From: Chlorokybus atmophyticus
Lineage: Eukaryota; Plantae; Mesostigma and Chlorokybus algae
Length of the DNA: 64,000 bases
Assembly: GCA_009103225.1 (NCBI GenBank)
Contig: RHPI01001517.1
Span: 322,505 to 386,504, forward strand
Direction: 5' to 3'
The notes beneath the pieces were generated by a model. It had not been told where the DNA came from and did not search any database. It saw only the letters and a list, made by a program, of their open reading frames with translations. A program made the translations under genes and the position numbers. Below are positions 1-64,000 of this stretch, piece by piece (the stretch's first letter is position 1; each line of letters opens with the position of its first letter).

Positions 1-329
1 GGTGCTGTTGCCACTATTGACCACGGGGCCTTTAACGACACTGGCAGACTTGCAATGTTTACATTTACACAAAACATGCAAGGATGCACCAGCTTTCACC
101 GTTTTGGTCGCACCAATGGCATGGCCCAAGTGTGTGCTGCTGCACGGACGATCCCCTCCCGATGCCTAAATGGCTGCCGTCACTTAGGCCAAGATAACGC
201 CATACCACATAAACATTTTGTATTATATATGTTTACAATAGCAATATAATAATTCGCAGCAACTTGCCCACTTGCACATGAACTTGTTCAGTGCGTTGTC
301 AGACACGAGGCCCCACCCGCAATGATGTG

Positions 330-705
330 CACTAATGCACCCACATCACATTGGTCTACTTTATTGCGCAAAATCACAAGGTGCATAAGGTTCAAGCCAT
401 CAACAGTGTTCAGCCATTTAATATCGCCAAGTTGGAGTGACGCAGTATATCAGATATACAAGAAGCACAGCTACCGCGCACAAAGTGCCAATGTACAGCT
501 GCTAGCTGTAATTATGGCTGAGCCGTTGCAGCAACTGAGCTATGCTATAATGCTAATGGCCTTCACGCCCATTTAAGGGCTTACGGCAGTAGGCGTATAG
601 GTGCCCACTCTCCCCACGGGGATGACAAGTGCTCAAGTCAATTGACCCTCAAAGAAGCCACCTAAGAGTGATGGAGGTAGTCCTGTAGCTGCTGCGCCCT
701 GCACC
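330..705 (-). pseudogene. Degenerate DIRS remnant: gag zinc-knuckle end and probable pol start, interrupted at 706 by gypsy-1
   Basis: Minus strand near 575-640 reads TCHPRGESGHLYAYCRKP, versus TCYNCGEPGHLRAYCRKA in the DIRS gag at 33660-33710. A weak match LNTVDGLNLMHLVILRNKV to the RT start LNVADDGRKLRLIMDLRYV lies near 350-420. Confidence 0.6.
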
Positions 706-710
706 TAATG

Positions 711-1236
711 TGTAACAGCACCACCGTCGCCGGTGATGCCCCTTCAATCCTCTACCCCAACACCCACACCGCCTATGACAAGCCTTTCAACGGCGTGGAC
801 GCCAGTGAGCAGAGAACCAAAAGTCCCCACATCAGATTGATGTCACCTTTTATATCAAGAGTATATCAACTATATACCTCTCGATAATTAACTCACAAAC
901 AGACATCGACCCTACAGATAGGGTAGTTGGGAAATCTAGCGTGAGCCAATCACAGCTCAGATAAGGTACCTATCAATAAGGTACCTATCCAAAGATACCT
1001 ATCGTAAGGTACCTAACGAGATAGTGATCACATTTTATAAAATGTGACACTAAATAGGCTTGAATAAGCGGTCCTACACCCATTGGGACTTATTTAAGCT
1101 ATGATGAAGCATCATAGCCTTTAATAAGCGAGGAACCGTAGAAAAGAGGTATAAATAAGCATAATTAAATACTTATTCATACAAAATGTGTTATTTAGGT
1201 AGCAATAATACCCCTATTATTATTGCTCCCGTTACA
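711..1236 (-). repeat. Gypsy-1 3' LTR (526 bp)
   Basis: Direct repeat of 7199-7694 with an extra ~30-bp tandem expansion of ATAAGGTACCTATC units near 960-1010. Confidence 0.97.
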
Positions 1237-1250
1237 TTCCCCCCCACTTA
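1237..1250 (-). promoter_or_regulatory. Gypsy-1 polypurine tract (TAAGTGGGGGGGAA)
   Basis: Purine run abutting the 3' LTR on the minus strand. Confidence 0.92.
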
Positions 1251-1383
1251 GGTTTTCCACGTCCTCGTTGAACTCAAGTTGATCAGGCTTAATTTTGAGT
1301 AATTGTATCCAGTGAGATAGCAGGAAATGACAGGGTGGTACTGAAACTGCACTGCCAGTCTGTTATAAAACCAAGCCCACAGT

Positions 1384-4300
1384 TTATGGGACACGACATG
1401 AATCCCAATAAGCTCGAAGCAACTCGAGGCAGTGCGTAAGATGCCTGTCGGGCTCCCAACTGTTATGTTCCGGGCCATACCCTTTCCATTTCACCAAATA
1501 GCGAGTTGCGCGTCCTCGACTATTTAGCTTATGGTTTAATATAGCTTCCACCTCGTATTTGAGCTCGCTGTCCACCTCAACTGGCGGTGGTGGAGGCTGT
1601 GTTCTACCATCTGAGCGGTAAGGTTTCAACAAGTTCACATGGAACACGTTGTGTATACGCACACTTGAGGGCAATTGCAGTCGATAAGCGTGCGTACCAA
1701 CTCTATCAGTGATAGGGAAAGGACCTAACCATCGGGGCAGCAACTTGCGAGCACCCGTACCTTTGATGGTTATGTTCTTAGCGTTAAGCAAAACTTTATC
1801 GCCGACATCGAAAGTGGCCATTCTTCGATGTGTATCAGCATAAGCTTTTTGCCTGTCCTGTGCTTCTGACAGACACAGCTTGGCTCAAGCCAAATTTTCT
1901 TGCATATTAGTGGCAAATTCCTTTGCCGCTGGTACAGTCAGGGCATTGCGAGGTACACGCAATGACGCTGGTGTGTTCGGGCGAATCCCATAATTCAAGA
2001 TAAATGGGGTTTCCTTTACACTTTCATGCCACGCGTTGTTCACAGCGAACTCTGCCATTGGCAAGTATTTGTCCCAATCAGCATGGTTAGGAGCCACATA
2101 GTAGCGAAGCATTTCTTCCAGTATTGGATTTGTTTGCTCAGTTTGTCCGTCCGTTTGCGGGTGAAAAGCAGCCGACATGCTTTATTTTACCCCCAACAAT
2201 TCACAGACTTCTCTCTAAAACTTGGAGACAAACCGAGGATCACAATCTGTGACAAGTTCACGCGGTACACCGTGAACTCGTAAGACCGTGGACACAAATA
2301 AATGTGCCAAGTCCCGTGCACTCACAGTTGTGCAACACGGGGCAAAATGCACCATTTTAGTTAAATGGTCGACACAAACAACAATGGCAGTGTATTTGGC
2401 TGCTGTTTCAGGTAGGTCAGTAATCAAATCCATACTGACACTATCCCACTTTTGCTTTGAATTGCCAATGGTGTAAGCAATCCCGCTTGTTTTTGTGGTA
2501 GTGGCTTATTACGTTGACACACGTCACATGTGCGAACATATTGATCCACATCAGCTGACATTGACGGCCACCAGTATAACTGTTGCGCAAATTTGAGTGT
2601 TTTGTGTTTCCCTAAATGCCCAGCATACGGCGGGTCATGCACTGAATGTAAGCATTGCTTACGCAAGTCGCCCGAGGTGGGAATTGCCAACTGCTCCCCT
2701 TTATACCACAGATTGCTAACAGCAGTAAGCTATTGCAAGTTGGTTTGACTGCTAAACCAATCATCTGAGTTACAACATGTGGACACACTTCTCAAGAACG
2801 GATCTTCAGGATGTTGGACATTACGCGTACTTCGAGAGCGCGTAAGTGCCAAAAGAGCAGGGCTATGACTTAGTGGATCCGCCACATTGGTGCGACCCGG
2901 ACGGTAATGCCAAGTGAAAGTGAAACGAGAAATGAATTCATTCCACCTAGCTTGCCGCCGACAGATTTTGTTGCGTATGAAAGAATGTGAGCGGGTTGTG
3001 ATCAGTAATCACTGAAAACTCCACCCCTTTCAAGTAGCAACGCCATGTGCGCAGCGCGTGCACCACCCCGAGCAATTCCTGCTCAGTGGTTGTGTAATTA
3101 CGTTCAGCAGGAATGAACTTTCTGCTTTCATATGCACATGGTCTGTCATCCTGTAGAAGGACTGCCCCACAACCCAAGCCCAATGGTGGAAGCATCACTG
3201 ATTACCACAAAAGGCTTGGTGTGGTCGGGGAAGGCTAACACAGGGGCTTGTGTTAATGCATCTTTAATGCGTGTAAAAGCAACCTCGTGTGCCTCCGTCC
3301 ACACAAATTTAACATATTTTCTCAGTAAAGATGTTAAAGGATTTGCCATGCTAGAATATGCTCGCATGAACTTGCGGAAATAATTGGCTAGCCCCAAGAA
3401 AGCACGTAACTGATGTACATCCTTGGGTGGTGGCCAATCCTTCACCGCACACGTCTTTTTAGGATCTGGTTTCAATCCTTCTTTGCCAATCACATGCCCT
3501 AAAAAGGGTAGTTCATCCTTTGCAAAGTTGCATGTGGACAAATTGGCATAGAACTTGTGTTCGCGTAGCTTAGCTAGAATCAATTCCACATGCCTGTGGT
3601 GGTCCTCTCGGGTTTTGTTGAACACAATAATGTCGTCTAGATATACCAGTACAAACTTGTACAATTCATCAGCAAATACCGCGTTGATTGCTGTCTGAAA
3701 TGTAGCCGGTGCATTTGTATATCCGACGGGTGGATTTTAATTTGATGATAACCACTGGTCAAATGCAGTGTGCTGAACACTGTTGCACCTGACAGCTTAT
3801 CAAACAAATCATTGATCCGAGGCAAATGATATCTGTTTTTTACAGTTACCTTGTTCAACGCACGGTAATCAATACACATGCGTAGCTTGCCATTTTTTTG
3901 GGGCACAAACAAAATTGGTGCACCAAAAGGAGATATGCTCTTTGTTATTAAACCTCTCTCCAATAACTTTTTAAGCTGTTTTTCCATTTCCGCGTGTTCT
4001 AAGGGACTTAGCCTATAAATAGGCCGCCAAGGTGGCTTTGCCCCCTCTTCCAACGGAATGGTATGATGTATGTTCCTATCAGAAGGCAACTCCGGGAGTT
4101 CATCCTGAAATACATCTGCATATTGTTCCGTAAGCGATTGCACCTTAGGGTCAGTTACGGCCTGTTCTACAGGTGTCTCTACCTGTCGTAAGTGCATCAA
4201 ATATATTTCCTCACGTTTGCGCACGCAACGTTTCAGTTGCATAGCAGAGAGGAGCGGAAAATTGTCGCGAGCAACACGTGCGAGTACAGGTGCGATTAAC

Positions 4301-4662
4301 GTCACCTTACGTTTACCCTTACGAAGGGTGCACGTGATTGCTTAAAAGTCCAATTGCAAACCTCCTTCGGTGTGCCACTGTTCACCCAAAACAACATCCA
4401 CCCCGGGGATACCCATATCCACCATGATGAAAGTTGGTCGAGTCTTGTGGCTATTAGTAAAAAAACGCCCCTTCACCTCCCCAATTGCATTAAGTGTGGA
4501 ACCAGCAGCACGTACATACAACGTGAATAGTGTGAAAAGTATATTACGTTTCACCCAAGCATATTCAACAAAATTATGGTTTGCACCAGTATCAATCAAT
4601 GCTGTACATAGTGTACCCATAAGTTGACTCTCAAATCTCCATTTGAGAGGAAATTTTATCAA
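1384..4662 (-). pseudogene. pol: Gypsy-1 pol: protease, RT, RNase H, integrase, chromodomain (several frameshifts/stops)
   Basis: ALIDTGANHNF (PR), LRMCIDYRALN and VYLDDI (RT), YESRKFIPAERNY (RH), HDPPYAGH...CDVC and FHPQTDGQTE (IN), YEVEAIL...YLVKWKGYGPEHNSWEP (chromodomain). Confidence 0.96.
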
Positions 4663-4720
4663 GAAGTACAGAGTTTTTTGAGTCGTTCTGCTCGACTAAG
4701 TTACCAACCATGGACAATTC

Positions 4721-5906
4721 CTATTTCTTGTCCCTCTGCTGCTTGGCCTTCTGTGCATTCTGCTTTGCATAGCACTTGGCCTCCCCATGACCTGTCTTTT
4801 TGCAGAAACTGCAAGTGATGATGGATTTGGCCGCGTTGTAAGGGCCATCAAGATGAGATGTTTTCGCCTTTTTCACAAAAGGTTTGTTATCAGTGGCCGG
4901 GCGCTTTGCAGCTGAAACCGGGGCTGCCTTTTTTGCCGTGGTTTGCATGTTTGCGTGAGAGCGCTTTACACTGTCCACAGCAGCAACCATCTGCATCAGC
5001 ATTGGTAAATCCGTCGAGGCCCACTCTTGCAAACTCGCGGGGTTGACGGCCACATGCTGTACGAGATCTGTGTCCAAGCCACGCCTGAACATATTCAGCT
5101 GATCAGCATCACTGATAGGTAGTTTGCCAGCATTGATCTTGCTGACAAACGACTGAAAATTCTGGATATACTGCTGAACAGGACGCCCGTTTTGACGCAG
5201 GTTGTGCAGCTGGTTGCGAGCAACCTGGGCAGGATCTGCGCCACCACAGCGCTGCTCCATGAAAGGACACAACTGATTCACTTCTCGCCCGAGGTTCGTA
5301 TCCCGTTGCTTACGGCGGTACCACTCTGCCAGAGCATCGTTTGAGATCAGCAACTCAGCTACACGCAACTTCCCCTCCTCAGAAATGTGAAGGGAGTTGA
5401 CATAGTGTCTCAGCTTCACGAGCCAGTCGATAATTGCCGCTTGTTTGTTGGGAACAAACTCGGCAGGTTGAGCAAGCGCCTGATCAGGTGGACCACTATC
5501 AGAGCGTTGAAGGCGCTTGATCATGTTCAGAACACGTTTGCCTTCCCATCGACCCCTCCCAATCTCGCCCCATAAAGGTGGTGAGCTTTGAAATCTTTTC
5601 CGCCACATGAAAAAGGAAGTTGACGAGCGAGACAATTGCCTCACGAGGCTCCTCATCATAGGTGCCAAGAAAATGGTCCATCGACTGTTTTGTCAAGCGA
5701 ATTGAGATTTTAGGCTGCACGAATGATGGTGGTGGTGGTGGTCCGTTTGGTTCCACCAAGCCATCCACATCCTTAGCAGCATGAGACTCATAAGGTGCAT
5801 CATCCGGGTTGGAAATATCCTCCATGGATGGAAATTCCTCCTCACGGGATAATTGCTCTTTTTGCGAGCTTTCCCCCTTTGAGGTGGGCACCGGGTTCTC
5901 TTCCAT
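4721..5906 (-). pseudogene. gag: Gypsy-1 gag with CCHC zinc knuckle; N-terminus in a second frame
   Basis: ORF 4721-5668 has DPAQVARNQLHNLRQNGR and CSFCKKTGHGEAKC; ORF 5499-5906 supplies an ATG-initiated N-terminus in another frame. Confidence 0.9.
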
Positions 5907-7180
5907 TTGTCTGCAAAACAGGCAAAATGGAAAGGTGAGAACCTCACCAATGGACCAGGTTCAACGAGAGGAATCAAAATGACCCCAAGTTGTAGAAGTC
6001 CCAAACAGAGTCCAAACCAGTCCTAAATTAGGAAAGGTTGGATCTGGAGTGTCACCATACAGAACAAGTCTGAGTGGGACCAGAATGTCCTAACCCTGTG
6101 TTGTCCTCAACTAAGTCCCAATCTCCAGGCCGAAGCCAGAGGGGGAGGGTTTCAGACCAACAGGGTTTGGGAACAGATTGTCCTAGAATTTCCCCAAAAC
6201 TGTCCTAACCAAGTCCCGATCTCCAGGCTGAAGCCAGAGGGGGAGGGTTTGGGAACGGTTTGGTTCGGAACTTGCGGACCCGGGTCAAGCGACCCGGAAA
6301 AGCAGCTGGCAGGTGACAGGTACATCACATGCATGCAACAGGCAAGCCACAGGTATGCAACAGGCAAGCCGTACGGTGACTAAGAGGGTCTTTACACTTA
6401 AGGTTGGAGTCCCACGAGTAGCGGACGTGGCGGTGCACTTTGTACTAATCGCCGAAAACACCATATACACTAGCCAATTAGGCCGCCGGTTAGCGTCCAG
6501 ACGCTTAACGTTGATGCCAGCGTGGCTAGCTTTGCGCAATGCAATGTAGTGCTTGGCTAATTTTTCTTAAACCACCTCTCGAGGTGCTTTAAGCAAAGTT
6601 AAGACGGGCCGCGGGCGTAGGACTCGCGTCTGAGTGGTTCATAGTCTTACCGGCGGTAATGATCGTTATATAAGCGCCGTTTCTGCTGTCCTTAACATGA
6701 TTTTCATTGCCATAAACCCTAAAACCGGCGAACATCATACACAAGTAACCTAACCTTGATCGGGCTAATGTAAACGCTCCGGCGGGGTTCAAGCTAACCT
6801 CTGCTCACGTGGCAAGGTTAGGCGCTGCTAACCTTAGCGCCGGTAACCTTAGGTGTAAAGACCCTCTAAATGTGACATGCACTGGCAAGCAATAATAGTG
6901 CACTGGCTAGTCACTGTGTGATGTGTATAAAAGTACACACGTGCACCTGGCAAGCACCTGGCAAGCAGCTGACAAGCAGGCAAGCAGGCAAGTTAGCGAC
7001 GTGTGTGATGGTACCTCACACGTGGAGAGGCCGCCTCTTTGATGGGTGGCTTCAACGTGAAGGTAGTGCAGGGAAGCAAACTTGAAGCTTGGGCTGCGTG
7101 GACGAATAGGAGGCCGCCGCCGACGCCTTCTGAATGGCCGAAAGCAGGTCCCCGCCCCTAATAAGTACTCACGTCACCCC

Positions 7181-7197
7181 CCAGCTTCTGAATACCA
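7181..7197 (-). promoter_or_regulatory. Gypsy-1 primer-binding site, tRNA-iMet-like with extra bases (TGGTATTCAGAAGCTGG)
   Basis: Begins 1 nt inside the 5' LTR end with TGGTA; resembles TGGTATCRGAGC with two inserted bases. Confidence 0.7.
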
Positions 7198-7198
7198 A

Positions 7199-7694
7199 TG
7201 TAACAGCACCACCGTCGCCGATGATGCCCCTTCAATCCTCTACCCCAACACCCACACCGCCTATGACAAGCCTTTCAACGGCGTGGCCGCCACTGAGTAG
7301 AGAACTGAAAGTCCCCACATCAGATTGATGTCACCTTTTATATCAAGAGTATATCAACTATATACCTCTCGATAATTAACTCATAACTAGACATCGACCC
7401 TACAGATAGGGTAGTTAGGAAATCTAGCGTGAGCCAATCACAGCTCAGATAAGATACCTATCGTAAGGTACCTAACGAGATAGTGATCACATTGTATCAA
7501 ATGTGACACTAAATAGGCTTGAATAAGCGGTTCTACACCCATTGGGACTTATTTAAGCTATGATAAAGCATCATAGCCTTTAATAAGCGAGGAACCGTAG
7601 AAAAGAGGTATAAATAAGCATATTTAAATACTTATTCATACAAAATGTGTTATTTAGGTAGCAATAATACCCCTATTATTATAGCTCCCTTACA
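7199..7694 (-). repeat. Gypsy-1 5' LTR (496 bp)
   Basis: Direct repeat of 711-1236, followed by TSD TAATG. Confidence 0.97.
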
Positions 7695-7699
7695 TAATG

Positions 7700-8000
7700 T
7701 ATAGGATTATGAGTAGCGGGGTCCCAACCTCGCCCTTTGTGAGGATGGTAGGCAGGCCGATCATTCGACGTAGGCTGCGCCGCATTCACTTAGGTTGTTG
7801 CCTTTGAAAGGCGCTTCACCTCAGCATACAACAAGTTGTTTGACCCCAAGGGTTTACGTGCCAACTCAACCACCACCTTCTAATTGTGGGCATTATCCAC
7901 TTCCACATATGGATCTATAGCCATACCTCGTCGATTAATGATGCAAATGGCATGTGTTAGCATTACTGGGTTATATATACGTCGGCTTGAAGCCTTTGAG
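7700..8000 (-). pseudogene. Degenerate DIRS gag, continuous with 560-705 once gypsy-1 is removed
   Basis: Minus strand reads PYVEVDNAHN*KVVVEL...AAQP...PAYHPHKGRG, versus RYVEVANKHSWKVVE...AAQP...PAYNPNKGRG at 33370-33545. Confidence 0.75.
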
Positions 8001-8097
8001 TTGAGTGCCAAGCATACCCTCGTTTTGCAAAATACCCTCATCCATCACATGCAAATGCAAACACAACATGTGCTTCTGTGGGTAGTCGTGATATGAA

Positions 8098-8191
<94 letters not shown>
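8098..8191. repeat. Poly-G tract (~94 nt), possibly an assembly artefact
   Basis: Pure G run; other G/C runs in this window flank N gaps. Confidence 0.8.
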
Positions 8192-8192
<1 letters not shown>

Positions 8193-8214
8193 GTCATGCC
8201 ATTATACTTCGTGC

Positions 8215-8300
8215 GGGCATATGTATTCATGAAGCGCATGAAGTGCATGCTCATAATTTGAAAATCTCAGGACAAGTTGTGAAACTCAAGTGCTCTAGGC
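8215..8300 (+). repeat. Degenerate copy of the DIRS terminal repeat A
   Basis: TTCATGAAGCGCATGAAGTGCATGCTCAT matches 15115-15145. Confidence 0.6.
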
Positions 8301-11300
8301 GTATTAAATGCACTAAAGGATGCCACTCGTCGCATATGAATGTACGGCCTTATGGCCCTCTTTGCGCATGCTATGACACACATGGTTTGCATCGCCGTGG
8401 AACAGTGTTGTCGCCCACGTTCATGCACCTAAGTAGTTAGCTCTATGTTGGCACACTACGATGCGCGAGTTTTTAAGACAAATTTGAGCAGCATTTGTCT
8501 CGAGAGTCTCTAGCAATGGCCACGGGGGAGGTGAAGCGAGTGGTGCTGGTTGCGGACTGCATGAGAGGGTGGAGAAACTGCGCGGTTGTTGGGTGTAAAT
8601 GGGCGGGGGATTGTTGAGCGCGTGGAAGTGTTGTTGATGGTGCGTGCGGTTGATGCTGGTGCAGTGTCGAGGGGAGGAGGAAGTGGATGGGCAGAGGTGT
8701 TCACGAAGGGGGAACTCTTGTTTTCTGCATGGTTGCTGATGGCACATGATGTAGGTGTCCAAAGTCCCCGCGAAGTCCCAGCGAAAACAGAATGGGGGGG
8801 AGGCAGCTGACAGAATCCGCACCGTGGTGGTGGTAATCTGCCCTTCAAAGAGGCTGCGGATGGTGATTGTGGAAGGGAGGGTGGTGGTGTGAGGGGGTGA
8901 AGCTGTAGTGGGTTGATGGGGTGTTAGAATGACGGTAAGGAGATGAGTTGGGAAGAAGGGGTTCAATGCTTCCGTACTTGTCAATAATGTGGAGGAGGGC
9001 TGAGAGGATGCACGGATGATCGCCATAGCATGTTTCCTCAACTCCGAAATCTAAAATCTGCCCATGGCAGAACGCAGACTGGCTTCCCTCCTAGATCTTG
9101 CAACTCCCCTCTACGTGCTTTCCTAAAGACTCTAGCGACAGCGGCTGATGATGTCAACACTGCCTGTATCTCCCCCTTCAAAGGTAGTGTGTAGAGATAA
9201 TGTCATGTTCTCTGGCTGAGTCAATGCAAGAAGACTCAATCAAAGATAAGCGTGTAACGAGTGTCTGTAACTCCACATATCAGAAGCGAACAACCACTGC
9301 TCGCTCCTCTCAAATTGACTGCAAATCTGAGTAATGCTCTTGATTATACTCACCATCTACTACACCATCGGTCTCAACACATGAGTGGAGCAACGATGGG
9401 GAGGAAGCGTGATGTGAGAGTAGATCTGATGTGCTAGGAGCAAGCCTAAACTTAGCTGATGGCAAGGCATGAGGTGAGTCTCTTTGGACTGCATCCACCC
9501 AGGATTTTCGTTCAGTATTTACTACAGACGCTCGGGCTGCAGTCTCCGGTGTGCTCTTCAATGCATATGCATCAGTGGGGCCTCATGGCTGTTACCGAGC
9601 CATCCACCCACGCCGCTACCACCACCCTCTTCGCCACCACCTACCGCTGCAGCAGCCGCCGCTGCAGCAGCCAGATAAATGTAAATCCGAGCGTGAGTTT
9701 CTAAGTTCCGAAATTCACGGCTACCGCGGGCGCTAGAACGCCGTCGCTACTGCCGCCGCCGTGGAAGGAGGGGTGAGGGATGATGATAAAAGAGGGGTGA
9801 GGAGGTGGTAGATGACTACGGGGTGGAGAGGGTAGACCCCCACGCCCCGACCATTGCCGCCGCCGCCACCTGTTCAACCTGTTAAATACCCTCCCCCCCC
9901 CATCCCCCCAAACCCCCAAAACAGACGCTCTTTGCATTGCCGAATTGGGTCAGCATTAATACGCGCATGTGCACGCGAAACAGCCTTGCAATGCTTGCTG
10001 CTAATTCAACATCTTCATTTGACAAGTAGGTCACCGCCTCACAACTGGTTTGCCACTTCAACAACAGCGCCCGTGTACCATGCTTGGACCGATAGCTTTT
10101 GAACTTCTTTTTTGTGAATTTGAATCATCTTAAATGCGTGCTTTGCGTAGCCTATGACGCTGGCTGCACTGGTGTTGTTCGACTTTGATGCGGTTGCCGA
10201 TGACTTCCATCAGCTCGATGAACATTGGCGGGCCAAGCTTGCACGCAACTAGCATTACCGTATATATGTAACTCGTTAACACCCGAAAGTGCTCGCTCAC
10301 CTGTGTGTGCGCGCATGTGTGTGTGAGTGTATGGTACAAGAGCGTAGTTGCACGTGCGTGTTTACTCAGATGCGTGTGCATGTGCGTGTGCACACGCACA
10401 CTTGCTTTGTGGTTTGCACACTTGTCATCGGCACTAACACACGCAACCATGAAACATAAATGCACGCTTACCTGCTGTTCTATAAGAAAGTCGTTTGCAG
10501 GCTGCTGAAGCGCATAGTCATATGAGACGCTCTCACCAAAAGCGTTTGCCTATGAACCTACTTGCAACTAATAGTCGTGCATTTGTTATCTTTAATGCAT
10601 CTGTAGCAACTTTATACTTGCGTTTGTGCACAGCGGTTGCAACGCCCTCTGCATGTTGCGGCTAGTGTGTAAGCGGCTCACTTGTACAGCGCAATATCAG
10701 GACTAAGTCACCAAGGCTTGCGCATCAAGGCTTACTAAGGCTCACCAAGGCTTGCGCACAATGCTTGCACCGTACAGCTGTTTCGTCTGTGAGCGTGCAC
10801 GTCTGTGCATGTGTGCTTTTGTGCGCGCTTGTATGCATGCCCCCCCCCCCTCCCCCGAAACAGCAAATTGTACAGAAGCATGCGCAGCTTCAAGAAGGCA
10901 CGCATCCGGCTGTAGGCTGGGCGCAGTCTTTACAACAGATCACCTGGACTCTCGGGTAAGCAGATTGGCGTTGGTGCTCGCCGGTACACGAGCTCTTGCC
11001 ACAAGACATCAACTTTACATGAGCCTGGCAAGTATGCGACTTCACTGCATGCGCACACGTGGATGCGTGCACAGTTGCTGGCAGACATATACTACGCAGA
11101 CCTTGTAGTGCGGCGGTTCTTGCCATAGCCATGTCGGCTACTGATGAGCGATGCAATTGGGGTTGGCCGTTGGTACAAAGATGTTCAGATGACTTGTTGT
11201 CGAACGACTTTGTGGTCATCACAAACAATAGCATGCGCAGCAACCGCTCAACTGTTAACATTCGACAATTGTCAGCATAGAGTTGCGTAACCATACTAGT

Positions 11301-12767
11301 GTTATTCAACACTCCACGTCAATGCAGAGACTCACTATGTTAACATGCAAAGTTCTGTTTCGCACGGCTTCCAACCCACAAATGCTGGCTACTTGTGCTC
11401 ACTTGTATGCTTGTTGTGAGAAAGTTGCACAAGGCTGGTGCTGTATTGGTGCGCATGCACACGCGCCTGTGCAACTTCAGTGAGCGAGGTTGCAAATTTT
11501 AAGTCACTGTGCCTCAGTCTTACTACCGTGCCCAGATGTTCAACGCTTACATGGCACATAACCTGGCGCTGTGTTAGGCGAGCGTCTACACAACGACGCT
11601 AGATGCTAGCACACCAAGCCAGATTACACCCCTTACACAATATGGCCAGCAGGCAAACTGACATGTGTGCTTGAAGAAACATATTTCTTCTGACCAAACA
11701 CGTTAAGTGTTCTTGTGTAAGTGGCAGTAGTGGCCCGAGATGAAGCATGCATGTAGCCGCCTTGATGCAGCTGGTTAGCAAATGCAAAGTTGACTACCAC
11801 ATTGAAATGACAATTAAAAACCATTGCAGTCGCTTGTTACCATAACGTTGTGACCAATGACCACACAAAAGCACAGTATACGTCGCAAGCCTGTCAAGTC
11901 CCAAGGACTGGTTTAAGTCATTTGCAGTACCTTACTCATGTAATAAGTAAGAAAGACTAAGTGAGGATTTCGTATAGTCATGGTGTGTAGAGCACCTGGT
12001 ATACGTGCTTATGAAGTTAATTCTTATGCACTTAGTGTATACGGACCTAGCAGCTATATATGGCATTGTCTACGAGTACAAGATTGGTCAGTGTCAATGC
12101 GCAGAGTCGCTTAGGCAGCAAGTGTGCTGCCTATGTATGATTTTTTTGAGGGTGGACAAAGTTAGCCTGTGCTGACAAGTTAGCGCATCGAAAGCAAGAC
12201 CTTGTTGGTCTTGGATTTTTGATGTGCCAGGTCGGACAGCAGCAGGTAGTATATGGGCGTGACTACCATTTTGTGGTGGCAATCAGTTGTTGGCCTTGCG
12301 GAGCTACTTGTATATGGGGTCCCTGGCTGAAGCTGTTGAAGGGTGCTCTCCCATTAATGACATGGGGGGTGCTGCTTGTTGTAATGTGTGCCGTAACTTG
12401 AATTTCTTGTGTAGAGGTGTTATGTCCCTCACCAGCACGTAAGTGAGAGGTCACCTCGCACTTACTTGCTGGCGAGGGTTGGCAACATGACAAAGCCAGC
12501 CCGTCGTCTCAGCCACCAGTCGGTTGCAACCCATTAGCAAGCTTAGTACAATTAATGCGCAAGCCACGAGGGCCTTTGTAGTTGTAGGGGCAACCTCTCA
12601 ACTAGCCGATCGCCACACTCATGATCCTCCTTGTCCCCCTCCTCCCCGCCTTCTTATCCTTCGCCCCGAACTCGCACTCCGTGCAATATCAAGCGCTACG
12701 CCCATGCATGCCCCAGCCTCAGCCCCTGTTTCACGGCTAAAGCATTGGGGGGCGGGGGGGGCACATC

Positions 12768-13374
12768 NNNNNNNNNNNNNNNNNNNNNNNNNNNNNNNNN
12801 NNNNNNNNNNNNNNNNNNNNNNNNNNNNNNNNNNNNNNNNNNNNNNNNNNNNNNNNNNNNNNNNNNNNNNNNNNNNNNNNNNNNNNNNNNNNNNNNNNNN
12901 NNNNNNNNNNNNNNNNNNNNNNNNNNNNNNNNNNNNNNNNNNNNNNNNNNNNNNNNNNNNNNNNNNNNNNNNNNNNNNNNNNNNNNNNNNNNNNNNNNNN
13001 NNNNNNNNNNNNNNNNNNNNNNNNNNNNNNNNNNNNNNNNNNNNNNNNNNNNNNNNNNNNNNNNNNNNNNNNNNNNNNNNNNNNNNNNNNNNNNNNNNNN
13101 NNNNNNNNNNNNNNNNNNNNNNNNNNNNNNNNNNNNNNNNNNNNNNNNNNNNNNNNNNNNNNNNNNNNNNNNNNNNNNNNNNNNNNNNNNNNNNNNNNNN
13201 NNNNNNNNNNNNNNNNNNNNNNNNNNNNNNNNNNNNNNNNNNNNNNNNNNNNNNNNNNNNNNNNNNNNNNNNNNNNNNNNNNNNNNNNNNNNNNNNNNNN
13301 NNNNNNNNNNNNNNNNNNNNNNNNNNNNNNNNNNNNNNNNNNNNNNNNNNNNNNNNNNNNNNNNNNNNNNNNNN
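12768..13374. other. Assembly gap (N)
   Basis: N run. Further gaps at 14660-14770 and 53779-53893. Confidence 1.
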
Positions 13375-15287
13375 GGACGCGATTTGCAATTGTGCCGTTT
13401 TTGCGCAATCGCAGGGGTTGAGCATATGGTACACCCGCTCGCATCACATCAGCGCAAACGACACCGTACATAAAGGCTTTTTGTATCAATCACCATGTTC
13501 GCTTACAGCAATTGCGACAAATAGCTAACGCCTCAGGTCGGTCGCAAACAACAATAAGCAAATGATTGCAATCGGATGAATGCAATTGGCTGGCTGGTTG
13601 GTTGGTTGGGCGCCTAGCTATCTTTTACAATATTGCATACATTATATATGAAGCATAGAACATAATCACGTTAAGCCTGGCCATTAAGCTTGGCTCAACG
13701 TAATTGCATGCAGCTTTGCAAACACAAGCGCAACATACCGATAGTAGCGCAAGTTAGTTGACTCGGCCAAGTGACCCCGCTTTGTAACTGGCGGAACTTG
13801 CGACCTCGTAACTTTATGAGTCATTAGCCAATTCATCCTAATTCACAACTTAGGCGACTACGCCTTTCTCGGAATTTTGAAAGCAGCTTGCGCGCTCAAG
13901 TGCGCTAAATGGGTTGCTACTTGCAACTACTGGAGAAGGGGGAAATTAGAAGTCCCTACTCAAAAGTCATTAGCTTCTCCAACCTTCCTCGACTTGAATC
14001 CGATTACACGTGTTAAACGGTTGCTTCAAACTTTACAACATGTGAAAACAGCAAAATCCTCATACCATCGTGAATGGCGAGAGCATTGTGGCCTTGTGTG
14101 TATATGTCGTAAGCTGACAGCCAAACACTTTTAAGTTTTTGCGATCACACAAACGCGCTTAAACGTGTGCTAGCGTAGCGGGGACTCGAAGATGTTGCAA
14201 TTTCGCTAGATCCTCTCGCGCATACCATAAAGACAAAATTATGTATAGGACTTAAGGGGCTTATATTGTTTGCGACCTCGCTAAATTCTACCCGCTTATA
14301 CGCTATATTAATTGCTGCAACCGCTGCCGGCTTCCTACAACGGTTGTAAGATTTGCTGTGTCTAACTATAGTTAAGCATTTGGGTTCACGATAGCTACCC
14401 GGAACCTAACTAGCGAAGAAAGGTTGATTCGCTATTATAAATGATATTATGAATGCGAGTTTGGTTATGATGCAATTAAACTCGTGCCTAACTCAATTTT
14501 CGCCATTGCAACATCATAGTGCAACTCAATGTAGGCTTCTATTCTCATACACTGTGCCATAAATACTAGCACAAGCCATCATCTCAGCCACAGCATAATT
14601 CAATCAAGTATAATAGCTCTATGTTGGGTTTGTCCTATTCGCGATTACAGGAGCCCCCCNNNNNNNNNNNNNNNNNNNNNNNNNNNNNNNNNNNNNNNNN
14701 NNNNNNNNNNNNNNNNNNNNNNNNNNNNNNNNNNNNNNNNNNNNNNNNNNNNNNNNNNNNNNNNNNNNNNCCCCCCCCCCCCCCCCTCCCCTTCTATGTA
14801 TTGTAGCAGAGTACCGGCCAAATACAGCCCTTCTTACTCTTGGTGTTTATGTATGCGTAAAACATTGCCGTTCCTTTTATTAAGTACTGACTTTTTATTA
14901 TTTACTTGATTTTTAACTTTTTATTTGGTATAAGGCGAGCAGAAGCAAACTCACACACGAGTTATATGCGCAACACAACTCATGCTGGGGAGTCGATATG
15001 GGTCGATAGCACAATGGCTACGCCCAGCACCCAAGTGCAATACAATACATTTACGTAAGTGTACAATTCTATGTAGGCTGATCTATACACAACGTCTACA
15101 TCAGGGTGATATGATTTCATGAAGCGCATGAAATGCGCGCCCATGAACTCAAGAACTCGTTAATTAGTTATAAGACTCTTGTGCCCCTAGTGCCTTGGGC
15201 ACTTGGGGGCACAAGCACTCACTAGATGAGTTGTGAGTCACAAGCTCCTATCATGTGGCTTGAAACCCTAGCGCGGCGGCGCCATCC

Positions 15288-16433
15288 TTGGCGAGGGTGG
15301 CGAGTGTGGTGAGGAGGTGTGGACGGAGGAGGACCTCCATTTTGGTTACACGGTTACAAGCGAGTGCCCAAGATGATGAAGAGGAGGTGGCGGCCACGGC
15401 GGCGGCGGCGTTGCTAGCCGCCAATCGCTTGTCGCGGGCTAGAAGTCCGCGTCGCCACATCTTGAGTGAGGAGGAGGAGAGGAGAGCGGCGAGGGAGACA
15501 TGCGCCTCCCCGTGGGGAGGGGAGAGGAGGAGGTAAACAAGGAAGGTGACGGTGGTGAAGAGGATGAGGACGACGCGGACGGCGAGGACCCGCCCTTCGT
15601 CACTTACACGCGTAGGAAGAGGGAGCCAAGCTCCTTCTCCAACGATTCTACCCCATCCATGATACCCACGGAGGCAATGGCACGGAGTTTGGAGGACTTG
15701 GAGGCGGAGAACATGCGCCTCAAGCGGGAAGGCGCCCGCCATCCCTCGTGAGCCCGTTGCCACCGGGCCCAACCACCCGCTACTTGTGAGCATTCTTCGT
15801 CGCGAGACGAACTCCAACACCCCCAATGCTCGGGTGGAGGCGATGTGCAACCGCTTTAATGAGCCCGCGGTCCCTTGAAAAGAGAACATGAAAAAGCGGG
15901 CTCGGCAACATGTGGATGTGGCGGCTTACCTTGGTGCGGCGGCGAGCTCCTTCGACCGTGTGCCCGCTCACCTTGCCGATGATCCCAACTTCGCCCACGG
16001 CCGCAAAGAGAACATGAGAGGTGGGCTCAATCTTTGTAGGGTCATGTGCGAGCATCACTGGAACACCATTATGTGGGTGCGGAATTGGTCCATGCCCACT
16101 TGCACATGCATGCGTTGCGGGCCTTGTGAAGGCCCTGCCCCATTATTAATATAGATGCACGAGATGCATTTGTTCTGCATCCCTCCTTCCCCCGTGTTCA
16201 AGGGGCGGGAGGGCCCGCACCTAACGCCATTGCATGCCCACCCCTGTATTCACATTATGACTACCTCACAGCAAGGTAACAAGCACAGGGCAGACCATTT
16301 GCATCTGCATCCATAGCACATGGTAAGTAAGGTTGAGGATGGCATGTGGGTGCGCATGGCATTAGACCCTGTGGATTTGAGCCTGTGTGCTTATGAGCAA
16401 CCAGTGTTGCTCATACGTGCTTTGTGCCCTAGC
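15288..16433 (+). pseudogene. gag: DIRS-A gag, 5' part
   Basis: Colinear with the minus-strand copy at 52850-54150; resumes at 33346 after TSD CTAGC. Confidence 0.8.
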
Positions 16434-17166
16434 TGTAACAAAGTTGGCATTACACTTGCTTTTTAGCTAAATTTCTAGCCCCTTTACCCCCAAACAGCCC
16501 TGTTTAACAGCCCTGACGCGTTATGCTTATATAAAGTCCCGAGTCGCCGAGTTATTTCTACATCAAGGGCGCGCGTTTAAAAGGTCACGCGAGCGTTATG
16601 CGCTTTGACCACCGTTGACAGTTTTTATGCGCCATTTAAACAGTCGATTCACGTGTTTTTGAGCATGTGTTCGCGGTGGAGTCAACATAGTTGACTTCTA
16701 CAATAATAGTGTAGCCTCTTACGTATATAAGTAGCTAGTATACTGCTATTAGGGAGGTTGGACCAAGTAGAAGTTAAGTTATTGCTCTTGTTGTGAACGG
16801 TGTGTGCGTGCTTGTGGAGTTTGCATCCACAGTGCGTGTGTGCGCGTGGGTGTGCTTTTGCTACAGCTCTTGCACGGACCAGACTGCCCCACAAGCTTTG
16901 AGGCGCCTACATTGCCCTCAAGGTGTTCAACCCCACGGTGCGAATACTGTTGTTGATTGATTGCGAGTAGGTGCACGTGTATTAGCGCCATTAGTGTGCT
17001 CAATTGCATCATAGCTCGTTCATCAGGCTGGTAGCTCTGGTGAGGTGTTCAATCAGCACGAGCATCGTTACATTTTGGTATCGGAGCGTAGTTGTGCAGG
17101 TGGTTATCAGGTGAATAGCCACATATATTGATCCTTGTTACATCGGACACTTTTCCTCTTCCCACC

Positions 17167-18172
17167 ATGGTGAACAACACCCAACGTATCGAGGTGCTGG
17201 ATGAGCAGCTCCAAAGCTTGATGGCTCGCCTCACCACCACTGAGGAGCGTTTACAAGTAGCTGAGGAGGCTGCCAATTCTGCCAACCAACGCGCGTTCGC
17301 TGCAACGAAGCATCTACGTGCAGTGGAGGGGCGCTCAACAACCTCTTTGGATGGAGTTGCTGCAGTGTCACAAGGTGCTGGAGGTTCTATTACGTCATCC
17401 TCCCATCAGTTCAAGCCAGCAAAATCGGACTTCTATCACGGTCAGCGAGATGAGGACAAAGTTGATGCGTAATTATTTCATTGTCGGCAGTATGTCGATC
17501 TTGCGCGTGTCCCCTCACATGAGCACGTCGTTGCTTCGGCCATGTATCTGCGAAGTGCTGCATTGACATGGTGGCGGTCTTATTTGTCTCGTGTGGAGAG
17601 CGGATTTGCTCCAACGCTATCAACCTTTGAAGAGTATGCTGCGAAAGTGCGTAGGCAATTTGTTCCCATTATTAGTAAGCAAAGTGCTCGTGATCGCCTT
17701 CACGCATTGACTCAAATGACATCCGTTGTTGTCTACACGGAGAAGTTTTTGCACACGACTCTGTTTATCCCTGAAAGTTGAGAAGTCTGATCCGGCCACA
17801 CTGCAAGATGCTATCAAGCGAGCGGAGCGTGCGGATGCTCTTCTTCAACGGTCTTTCTCTCAGTCCCGACCTGCTTCTCAATTGCGGCCTGGTCAACCAT
17901 CACGCTACGAGGTGAACTCATATGCTGCTGCTGCAAGTAGTGATGCTGATAGAGAGGAAGAAGGCGATGTTCCTTCTCTTGCTGCAATCTTTCAGCGTGC
18001 TGCTAAAGGCACCCATTCGCGTGGTTTTCTTTGCTGGAATTGTGGAGACAAGTCCCACAGATTTTTTGCTTGCAAAGAGCCTCGTCGACCTGACGGAGTA
18101 CTCCCCTTCAAGCCCAAGCATCTAAATGCGACAAGCAGCATCAAGCAGCAGGTAAACGGTCGGTCTCAGTAG
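17167..18172 (+). pseudogene. gag: Gypsy-3 gag with zinc knuckle
   Basis: FKPAKSDFYHG, AALTWWRSY, ARDRLHALTQ, CWNCGDKSHRFFAC; internal stop and frameshifts. Confidence 0.88.
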
Positions 18173-18606
18173 ACATTGGGGCTACTGCTGAGACTAGGAT
18201 GCAGCCTCAGGTGCGGACAGCTGAGTTGTTTGCTGCATCTGCTTGCGATGGAGTTGAGTTGCGCACGCATGCCCATGCGGGATTGATATTCCTCAAAGCC
18301 CAAGTTGGAGGTCACGATGGTGTAAGGAGAGGGGGTGCTACCTCCTCCATTTAATCTACTACCCCAACACCACCACCAGCCACGCCGACCACACCGCCGC
18401 CGCCAGGGGCAACTGCCGAAGCAGAAGATCCCCTGGCTATGGCGGCTGCTGCGTTAGCAGTGCCGCCATACAGTTGATATCGACATGAGACTCATGTCTC
18501 ATGTCGATATCAGTGTTACAATTAAGTAACACTACATTAGGGCCTTAACACTAGGTTAACGGCCCTAATACGGCTTAATTGGCTGTATATACCCGTTGGG
18601 ACCCTT

Positions 18607-19020
18607 ATTTAATCCTAAATAAGGGCGGGGAACTTCTATAGAGGTAGCACTCCGTTACATTCCCCCCCACTTAGGTTTCAATGTCCTCATTGAAGGGTTA
18701 GCAAAGCCCCACCATGAGCACCGAGAACCAAAGCAGTGAGAGATTTAATCCTAAATAAGGGCGGGGAACCTCTATAGAGGTAGCACTCCGTTACATTCCC
18801 CCCCACTTAGGTTTCAATGTCCTCATTGAAGGGTTAGCAAAGCCCCACCATGAGCACCGAGAACCAAAGCAGTGAGAGATTTAATCCTAAATAAGGGCGG
18901 GGAACTTCTATAGAGGTAGCACTCCGTTACATTCCCCCCCACTTAGGTTTCAATGTCCTCATTGAAGGGTTAGCAAAGCCCCACCATGAGCACCGAGAAC
19001 CAAAGCAGTGAGAGATTTAA
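18607..19020. repeat. Three tandem 136-bp units, each containing the LTR end, PPT and 3' UTR
   Basis: ATTTAA-starting units at 18607, 18743 and 18879, with a closing ATTTAA at 19015. Confidence 0.97.
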
Positions 19021-19039
19021 CCAGGGCCGAAGCGGTAAA

Positions 19040-21473
19040 GATGTCTGCCAGCACCCTTTTACCGTCCGCGTGTGGACACAGCACTCCAGTACCCCCGAAG
19101 AATCTCTTGGCAGTTGGTAAGATTCCTTTCGGGCTCCCACGTGTTGTGCTCAACACCATACCCTTTCCATTACGTCAACAGATGGCCACTAATACAACTA
19201 TTGCGCTGCTTTAACAGTCTTGCGACTGCCAAAGTGCCCAGCGTACGGTGGAACGTGTACATCAGCTATGCATTTCGCACGCAATCCAGCATGGTCTGGT
19301 ATTACTAAGCTGGTGCCCACATAATACAAGTTGTCTCGTTTGCTCAGCTTTTGCACGTTGTCCTCTGACGAGAACCATGGGTCAAAAGCATACCCTTGCA
19401 CAACAGCTTGCACAAACTCATCATCCGGTGGCAATGTACCGCGCGTCGCAAGCAATTGCGCACGCATAGCTGCCAACAATGATGGACAACGACTCAGAGG
19501 ATCAGCAACATTGGTTCTGCCTGGCCAGTATACCCACTCAAAGGTAAACCGGGACAGAAACTCATTTTAGCGGGCTTGCCTTCGTGACAAGTTTTGCTGT
19601 GTTGAGAAATACACCAATGGATTATGATCAGTCACCACTGTGAACTGAACCCCCTCCAAGTAACATCGCCATGTTTCCAGAGCATGTACTATACCAAGCA
19701 ACTCTTGCTTGGTGGTAGTGTAATTTACCTCTGCTGGAATGAACTTCCTACTCTCATAAGCACATGGTCTGCCATCTTGCAACAGTACTGCACCACACTC
19801 AAGGGTGGACGCATCGCTAACCACACTGGCATGCTTGTCCCAGTTTGGCAATGCCAACACTGGAGCAGAAGTCAAGGCTAGCTTCACCTGTTGCATAGCA
19901 GCTTCTTGTTCAGCTGTCCATAAGAATGGAGCATCTTTTCGCAACAGTTTTGTTAAAGGCACCACTACTGTGGAGTACCCCATCATAAACTTGCGAAAGT
20001 AGTTTGCCAATCCCAAGAATGATCGCAGCTGATGGATATTCTTAGGTTGAGGCCAATCCTTTACAACTTGCACTTTGCGAGGGTCAGGTTTCACACCCGC
20101 ACCGCTCACAATGTGCCCCAAGAATGGCAACTCCGTCTCGCTGGAGTCACACTTCGCAAGATTGGCAAACAAGCGATGTGTACGCAGCAAGGCGAACACC
20201 GCTTCCAAGTGCTGCTTATGCTCTTCCTTGGTTTTACTAAAGACAATGATGTCATCCAAGTAAACCATAACATACTTGCCAAGTATGCCACCAAACATCT
20301 TATTCATTTCCTTCTGAAACACTGCCGGCGCATTAGTCAATCCAAAAGGTAACACTTTGTATTGATAATGGCCCGAAGGTGTTCTGAATGCTGTCTTGTA
20401 AACATCAGAAGGATGAATCCGGATTTGATGATACCCACTTGTCAAGTCCAACGTACTAAAGTACGCATTTCCCGACAGTTTATCAAACACATCATCAATC
20501 CGGGGCAACGGGTATCGATTCTTTACCGTGATCTTGTTCAAAGCACGGTAATCCACACACATGCACAGCTTTCCATTCTTTTTCATCACAAACAAGATGG
20601 GCGCGCCAAAGGGTGAAGAACTCGGTTCAATCAATCCCTTTTCCAATAACTCTTTAATTTGAGTTTTCATTTCCCCCCTCTCTCAGGGGCTCAGCCTATA
20701 TATAGGCCGAAACGGAGGCTCACTGTTAGGAATGAGTGGTATTGTGTGTCCGACACCTCGGTCAGGAGGTAAGCCTGGCAATTCATTTGAGAACACATCT
20801 TGATACTTCTTAATAATGTCTGCAACACCTTCTGTATTTCCCGGCACAAAGTCGTCCGACGACGTTAAGTGTACCAAAAAAGCCGGTGTGTTTTTGCGCA
20901 ACGCACGTTTCACTTGCAGTGCGATGAGTAGCGCAGGGTCGGGCTGCTTGTGGTCCAAGCTATGTGACCTTTCACAGACAATGTTACACGCTTACGACCT
21001 TTCTTTACCGTGCACAAACGTGCGCCAGTATCCAATGTCATATTGACATTTTCCTGCCATTCCTGTCCTAATACCACATCAACACCTGATATGTCGATGG
21101 ATACCACTATGAAAGTAAGAGTGGCATGATAATTACCAATCTTCACCTTCATTTTTATTTCCCCTTTCACTGGCAGCGCACCCCCCGCACCGGCAGCTGA
21201 AAATGCTGAGGGTTTACACGCTATCTTGTTGTGCACAACCCATTGTTCCTCAACGAAGTTGTGTGTTGCACCAGTGTCAATCAAGAACGAACTGTTTACA
21301 CCCTGCATTGTGCCACTAAATGTCCACAACAGAGGTACCACCCGTCCTTGAAACGTAGCCAAGAGTCCGTGACTAATTCGAGGGTTGATCAATATGGCTG
21401 ACAACCGTACTGTCCCTGTTTCACGCTTGCTGAATTGCTTCAACACACACCTCCCCGAGTATGTTTTAACCAT
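19040..21473 (-). pseudogene. pol: Gypsy-2 pol: PR, RT, RH, IN N-terminus fused to chromodomain
   Basis: FLIDTGATHNF; ORF 19567-20670 with VYLDDI and YESRKFIPAEVNY; HVPPYAGH...WPSV runs directly into WKGYGVEHNTWEPERNL. Confidence 0.95.
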
Positions 21474-21754
21474 GGGCCATGATACTTTGGCACCATCACC
21501 GCCATACTCAAGGTTCTGTGCTTATTCTGCAACTCAGTCAATGCATGCAACACATCGGTAAGCATGTTGAACTCCACATGTACCAGCACACAAGCATTCT
21601 CTTCCACTTTTTCAACATCAAAGAGTGGCAACTTGTCATGTGCTTGCCATGCATGTGTCATTACATGCACTTGAGACAGATCATCAAACCAGCTTGCTGC
21701 TTTCATCTCAAGCAAGTGGCTATCAACCGCAACTACATTAATCACGGCGTAATC
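21440..21754 (-). CDS. Extra ~100-codon segment in frame after the gypsy-2 gag stop; possibly a degenerate N6-adenine MTase-like domain
   Basis: Open frame continuing gag after TAG; LVHVEF...VLHAL...AVMVPKYHGPW aligns by eye with WCHPPP...IMRHA...CLIVPKWTTQTWW of the DIRS MT domain. Confidence 0.45.
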   Translation of the reverse strand, partial: DYAVINVVAVDSHLLEMKAASWFDDLSQVHVMTHAWQAHDKLPLFDVEKVEENACVLVHVEFNMLTDVLHALTELQNKHRTLSMAVMVPKYHGPWLKHTRGGVC

Positions 21755-23233
21755 CTATTTAACCTTCTTGGCCTTGCCCTTCTTGGCGGGGCAGTTCTTC
21801 GCAATGTGACCCGGCTGGTGACGTACGTGACAGGTGCGAGCCGCAGCGGGTGTAGCACCACCAGCAGATGTGCCACCGGTAGGAGGCGTGAATGTCTTCG
21901 CCTTCTTTGCCGTGTGCGCACTCGGCTGAGGGTAACGCTTTCCTCCCACCCCGTGCGGCTTGACCGCAGCTGCCACATGTGTCTTTTCCTGCACCGCCGT
22001 GTTATCGCTGTACAGATACACGCTCAGCTTCTGCAGCTGGGCCAAGTCCTCAGGAACCCAAGGAAGTCCCGTTGCCGTGTTGTACTGCAGCTGATCGCGC
22101 ACACGCGCATCCAAGCCGCGTTTGTACAACTCAAACTGCTCAGCCTTGTCCATGGGCATGAGGCCACTGTTCACGCGACCCACCAACGCTTGGAACTCCT
22201 GCAGATAGACTGAAGCCGTCCGGCCATTCTGTCGCAGCTTGTTGAGCTTGTTGCGAGCCTGAGTAGCTGGATCCATGCCACCATAGCGCTCCACAAGGAA
22301 CTTGAATAGTGCCTCCACTGTCTTGGCCGCACCATCCTCTGTCTGCCTCGCCCACTCGGCGAGAGCGTCAGATGGTATGAGCAACTCAGCAACAGCAATG
22401 TGCTCGCCAACTGGTCGCTTCAGTGCTATCAAGTAGTGCTCAACAGTGACCACCCAATTATGGATGCTGACACTGCCGTTGGGCTTGAACTTCTCAGGCT
22501 TGTTCAGTGCTGTAACCGGCAGCCCCGCTGATGCTCCAGCTGCTGAAGTAGCACCCGCCACCTGTTGGAGCAGCGCCACCAACTCAGACTGCATAGCATC
22601 GAGGCGTGCCGTCAACTGCACTCGGCCAGTCAACTTGTCTTCCAAGTTAGGTCCCAAGTACCAGAACACGTCCTTGCAACGCTGTGAGGTTTCCACTCCC
22701 AAGGTGGCCAAAGCCTCAAACGCCATTCGCTTGCCTTGGTAAGGGAGAGGCTTATCGTAAACAGCCATCAGAGCAGCCACCTTCGGATCACCGCGCACGA
22801 GTGGCGGAACATTGTTCGTCAACTCGTGCTCAATCATGCGGATCACCATCTCCTTGCTTGCGCAAGGGAAATTGGCAAAATCTGTCTCATAGCCATCACG
22901 AACCGTCTGCGCCCATGCATCCCACACTTCCTGACGAAGCTGTGGGTAAGCATCGATTAAGGCTTTGCGCTCTCGCGCATACTTCTCAATAGCCCCACCA
23001 ATAACAAACTGTGTGTCCATTGTAGCTGGCCCACTCTGAGTAGATTGATCGGGAGAAGCTTCGCTATCCTGCGCAGCTTCCTCCTTGTCACTCTCAGTGA
23101 GCTTGTAGCTCTCACTCGTGTCCGAGTCTCTCACTTTGTCATCACTTGATGGTTCGTATGATGACGATGAGTCAGGGACGGTAAAGTACTTCTCACCTCC
23201 CTCTCCTTGGTCAGACATCTGCCCAAAGACAGC
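21755..23233 (-). CDS. gag: Gypsy-2 gag (open, ~490 aa) with degenerate zinc knuckle
   Basis: AELLIPSDALAEW and DPATQARNKLNKLRQNGR are homologous to gypsy-1 gag; CHVRHQPGHIAKNC. Confidence 0.92.
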   Translation of the reverse strand, partial: AVFGQMSDQGEGGEKYFTVPDSSSSYEPSSDDKVRDSDTSESYKLTESDKEEAAQDSEASPDQSTQSGPATMDTQFVIGGAIEKYARERKALIDAYPQLRQEVWDAWAQTVRDGYETDFANFPCASKEMVIRMIEHELTNNVPPLVRGDPKVAALMAVYDKPLPYQGKRMAFEALATLGVETSQRCKDVFWYLGPNLEDKLTGRVQLTARLDAMQSELVALLQQVAGATSAAGASAGLPVTALNKPEKFKPNGSVSIHNWVVTVEHYLIALKRPVGEHIAVAELLIPSDALAEWARQTEDGAAKTVEALFKFLVERYGGMDPATQARNKLNKLRQNGRTASVYLQEFQALVGRVNSGLMPMDKAEQFELYKRGLDARVRDQLQYNTATGLPWVPEDLAQLQKLSVYLYSDNTAVQEKTHVAAAVKPHGVGGKRYPQPSAHTAKKAKTFTPPTGGTSAGGATPAAARTCHVRHQPGHIAKNCPAKKGKAKKVK

Positions 23234-24365
23234 CGTTAGCAAGTGCACAAGTACTCAGATTGTGCACTGCAATACAGGCAAAATCTAATAATTTTGTCTC
23301 GTCAAGTGTTGAGGCGTTACGGTGGAGCATACAGCCCCAAAAGAGCTCTCCACACACCTCTCAATTAGACACTCACTCTGCAACAAACCGTGCGCGAATC
23401 CACGCGACGGTTCACGAGTTATGATCTCTCAAAGTTTTCACTTTGTACAACCCAGCACAATTCACAACTGTGGTTGACACTTAGGGTGCCAAAATCTCGT
23501 CAAATCGACCTTACAGGCCGATATCGACCAGTTGTGAATGGTGAGTTTGATATCGGCCGCTCAGAAAATTCTGGCGGCCTCACCGCACAAAATGGCGGCA
23601 CTGAGACAGTCGATGTTGCCACCGAACTGCCCCCCCCAAGGGAATTTTCAAATTAATAAAAAAACCCTTACACCACGAATCCACGTGGTGCTACACACAC
23701 AATATAATACAATCAATGTATGTTTACTATGTGTTGTGCTGCAATGCAATGCTTCAGGGACAGGCCTGAATGGCCGGATCCCTTCACACAATAACAAACT
23801 GGACTAGGACAGGCATGCTAGGCTAGGCATGGCATGCATGGCATGGCAAGCTAGGCTAGGCTAGGCTAGGCTAGGCACCAGCAGCAGCGTTTAACTATTC
23901 TAGTTAAAACATAAAACACTTTAACTACCACTAGTTTAACGCCGCCTGCCGCCTGCCGCCGCCCCTGCCGCCTGCCGCCGCCCCTCCCACAGGCCCCTTG
24001 CCGCCCGTGCTCCGATACCAATGTAAGGAGAGGGGGTGCTACCTCCTCCCTTTAATCCCCTACCCCAACACCACCACCAGCCACGCCGACCACACCGCCG
24101 CCGCCAGGGGCAACTGCCGAAGCAGAAGATCCCCTGGCTATGGCGGCTGCTGCGTTAGCAGTGCCGCCATACAGCTGATATCGACATGAGACTCATGTCT
24201 CATGTCGATATCAGTGTTACAGTTCAGTAATACTACATTAGGGCCTTAACACTAGGTTAACGGCCCTAACACGGCTTAATTGGCTGTATATACCCGTTGG
24301 GACCCTTATTTAATCTTAAATAAGGGCGGGGAACCTCTATAGAGGTAGCACTCCGTTACAGATGG

Positions 24366-26574
24366 TCATTTTCTCGTCAATTGTGGTGCGACGCACAACT
24401 TTCTCGACATCGAGTTTGCTCGGAGACATTCCCTACTGTCTGGCATTACTGGTGGCACAGCTATGTTCCCTGATGGGCGTTGTGCTATGTCGGAGTTGAG
24501 CAACCGAGTATTGGTCGAGCTTACTCCAATCATAGGTGATTTTCTGCAGTTCACTTGCACGTTGCTGCGTGGCAAGTATGTTGGCATTCTTGGCATGCCT
24601 TGGCTCAAGCTGCGAAACCCTTCTGTTGATTGAAGATTGAAGACGTTGTGTGTCCCTGTGGCACCTTCTTTATCTGCCATCATTTCAGCTGTGGAGTTGA
24701 CACATCTGGTCGGTACGCTTTATCTGCTACATGCCCATGCTCGACGGTTGTTCAGCAATGCACGCGTCTACCGTGCGGGTATGTACGGTCTGCTACACCA
24801 CATGTTGTCAATGACTTTACTGCTGTTGTCTCCGCTGTTGCTGATGCTCCAAAGAGGGATCAGCCAGAGACTATCATGCTGTCATCTCGTTGTGAATCCT
24901 TGACCAATGGAGCTTGTCACCAAGTTGAAGGCAGGCGTTTGAGACTTAGACGCTCTCGTCCCGATCATAATGATGGGTCGTTGCTTTGTGCCCTCTCCCC
25001 TGCGATCTTTATGAGGCAAGTGTGCAGCAATGCAATGGAAGGCTTGCTGTGTGTCATTAACGGAACGCAAGTATGATGGTGTTGCTAAGGAGACAAGTGG
25101 TGAGACTTCACGCACTCCGGAGTTGAAGACGCTGTTGCGTGACTTTGCTGATGTGCTGGTTGAAGGTCTACCCAGCGGTCTACCTCCAAGGAGACATGTT
25201 GATCATAGTGTGGAGCTGCTTCCTGGTGATCACAAACCTCCTTATCGCCATATCTTAAAGATGTCCCATGCTGAGGTAGCAGAAGCAGAGCCAAGTGCAG
25301 GACTTGCTGCACAGAGGTTTGATACGGCCTTCAAAGTCACCTTACGATGCATCGATCCTGTTCGCAAGGAAGAAAGATGGCAAGCTGCGAATGTGCATTG
25401 ACTACCATGGCTTGAACCGCATCACCAAAAAGAACAGGTTCCCTCTGCCACGTATTAATGAATTATTAGAGCAATTGTCTGGATCTGCATTCTTCAGCAA
25501 GATCAACTTGGCTAGTGCTTATCATCAAATACGAGTTGCGGATGAGGACATTGAAAAGACTGCTTTCAACACTCGGTATGGGCATTATGAATGGTTGGTC
25601 CTGTCATTTGGTATGACAAACGCCCCAGCTACGTTTCAGTCAACAATGAATGCGGTGTTTCGAGATTTGCTCGGCAAAGGAGTACTTGTCTACCTCGATG
25701 ACATCCTAGTGTACAGTGCGACACCGCAGAAGCACCATGAGCTATTGAAGCAGGTGTTGCAACATCTGCGAGAACACCAGTTATGCGCACAACTCCCAAA
25801 GTGTGAATTATTTGTTGATGAGGTGGAGTACCTTGGCCATGTTGTATTTGCTGCTGGCATCCGTCCTAATCCACGGAAGATATAAGTTGTACGTGATTGG
25901 CCTGACCTTACTACCAAAGCTGAAGTACAATCTTTCCTTGGACTCGCGGGGTACTACAGGCGCTTTGTTGCCAACTACTCTCGCATTGCTGTTCCCCTTA
26001 CCAGTCTTACTGCTGAAAAGGCCAAGTTTCATTGGGGACTTGAGCAAAAGCAGGCTTTTGAGCAGTTAAAGATGGCATTAACTTCAACTCCTGTACTACT
26101 GCACCCCGACCCTTCCTCACCTTACACCATTACAACTGATGCAAGCGACAAAGCGGTTGGAGGTGTTTTGCAACAAGATGAAGGCAAGGGCCTGCAACCA
26201 GTTGCCTACTTCAGCCGAAAGCTGTCTGGTGCGGAGTTAAACTACGCTGTGCACGAAAAACTCATACACAAGTATTGGCGTTGAAACAGTGGCGCTGTTT
26301 TGTAGAAGGTGTGCACTTCACACTTGAGACCGACCACAACCCCCTGAGATACTTGCAATCGCAACCTCTTTTGTCAAGGCGACAGGCACAATGGCTTGAG
26401 TTTCTTCAGCAGTTTGACTTTGATGTTCGTTACCGCACAGGTGTGAGCAACAAGGTAGCTGATGCGTTGAGTCGCATGCACAGTGTTGAGTCACACCTAC
26501 TAAAGGAGCCACATGTGCGAGATAAGTTGAAAGAGTGTTTGGCAATGGACCACTTAGCTCAGCAACTGCTTAAA
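24366..26574 (+). pseudogene. pol: Gypsy-3 pol: protease, RT, RNase H
   Basis: HFLVNCGATHNF...ILGMPWL (PR), LRMCIDY and VYLDDI (RT), TDASDKAVGGVL and ETDHNPL (RH). Confidence 0.94.
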
Positions 26575-29500
26575 TGTTGAAGGAATGGAGTCAGCCATTA
26601 TCTTCGTGTCACTTTTCTACGATCAACTTATCTGTTAGCAGTTATGGTCAACAGCAGTTACAGCCGTTACAAGTCAACTCTGGTCAACCTTTGACTTTGA
26701 CTAGTGGTTATGGAGGTTACATGAGTTACGGGAGTTATGGAGGTTACGGGAGTTACGGTCAACTGCCGTTACTGAAGTCACGCTTTGACTTTGACCAGTG
26801 TGTACTAGTGTTGACTTTGACTAGTACCACTTATAGTTGACTAGTGTACTATATAAGCCACTGTGTGTTGCTTATTACAATAGATCCACTTTGCTCTGTT
26901 TCTTGGCGCCACACTTTGTGCATTGTGTGCTTAGCTTGCTATTGTGCAATCTCTCATCAGGTCATGGGCCCACACTAGCACTAGCTACACAATAGGATAA
27001 CAAGTTGGTGATTAGCTTGGGGAGGCGCCGTCTTCATTGCAACCTAGCAAGGGAAGCATGGCGACCAGCTATGACAAGGTGAACATTGAGCCACTGGACC
27101 TCGACAACTATGGGACATGGAGCATCCGGATGCAGATGCTACTCATGCACAAGGATCTATGGTCAGTGGTGGATCCCACAGAGCGCCCTCTCAACACGGA
27201 GGACGCACCCACAAAAAGAAGGTCAAATCAGGCACTTGCTTTGATAGGATTGAATGTAGTACAGCATCACTTAGCGCTTGTTGCATGTTGCAAGTCTGCT
27301 AGAGAGTTGTGCCAGAAGTTTGCTGAGGTTTACAAGGCTAAGAACAATGCTAGGAAGTTGCAGTTGAGGAAGCAGTTGAATGCTTTGAGGAAGGATGTTG
27401 CTGAACCTGTCATCAAGTTCATCTCACGAGCCAGGCAGCTGTGGGACGACTTGCTTGCCATTGGACATGAAGTGAAGGAGGTGGAGGTGGTCTGGGTCAT
27501 CCTTGCTGGCTTGCCCAAGGAGTTCGACATGACTGTCACCATTATGGAGTCAACCAGTGAGGAGCTCACCCTCGAGGCCATCACCCCACGCCTACTTCAA
27601 GTCGAGCAACGAGCATCCACTTCACGCCAGGACGAGGCTGAAGCTGTGGCATTCGCGGCACAATCCAATCCACGCCCCAACAACAACAACGGTGGTGGGA
27701 AGAAGGAGACGCGTACAAGCCACTACTGCGACAAGAAGGGACACCTGAAGAAGGACTGTCGAAAGTTGAAGCGCGATCAGCAACATAAACAAGGTTCTGA
27801 TAGACAAGCTGTAGCACTTGCTGATAGCACCACTGCTATCGAAAGCGCTTGGTTGTTTGATTCTGCGTGCACACAGCATATGACCCCACACAGACATGAG
27901 TTCCAGGAATATCATGCTCTGAGCGATGCTGCTGGTGTGAAAGTGAGCTTTGGCAACAAGCTGCACTTGCAAGCTGTGGGAGTGGGCACCGTTATGCTAC
28001 ACACTGTGGTGGCGGGCGCTACACACGAAGTGGCCCTGAAGGAGGTGATCCATGTGCCAGGATTAGCTTCCAGCCTGTTCTCCGTTCGAAGAGCTACAAG
28101 CGCAGGCGCTAAAGTTGACTTCACTGCTCAGAAGTGTCAAGTCAAGGTGAACAACATTGTTGTTGTAGAGGGCACATTGCGAGAGAGCTTGTACTGCATC
28201 ACACTGGATTGGCAGCATGCTTTGTCTGCGACAGTCACTGCATCGGACACAGCTCATTTTTGGCACCGAAGACTTGGACATATTGGATGGGACAACCTGG
28301 CAAGACTGGTGGCTAAGGACATGGTGGAAGGGATCAACATCAAAGCGGAGGACATCAAGGGAATAAAAGGTGATCTATGCGAGACGTGCGTGCTGAGGAA
28401 GATGCCTAGGCAGCCTTTTCCTACCTCTTCCCGCAACAGTACAGCACCCTTGCAGCTCGTGCACATGGATGTGTGCGGTCCCATGCCAGTTGCGTCCACT
28501 GGAGGGAGTTGGTACGTTGCCACTTTCATAGATGACTTCAGCAAGCTGTCTGCTATCATTCCAGTTGCTGCGAAGTCGGATGTTGCTGCTGTAGTCAAGA
28601 GGACACTCACTCAGCTGGCTACACAAGCAAAGACAAAGGTGTTGGCGTTGAGAAGTGATCGAGGCTCTGAGTATCTCAACCACACCTTGAAGAGCTACCT
28701 GGATGAGCACGGCATTAAGCATGAGACTACTGCACCCTACACCCCTGAGCAAAACGGTGCTGCGGAGCGTCTCAACCACACGCTTGTGGAGCGCGTGCGT
28801 GCCATGCTTACAGAGACAAAGCTGGACAAAGCTTTGTGGGCTGAGGCGTTTGTCACGGCCAATTACATCCGCAACAGGTCACCTACGAGCAACAAAGCCA
28901 AGACCCCGTGGGAGTTGTTCTACGGTGCGAAGCCTGATGTGACGCACATGCGTATGTTTGGAGCCAATGTGTATCCACACATCCCCAAGCAGCTAAGCAG
29001 GAAGCTTGAGAACGTGAGGGAGATGGGTGTCTTTTTCGGGTACGAGCCAAACTCCAAGGCGTACAGGATCTTGCTTGAGCACAGCAAGAAGATTGTGATT
29101 CGAAGGGATGTTGTCTTCAACGAGAAGATGGTGGTGACTTCACCAACAACACCTTCTACGCATGTGAACAATGACCTTGCTGAGGAGCCAGAGATCATCA
29201 CCACACCATCTGCCAACGTGGAGGTTCCTAATGGTGCGCCACACCTTGAGGAGGACGAGATTGCACCTGTGGATGAGCAGGAGAGGCGCTACCCTGTGAG
29301 AAACAGAGCGCCACCTCAATTTTACCAAAGGTTCCAGGCCATGAGCGCTGAAACCACTGAGGAGAAGGAGCCAAGCACCTACCATGAGGCCAATACAGCT
29401 CCAGATGCTGAGTTGTGGCGCAAGGCCATGGATGAGGAGATTGCTTCGCTACACGCCAACAAGACTTGGGTACTTGAGCAGGTTCCACAAGGCGTCAAGC

Positions 29501-31307
29501 CTATACCTGTCACGTGGGTGTACAAGATCAAGCGTGACGGCAAGGGCAACATTGAGCGCTACAAGGCGCGACTTGTGGCAAAGAGCTTCCTTCAGGAGGA
29601 GGGCGTTGACTACAAGGAGGTGTTAGCACCGGCTAGTAAGCACACAACCTTCAGGGCGTTACTTGCAAAGGTTGCTGTAGAGGACTTGGAGCTGCACCAC
29701 ATGGACGTGAAGACTGCTTTTCTCTATGGAGAGTTGGATGAGCAGATCTATGTGCAGCAGCCTCAAGGTTACGAGGAGGGAGGCTCAGAAAAGGCTTGCT
29801 TGCTACATAAGGCTCTTTATGGGCTTAAGCAAGCACCAAGAGTCTGGCACATTCGGCTCAGCAAGGAGCTAGAGAAGATGGGCGTTCAGCAGTCATCATC
29901 AGATTCCGGGCTCTTCATCAGTGAAGACGGCCAAGTGTGGTTGCTGGTGTATGTGGACGACATCATCTTGGCATCAAACGACACTGCAGCGATGTCACAC
30001 ATCAAGGTGACACTGCAATCTGCTTTTGAGATTCGAGATCTTGGCGATGCACGCTTGTTTCACGGCATTGTCATCACCAGAGACAAAGTTGCAAGGACAA
30101 TCAAGATCACCCAGAAGCAAATGGTTTTGGATGTACTCAAGAAGTTCAAGTTGCAAGACGCCAAGGGCAAGGCAACACCACTGAGCGTGGGAGTACATCT
30201 ACTCAAGGCATAGGACACTACCACTGTGCTTGACAAGGCTACATATCCATATGGTGAGCTAGTTGGGAGCCTCATCTACTTGTCAATCAGCACGAGGCCT
30301 GATATCGCACAAGCCGTGGGAGTCTTGGCGAGACACATGTCAGCACCAACCATGGAGCACTGGAGGGCGGCAAAAGGAGTTCTTCGCTACCTTGGCAGCA
30401 CCTTGAACGTGGGTATCACTTTTGGGAGGACAACAGACATTGCATTACAGGGTTATTGTGATGCGGACTATGCGGGGGACCTCGACACAAAGAGGTCTAC
30501 CACAGGATACACTTTCCTGATGGGAGGAGGCGTCGTCAGCTGGAACAGCCGACTACAGCCTACCGTTGCTGCATCAACCACTGAGGCCGAGTATATGGCG
30601 GCTTCATCTGCAGTAAAGGAAGCATTGTGGCTTCGCAAGCTTATTACTGACTTGGGACATGCACTCAGCTGTGTCACAATCCTTTGTGACAACCAGGGCG
30701 CACTCAAGATGAGTATGCACCCTATTACATCCACCAGGACAAAGCATATTGACATTATGCACGACATGGTGAGAGAGAGAGTTGCACGTGGTGAAGTGGA
30801 GTTCAAGTATTGCAGTACAGAGGACATGCTAGCTGACTGCATGACCAAGCCACTTCCACCCAACAAGTTCAAAACCTGCTGCATCGGACTTGGAGTACAA
30901 GGTTAAGTTGCTCGCGTGGGAGTGTTGAAGGAATGGAGTCAGCCATTATCTTCGTGTCACTTTTCTACGATCAACTTATCTGTCAGCAGTTATGGTCAAC
31001 GGCAGTTACAGCCGTTACAAGTCAACTCTGGTCAACCTTTGACTTTGACTAGTGGTTATGGAGGTTACATGAGTTACGGGAGTTATGGAGGTTACGGGAG
31101 TTACGGTCAACTGCCGTTACAAGAGTCACGCTTTGACTTTGACCAGTGTGTACTAGTGTTGACGTTGACTAGTACCACTTATAGTTGACTAGTGTACTAT
31201 ATAAGCCACTGTGTGTTGCTTATTACAATGCATCCACTTTGCTCTGTTTCTTGGCGCCACACTTTGTGCATTGTGTGCTTAGCTTGCTACTGTGCAATCT
31301 CTCAACA
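26575..31307 (+). mobile_element. Copia-1: near-intact Ty1/copia, Osser/hemivirus-like
   Basis: 385-bp LTRs 26575-26959 and 30923-31307; TSD TTAAA at 26570-26574 and 31308-31312; half-tRNA PBS GGTCATGGGCCC from 26960; PPT GCGTGGGAG 30914-30922. Confidence 0.97.
27058..30906 (+). CDS. gag-pol: Copia-1 gag-PR-IN-RT-RH polyprotein with a single in-frame TAG at 30211-30213
   Basis: HYCDKKGHLKKDC, WLFDSAC, WHRRLGH, LVHMDVCGP, MDVKTAFLYG, YVDD, YCDADYAGD; one reading frame throughout. Confidence 0.95.
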
Positions 31308-31312
31308 TTAAA

Positions 31313-32670
31313 CACCCTGAAGCTTCCTGATCCTGGGAAACAGGCATGCTTTACCACAATGAACGGCTGTACATTCTTGCAGAGCCGTATATGCGTGTTT
31401 GTTTTATGGAGGAAGCACACTCTTCTCCAAGTAGTGGGCACCAAGGCGTTGAGCGTACTACTGCCACCTTACGCAAAAGCTTTTACTGGCCACAGATGCA
31501 TAAAGACACTGTCGACTTTGTGGCTATCTGTGACGTTTGCTAACGCGTAAAGGCGTCAACCCAAAAGGCTGCTGGTCTACTTCAACCTCTTCCTGTATCA
31601 CGTGCATTGTGGGAGACTGTTACCATGGACTTTATCTTTAGGTTGCCTCGTACCACTGCTGGCTACGATGGCATACTTGTAGTTGTCGACAAGTCGAGTT
31701 AGATGGTGCGGCTAGTACCTTGCACATCTTCTTGTACTGCTCCTGAGATAGCGAAGATGTTTATGAAGCATGTGTTTAAACACCATGAACTTCCTAAGGT
31801 GATTGTGAGTGACAGAGACCCTCGATTTACTCGCAACTTCTGGCGTGCCTTGCACAAGGATCTCGGCACCAAGCTCAGCTTCAGCACTGCTTTTTACCCT
31901 CAGACGGACGGTCCGACAGACAGGGCTAATAGAGTTGAAGATACCCTTTGCTGCTTTGTCAGTACTCGGCAAAAGGATTGGGATGATTGGCTGGACATTG
32001 TGGAGTTCAGCATCAACAATAGGAAAAGTGCTTCTACAGGTGTGACCCCTTTCTTTCTCAACTATGGTCGTCACCCAAGCACTCCGTTGCTTCAATCTCT
32101 GCCTGCTGCTGAACCTATTGATGCTGTTTACCACTACTTGCGACAAGGAGCCGAAGTGTTAAAGCTTGTGCGCGACTCTGCATTGACAGCGCAAAACAGG
32201 CAGAAACAGCACGCAGACATTCATTGCCGAGAACTCTCCTTTGCAGTTGGTAATTGGGTGCTAGTGTCTGCTAAACATCTACCCCTGCTCACATTCATAC
32301 AAAAGCTGTCAAACAGGTGGATTGGTCCCTTTCAAATCACAGAAGCGGTGTCGTTTGTTGCGTACAAAATGGAATTGCCACCAACTATGCGCGCACATCC
32401 AGTCTTTCATGTGAGCCTCTTGAAGCCTCATGTCGGTGAGCCTCCTGCACGCCCTCCTGCTGTTGTTGTTGACAACTCGCATGCGGAGTTCGAAGTTGCA
32501 GACATTTAAGATGATGCTGTACGCAAGGGCGTAAGACTGTATCTGGTCAAGTGGGTTGGCTACCCTGTATACGAGTCGACTTGAGAACCCGCAGAGCATC
32601 TAGCAAATGCCCCTGCCATCCTTAAGGGATATCATGCACGTCGTAGTGCAGCTTTAAGGACGAAGCTTCT
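31313..32670 (+). pseudogene. pol: Gypsy-3 integrase and chromodomain
   Basis: HSSPSSGH...FYWP...CDVC, VIVSDRDPRF, AFYPQTDG, HPVFHVSLLK, EFEVADI...YLVKWVGYPVYEST*EP. Confidence 0.93.
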
Positions 32671-33345
32671 GTGAGCGGGAGGAGTTGTAACAAAGTTGGC
32701 ATTACACTTGCTTTCAAGCTAAATTTCTAGCCTTTTACCCCAAAACAGCCATGTTTACCAGGTCTGACGCGTTATGCTTTTATAAAGTCCCGGTTTGCCG
32801 GGTTAGTTCTAAATTAAGGGCGCGCGTTTGGAAGGTCACGCGAGCGTTATGCGCTGACATTTGACCACCGTCGAAAGCTTCCATGCGCCGACGCAATTTT
32901 TACAGCTAATTTATGTGTTTCTGAGCATGTGTGCGCGGTGGAGTCAACATAGTTGACTTCTACAATGATAGTGTAGCCTCTTATGTATATAAGTAGCTAG
33001 TATACTGCTATTAAAGAGGTTGGACCAAGTAGAAATTAAGTTAATGCTCTTGTTGTGGACGGTGTGTGCGTGCTCGTGTAGTTTGCATCCACGATGCGTG
33101 TGTGCGCGTGGGTGTGCTTTTGCTACAGCTCTTGCACGGACCGGACTGCCCCACAAGCTTTGAGGCGCCTACATTGCCCTCAAGGTGTTCAACCCCACGG
33201 TGCAAATACTGTTGTTGATTGATTGCGAGTAGGTGCACGTGTGATAGCGCCATTAGTGTGCTCAGTTGCATCCTATCTCGTTCATCAGGCTGGTAGCTCT
33301 GGTGAGGTGTTCAATCAGCATGAGCATGAGCATCGCTACACTAGC

Positions 33346-33736
33346 ATTGAACAAAGTGTTCAAGCAATTCAGGTATGTGGAAGTGGCCAACAAGCACAGT
33401 TGGAAGGTGGTGGAACTGCAGGGCAACCCTTTCGCCACGGATGACATGGAGAAGAAGCGCGTTAAAAAGGCAATCAAGGAGGTGGCTGCGGCGCAGCCCA
33501 AGCCCAAGGCAAAGCCTGCCTATAATCCCAACAAGGGGCGGGGCCAATACCCCCCTCGCTACTGCGGGTCCTACGCATTCGGTGCGGGGCACATCAGCTA
33601 CAAGACCGCTCCCATGCAGTCTCAAGCAGTTTCTACTGGGGGCCAACGTGATGCCCGCACTTGTTACAATTGCGGGGAGCCTGGGCACCTGCGTGCTTAT
33701 TGCCGTAAGGCCTCCGCTAACCGTGGGGTTCGGTAG
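33346..33736 (+). pseudogene. gag: DIRS-A gag, 3' part with CCHC knuckle
   Basis: CYNCGEPGHLRAYC; homologous to 52440-52850. Confidence 0.88.
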
Positions 33737-34847
33737 AACAGCTTGGTAGCTGTGGGGACATTGTGATAGCCTAGCAGCTGTACACTTGTGTGCAATCGTT
33801 GCTGGTAACTTCGTTTGAGGTCTCGCACAACCCCTAAATGGGATGAAACTTTAAGTGCATCCTTGTAACGTAGTGACGCTCACGAAGAGCTATATAATGT
33901 GAAATTTGAACACGATTTGCTATGGTTGCACATTAATTGGTGCATAACTTTTGTGTAAGGCCGTTGTTGGAAAACTTTTGTCTTTCTTTGATTTTCTATT
34001 GGACGTCGCTTATCGGTGTGAGCGCTACGTAGCGCTTCGTTATTACACCTTAAACGTCCCCATCAGACATTGTATGGAAAAATTACGACTAGTACAAAAT
34101 GAGAGTGCATGCACTCAGTTATGGCACATATTGGGGGGCCGAAACAGGGGCAGCGTATACTGTGGCACTTGACTGCACTGCAGTTGAGTCGGAGCTGGTG
34201 GAGGACTTGATGAAGCGTCATGAGTTTGCACGAGCACCTAGCAACTTGGTTGTGGAAGGTCCATATATGAGGCACCGCTTACGGGAGGTCTTGCCCGTAT
34301 GGCGTGAGTTCTGTGAGTCTGCTATAGTCCTGTCATGGGTGGAGTATGGGTACAAGCTGCCGTGGGCTCAAAATCCACCGCCCGAATGGGCATTCACCAA
34401 TCATGAGGGTGTGCATGAGTTTTCGGACTTCACTACAGCGGCCATTGCGAACTTGGTGCACAGTGGGGCTGCATAAGAGTGTGTCACACCCCCCCTCGTG
34501 ATGAGCCCACTCGATGTGGTAGATAATGGCCGCAAGTTGCGCCTCATCATGGACTTGCGCTATGTCAACTCCTACTTGGTGAACACCCCGTTCAAGTATG
34601 AAGATGTGCGCAGCATTTTAGACTTGCTACAACCCGAGGATTGGTTGTTCTCCATGGACTTACAGTCTTAATACCATCATGTAAACATTCACCCCACCTT
34701 TTTGGGCTACTTGGGGTTCTCATTTGCGGGCAAAGTGTACAACATTTGCTCATTGCCATTTGGGTTGAGCACGGCTTGCTTTGCATTCACAATGGTTACG
34801 AAGCAGTCGGTGCGACGCTGGCGTGCGCAAGGCATCCGGGTGTTGCC

Positions 34848-35359
34848 TGTAACGGAAATGTACATTACATCACCACATATCGACCATAAAAGCACCAAGT
34901 CTTTTGTGGTCGAGTGGGCTGTGACATTGGTCATCGGAGCTTGAGACCCGGGTTCGATTCCCGCCTTGCACACAAATTCCGCGGTCGTTGTTTCTCGATC
35001 TAATAACATCGTAAATGGTCACTTTATAAGTGCCATCATCGATGGATCGCGACTTGCCTAATGGCAGTCGCGCCGAACGACCAGTTCAGTCGGCGCGGCA
35101 GGGCGCGACCTGTGGGGCCGGCAGCAGTGCAATATGCGCGCGTTGACCGATATGGGCCAAAATTGGCCGGTCCTTGGGTAGTGGGGCCGGTGACCGACCC
35201 TAAATCAGACCCCTGGGAAGATTCCCCAGCTAACGAGCGCCTGCTGCCGAGGACGTCAGCGTTCTTAAGTGGGGGGGGGGGGGCCCGGAAAGGTACATTA
35301 AATCACCACAAATCGACCATAAAAGCACCAAGTCTTTTGTGGTCGAGTGGGCTGTGACA
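34848..35359 (+). mobile_element. TRIM: 512-bp non-autonomous LTR element
   Basis: 79-bp LTRs 34848-34926 and 35281-35359; PBS TGGTCATCGGAGC 34928-34940; PPT TAAGTG(n) 35266-35280; TSD TTGCC/GTGCC; no ORF; host RT reads through once it is removed. Confidence 0.93.
34907..34970 (+). promoter_or_regulatory. tRNA-like Pol III A box (TGGTCGAGTGG 34907-34917) and B box/T-arm (GGTTCGATTCC 34951-34961)
   Basis: Consensus boxes at tRNA spacing; AGACCCGGGTTCGATTCCCG resembles the 3' half of Gly/Glu/Asp-type tRNAs. Not a complete cloverleaf. Confidence 0.7.
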
Positions 35360-36029
35360 GTGCCATACATCGACGACTTCCTCTTTGTTGCTCGTTCACG
35401 GACAGCGCATGCCTCCACCCTGGCTGTGGTGCAAGCAAATGCAGCATGGTGCGGGCTTGTGATCAACACCAAGGCACAGACTGTACTCAACAAAGTTATT
35501 GTTTTCCTCGGCTTTGTGTGGGATACGCACGCTGGCACTAGTCGTGTCCCCGGCAAGAAGCGCGAAGATTTGCTCAGAGACTTGCAACGCGCATTTGGTG
35601 ATAGGCGCCATGTGCCAGTAAAGTTGCTGGCCCGCATCTGTGGCAAGCTGCAATCTATGTTGGGTCTACCATAAAACTCATAACTTGGCATACACGCCGC
35701 CTAATTGAGACCCGCCGCTCATGGAGCTCTCACATAGTGCTACACCAACCTGAGATCACGCAATTATTGTGGCTAAGAGACCACGTTGAGAAGCTTAACA
35801 TGGCACCCATTTGGCCTACCGTGCAGCCGGACATAGTGCAATTTGTGGATGCTAGCGGCACTGGTTGGGGACTAGTGCGCCATGGCACAGCTACCCCCGT
35901 GGCGAAGGGCACAATCACACATAATGAGTGTTTGACTTCATCAACACATCGCGAATTATTGGGACTTGAGCGTGCCCTGGTCATTGTTGAGGAGGAGATA
36001 TGGATGCACGGTGCTGTGCTATGACGATG

Positions 36030-36640
36030 CCCGCAATGTGTACTACAGTATGCGCAAAGGGGGCAGTGAGGCCGAGCACTTGCAGCAAGTGGCATGCCGT
36101 ACTTTCTCTCTACATTGCCACCGGCATTGCATCCGCTTGCCTGTGGAGTGGTTATCACGTAAACTCAGCGAGGAGGCGGACGCGCTCTTCAAAGTACCGG
36201 ATGTAAACGGTCGGACCTTGCAAACCCCATGGGTCCGCTTGCTCGCTCACAAGTTGGGCCCCTTTGATGTGGACCGCTTTACCATGGATGCCGACACCGT
36301 GTGTGTGGCCTTCAACTCAGCATTGCCATGTCCGAGCTCATCCGGCAATGCCTTTTATCGTAACTGGAGTAATTGCAACAACTGGTGCCATCCCCCACCA
36401 CACCAGGTCGGCGCTATTATGCGTCATGCCCGCGAATGCAAGGCTCGCATATGCCTCATTGTACCCAAGTGGACAACCCAAACTTGGTGGCCCGTGCTCT
36501 GCCCCGACGGTGTGTGGGCACCATTTGTCACAGACGTTGTGAGCCTGCCTAAAGGCCCAGCCTGTTTATGGCCCGCAAGTCACGGTACTTCAAGGGGGCT
36601 TGCCCGACAAGCGTATATGGGCATTGCGGATTGACTTGCG
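36030..36640 (+). pseudogene. DIRS-A DNA N6-adenine methyltransferase-like domain
   Basis: GPFDVDRF...FNS...AF..NW...NWCHPP...LIVPKW..QTWWPVL, in the position DIRS MT domains normally occupy after RH. Confidence 0.8.
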
Positions 36641-36719
36641 TCTTGGCCATTAACACGTGCTGTGTGCAGCTTCTATTAAGCGTAGCTCACAGTTGCTCAT
36701 GCCCAACGCCCCCGGAGAC

Positions 36720-37640
36720 TACGAGATTGAGCGCATGCGCACCTTAACCCAGCAATGGCAGCATCGTCACGTGTTACTAGCACCCAGCGGGGCCATGATG
36801 GCTACTAGCGACGCTTTGTGGAGTTCTGCACGCCTCGTGCTTGAGCTGCCCTGCCAGCAGACCCTGGCATAGTGGCCCTGTTTTTGATTAAGATTAAGAT
36901 TAAGGTGTCGGTGGATTCCACCACCCCGGCACCTGTGAAACATGTCTCTTCGGCCATACATGCTGCTCATACTATGGCAGGCCACGCCTCTCCCACTGCG
37001 CACTCGTTGCGGTGGTGCGTGAGGCCGCTGCGAGGCTGCTACCATCAATCACGCGAAAGAAGGACGCCTACACGTATGAGCTGTTGCGAGCCATGGTCTC
37101 GCACTTTGCACGCAACGGGTTGGACTTGGTGGCCAGGTTGCAAATGGTGGCGGTGCTGCTGCGGTTTGCGGGTATGATGCGGTATTCCGACCTGGTGGAG
37201 GTCAACGCGCAAGACATTGAGTTTCGCCCAAGCCGCATGGATCTCATTATCTCGCGCAGCAAAACCAATCAACACGGTGTGGGCGCCACAGTGCACATAG
37301 TTGCTGTGGGCGGTTACTTGTGCCTGGTGATGAACACCGAAAAGTTGTTATTTGCCTCGAGACATTGGCACGCGGGACCAGGCAAGTTGCTGCGCTCCAT
37401 CATCCGAGCAGGGGGGACGTGCTTTATATGCAACACTGTGGTGCCATACGGCACTATTTTTGGTTGGGAGAAGGCAGCCATTAAGGCGGCAGGGGAGGAC
37501 CCCACGTGTTTTGGCTCACGCTCTGTTCATTCGGGAGCTGCGACCCTAGCCGTGAAGGCTGGTGTGCCCCAACTTCTGCGGCAGCAGTTTGGGCGCTGAA
37601 AGACTGCCACTACAGCTGAGAGCTATGTGCGCGCTGCTTT
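36720..37640 (+). pseudogene. DIRS-A tyrosine recombinase
   Basis: LRFAGMMRYSDL, SRSKTNQ, RSVHSGAAT (degenerate HSxR), GR*K...AESYVR containing the catalytic Tyr. Confidence 0.9.
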
Positions 37641-37714
37641 GCCTGAGTTGCACACACACTGACGAGGAGCCTCGGTTTGGGTGGTACGTGCCCTCACTAT
37701 TTATATACATACAG

Positions 37715-37791
37715 TATCGACCCATAGTGACCCCCCAGCATGAGCTGTGTGTCGCATATAACTTGTGTGTGAGTTATATGAGTTCAAGCGC
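37715..37791 (+). repeat. DIRS internal complementary region (ICR)
   Basis: Reverse complement of the element 5' end (14948-15010) joined at 37775/37776 to the reverse complement of the 3' end (ATATGAGTTCA). Confidence 0.88.
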
Positions 37792-38921
37792 GGCGTGGAA
37801 GGCTCCGTTATGGATTCAAGCTCGTGTCAAAAAATAGAACCACCCGCCTCCTTGACGTCGACTATGTCACACCGTTTTTCTCCTTCTTTTATTGGGCCTG
37901 CGAGGGGGAGGCGCCACGAGAAGCTCAAGAGCTACCAGTGGTAGAACCTGAAGAGAGCAGCTGCATTGACCCGCGATTATTTGCAGCAGCCAAAGTTGCA
38001 AATGTCAATGGCGGAGGAGGCCCCTGCAAGTTGTGTGCAAGCGACGTCGTTGCGGATGGTGTCCTGTGCATTACTTCGCAGCGAGGAAGCCACAATAGGA
38101 GCAGCCTACTTATTATGCAGGTGCAGTTATTTATTCATGAATGATCAGGCGTGTCTGACCTATTGTTGCATACACAGCAGCTGCCCTCAATTGCTTGTCG
38201 GGTGCTATATGCTTGCCACTGACTTTCCGCATGAAGCATAGTCGTAACCCACCTCGGCAGAGACGCCTCATAGCCGGTGAGGTAAGAGGTGTCGGGAAAG
38301 AGAGTAAACGTGGGCCTCAACAGGGTGGGAGCAGCAAGCTGCTAGTGAGGTGAGGGGCGTGGGGACTGGTGAGAAGGGGGGGGCGCCTAAGCGCGCCGCA
38401 TGCCTCAAAGGGGAGGGAACAGAGATTGTGATGCTAGCGAAGCCTGCGCCACTACCACAAGACCAGCTCCAGAGCATCGTTTTAGCAGTGCGCCGGGAGC
38501 GTGAGAACTCACACACAGCTCATGCTTGGGGGTCGCTATGGGTCGAGCACGGTGGCTATGCCCAGCACCCAAGTGCATTACAATACAAATGTACAAGTGT
38601 ACAAATATAGCTGATTTATACACAATTTTGCACTAGGGCGAGGCTATAACTATGGGAACTACTTCTTCACGCCAGGTGCAAAAGTTACGCGCTTCGTCGG
38701 TCTTCGACTCGTTGATGGCGCCATTGCTGCCGATGCCGGGGTCGAAGCTTGAGAAGCTTATACACTTGTAAAGTATACCACCCTCGCCAAGGATGGCGCC
38801 GTCGCGCTAGGGTTTTAAGTGATTAGATAAGGAGCTTGTGACTCACAATCCACATCTAGTGAGTGCGTGTGCCCCCAAGTGCCCAAGGCACTAGGGGCAC
38901 AAGAGTCTCATAACTCATTGA

Positions 38922-41211
38922 CGAGAACTAGTGATGCGCCTAGTGTGTGTGTATTTGCCTCTTACATACAAGTGTGCACACACCAAGGACAAGTGCAGCA
39001 AGCACGCCAACTATAGAGACAATGTGCGACCCATTGTATTAAGCAGTATACAGTGTGTTATATACTATGCTACTAAGCACTAGTCAACTCTAATTAACTC
39101 TGATCAAAGTCAACACTAGTCAACACCAGTTAATGGCCAAAGTCAATGGTCAAAGTCAAAGTTGATCAACTTGAACTTTGACCATAAAAAACCATAACTG
39201 CCGTAACTCCCTTAACTCCCGTAACCACAAAAGTTAAGCTGATCGTACCAACTATATGTGTAGGCGCCGCCTATACGTGTACTTTCAACAAGCTATAACA
39301 ATCAACACTCCCACACGAGCAGCTTGACCTGGAGCTCTAAGTTTTTCTTGCAAGCTTACCCACATTAACTTACTCCTTTGAACACTCCCACGGTCTTGAT
39401 GCTTGTCTGCATAACACCATCCTTCTCCTCGTGCTACCAGCGAGATTACAAGGTTCCAGTACTCCTTGTTTTCTCCTTATAGTTGTCACATCAGGTTTCA
39501 CAACGCCACGCCTGATCTTGCTCAGGTGCTTTTGAAGACTCTCTCAATGGCAAACTCTGCTATAAACTTCGCTGAGTTTCCTACCGCAGCAATGCTGTAC
39601 CAGAGTGTAGGCCGTACAAGGGTTGATCAGACCCTTCTACCAAAGAGAGCGCCCCTCCCATCTCCTGTTAGCTAGCTATACAACTCAGTCCTTGCATACC
39701 AATCAAGTGAAGTGTTCTAACCAGTACCGCACACCTGTGTGCTACCCAAAACAAGCAACTCCACAGCAATGCAACCTCTAGTGTATGCAGCTCAACACCA
39801 GCAACTACTCATAGGCTAGCAGTAACTGTCGCAAACCTTTGTGTCTGTGACCTCCGTCTACGCATGTCCTTCGCGCACCCTTGCAGTGGGAGAGGACGGA
39901 CGAAAACCTTCCACTGCAACTCCTTGGGATCCTCACTAATGCTAGAAAGCAATCGCCATTGTGGCGTGCTCCTCCTTGGTTGCCTCATTGTGGATCCTCG
40001 TCTGGCACTCGCAAATGAAGTGGCCCTTCATCTTGCAGTAGTGACACTCTTTGTCACGTGATGGCTTCCCACCACCTGCTTTGCTCCTGCTTTGTGTGTG
40101 TTGAGAAGATGAGGCAGCAAGTGCGATAGCTTCTCCACCATTCTCTATCTCCTGAACATCCAACTTGCCTTCCACAGCTAGTAGCTTAGGCACTACATCA
40201 GCAAACTTTAAAACCACATCTGAGGACTCCAACACAGTCACTAGTGTAGCAAAGCTCTTTCCTAAGCCAGCTAAAACTGCCCACATCACCTCCTCTTCCT
40301 TCACATCGTGGCCCACTGCTATAAGGTCTTGCCAAAGCTCCCTTGCACGCAAGATGTACTTCTGGATTGGCACTTTGTGCTCCATTTTCAGCAGTGTCAG
40401 CTTGCGTCTTAGCTGCAACTTGCGCGAGTTGCTGTTGGCCTTGAAGAGGGTGTTGAAGACCTCCCACGCCTTACGTTCAGTCTTGCAATGCGCAATAAGA
40501 GGGAGATGGAAGTCTTTGATGTGCAAGCCTACCAGCGCAAATGCTGATTGTGATTTCTCTGTCCAGGTGCCAGCGTCACCTGTTCTTGGCCGCAATAATG
40601 TGGAGGAGGTGGGGTCGACAAAACTCCAGAGCTTCTTGCAGATCAGCACCAATTTCATCTTTAGCGACCATGAAGCGTAGTTGTGTGGATTAAGGGACTC
40701 AATGGGCATCCTATCTGTGTCAGCCATTGCTTGCTACACAACAGTACAACTCACCCTCTCCCCAAGAACACTCTACTAGTAGGCGCCTATGCTCAACACT
40801 CTCTCTCACTAGCACAAGCAATCACACAAGCGAGTGCGGGCCCATAACCTGTTGAGAACTAGTGTTGCGCCTATTGTGTGTGTATTTGCCTCTTATGTAC
40901 AAGTGTGCACACACCAAAGACAAGTGCAGCAAGCACGCCAACTATAGTGACAATGTGCGACCCACTGTGTTAAGCGGTATACAATGTCCTATATACTATG
41001 CTACTAAGCACTAGTCCACTCTAGTCAACTCAAGTCAAAGTTAACACTAGTCAACACTAGTCAATGGCCAAAGGCAACGGTCAAAGTCAAAATTGACCAT
41101 GGTTGACCATAATTGCCATAACTCCCGTAACCATAAAGGTTAAGCTAATTGTACCAACTACATGTAGGCGCCGCCTATACATGTACTTTCAACAAGCTAT
41201 AACATTTAACA
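38922..41211 (-). mobile_element. Gag-only copia (TR-GAG-like), family 1, copy 1
   Basis: LTRs ~38922-39307 (outer end clipped) and 40850-41211; PBS GGTTATGGGCCCGC 40836-40849; PPT ~39308-39316; the internal region encodes only gag. Confidence 0.92.
39942..40727 (-). CDS. gag: Intact 261-aa copia-type Gag
   Basis: ATG to stop; NYASWSLKMKLVL, RKLQLRRKL, CHYCKMKGHFICEC. Confidence 0.9.
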   Translation of the reverse strand: MADTDRMPIESLNPHNYASWSLKMKLVLICKKLWSFVDPTSSTLLRPRTGDAGTWTEKSQSAFALVGLHIKDFHLPLIAHCKTERKAWEVFNTLFKANSNSRKLQLRRKLTLLKMEHKVPIQKYILRARELWQDLIAVGHDVKEEEVMWAVLAGLGKSFATLVTVLESSDVVLKFADVVPKLLAVEGKLDVQEIENGGEAIALAASSSQHTQSRSKAGGGKPSRDKECHYCKMKGHFICECQTRIHNEATKEEHATMAIAF

Positions 41212-41419
41212 GTGATGCCCTTAGTGTGTGTATATGCGCCTCTCACATACACGTGTGCACACATTAAGGACAAGTGCAGTAGGTACGCCAACTACACCAA
41301 CAAGAAGTAAAACAAATACGAGGATGAGTGCAGTATCCCAAACTTGCTGCGACATAAACACCAATTTTCTTCCACGGACTTAGTCAGCATACCATCTTGT
41401 GGACCTCACCCCGCCTTTA

Positions 41420-41760
41420 GTGGCTATTTGGGGTTCATTTACAAAGTGTACAACTTTGGCTCGTTGCTATTTGGGTTGAGCACGACGTGTTTTGTATTAA
41501 AAAAAGTGATCAAGCAATTGGTGCCATTGGCGTGTACAAGGGTCCGCATGTTGCCATATATTACAGACTTCTTATTTGCTGCATATTCTAAGGTCAAGTA
41601 TGCCTCCACCCTAGTCGTGGTGGAAGGGGAAGCACATGCAGCATGGTGCGGGTTCGTGTTGAAGGTTAAGCATATAAGGTTTATTGGTATAGTATGCTTA
41701 TAGTACAATCAGCTTGTTGATGTTATCTAGACCATGTGCGGCGGTTAGGTTATGGGAGTA
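41420..41760 (+). pseudogene. DIRS RT fragment joined at ~41657 to a partial copia LTR (family 2)
   Basis: GYLGF..YKVYNF..LLFGLST...MLPYITDF, then TGTTGAAGGTTAAGCATAT. Confidence 0.7.
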
Positions 41761-42065
41761 AGGGAGGCGGCGGACCTCCATCATGCTAAACACTTTTTTA
41801 CAATAATGTACCCACCATAATGGAAATGAGGTGGCGGCTAAGGTAATTGCCAATCCCTTGTTGTGGGCTAGGTTACAAATAGTACTTTGCTAGGCGCCTT
41901 AGCTAAACTTCTACAATCACCTTCGCCTTGACAACTACGGTCAACTGCCGCTATGGCAATTATAGTCCACTACGGTCAACATTGACATTAACATTTGACT
42001 AGTGTTGCCTAGCACTCTTTAGTGTACCATATAGGACACTGGAACTTGTGCAATACAAATAAGAT

Positions 42066-42557
42066 ATATGAGTTCATGAAGCGCATGAAATGCGCGCTCA
42101 TGAACTCATTGATGAGTTATGAGACTCTTGTGCCCCTAGTGCCCTACGCACTTTGGGGGCACAAGCACGCACTAGGCGTGAGTTGTGTGTCATAAGCTCC
42201 GTAGCTAGTTGCTTAAAACCGTAGCATGGCGGCGCCATCCCTGGCGTGGGTGGCGAGTGTGCTTTGCTGTGCAGGTGTACAGGCTTCTTAGGCTTCAACC
42301 TCTGCATCAGCGGTAATGGCGCCGTCACTACATCGAAAGCTGAAGAAGCGCGTGACTTTTGCAACTTACGTGAAGAAATAGTTCCCATAGTTGTAGCCTA
42401 GCACCCTCGTGCAGACTTGTGTGTACATCAGCCTGTATCTATACACTTGTACATTTGTATTGTAATGCACTTAGATGCTGGGCATAGCCACCGTGCTATC
42501 GACCCATAGCGATCCCCCAGCATGAGCTGTATGTCGCATATAACTCGTGCATGAGTT
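42066..42557 (-). mobile_element. DIRS right-end fragment (B - spacer - inverted A)
   Basis: Reverse complement of 38506-38924, extending to the intact terminus ATATGAGTTC at 42066. Confidence 0.88.
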
Positions 42558-43400
42558 TGCTAGAGAGTTGTGGCACAAGTTTGCAGAGGTGCATAAGGTT
42601 AAAAACAATCCTAGGATGTTGCAGTTAAGGAAGCCATTGAATGCCCCAAGGAAAGATTTTGCTGAGCCTGTCCTCAATTTCATCTCGCGAGATAGGCAGC
42701 TGTGGGATGGCTTGTGTTGAAGGTTAAGCATATGAGGTTTGCTTGTATAGTATAGTCAACTTGTTGATGTTACTTGTACCATGTGCGGCGGTTACGCAAT
42801 TGGAGTTACAGTCAGTAGGAGTTATGAGAGTTACGAGAGTTACGGTCAACTTCAACTTTGACCATTGACTAGGGTTGACTTTTATTAGGGTTGACTAGTC
42901 TTTTCTAGTGTTGACTAGCTTAGTATGTAAGTCATTATATGTGGCGCATGCAGGTGGAACTGCATCAACAACATACTTCTCTTTGTTGTTGACATGCTAT
43001 TGCACTTGTTGTTCCCCTAGTGAGCGCATGTATAAGGTAGGGCGCATACATGCACACTAGTTCTTAACAACTTGCTCACCAGTGGCCATGATGTGAAGAA
43101 GGTGGATGTTATTTGGGCTATTCTTGCCGGCCTACCCAAAAATTCGAGATGACTGTCATCATTATGGAGTCATCTAGTGAGCAGCTCACCCCACGCCTAT
43201 TGCTAGTCGAGCAACGGGCATTCGCTTCACACCAAGATGAAGCCGAAGCTGTGACATTCGCTACACACTCCAACCCACGAGGCAACTATAACAATGGTGG
43301 AGGAAAGCAGCAGATGGAGACGCGCACTTGCCACTACTATAACACTAAAAAGCCACGGACACTGAATAGAGATTTTATGAAAATGCGGGCTCGCCAGCAC
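42558..43400 (+). pseudogene. gag: Copia-1-like gag fragment interrupted by a solo LTR
   Basis: Colinear with 27295-27740. Confidence 0.8.
42715..43069 (+). repeat. Solo LTR of gag-only copia family 2
   Basis: TG...CA; reverse complement of 49051-49440; TSD GCTTG/ACTTG. Confidence 0.88.
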
Positions 43401-43499
43401 ATTGCGCTGGCGGCCGCCATCGTTGTGCCTGCTCAACTCGTCAATAAACCCCACTTTACTAAAGGTCGCAACGAAAATGTGAATGGCGAGATTATTCCT

Positions 43500-44008
43500 T
43501 ATTGAGCATGACCATTTGCATAATCCCCCCTTGCTTCGGATTGTAGCCCGCCTTCACCCTAGGCTTGTGCTGCGCCGCCTCCTTGATCGCCATCTTACAG
43601 CGTTTGCCTTCGCGTCATTTGTACCCAGATCGTCTTTTGTGACCTCCTCCACCACCTTCCAACCATGCTTGTTGGCCACTTCTACATGGTGGAACTGCTG
43701 GCACACCTAGCCCAATATTGGTGCACAAAGCATACATGAGCAATGCTAGTTGCAGGCATTTATATAGAGGCTTAAAGCCATTGGCTTCAGCGTCAAATGC
43801 ACCCACATATACATCACTACTTGCCACTTACGCCAAGGATGGCGCCGCCGTGCTGGGATTTTAAGCAACCAGAGCTTGTGACTCGTAGCTCACATTTAGT
43901 GAGTGCTTGTGCCCCCAAGTGCTTAGGGCACTGGGGGCACAAGAGTCTTATAACTCATTGAGGAGTCCTTGATCTTATGGGCGCGCATCTCATGCGCTTC
44001 ATGAACTT
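43500..44008 (-). mobile_element. Internally deleted DIRS fragment (repeat A joined to mid-gag)
   Basis: A at ~43815-44008; gag-homologous VEVANKHGWKVVEE near 43650-43690. Confidence 0.75.
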
Positions 44009-44129
44009 ACATCTCTCTCACACCGCGTATACACTCACACGCGAGTGTATGCACGCCCGCTAAGTGAAGAAACTCACACACAAGTGTTACACAAGAACAA
44101 GCAACACGCCTTGATGTTGAAGATACTTA

Positions 44130-45270
44130 GCCCCCCCCCCCCTAAGTGGCCTCTCACCCAAACACCCCACTACAATGACCAAGCGAGCACGCACACCAAG
44201 GCAATGCCACTAACCCAAGCATTAATGTCTTGGCCTCTCATGCTAACTCACTTACTTACCCTTGTGAACGATCTACTCCTCATGGGTAGTGTGTGTCTCC
44301 ACCACTAGTACCTCCTTCGGACCTTGATGGAATTTGAGGCGGCCAACCAACTTGGCATGTAACTTTACATTCACCACTCACTTATTCACACCAATTGTCG
44401 AAAGAAGTTCTCACCTAGGTGTCATTAATGACATTGATAGGGAATCTCATGAATTTATCTCATATAACTTGTGCCACGACTTATGGCCACATAAGACACA
44501 CATCTTGGAGACAACTAGTGTACTACCAGCTGTTGTCGACATATTGTAGAGCCTTCTTGGATGTGGCGTAGCGGCTAAGTCCCGCCATTAATAGGAAGCG
44601 CGTTACCGCGCCCCTCAGTGTAACGCTTACTGTGCTAACAAGTACGCCGCATAACTACCGCGCGTGATTTGCCGCATAAGTGTAATTGCCGCACAACTTG
44701 GCACGTGATGCGGAGCCCACATGAGCCCGCGAGAATCCCAACTTGGAAACTGCTATATGTGGCGAAATTGTCGCATGCATTGCTAGTATTACAATCATGC
44801 GATGATGAATAACCAAATAATAATCAGGTATTCCACAATTACTTAACCAACACGTTGTTGGCAACAAGCACTTATGCTTATTAAGAGCATATTTAATGTA
44901 TGTACACTGCATATACACACATGTGTTTATCAAGCATTTTACCGTGAGTATGACTACTTGCAATACAAACGCAAACAACTTGTACATTGGTCTATTGTGT
45001 GGTTTAAGCACGCCCTAAATTAGCTCCGCACAATGATTTGCGCATCACATTAAGGGCAAAGGGTTATATGGTAACCCTTCCACCATAATGTCTTTAAACT
45101 CCCAAAGCAACTTTTGCACCTCATGGTGTTTCAGACCCTCCACACTAATGCCAACCAACTTTGAATATGACTCCAATGGTGTGTCATGTACCACGCACAG
45201 CCATACAGCCTTCACATTGTTCTTCGACTCCATCTGCTCCATTATTGTATTATTGCAATGTACATACATA
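44130..45270 (-). pseudogene. Old gypsy remnants (IN C-terminus with PPT; PR-RT linker)
   Basis: G-run PPT-like tract at 44130-44144; HHEVQKLLWEFKDIMVEGLP resembles TPELKTLLRDFADVLVEGLP of gypsy-3. Confidence 0.45.
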
Positions 45271-45389
45271 ACACCAGCTTTGTAGCCACCCCACTGAAGC
45301 CAACGGTGTCACATGGTTTTTGAGTTCATTGCAGCTGCCATTGCTAAATTGGCTCATGGTGGGCCGCTTGAGTGTGTGTGTAATAACTT

Positions 45390-45692
45390 TATTGAAATTG
45401 CACAGTAGCAGCAATGACAAGCACAAGTGTGGCGCCGACAATAGAGCAAAGGGGATCTTACTGTATTGCACAACATACAGTATCTTATATAATATACTAG
45501 CGAGTGCTAGTCAACACTAGTCAGCACTAGTCAACGGTCAAAGTTAAAGTCAATGGTTATAGTCGAAATTAAAGGTCAAAGTCAATGTTGACCATAGTGG
45601 ACTGTAACTCTCATAACAACTGACCGTAACTCCCAAGGTGAAGATGATTGTAGAAGTTTAGTTAAGGCGCATAACAAAGTACCTTTACCAAA
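45390..45692 (-). repeat. LTR of the copia-4 family (related piece at 41875-42060)
   Basis: Reverse complement of 57512-57830. Confidence 0.75.
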
Positions 45693-46039
45693 TGCTCATG
45701 TGGGTGTTTGATTACTCTTGCGCCACATGTATGTTCAAAAGCCATACCATAACAATACTGCATGTGTACACTCACTGCAGGGTTGAGCATGCCTTCACCA
45801 TAACCGTGTTGTGTACGGATGCGGCATAGTGTGTTGATATTCGAAAGCAAGGCATGGATGGTGCGCACCATCACTGCTTTGTTGGGTTTTGTGTGAGTAC
45901 ACGCGCAGGCATAATATGTGTCATTGGCAAGAAGCAAGATGCTTTGCAATGAGATCTCATAGTGCCCATTTATGTACCATGCACATCGCAGGTCGGCAGC
46001 TGCTGGCGAAGGCAATGTCGAGCCAAACATCAAGATGAA

Positions 46040-46560
46040 TGCGGATTTTATGATACCCACTTGTCAAGTCTAGTGTACCGAAGTACGCATTCCCGACAGT
46101 GCATCATAGGTATCAATTCGGGGTAACGGGTATCAATTCTTTATTGTGATCTTGGTTAAAGCACAATAATATACACACATGCGCAGCTTTTCATCTTTTT
46201 TATAATAAACAAGATGGGCGTGCCAAAGGGTGAATAACTCGGTTCAACTAATCCTTTTTCCAGCAACCCCTTAATCTCAGTTTCTATTTCCCCCTCTCTC
46301 GGGGACTCGGCCTCCATAAAGGCCGCAATGGAGGCTCAATCGGGAATGAGGTTATTGTGTGTCCGATACCTCCATCGGGAGGTAAGCCTAGCACCTCGTT
46401 TGAGAACACATATTGCTACTACCCAATGATATTTGCAACATCTTCTGTACTACCTGGCACAAAGTCGTCCGACAACGTCAAGTGTATGCAAAAAGCCGGT
46501 GTTGTTTTATGCAACACGCCTTTTACTTGCAGTACAGTGAGTAGCGTTGGGTCGGGCTGC
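46040..46560 (-). pseudogene. Gypsy-2-like RT N-terminal fragment
   Basis: Colinear with 20420-20945. Confidence 0.85.
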
Positions 46561-47281
46561 AACAACTTCACTGGCACATAGCACCTATCACCCAATGCGC
46601 GTTGCAAGTCTCTGAGCAAACCATTGCGCTTCTTACCGGGGACACAAACAATGCCAGCGTGTGTATCTCACACAAAGCTGAGGAAACCAATAATTTTGCT
46701 GAGTACAGTGTGTGCCTTGGCGTTGATCACTAGCCCTCACCATGCTGCAACTGCTTGCATCACATTCAGGGTGGAAGCATGTGCTGTCCGTGCACAAACA
46801 ACACAAAAGAAGTCATCGATGTATGGCAATACCCAGATGCCTTGCACACGCCAACGTTGCACCAAGCGCTTCATAACCTCTGTGAACACGAAGCAAGCCG
46901 TGCTCAACCCAAATGGCAACGAGCAAATGTTGTACACTTTGCCCGCAACTGAGAACCCCAAGTAGCCCCAAAAGACGGGGTAAATGTCCCCATAAAAAAA
47001 AAAAAAAAAGAAAAAAATTGGTATGAAGACTTTAAGTCCATGGAGAACAACCAATTCTCGGGTTGTAGCAAGTCTGAGATGCTGCGCACATCTTCATACA
47101 CGAACGGGATGTTCACCAAATAGGAGTTGACATAGCGCAAGTCCATGATGAGGCGCAATTTGCGGCCATCGTCTGCCACATTGAGTGGGCTCACCACGAG
47201 AGGGGGTGTGACACACTCTTGTGCAGCCCCACTGTGCACCAAGTTCGCAATGGCCGCTATAATGAAGTCCACAAACTCATA

Positions 47282-50200
47282 TATAAGGAACTAGTGTGCA
47301 TGTATGCGCCCTACCTCATACATGCGCTCACACTAGGGGAACAACAAGTGCAATAGCATGTCAACAACAAAGAGAAGTATGTTCCTGTTGCAGTTCCACC
47401 CGTATGCACCACATACAGTGACATATATACTAAGCTAGTCAACATTAGAAACAACTAGTCAACCTTAGTCAAAGTCAACTCTAGTCAACCCTAGTCAATA
47501 ATCAAAGTCTTGAAACTCCCATAACTCCTATTGACTGTAACTCCCATTGCGTATTCGCCGCACATGGTCCAAGTAACATCAACAAGCTGACTATACTATA
47601 AGCATACTACCCTAGCAAACCTTATATGCTTAACCTTCAGCATGTACTATAAGCAAACTATACTGGCAAACCTCATATGCTTAACCTTCAACACTCCAAC
47701 GCAGGCAGCTTGTTGTCCACAGCTGCATATCAGCATGCACAAGCTCCCACGCCTTCATTGCCTTCAAGTTGACTTGGAACTCTCGCTCCAATACATGACG
47801 CTAGCACCTCGAGCTGCTCACTCCCAATGCTTGTCACCCTACAAACTGCTCGCTTGCATATAGTATACCTTGAGCACTATACCATGCTCGCAGAGTGTAA
47901 CCTCCACGCTTCTCACGCTTAGCTACTCCTCTCATATCCATGTTCAAGTATCACGCTCAAACACCATGCTGCTGAGTAGACAGCAACCACGCGCTCTTGG
48001 CATGCCCCGCAAGTACTTCACGCACTGCAACACTTCAAATTTAAATACATTCGCTCCCACGCATGAAGGACGCCTCCTCCACCAAGTACTGCTCGCACTC
48101 GGCACCAAGCTACATCCTCCCAGCTTCAGTACAAGGAGATTGCCACCTTCTCCTCCTCCTTCTCCAACCTACATCATAGCCCTAGAGTGCAATTCTCTCA
48201 CCCTTCTTGCTATTAGTGCTCCCATAGGTGGACGTCTTCATTTGGGGACATTGATACTGGAAGTGACCAAGCTCGCCGCAACGCCAACACTCCTTGCCGC
48301 TACCATAAGTGCCTTTCTTTACCATAAGAGCCGTAGCTGCATCTAATCTTTCTTCCCAACCTTCCTACTGCAAGCGCTGCTCTTCTTGAAGAAGCCGTGG
48401 TATTACGCCATCAAGTGTCAACTCCTCCGTTGCAGACTCCATAATGGTCACCACCACCCTGTACTCCTTTGGCAACACCAAAAGCACAACCCACACCACT
48501 TCATGCTCTTTCAACTCGTGCCCGACATTCAGCAAGTCCTTCCACAACGCCTTTGCACGCACCACAAACTTGATGATTGGCTCTCCACTCTCCTTCCGCA
48601 ATACATTCAACTCTTGCCTCAACTGCAGCCTCCTCGCCATGTTGTGAGCTTTGAAGTGGCTCTCAAGCTTTGCCCAAAACTCCTTTGCACCTTTGCACTC
48701 TCTCACCATAATCAAGTGATGCTCAGCAACGTGCAAACCCAGCAATGCCAAAGCTTTCTTCCCTTCTTCCCTTCACCCAGGTTGCCTCCTTTCCCGAAGG
48801 CACATCCTCCGTGGGGTCCACATACTTTCACATGTCCTTGTGTACCAGCAACAGCTCCATTCTGATGCTCCAGGTGCTATAGTTGTCCATGTCTGGTGGC
48901 TCAATTGTGATCTTCATGTTGTCCATGTTTCCTTAACGTTGGTTGCCCTTCTGCTACACACAGAGTCCGGAACCTACTCCCCTTCAGCAACCACAACTTC
49001 TTACACGACCACAACACACTTACACTCTAAGCATGTGTGAGCCCATAACCTGTTAAGAACTACTGTGCATGTATGAGCCCCACCTCATACATGCGCTCAC
49101 ACTAGGGGAACAATAAGTGCAATAGCATGTCAACAACAAAGAGAAGTATGTTCCTATTGCAGTTTCACCTGTATGCGCCACATACAGTGACTTATATATT
49201 AAGCTAGTCAACACTAGAAGAGACTAGTCAACCCTAGTCAAAGTTAACTCTAGTCAACACTAGTCAACGGTCAAAGTCAACCCCAGTCAATGGTCAAAGT
49301 CAAAGTTGACCGTAAGTCTTGTAACTCCCGTAACTTTTGGTCATTGTAACTCGCATTACGTAACCGCCGCACATGGTCTAAGTAACATCAACAAGCTGAC
49401 TGTACTATAAGCATACTATAATAGAAGCAAACCTCATATGTGTTGAGAACTAGTGATGCGCCTAGTGTGTGTGTATTTGCCTCTTACATACAAGTGTGCA
49501 CACACTAAGGACAAGTGCAAAAAGCACGCCAACTATAGAGACAATGTGCGACCCACTGTATTAAGTAGTATACAGTGTCTTATATACTATGCTACTAAGT
49601 ACAAGTCAACTCTAGTCAACTCTGGTCAAAGTCAACACTAGTCAACACTAGTCAATGGTCAAAGTCAACGGTCAATGTCAAAGTTGACTATGGTTGACCA
49701 TAACTGCCGTAACTCCCGTAACTCTCGTAACACCCATAACTATAAGGTTAAGCTGATCGTACCAACTACATATAGGCGCCGCCTATACTTTCAACAAGCT
49801 ATAACATTTAACACTCCCACGCGAGCAGCTTGACCTTGAACTCCGAGTTCTTCGCGCAAGCTTACCCACATTAACTTACTCCATTAAAAACTCCCACGGA
49901 TCTGTTTCTCTCAACGGACTTCAAGTTGATGCTGGTCTCCATGACACCACTAAGACCACAAGGTTCCAATACTCCTTGTTTCCTCCTCATAGTTGTCATA
50001 TCAGGTTCCACCACGCCACGCCTGACCTTACTCGTGGTTTCGTGGTTTCGAGGACTCCCTCAATGGCAAACTATGCTATAAACTACACTGAGTTCTCTAC
50101 CTTAGCAATGCTGTACCAGAATGTAGGCCGTGCAAGGGTTGATCAGGCCCTTCTACCAAGGAAAGCACCCCTCCCATCTCCTGTTAGCTAGCTATACAAC

Positions 50201-51759
50201 TCAGTCCTTGCATGCCAATCAATTGAAGTGTTTAATCCAGTACCGCACACCTATGTACTACCAAAAAACAACTCCACAGAAATGCAACCTCTAGTGTATG
50301 CAGCTCAACACCAGCAACTACTCATAGGCTAGCAGTAACTCTCACAGACCTTTGTGTCTGCGACCTCCGTCTACGCATGTCCTTCACGCGCCCTTGCAAT
50401 GGGAGAGGACGGACGAACACCATCCACTGCAACTCCTTGAGGTCCTCACCAATGTTAGAAAGCAATCGCCATCGTGGCGTGCTCCTCCTTGGTTGCCTCA
50501 TTGTGGATCCTCTTCTGGCACTCGCGAATGAAGTGGCCCTTCATCTTGCAGTAGTGACACTCTTTGTCACGTGGTGGCTTCCCACCACCTGCTTTGCTCC
50601 TGCTTCGTGTGTGTTGAGAAGATGAGGCAGAAAGTGCGATTGGTTCTCCACCATTCTCTATCTCCTGAACATCCAACTTGCCTTCCACAGCTAGCAGCTT
50701 AGGCACTACATCAGCAAACTTCAAAACCACATCTGAGGACTCCAACACAATCACTAGCGTAGCAAAGCTCTTTCCTAAGCCAGCTAAGACTGCCCATATC
50801 ACCTCCTCTTCCTTCACATCGTGGCCCACTGCTGCAAGGTCTTGCCAAAGCTCCCTTGCACGCTAGATGTACTTCTGGATTGGCTCTTTGTGCTCCATCT
50901 TTAGAAGTGTCAGCTTGCGTTTCAGCTGCAACTTGCGCGAGTTGCTGTTGGCCTTGAAGAGGGTGTCGAAGACCTCCCACGCCTCACGTCCAGTCTTGCA
51001 ATCCGCAATAAGAGGGAGATAGAAGTCTTTGACGTGCAAGCCTATCAGCGCAAAAGCTGATTGTGAGTTCTCTGTCTAGGTACCAGTGTCACCTGTTCTT
51101 GGCCGCAATGATGTGGAGGACTCGACAAAACTCCAGAGCTTCTTGCGGATCAGCACCAACTTCATCTTCAGCGACCATGAAGCGTAGTTGTGCAGATCAA
51201 GGGACTCGATGGGCATCCTATCTGTGTCAGCCATTGCTTGCTACACAATAGTACAACTCACCCTCTCCCCAAGAACATTCTACTAGTAGGCGCCTATGCT
51301 CAACACTTTCTCTCACTAGCACAAGCAATCACACAAGCGAGTGTGGGCCCATAACCTGTTGAGGACTAGTGATGCGCCTAGTGTGTGTGTATTTGCCTCT
51401 TACATACAAGTGTGCACACACTAAGGACAAGTGCGAGAAGCACGCCAACTATAGCGACAATGTGCGACCCACTGTATTAAGCAGTATACAGTGTCTTATA
51501 TACTATGCTATTAAGTACTAGTCAACTCTAGTCAACTCTGGTCAAAGTCAACACTAGTCAACACTAGTCAATGGTCAAAGTCAACGGTCAAAGTCAAAGT
51601 TGACTATGGTTGACCATAACTGCCGTGACTCCCGTAACTCTCGTATCTCCCATAACATAATATAAAGGTTAAGCTGATCGTACCAACTACATATAGGCGC
51701 CGCCTATACATGTACTTTCAACAAGCTATAACATTTAACAATATGCTTAACCTTCAACA
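47282..51759 (-). mobile_element. Gag-only copia, family 2
   Basis: LTRs ~47282-47693 and 49051-51759 (interrupted); TSD TCATA/TCATG; PBS GGTTATGGGCTC 49039-49050; 1.36-kb interior with gag only (CWRCGELGHFQYQC). Confidence 0.88.
49441..51740 (-). mobile_element. Gag-only copia family 1, copy 2, inserted in the family-2 5' LTR
   Basis: LTRs 49441-49813 and 51357-51740; TSD ATATG at 49436-49440 and 51741-51745; gag carries a premature TAG. Confidence 0.95.
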
Positions 51760-54700
51760 TCATGCACACCCTTACGATTGGTAAATGCCCATTTGGGCAG
51801 TGGATCTTGAGCCCACGGCATCATGTACTCGTACTCCACCCATAACAGGACTACAGCAGACTCATAAAATTTACACCATGCAGGCAAGGCCTCCCGTAAG
51901 CGGTGCCTCATATGTAGACCTTTCACAACCAAGTTGCTAGGTGCTCGCGTGCAAACTCACAATGCTTCATCCAGTCCTCCACCAGCTCCGACTCAATTGC
52001 AGTGTAGTCAAGTGCTATAGTGTACGCTGCCTCTGTTTCTGCCCCCCGTATGTGCCATAAGTGAGTACATGCTCTCTGATCTTGTACCAGTTACAACTTT
52101 TGCACACGACGTCCGATGGGGACGCTTAAGGTGTTACGTCGATGCGCTACACAGCGCTCATGTTATTAAGCGGCGTCCAATAAGAAAGATAATCAAAGAA
52201 GAAAAAAAACGGTTGTTAAAAAACGGCCTCACATAAAAGTTGTGCACCAAACAATGTGCAACCATAGCAAACCGTGTTTAAAATTTAACGTTCTTTAGGT
52301 CTACATAAGCGTCACTGCGTCACAAGGATGCACCCAAAGTTTCATCCCATTCAAGGGTCGTGTGAGACATAAAACGAAGTTAGGGGCAACAATTGCACAT
52401 AAGTGTACAGCTGCTAGGCTATCACAAATGTCACCACAGCTACAAAGTTGTTGTATCGGCCCCCACGGTCAGTAGAGGCCTTACAGCAATATGCACACAG
52501 GTGCCCAAGCTCCTTGCAATTATACCAAATGCGGGCATTACGCTGGCCCCCAATACAAGCCGCCTGGGACTGCATGGGAGCGGTCCTGCAGCTGATGTGC
52601 CCCGCACCAGACGCATGAACTCGGAGTGGCGAGGGGGGTACAAGCCCCGCCCCTTGTTGGGAGTATTGGCAGGCTTTGCCTTGGGCTTGGGCTGCGCCAC
52701 GACCACCTCCTTGATTGCCTTCTTAAGGCGCTTCTCCTCCATGTCATCCGCGGCCAGAGGGTTGCCCTGCAGTTCCTCCACCACCTTCCAACTGTGCTTG
52801 TTGGCCACTTCCACACAGTGGATTTGCTTGAACACTTTGTCCAGCGCTTCGGCGAAAAGCACGTATGAGCAACACTGGTTGCATAAGCACACAGGCTCAA
52901 AGCCGCAGGGTCTAGCGCCATGCGCACCCACATGCCATTCTCAACCTTACCAACCACGTGCCATGGATGCGGATGCAAATGGTGTGCCCTGTTGTGCTTG
53001 TTACCTTGCTGTGAGGTAGTCATAATGTGAATACAGGAGTGGGCATGCAATGGCGTTAGGTGCGGGCCCTCCCCCCCCTCGAACACGGGGGAAGGATGGA
53101 CGCAGACCAAATGCATCTCGAGCATCCATATCAATGAGGAGGCAGCGCCTTTACAAGGCCCGCAACGCACGCATGTGCAAGTGGGCATGGACCAAGTCTG
53201 CACCCACACAATGGTGTTCCAATGATGCTTGTGCACATGACCCTACAAAGAATGAGCCCACCTCTCATGTTCTCTTTGCGGCCGTGGGCGAAGTGGGGAT
53301 TATCGGCAAGGTGAGCGAGCACAAGATCAAGGAGCTCGCCGCCGCGCCAATGTAAGCCGCCACATCCACATGTTGCCAAGCCCGCTTCTCCATGTTCTCC
53401 TTCAAAAAGACCGCGGGTTCATTGAAGCGGTTGTACATCGCCTCCACCCGAGCATTGGGGGTGTTGAAATCCATCTCGCAGCGAAGGATGCTCACTAGTA
53501 GCGGTGATTGTGCTTGGTGGCGACGGGCTCACGAGGGATGGCGGGCGCCTTCTCACGCTTGAGGCGCATGTTTACCGCCTCCAACTCCTCCAACCTCCAT
53601 GCCATTGCCTCTGTGGGTGTCATGGATGGGGTAGAATCGTTGGAAAAGGGGCTTGCCTCCCTCTTCCTATGTGTGTAAGTGATGAAAAGCGGGTCCTCGT
53701 TGTCCTCGTCCTCCTCACCACCGCCACCTTCCTTGTTTACCTCCTCCTCTCCCACGGGGGGGGGGGGGGGGGGGGGGGNNNNNNNNNNNNNNNNNNNNNN
53801 NNNNNNNNNNNNNNNNNNNNNNNNNNNNNNNNNNNNNNNNNNNNNNNNNNNNNNNNNNNNNNNNNNNNNNNNNNNNNNNNNNNNNNNNNNNNNGGGGGGG
53901 GGGGGGGGGGGGGGGGGGGCGCACCTCTCCCTCCTTCCTCAACGCTCTCCTCTCCTCCTCCTTACTCAAGGTGTGGCGACGCGAACTCCTAGCCCGCGAC
54001 AAGCAATTGGCGGCTAGCAACGCCTTCGCAGCCGTGGCCGCCACCTTCTCTCCATCATCTTGGGCACTCGCTTGTAACCGTGTAACCATAATGGAGGTCC
54101 TCCTCCGTGCACACCTCTTTACCACACTTGCCATCCTTGCCAAGGATGGCACCGCCGCGCTAGGGTTTCAAGCAACTAGATAAGGAGCTTGTGACTCATA
54201 ACTCACATCTAGTGCATGCTTATGCCCCTAAGTGCCCAAGGCACAAGGGGCACAAGAGTCTTATAACTTATTAACGAGTTCTTGAGTTCATGGACACGCA
54301 TTTCATGCGCTTTGTGAACTCATATCACACTAGTGCAGACGTCGTGTATAGATCAGCCTATATAAAGTTGTACACTTACACATATGTATTATATTGCACT
54401 TGGGTGCTAGGCGTAGCCACTGTGCTATCGACCCATAGCGACCCCTCAGCATGAGATGTGTGTCGCATAACTCGTGCATGAGTTCTCAAACAGTCTATAA
54501 TGCTGTGCCGAACCCAATACCACTCGACCACATTGACATGCTTACAAACAGTGTTCACCATTATTGAGGCATTGTACTTCACATCGATGAAGTACAGACA
54601 GGTTCCCCAAATGGCCACATTTGTTTAAAACTGTCCTTTGCATTATGACATACAAGACGATATGGCTTGTGATTATTAGCAATTTAATACAACACTTGGC

Positions 54701-55059
54701 ATTGACTATCAACTTTCTGTGGTGTTTAACAGCGTGGGCAAGCTTTTGGCTGAATACTTAACACCAGGGCCCATGGTAGTATCAAGTCGTTGAGGTTTAT
54801 GCTTGCTCTCATCACAATGCTATCAAGTAGCCATAGTTATTCTTGGCTACAAGTTCCACAGCAAGTATAAGTACGTCCCCACATGCGCAGCTATTCGTGA
54901 AATTGGTCACAGTGTAAAAGCAAATACAAACTTGTTGCAAGCGACTTTATTGCATTTAACAGCTTTACAGTAAGATTAAATCTCACGCAAGACTCAAAGG
55001 TTGATATGTATGGTATTGTCACGCCTAATGGGCTAGCAAAATCCACTCTTGATTTGCTT

Positions 55060-57830
55060 ATGTAGGGTTGACTAGTTTTGACTAGCACTCATTAGTGTAT
55101 TATAGTAGGCACCGTATGTTGTACAATACAGAAGATCTAGTTTGCTCTAATAAGCAGCGCCACACTAGTGCGTGTGCATGGTTGCTATTGTGCAACAATT
55201 TCAGCCAACTATAGGCCTACACTAGTACTAGCATAGCATATACGAGTTGGTATAACCTGGGGAGGCGCCATTTTTATTGCAAACTAAGGGAAGCATGGCG
55301 ACCAGCTATAACGACGTTGATATCGAGCAACTAGACCTCGACAACTATGGGACATGGAGCATTTTTGCTGCGGATGCTACTCATGCACAAACACCTATGG
55401 ACGGTGGTGGATCTCGAAAAGAGCGCTCCCAACATGGCGAATGCGAACCACAAGAACAAATCCAATCCAATCAGGCACTTGCGTTGCTAGGACTGAATGT
55501 TGTATAGCATCACTTTGCGCTTATTGCACGTTGCAAGACTGCTGGAGAGTTGTGGCAGAAATCTGCAGATGTGTATAAGGCTAAGAGCAATGCTAGGAAG
55601 TTGCAAGTAAGGAAGCAGTTGAATGCCTTGAAGAAAGATGTTGCTGAGCCTGTCCACGAATTCATCTTGCGAGCTAAGCAGTTGTGGGATGACTTGCTCG
55701 CCATTGGCCATGAAGTGAAGGAGGTGGAGGTCGTTTTGGCGATTCCCGTCGGCCTACTCAAGGAGTTCACAATGACTGTCACCATCATGGAGTCATCCAG
55801 TGAGGAGCTCACCCTTTGAGCGGTTACCTCACGAATTTTGTAAGTTGAGCAACGAGCATCCACTTCGCGCCATTATGATTCAAGGCTGTTGCGTTCGCTG
55901 CACACTCTAACCCACAAGGCAACTACAACAATGGAGGGGGGAAGCAGCAGACGAAGACGCGCACTTGCCACTACCGTAGCAAGAAAGGGCATTTCCAGAA
56001 GGCCTGCAGAAAGTTGAAACGCGATCAGCAACAAAAGCAAGGTTATGATTGGCAGGCTATAGCACTTGCTGCAAGCAACAATGCTACTGATGCGTTAGAG
56101 CTGTGGGAGTAGGCATCGTCATCCTACACTATGGGCACTACAAATGAAGTGGCTCTGAAGGAGGCACTCTATGTGCCAGGCTTAGCCTCCAGCCTGTTAT
56201 TTATCCGAAGAGCTACAAGAGCAGGCGCCAAGGTTAATTTCACTGCTGAGAGGGGTCAAGTCAAAGTGAACAATATTGTTGTTGCAGAAGGCACATTGCG
56301 GCAAAATATGTACTGCATCACATGTGATCGGCAGCATGCATTGTCTGCGATAGTCACTGCATTAGCTATAGCTCAATTCTGACAACAAAGAACTAGAATA
56401 TCTTAGGTGGGACAACCTGGCAAGACTGGTTGCTAAGGACATGGTGGAAGGGATTAGCATTGAGGTGGAGGACATCAAGGCAGCAAATGGTGATCTGTGC
56501 GAGACATGCGTGTTCAGTAAGATCCTAGCCTAGACAGCCTTTTCCTACCTCTTACCGCACCAGTTTAACACCCTTGCAGATTGTGCACATGGACGTATAT
56601 ATATACGATCCCATGCCAGTTGCGTCCATTGGAGGAAGTTGGTACATTGCCACTTATTTGGATGACATCAGCAAACAGGCAGCCATCATTCCAGTTGCTA
56701 CCAAGTCATATGTTGCTGCTGTTGTAAAGCGGACGCTCACCTCCTTCGGATCATAAGTAAGGCTACACCACTGAGTGTGGGAGTTCAGCTACCCAAGGCT
56801 TGAAACATTAACTCTGTGCTTGACACATCGGTCTACCCTTATGGTGAGCTTGTTGGGAGCCTCGTCTACTTATCCATTGTCATGAGGCCTGACATCGCAC
56901 AAGCCGTGGGAGTTGGCGAGACACATGTCAGCACCCACCATAAAGCAATTAAAGGCATTGAAAGGAGTTCTTCGCTACCTCAGAAGCACACAGGACGTGG
57001 GTATCACTTTTGGGAGGAAAACGGTCATCACATTACAGGGCTACTGTGATGCCGTATATGCTGGAGACATCGATATAAGGAGGTCTACCACAGGTTACAC
57101 TGTCTTGATGGGAGAAAGCGTTGTCAGCTGGAACAACCAACTACAACCAATTGTTGCTGCATTTACCACGGAGACCGGGTACATGGCGGCTTCATCTATA
57201 GTAAAGGCAGTGTTGTGGCTTCGCAAGTTGGTCACTGACCTTGGATATGCGCTAGGTCGTGTCACCATTGCATGAGACAACCAAGAAGCGCTCGAGTTGA
57301 GCATGCACCCCATCACATTTGCCGGGTCGAAGCATATTGACACCATGCACCACTTAGTGAGCGGGAGAGTTGCACGAGGGGAAGTGGAATTTTGGTATTG
57401 CAGCACGAAGAACATGCTCGCAGATTGCATAACCAAGCCACTACCACCCACCAAGTTTCAGACATGTTGCGTGGAGCTTGAAGGTGAAGGCTAAATATGC
57501 TCGCATGGGAGTGTTTATGGTACTTGGCTAGGCGCCTTAGCTAAACTTCTATAATCATCTTTACCTTAACAGTTACGGTCAACTGCCGTTATGGCAGTTG
57601 CAGTCCACTATGGTCACTGCTGACTTTGACCTTTAATTTTGACCATTGACTTTGACTTTGACTGGTGTTAGCTAATGTAGACTTTAACCAGGGTTGATTA
57701 GTGTTGACTAGCACTCACTAGTGTACTGTATAAGACACTGTATGTTGTGCAATACAGGGAAATTCACTTTGTTCTACTTGTCAACACCACACTAGTGCGT
57801 GTGCATCGTTGCTACTGTGCAATTTTAATA
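55060..57830 (+). mobile_element. Copia-4: degenerate, internally deleted relative of copia-1
   Basis: Partial 5' LTR, eroded PBS, gag/IN/RT-RH remnants (IVHMDV, YPYGELVGSL, YCDAVYAGD), PPT GCATGGGAG, 3' LTR 57512-57830. Confidence 0.85.
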
Positions 57831-57989
57831 GGGTGGGCTTTTTTGCGACGGGCTCATGAGGGATGGCCGGCGCCTTCCCACGCTTTATGCGTATGCTCTT
57901 TGCCTTTGACCTCCTCGCCATGTCCTCCGCGGACATAATGGACGGGGTGGTAGCGCAGCTTGCATTTACAGCCCTTTTTTTGCGCTAAG

Positions 57990-58310
57990 TTTAAAAGTCC
58001 TCATCCTCGCCTCGACTACTACCCTCCGTTTACCTCCGCTTCTCTCCCACCGCCGAGGGGGCGCACCTCTCCCTCCTCCCTTTCCTCCCTTCCCTCCTCC
58101 ACCTCGCGATGTGAATCTTTAGCCCGCAATAAGCATTTAGCGGCTAGCAACGCCGCGGCGGCCGTGACCGCCACCTCTCGTCCATCATCTTGGGCACTCG
58201 TCTGTGACCATGTGACCATGGTGGAGGGCCGCCTCCGTCCACAGCTCCTCACCACCCTCAGCACCTTGGACAAGGATGGCGGCGCCGTGCTAGGGATTCA
58301 AGCGGTTGGG
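57990..58310 (-). pseudogene. DIRS gag 5' fragment with part of repeat A
   Basis: VVRSCGRRRPSTMVTWSQTSAQDDGREVAVTAAAALLAA matches 15288-15480. Confidence 0.8.
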
Positions 58311-58314
58311 TGAT

Positions 58315-58805
58315 TGAAGTTGAGATTTTACGCACAAGAGGTAAGCGTACATACATCACTTCGTTCTAAGATTTACCTTTTTACCAATTGCTAATTACCA
58401 GTACATTGATAGTAAGTTGGATTTTTACTGTGTGTTACCTTTCCTTGTTGGGTCTAATTTTCTATAAAAGCTTTACCTTCTAAATCTTTTTACTTCTTTG
58501 CATCACAAGATAAGAGGTGTAAATATACAAAAGAATACCTTTTTGCTTAATCATTTATCCATAAAGAGCCGTATGCAGCGAAAGTTGCATATACGGTTCG
58601 GCGAGGATACTATTTATGTCGCTAGAAAATAATCGTATCATTTTTTATTTTAATTATTAAAATTAAAAATGATACGATTATTGATATAAAATTAGAGTAA
58701 AATGCAGCAATGCACCAATGCAGCAATCTGTAATCGCTATATTGCGTCTTGACAACGGATACCAACCGTCTATAGTCAATGATTTTTCTAATCTAGCCGC
58801 ATTAA
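58315..58805 (+). other. AT-rich insert, probably organelle-derived, containing group II intron domain V
   Basis: Abrupt AT enrichment; domain V; near-perfect AT hairpin at 58628-58682. Confidence 0.65.
58566..58599 (+). ncRNA. Group II intron catalytic domain V (fragment)
   Basis: GAGCCGUAU-GCAGC-GAAA-GUUGC-AU-AUACGGUUC: 34 nt, AGC triad, GNRA loop, AY bulge, 9+5 bp stems. Confidence 0.88.
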
Positions 58806-59148
58806 GTGCTAGGCTACAATTACGAGAACTACTGCTTTTTACGCCTTGTGAAAATCACGCGCTTCTTCGGTCTTCAACTTGTCGCTGGCGCCACTGCTGC
58901 CGATGTCGGGGTCGAAGTTTGTAAAGCTTGTACAGCTGCAAAGTTTACCACACTCGCCACCTTCACCCAGGATGGCGCCGCTGTGCTAGGGGTTCTCAAG
59001 CGATTAAACAAGTAGCTAGTGACTCACAGCTCACGCCTAGTAGGTGCTTGTGCCCCATTGTGCCCAAAGCTGTAAGGGCACAAAAGTCTCACAACTCATC
59101 AACGAGTTGAGTTTATGGGCGCGCATATTATGCACTTCCTGAACTCAT
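58806..59148 (+). mobile_element. DIRS right-end fragment (spacer + inverted A)
   Basis: Colinear with 38641-38924. Confidence 0.82.
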
Positions 59149-59615
59149 GTAAGATCATCAAGAAGCTGCAGCAATGATATAATGCCCATGTTGGTGGCGG
59201 ATGCGACCAAGTTTATTTTGTGTAGTGACACATGTTATCGTAAGTGCACCTCGTCATAGAGGTCGGCGCCCCAAGTCCACATTGCCCTCAATGTTCAACC
59301 AGGCAACCGTTGCAAACCACCAGCAGCCACTTTTAGCCAATTAATCGCAGCAAAACCCCGCACAAACGCCCAGCCCATCACAACAACTCCACCTGACACC
59401 GCAGTCGCAGGGGCAAGCTACAATGTATGCGTTCTTGATGCACTGTGCACGTTGCTTCTTGCTTAAACTTCAAACTTTGATGCTTGCTTTTTATATGACT
59501 GGCACAGTGACTCACTGCATGCGTTCTTGATACACGGTGCACATTGCTTCGTGCTCACCTGTGAGGGTTGCATCTTGTATGGCTGGCAGCATGGCTCACA
59601 TGGTTATGCTTGCAG

Positions 59616-60471
59616 AGGGTCGATTGGAACCCCCAACCCAAACGCATTGGGCCGTGCCGTTAGCAACCCTTCCCCAAGCAAGTGGAAGATTGGCAACGAT
59701 GTAAGCACTGTGCGACACTGTGTGTAGCGGATTGTTCTTTAATGGACATTTGGGCATTTGCGAGATTCTGTCGTTGAAATTGTAAACGGCCACTGGGTAG
59801 AGAGCCACGATTATACCGATAAGGACCCTATTCATGACTTCCCGTGCCCAGGTAGTTGGCTTCGAACATGATGATGCGGCCAAGTTCTATAAGGTGTATT
59901 GGACGCTTCAGGAGTGCCCCTTCCACTGGAATGTTGCCTTGAAGAAAGCTACGCAGGTTCGCTATGAGAATGTCACAAAGATCAAGCATGTCCCTGAGAA
60001 GGAGTCCAAGTGGACACTGTTCAACAGCAACAAGTGCAAGTGAGTTGGATCCCTCACCACCATGTATGTTATGCAACATTGCCTTCTTACTCAGCCTCCA
60101 TACACACGTATGCATCTCGCCTATTGTAAACAATTTAATAAAGCACATCCACGCTCTAATGGACCCCGAGACCCAAAAAGCCCAAATGCGCAATGCGCTC
60201 CAAAGTAGGTCACAGGCACTATAATAGCCTAGTGCAGGCTCAACTTAAACTATCGATATTGTGATTAATGCCTTGTTGGTATGACTCTCACATGCAAGTC
60301 ATGGCGGAAATTTAAAGTGACCGACAGTGCAGACCTGGAGCGGAGGACATACATCCATGAATGGGACAATCCCATAATCTGGCAGATGATCGTGCAATGA
60401 TGGTCTTACGCCGTCACTATACCTGGTCGCCGGCAGTTGACGATCAACCACCTTGCATACCTGTTGCTTAC
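59616..60471 (+). pseudogene. Spliced coding sequence of unknown function (exons 59616-59700, 59852-60039, probably 60328-60471)
   Basis: AG/GTAAGC, AG/GTGAGT and GTGAGC sites keep one frame; the third exon contains a TGA. Confidence 0.45.
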
Positions 60472-61318
60472 GGTGAGCACTCTGAATCACTGGCATATCA
60501 AAAATGCGGTAGCCTCAAACTATTGGCACGCAGACGCGCTGCAGTGGATAGTGGCTTTAAATGCCACTAAGACATGCCTGTAAACTACGCCGGCGGAGCG
60601 CATTTAAAAGAGAAAGGATGGACACCCTTTCATAGCTGCCAGCATCAACACACATGAAGAATACCTTAACGAAATCAACACCATGATCATGTCAACGAAG
60701 CGAGAGATGAGGCAACGGTACGCAGCCCTCCAGCCATTCACCCTTGTGAAACGCCGCACTGCATCTTGTATCGAATACCTACAAATATCCCAACCGGCGC
60801 CGGCCGTAAGAGACATCAGCTCGTGATCCGCTCGCTTAAGCAGAAGCGGCATTTGATTGGTTGGCGCAACTGCTTGAGGAGGAGGAAGAGCAAGCTCCGG
60901 CATCTCCTCTACGTTCCCCAGCGCGTGGTGCTTTAATTCATCAATGACGGGTTCATGAAGGCGATGATGGAGAGGAGCTGGTAGTGTACACAGCTGCAAG
61001 GCTTTTGTAACTTAGTGTCGTGCATTTAGCACCAGCTCAGTCAATCGTTATTACAATTATGCATGTAACAACTTGCATCCCTATGATATACAACAGAACT
61101 GCAGGCAACGCAAGTAACATAATCGAATTACAAGCCTTGGCAAGTGACTGAGAGACACTGTACACACCTCAGGTACCTGTACACAGCACATGCACATAGC
61201 AATGCTGACAATCGGTGACGGTTGCGTGTAGGCATGCATTGCAAATACATGTAACGATAATTAGGCGTTAGTCACCTTCAGTTGGTTAAATTGCCTTACC
61301 ACATGGGAACTGCAGCCC

Positions 61319-61860
61319 GTGCCAGTACTGGCACAAACCGTTTGTGCCAGTACTGGCACCTGCTTTTCGGGGCTAGACCCGAAAAGCCCCGGAACTGGCA
61401 CAAAACGGCTTGTGCCAGCAATGGATGCTAACTTACCTACTGGTAAGTGGCACAAGCCGTCCATAACCAGCACTGAAATGACTTAATAGTTAACAATACT
61501 AGCACAAAGCCCTTACTGCCGACACTGGCATTAAGGCTTTCCATGCCTGCTCTGGCAAGAACAGTTTAAGACCAGAACTGGCACAACAGCCTTGTAGCCG
61601 GTGCTGGAATTTGAAGATTATGTCCATTACTGCAATAGACAACTTGCTGCCAGTGCCGTTTCTGATGCTTTCATGCCAGCACTGGCAAAGAACCCATTGT
61701 GCCAAGGCTAGATCCTTGAATTTCCTGCCATTACTGGCACAAATAGTTTTAGAACCAGTAATGACAAAAAAAGCGTCGTGCCATTCACGGAGGCCTATCA
61801 GCAGAGAAAATGTGATACTGGCACAATGTATTCAACAAAAGTCATGCACTGATCTAATGA
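61319..61860. repeat. Cluster of nested palindromes and ACTGGCAC motifs
   Basis: 41-bp palindrome at 61319-61359; hairpin 61363-61386; CTGGCA(C)/(G)TGCCAG recurring in both orientations. Confidence 0.85.
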
Positions 61861-62327
61861 AACCAGTGCCATACAGCACAGCTATAGCTTTCCTATCAAA
61901 AGCCCTACGAAGTAGCTACAAAAAGCCCATGAAGAAAGTCTTCTGGTCTTCAGCTGTCCAGTCCCCGCAGCCAGCAGGCCCGCTTGGCCCAGCCCGCTAG
62001 CCCAGGTATTAGCCCGCTAGCCCGCTAGACCCTGCAAGTCTCAACCCTGACCGTGCGGAAAACCCTTCCAGTAGACCCTGCAAAGGCCCTGCCTTAAAGC
62101 CTCCTAACCCCAAACAGACCCTGGAAAGTCTCCACCTTAAACCCTTCAAGCCCCAACCCAGACCCTGCCAAGACGCAAACCCTTTGGACCCATACCCAGT
62201 AGCTATAGTGTTCTCCAGTCCAGCTACTCCCATTCACCCTGCAACACCGCAAAAGCCCCTTATGTCTTTGATGAGTAAAATGCGTATTGCACACTCAAAC
62301 AATGTTTGTTTCCAAACGAGCCTACCT

Positions 62328-63776
62328 TCAAGCTCTTGACAACGATGCTCGATGCCTCTTTCTCGGAGACTGCCAGATCATGCTATGCGGCGCCTCCATG
62401 GAATGCTCCACCACCAGCCACTTGCGCGATGTCGCAAACTTTACCAATATGAGAGCAATCTGCTGGTTGGTGAACTTGGCAAGGCAGTGCTCCTCCCTTG
62501 GCAAGGTTGTGATCTGGTTGCCATACACACTCCTCCAGGCCCTGTAGACCTCAAGCATTTTTTCTCTCGTAGGTGTGTCACCGTCTCTATCTCCACAGCA
62601 CATTCCAGCCCAATTCAACAACAAAGGATTCTCGGACCAATCCTGCAAGCAGACTTGTGTTTAAACCCAGCACAACGCAACAATACACAGAAGGCTAATC
62701 AAGCGCAGCAAGACCCAGCAAAACCAGTCAAGCCTAGCCAATCTTGCAGGTAAACTTTTGTTAAACCCAGCACAACCCAGCAACAACAACACCGAGAAGA
62801 CCAGTCAAGCGCAGCAAGACCCAATATAAACCAGTTAAGCCTAGTCAAACTCAGCAAGACACAGGTAGAAAACTTAGCCTAGAGTTTACCTTGTCCCGAG
62901 TCTGCGCTTGCGGCCGTCGCGTATCCTGAAGCTGAGATTGGAAGCACATCGACCCTGTCCCCGCACCTTCGCCTTCATGACAGCTGTTGCATTGGCAAGG
63001 CCATGTCTCTGCAACCAGAGATGCTGGCCAAGCTATCGTACGACCCTGCGCAAGCACCACCAGTCACTCACATCTTGCACGCTGTTTAAACTTGCCTCAT
63101 ACATCCTCAGACAGGCTAAGTGCTGCACAGACTCACCTCAATGGTGTGCACCAGCGATTCCTCGTTTACAACCTTGCCGGCATACCCATCCGTCTCACGT
63201 ACCGGCATAAACAGCTGTCCGTATTCATTCTCCCCTACACATACTTCAAACCACTCTGTGATCTTGACTTTATAGCTCCGCCATGGAACTTCCTCGTCAA
63301 AGATCTCCAGCACATCGCCCCTCCCCACCGGGTACATGTACGGCTAGTCTTGATCTTCGTAGCGCCCATTAATCCTGCATATAATCAATTGCATCCCCAA
63401 GTGCAAACGAACACAAGCATTAATACTTGCACACATTTAAGTCAGTAGGTGACCCAAGACATAGACCTGCTGACCTAAACTTACGAGTGTTTGCGCCAAT
63501 GATCTGTCAGCATGTCTTCGGTGGGTGGTTGTGGTGTTACCAAGGCCAGTAATACAGCGTTGACGCCAGCTTCGCAGTCCACCAAGGTGAACTCAGGTCC
63601 TAGAGCGGTGATGGTGCTGGACATGCGTCGGGTGTTACGGTGACCACCGTTTTCAGCTGTTGCCTGCGCACGCTTCTCCTGCTGTTCTTTTTTGCGGTCT
63701 TCTTGGGTCTTTCCCTTTCCTCGAGTCCCTCTCCGCACCGTATTAGACAACTCGGTGATCTGTTCCTTTATGTATT
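62328..63776 (-). pseudogene. Spliced gene (exons 63776-63485, 63374-63137, 63045-62890, 62642-62328), possibly a CACTA TnpA-like accessory protein
   Basis: Three GT-AG introns with compatible phases (2,0,0); one in-frame TAG at 63344-63346; motif YKVKI...LFMP...GRTIAWPASLV. Confidence 0.6.
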
Positions 63777-64000
63777 CTGTCAAAGCACAGAACTTCAACT
63801 CACAAGATCAGCTTACAGCTCAGCAAGAGGCCAGCGACACCAGCAACTTCAACAAGACACGCCCAGCACACCAGACCCAGCAGACTCAGCAAATCCGGCA
63901 ATCCCAATAGACTCAGCAATTCCAGCAGACCCAGCATACCATCAGCTAGACCAACAATTACAAGTCACATGGAGAAGCTTTTAACTGGAGAGTTAAAGCA

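Follow-up and report, generated by a model that had tools for sequence, protein, structure and literature searches.

We analysed a 64,000-nucleotide stretch of DNA from the green alga Chlorokybus atmophyticus, hereafter called the window. Within it, a span of 24 kb is a single decayed DIRS1-like element of about 6.6 kb, named c1, that has been broken up by insertions. An earlier note had placed the family at positions 14948-38924; the ends and repeats it described are retained here, but the span is not continuous, since a 16.9 kb LTR element and a 512 bp TRIM lie inside it. Altogether, c1 is split by two nested LTR-type insertions and its right end was removed by a third. From left to right, it is composed of B (161 bp), A (about 205 bp), gag, reverse transcriptase (RT), a Dam-like methyltransferase (MT), a tyrosine recombinase (YR), a two-part ICR (61 nt and about 50 nt), a further stretch, X1, of about 680 bp, an internal copy of B, a spacer of 137 bp and an inverted A, called A' (Table 1). 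The B and A on the left, the ICR, and the internal B, spacer and inverted A on the right are all real, lie to the base where they had been placed, and are far above chance. The classification of c1 as DIRS1-like is based on structure: a gag with a CCHC knuckle, RT, Dam-like MT and YR stand in the DIRS1 order, with the inverted repeats A and A' and an ICR shortly after the YR frame. For mapping only, the three segments belonging to c1 itself were joined by script into a composite from which the nested insertions were omitted.

Table 1. Features of c1 and of related copies, in positions of the window
Feature	Position	Strand	Description
B_L	14948..15108	+	left extension of 161 bp, lying beyond the inverted repeat; starts AACTCACACAC, ends AGGGTG
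A	15109..15313	+	left inverted terminal repeat
5' region and decayed N-terminal part of gag, c1	15314..16427	+	collinear with c2, 86-89%
Nested LTR retrotransposon	16428..33334		foreign to the DIRS element; 16.9 kb, TSD CTAGC; empty site in c2
Remaining gag, c1	33335..34476	+	CCHC zinc knuckle at about 33656-33706; PF00098, E 2.7e-5
Reverse transcriptase, c1	34477..35671	+	RVT_1, E 1e-4 to 2e-4, under the Pfam cut-off in this decayed copy
RNase H / Dam-like methyltransferase part of pol, c1	35936..36631	+	PF05869, E 1.9e-4, under the Pfam cut-off
Tyrosine recombinase, c1	36904..37650	+	decayed, same orientation as pol
Left ICR	37715..37775	+	reverse complement of B nt 1-61 (14948-15008), 61 nt at 89%
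Right ICR	37776..37826	+	about 50 nt equal to the start of A, complementary to the right terminus at its end; degenerate, about 70%
X1	37827..38505	+	about 680 bp between ICR and internal B
B_int	38506..38640	+	B repeated directly inside the element, with unchanged 5' and 3' borders but a 17-nt deletion
Spacer	38641..38777	+	common to c1 and c3; decayed in c4
A'	38778..38925	+	right inverted terminal repeat; outer 52 nt or so missing
c2	51760..54484	-	left end B+A and gag
c3	42066..42561	-	free-standing B-spacer-A' unit with exact element termini, inside a copia element
c4	58805..59148	+	spacer and A' from a subfamily that has diverged (76-77%); homology runs out close to the B/spacer border
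c5	43812..44018	-	an A whose base at one diagnostic site is of left type

The larger insertion is bounded by LTRs at 16431-17065 and 32683-33327, which are 90% identical, and itself holds further nested elements. The smaller one, the TRIM, breaks the RT at 34848-35360 (TSD TTGCC/GTGCC), and c2 presents the empty site. When the RNase H/MT piece was used in a full protein search, 2413 relatives were found, Closterium among them, with a top identity of 40% in a collection that does not include the host species and where an intact copia pol was matched at 51% at best; 570 relatives at E<=1e-10 had an alignment spanning the MT region. For the tyrosine recombinase, Pfam gave Phage_integrase only at E 0.14, below the cut-off, and a word-based protein search with this piece gave no match within the length range that was allowed. 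R...HxxR-like boxes were read in it, and Atlas gave 0.96, with the same family set in 22 of 30 matches and Phage_integrase in the best three rows. No integrase (DDE) was found in the c1 element. From a metagenome scan came 24 loci, short and distant (28-40% identity); none of the eight longest (3.7-8 kb) had informative termini.

The inverted terminal repeats align at 90% between 15156-15300 and 38925-38778 (E 1e-47), and the identity of A to A' is 87-95%. In c1, a copia-like LTR cuts into A' at 38925, and the continuation of A' past this insertion was not found in the disrupted region downstream; the last 52 nt or so are known only from c3 and c4, where a complete A' is visible. The outer 44 nt or so of A form a palindromic hairpin (DNA fold z -5.6 to -9.7, three copies), and a decayed ATG-GCG-GCG-CCA start lies at its inner end. 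The direct repeat was detected between 14973-15092 and 38513-38625 (82%, E 3e-19), and the internal B opens at 38506 with the same 11 nt AACTCACACAC as the left one, once a 17-nt slippage deletion is allowed for. Compared by eye with the right terminus, the sequence upstream of 38506 showed no right-end copy. The spacer has no second copy within the element; a short reading frame that ends in KRVTFAPGVKK* lies on its reverse strand, at 38659-38724. As for X1, it has no repeat in the window and no match to the region upstream of c4, so that its membership in the family is not proven; it gave no meaningful Pfam match, only a weak SAP25 below the cut-off in a reverse-strand frame (E 0.0035).

Complementarity of the left extension to the ICR is confined to its nt 1-61. 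Upstream of the left ICR we looked for a complementary partner of B nt 62-161 and detected none (z about 0); the sole partner of this part of B is the direct internal copy. The match of the right ICR is anchored at base 1 (z 2.4-4.7), with the right-end sequence taken from c3 and c4 because the end of c1 is cut. A 9-6-9 palindrome at 37756-37779 spans both ICR halves with a single mismatch, a match expected zero times by chance, and its arms were also found in B of c1, c2 and c3. About 950 bp separate the ICR from the right inverted repeat (37826 to 38778). The left ICR is also complementary to the internal B some 730 bp downstream, at 94% over 36 nt. This inverted pair had been put forward as the sign of a distinct route for regenerating the ends; the pair was found as described, but it follows from the duplication of B, and the distinct route has no support.

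The independent fragments invoked earlier also bear on this layout. The copy c2 has a second left end with B+A (54484->53934, 89%), resumes at 47280->46553 with RT and is lost thereafter. The unit at c3 (42561->42066) is 80% identical over 430 nt to the right-end unit of c1. Both of its flanks are copia sequence, about 480 bp of the copia element are gone at the site, and no copy has both flanks intact. Since a B-spacer-A' unit with the same borders lies at this second locus, the internal B is not a one-off artefact of a tandem insertion. The flanks of the c1 and c3 units are unrelated, so the two are no local duplication. Neither upstream of c4 nor outside c5 was a B copy detectable. Only c1 combines left end, ICR and right end, the last of them truncated, and with a decay of 10-20% in every copy, identity upon insertion is not measurable.

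To compare the left and internal copies of B, we counted informative sites: nine group the copies by position and one by element. The position-specific differences, which include an indel, are common to the left copies of c1 and c2 as against the internal copies of c1 and c3. The left copies share 88.5% of their bases and the internal-type ones 90.4%, as against an identity of 81-87% across types, in a sample of four sequences of about 125 nt in which c3 may come from a separate lineage of short units. B of c3 is of internal type at all nine diagnostic sites, yet has a complete B start. For A and A', the informative sites gave no split by position (2 against 1). The pattern in B indicates that left and internal B are not copied from each other each cycle. 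Judged from these sites, the internal B is not the template from which the left B is renewed in every cycle, but an old, separately inherited paralogue. Present evidence makes the additional repeat look like a passenger rather than a working part.

The c1 family thus has DIRS1-type inverted ends and an ICR plus an extra direct repeat of the left tip, and is an unusual variant. Among the described elements closest to it are AmDIRS1 from Allomyces macrogynus and AcasDIRS1 from Acanthamoeba (PMC3266345). Like these, the family has inverted terminal repeats, the order gag / RT-RH-MT / YR, an ICR in two parts that follows the recombinase gene, and an extension outside the left repeat with none on the right. 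Such left extensions were reported only in fungi and amoebozoa, are 12-64 bp long, are covered in full by the ICR and come without a direct repeat (Piednoel 2011, PMC3266345); the layout of c1 is therefore not the documented norm. In contrast, the extension of c1 is 161 bp long, lies in a green alga, has a direct internal copy and matches the ICR over its first 61 nt only, whereas the published definition has the extension wholly complementary to the ICR. The distance from ICR to right repeat also sets c1 apart: an ICR next to or overlapping the right repeat is the published norm, usual but not strictly defining (PMC9210276).

With DIRS-1 of Dictyostelium discoideum (Cappello 1985 model; Malicki et al. 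2020, PMC7192593), c1 shares the logic of inverted repeats plus ICR, an ICR complementary to both outer ends set side by side, a right-end hairpin that may prime synthesis, and copies clustered among other repeats. However, DIRS-1 has its extension on the right and its ICR near the right repeat (PMC7192593), and no end is directly repeated. PAT-like, kangaroo, TOC3 and Ngaro elements (A1...B1-A2-B2; PMC4157794) do repeat their left tip directly near the 3' end, with an internal copy that starts at the first base of the element, as in c1, and PAT has the methyltransferase domain in common with it. The termini had been called hybrid in the earlier note. What stands is the combination of inverted repeats and ICR with a direct repeat of the left tip; a split direct repeat of the PAT and Ngaro type is not supported, as c1 has no B1-A2 junction and its B copies have diverged. 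Unlike in those elements, the ends of c1 are inverted repeats, there is neither a B1/B2 pair nor a direct internal circle junction, the junction copy is inverted (the ICR) and the direct B copies are paralogues 81-87% alike, whereas theirs are renewed each cycle.

By analogy with Dictyostelium DIRS-1, the ends of the c1 family were most likely rebuilt in the ordinary DIRS1 way, with the ICR as splint. The RNA would be reverse-transcribed into a single-stranded cDNA, one end of which, the reverse complement of B nt 1-61, and the other, the start of A, would anneal next to each other to the two parts of the ICR. With the ICR as both splint and template, a circle would then be closed. Its junction would complete the 9-6-9 palindrome ATATAACTC-N6-GAGTTATAT, which is likely the site used by the recombinase for integration without target duplication. 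The internal B would be passed on through the RNA together with the left B, with no template role in each cycle. If it is such an inherited paralogue, the genomic RNA would have to start no further than some 60 nt into B, or else upstream of the whole element. A start in the first 60 nt leaves no space for an upstream promoter inside the element. This is awkward in view of the start-codon-like inner end of A, which suggests that A is in or just upstream of the transcribed leader. The 100 nt of left extension for which the ICR is unable to account limit where the RNA can start, and they stretch the published definition. On balance, we consider c1 to be a dead copy of a DIRS1-like tyrosine-recombinase retrotransposon of a green alga that most likely replicated by the ordinary DIRS1 route, its internal B being an old paralogue.

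A different history, which we hold unlikely, is that c1 was truncated at its 3' side after the ICR and that 38506-38925 is a separate short unit like c3 that came to lie nearby, the true right end having no internal B. Nested elements are densely stacked in the window, X1 is unique in it, the internal B of c1 clusters with that of c3 at 90%, and c3 shows that a B-spacer-A' unit occurs alone with exact ends. Moreover, the ICR abuts or overlaps the right repeat in described DIRS1-like elements (PMC9210276; PMC3266345), as against the 950 bp or so seen here. However, the ICR is experimentally essential for DIRS-1 retrotransposition (PMC7192593), and a unit without ICR and RT would be unable to spread by the DIRS route. 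As such units cannot spread alone, repeated exact units are most simply the remnants of parents in which B stood beside spacer and A'. Furthermore, there is no other inverted A between the ICR of c1 and the unit, a right repeat belonging to c1 was not found in the disrupted region downstream either, and the unrelated flanks of the two units do not fit a local duplication.

In another reading, the start of the internal B served as a second site for recombination or circularisation. Used by the recombinase or by the ICR splint, it would give deletions or mini-circles of about 500 bp that integrate as B-spacer-A' units such as c3. This is improbable, although the internal B, at its start, shares with the left end the AACTC-N6-GAGTT half of the junction palindrome and the palindrome arms recur in B of c1, c2 and c3 and in the ICR. 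In the same direction, c3, which sits within a copia element, runs from base 1 of B to the final base of A', and its B combines the nine internal-type sites with a complete start. Plain homologous recombination between two B copies would yield the same product, the loss of about 480 bp of copia at the c3 site is not expected of a clean site-specific event, and only one such unit lies in the window besides that of c1. What mainly sets DIRS1-type and PAT/Ngaro-type elements apart is whether their internal copy of the circle junction is inverted, as an ICR, or direct, as split repeats, and intermediates between these end architectures "are not observed" (Szitenberg et al. 2014, PMC4157794). It is a speculative extension, and an equally improbable one, that the family is a surviving intermediate, with a working ICR, a PAT-like direct copy of the left tip from the terminal base, and a second site still shedding terminal units of about 500 bp. 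The c1 family offers a concrete case for the study of how one end layout turned into the other, with a direct copy of the left tip that has exact terminal borders and lies in the green algae, a lineage without prior dissection of DIRS1 termini.

Finally, a functional hybrid in the sense of the earlier note, in which the internal B would act like A2 of PAT and Ngaro and template whatever stretch of the left extension is left uncovered by the ICR, with an RNA that may start inside A, is likewise improbable: the ICR covers just 61 of the 161 nt of B, the borders of internal and left B are identical at both sides, and the start-codon-like inner end of A fits a transcription start in or near A, but there is no B1/B2 pair or direct internal copy of the circle junction, an internal B that shares the sense of the left B on the strand of the cDNA would offer no intramolecular template there, and copying at each cycle would erase the nine position-specific differences that were found against one by element.

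Self-comparison of the window showed that 14948-38925 is a single DIRS-type element of ~6.56 kb (c1), split by nested insertions: an LTR retrotransposon, with 90% identity between its LTRs at 16431-17065 and at 32683-33327, and a TRIM. A partial copy, c2, has neither insertion, and the empty sites are visible; c2 also contains a poly-C run followed by an N run (an assembly gap) at about 53880-53913. The right end of c1 is interrupted at 38925 by a copia-like LTR, and the outer ~52 nt of its right inverted terminal repeat (A') were searched for beyond this insertion and not found. Within the older 16.9 kb LTR element lies a young copia element (26575-31304), with LTRs of 382 bp sharing 97.6% identity and an intact 1058-aa gag-pol frame (27037-30213). 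Another nested element carries a 339 bp LTR pair (18321-18659 and 24022-24360), adjoined by three tandem 136 bp units (18607-19020).

All the frames of c1 are decayed, and domain matches were obtained from stop-free pieces: a gag CCHC knuckle (E 2.7e-5), RT (E 1e-4 to 2e-4), a Dam-like methyltransferase (E 1.9e-4) and, for the tyrosine recombinase, a weak Pfam Phage_integrase match (E 0.14). For the recombinase, the protein atlas gave 0.96, with the same family set in 22 of 30 matches, which is Phage_integrase in the three best of the matches listed. The gene order is gag, RT-RH-MT, YR on one strand throughout, which is the DIRS1 arrangement. The RH/MT piece has 2413 relatives, Closterium included, with a top identity of 40%. 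The window's intact copia pol reaches only 51% with its best match in public protein collections, indicating that the host's own proteins are absent from them. One metagenome scan returned distant, short loci only. Two metagenome contigs, L012 and L013, encode a distant DIRS-like methyltransferase and have identical 141-nt ends, a pattern that a 5.5 kb unit would give if circular or in tandem.

Coordinates of the features of c1, its further copies and related loci
Feature	Position	Remarks
Nested LTR retrotransposon in c1	16428-33334	TSD CTAGC; further elements nested within
TRIM in c1	34848-35360	512 bp; TSD TTGCC/GTGCC
B_L (B at left end)	14948-15108	161 bp; first bases AACTCACACAC, last AGGGTG
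A (left inverted terminal repeat)	15109-15313	directly after B_L
Left ICR	37715-37775	89% to reverse-complemented B nt 1-61
Right ICR	37776 to about 37826	~70% over ~50 nt
X1	right ICR to B_int	about 680 bp
B_int (internal direct copy of B)	38506-38640	
Spacer	38641-38777	
A'	38778-38925	cut
A terminal hairpin	15109-15152; 42066-42109; 54282-54325	
Spacer frame	c1 38659-38724 (-); c3 around 42300-42365 (+); c4 around 58825-58890 (-)	
c2	54484->51760, then 47280->46553	opposite strand to c1; 85-89% identical
c3 (B-spacer-A' unit)	42561->42066	80% to c1
c3 flanks	41879-42065 and 42562-42714	
c4	58805-59148	spacer + A'; more diverged
c5	44018->43812	A; more diverged; left-type base at one diagnostic site
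Identical ends	L012:1-141 and 5513-5653; L013:1-141 and 5517-5657	

Left and right ends were seen together in c1 only, which is itself truncated. The internal complementary region (ICR) begins just past the decayed end of the recombinase frame. An extension of its left half over B nt 62-161 was tested and is absent (z about 0). The right half reads, from its first base onward, ATATGAGTTCA, the start of A, and so is complementary to the right terminus's end as found in c3 and c4. The border between the halves is spanned by a 9-6-9 palindrome at 37756-37779, ATATAACTT-GTGTGT-GAGTTATAT, which has 1 mismatch; the number expected by chance is zero. Its general form is ATATAACTY-N6-GAGTTATAT, and the corresponding stretches at integrated ends are 14944-14967 and 42538-42561. 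Integrated left ends carry only the partial form AACTC-N6-GAGTTATAT; the ATAT that they lack makes up the right end's final four bases, so that circle closure, by joining right end to left, would complete the palindrome. This junction palindrome may be the core site of the tyrosine recombinase. In c1, c2 and c3, the ~44 nt at the outer edge of A fold into a near-perfect hairpin (DNA fold z -5.6 to -9.7), resembling the 3' hairpin of DIRS-1 that was proposed as a primer (PMC7192593). Farther into A, at ~70-105 nt, there is a second hairpin, GTGCCCC...GGGGCAC.

The earlier note had proposed hybrid termini combining inverted terminal repeats, an ICR and a split direct repeat, with a distinct route for regenerating the ends. 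The repeats are present as it described, with B_int a genuine copy of B (E 3e-19) and c3 a second locus. Allowing for a 17-nt slippage deletion, B_int opens with the element's own first 11 bases and closes with the same AGGG(T/C)G; with these shared borders, B is a discrete module. In the circle, left-end B falls exactly between the end of the right terminus and the start of A, at the centre of an otherwise A'-A palindrome.

The c3 unit runs from base 1 of B to the final base of A', with copia LTR sequence on one side and copia internal sequence on the other, which makes it an independent locus; ~480 bp of the copia element is missing there, the unit being bordered by position ~240 of the LTR and position ~720 of the internal region. 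The simplest source of c3 is a parent in which B already adjoined spacer-A', and recombination between the two B copies is one route to c3. That the B-spacer-A' of c1 is a separately placed short unit would fit with X1, the putative family sequence linking it to the ICR, being seen in c1 only; we consider this unlikely and regard the unit as more probably c1's own end. In c4, homology fades near the B border, leaving no more than a faint resemblance over ~45 nt, and no B was detectable outside A of c5, so related subfamilies may lack B. In the c5 region (43527-44018, minus strand), A is directly joined to a match of c1 composite positions 1397-1684, ~1 kb of the 5' region being missing; c5 may belong to another subfamily or have arisen by deletion. 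The arrangement at 57831-59148 is odd: a minus-strand left-end fragment (58303->57831), which begins at the inner 50 nt of A, precedes 500 bp of unassigned sequence and then plus-strand spacer + A', so that the inner end of A occurs twice.

If the left end were rebuilt from B_int, in the manner of LTRs and split direct repeats, the B pair would be identical at insertion and later differences would be private to each copy. When four B sequences were compared (c1-left, c2-left, c1-internal and c3), 9 informative columns (six of them substitutions, the others indel columns) paired left copies against internal-type copies, 1 paired them by element and 0 supported the third split. Identity was 88.5% between left copies, 90.4% between internal-type copies and 81-87% across types. 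The same count for A and A' was 2 vs 1 over ~150 nt; thus, unlike B, the inverted repeats have not diverged by position. The column pattern indicates that B_L and B_int are old paralogues that have been passed on together, which speaks against a distinct route through B_int. A right-end copy was looked for upstream of B_int and none was found, which leaves the element with no direct junction copy of the PAT type; what stands of the hybrid layout is the extra direct repeat of B, not a PAT-type split repeat. That the ICR matches B_int in inverted orientation (36 nt, 94%), previously taken as a hint of a special route, follows automatically from the duplication of B.

By its structure, the Chlorokybus family is DIRS1-like, and it departs from PAT/Ngaro elements in two of their three defining features. 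Left extensions of DIRS1-like elements were described as 12-64 bp long, in fungi and amoebozoa only, and wholly complementary to the left ICR, with no direct repeat described (Piednoel et al. 2011, PMC3266345), whereas the Chlorokybus extension is only partly matched by the ICR. The ICR overlaps the right repeat in Xenopus families (PMC9210276); in contrast to the DIRS1-like norm, that of Chlorokybus does not adjoin it.

The most likely mechanism would be the DIRS1 splint model, drawn from work on Dictyostelium, where the DIRS-1 ICR is indispensable (PMC7192593). The two ends of the cDNA, one being the reverse complement of B nt 1-61 and the other A's start, would pair side by side on a same-strand ICR copy, be filled and then joined; the circle would become double-stranded and the recombinase would integrate it at the junction palindrome. 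Since B nt 62-161 are neither templated by the ICR nor copied from B_int, they would be carried by the genomic RNA, whose start would then lie either in roughly the first 60 nt of the element or upstream of it. Such a start is awkward, because the inner end of A bears an apparent shared start, ATG GCG GCG CCA TCC..., reading inward from both ends. On the left side it opens gag, and on the right side it opens a short antisense frame; its ATG is intact in c3 only, with CpG-type decay elsewhere. The reverse strand of the spacer has, in both c1 and c3, a frame of 21 codons that ends in ...KKRVTFA..VKK and a stop near the B border; in c1 it ends in MAPSTSRRPTKRVTFAPGVKK and the stop, and in c4 it is decayed.
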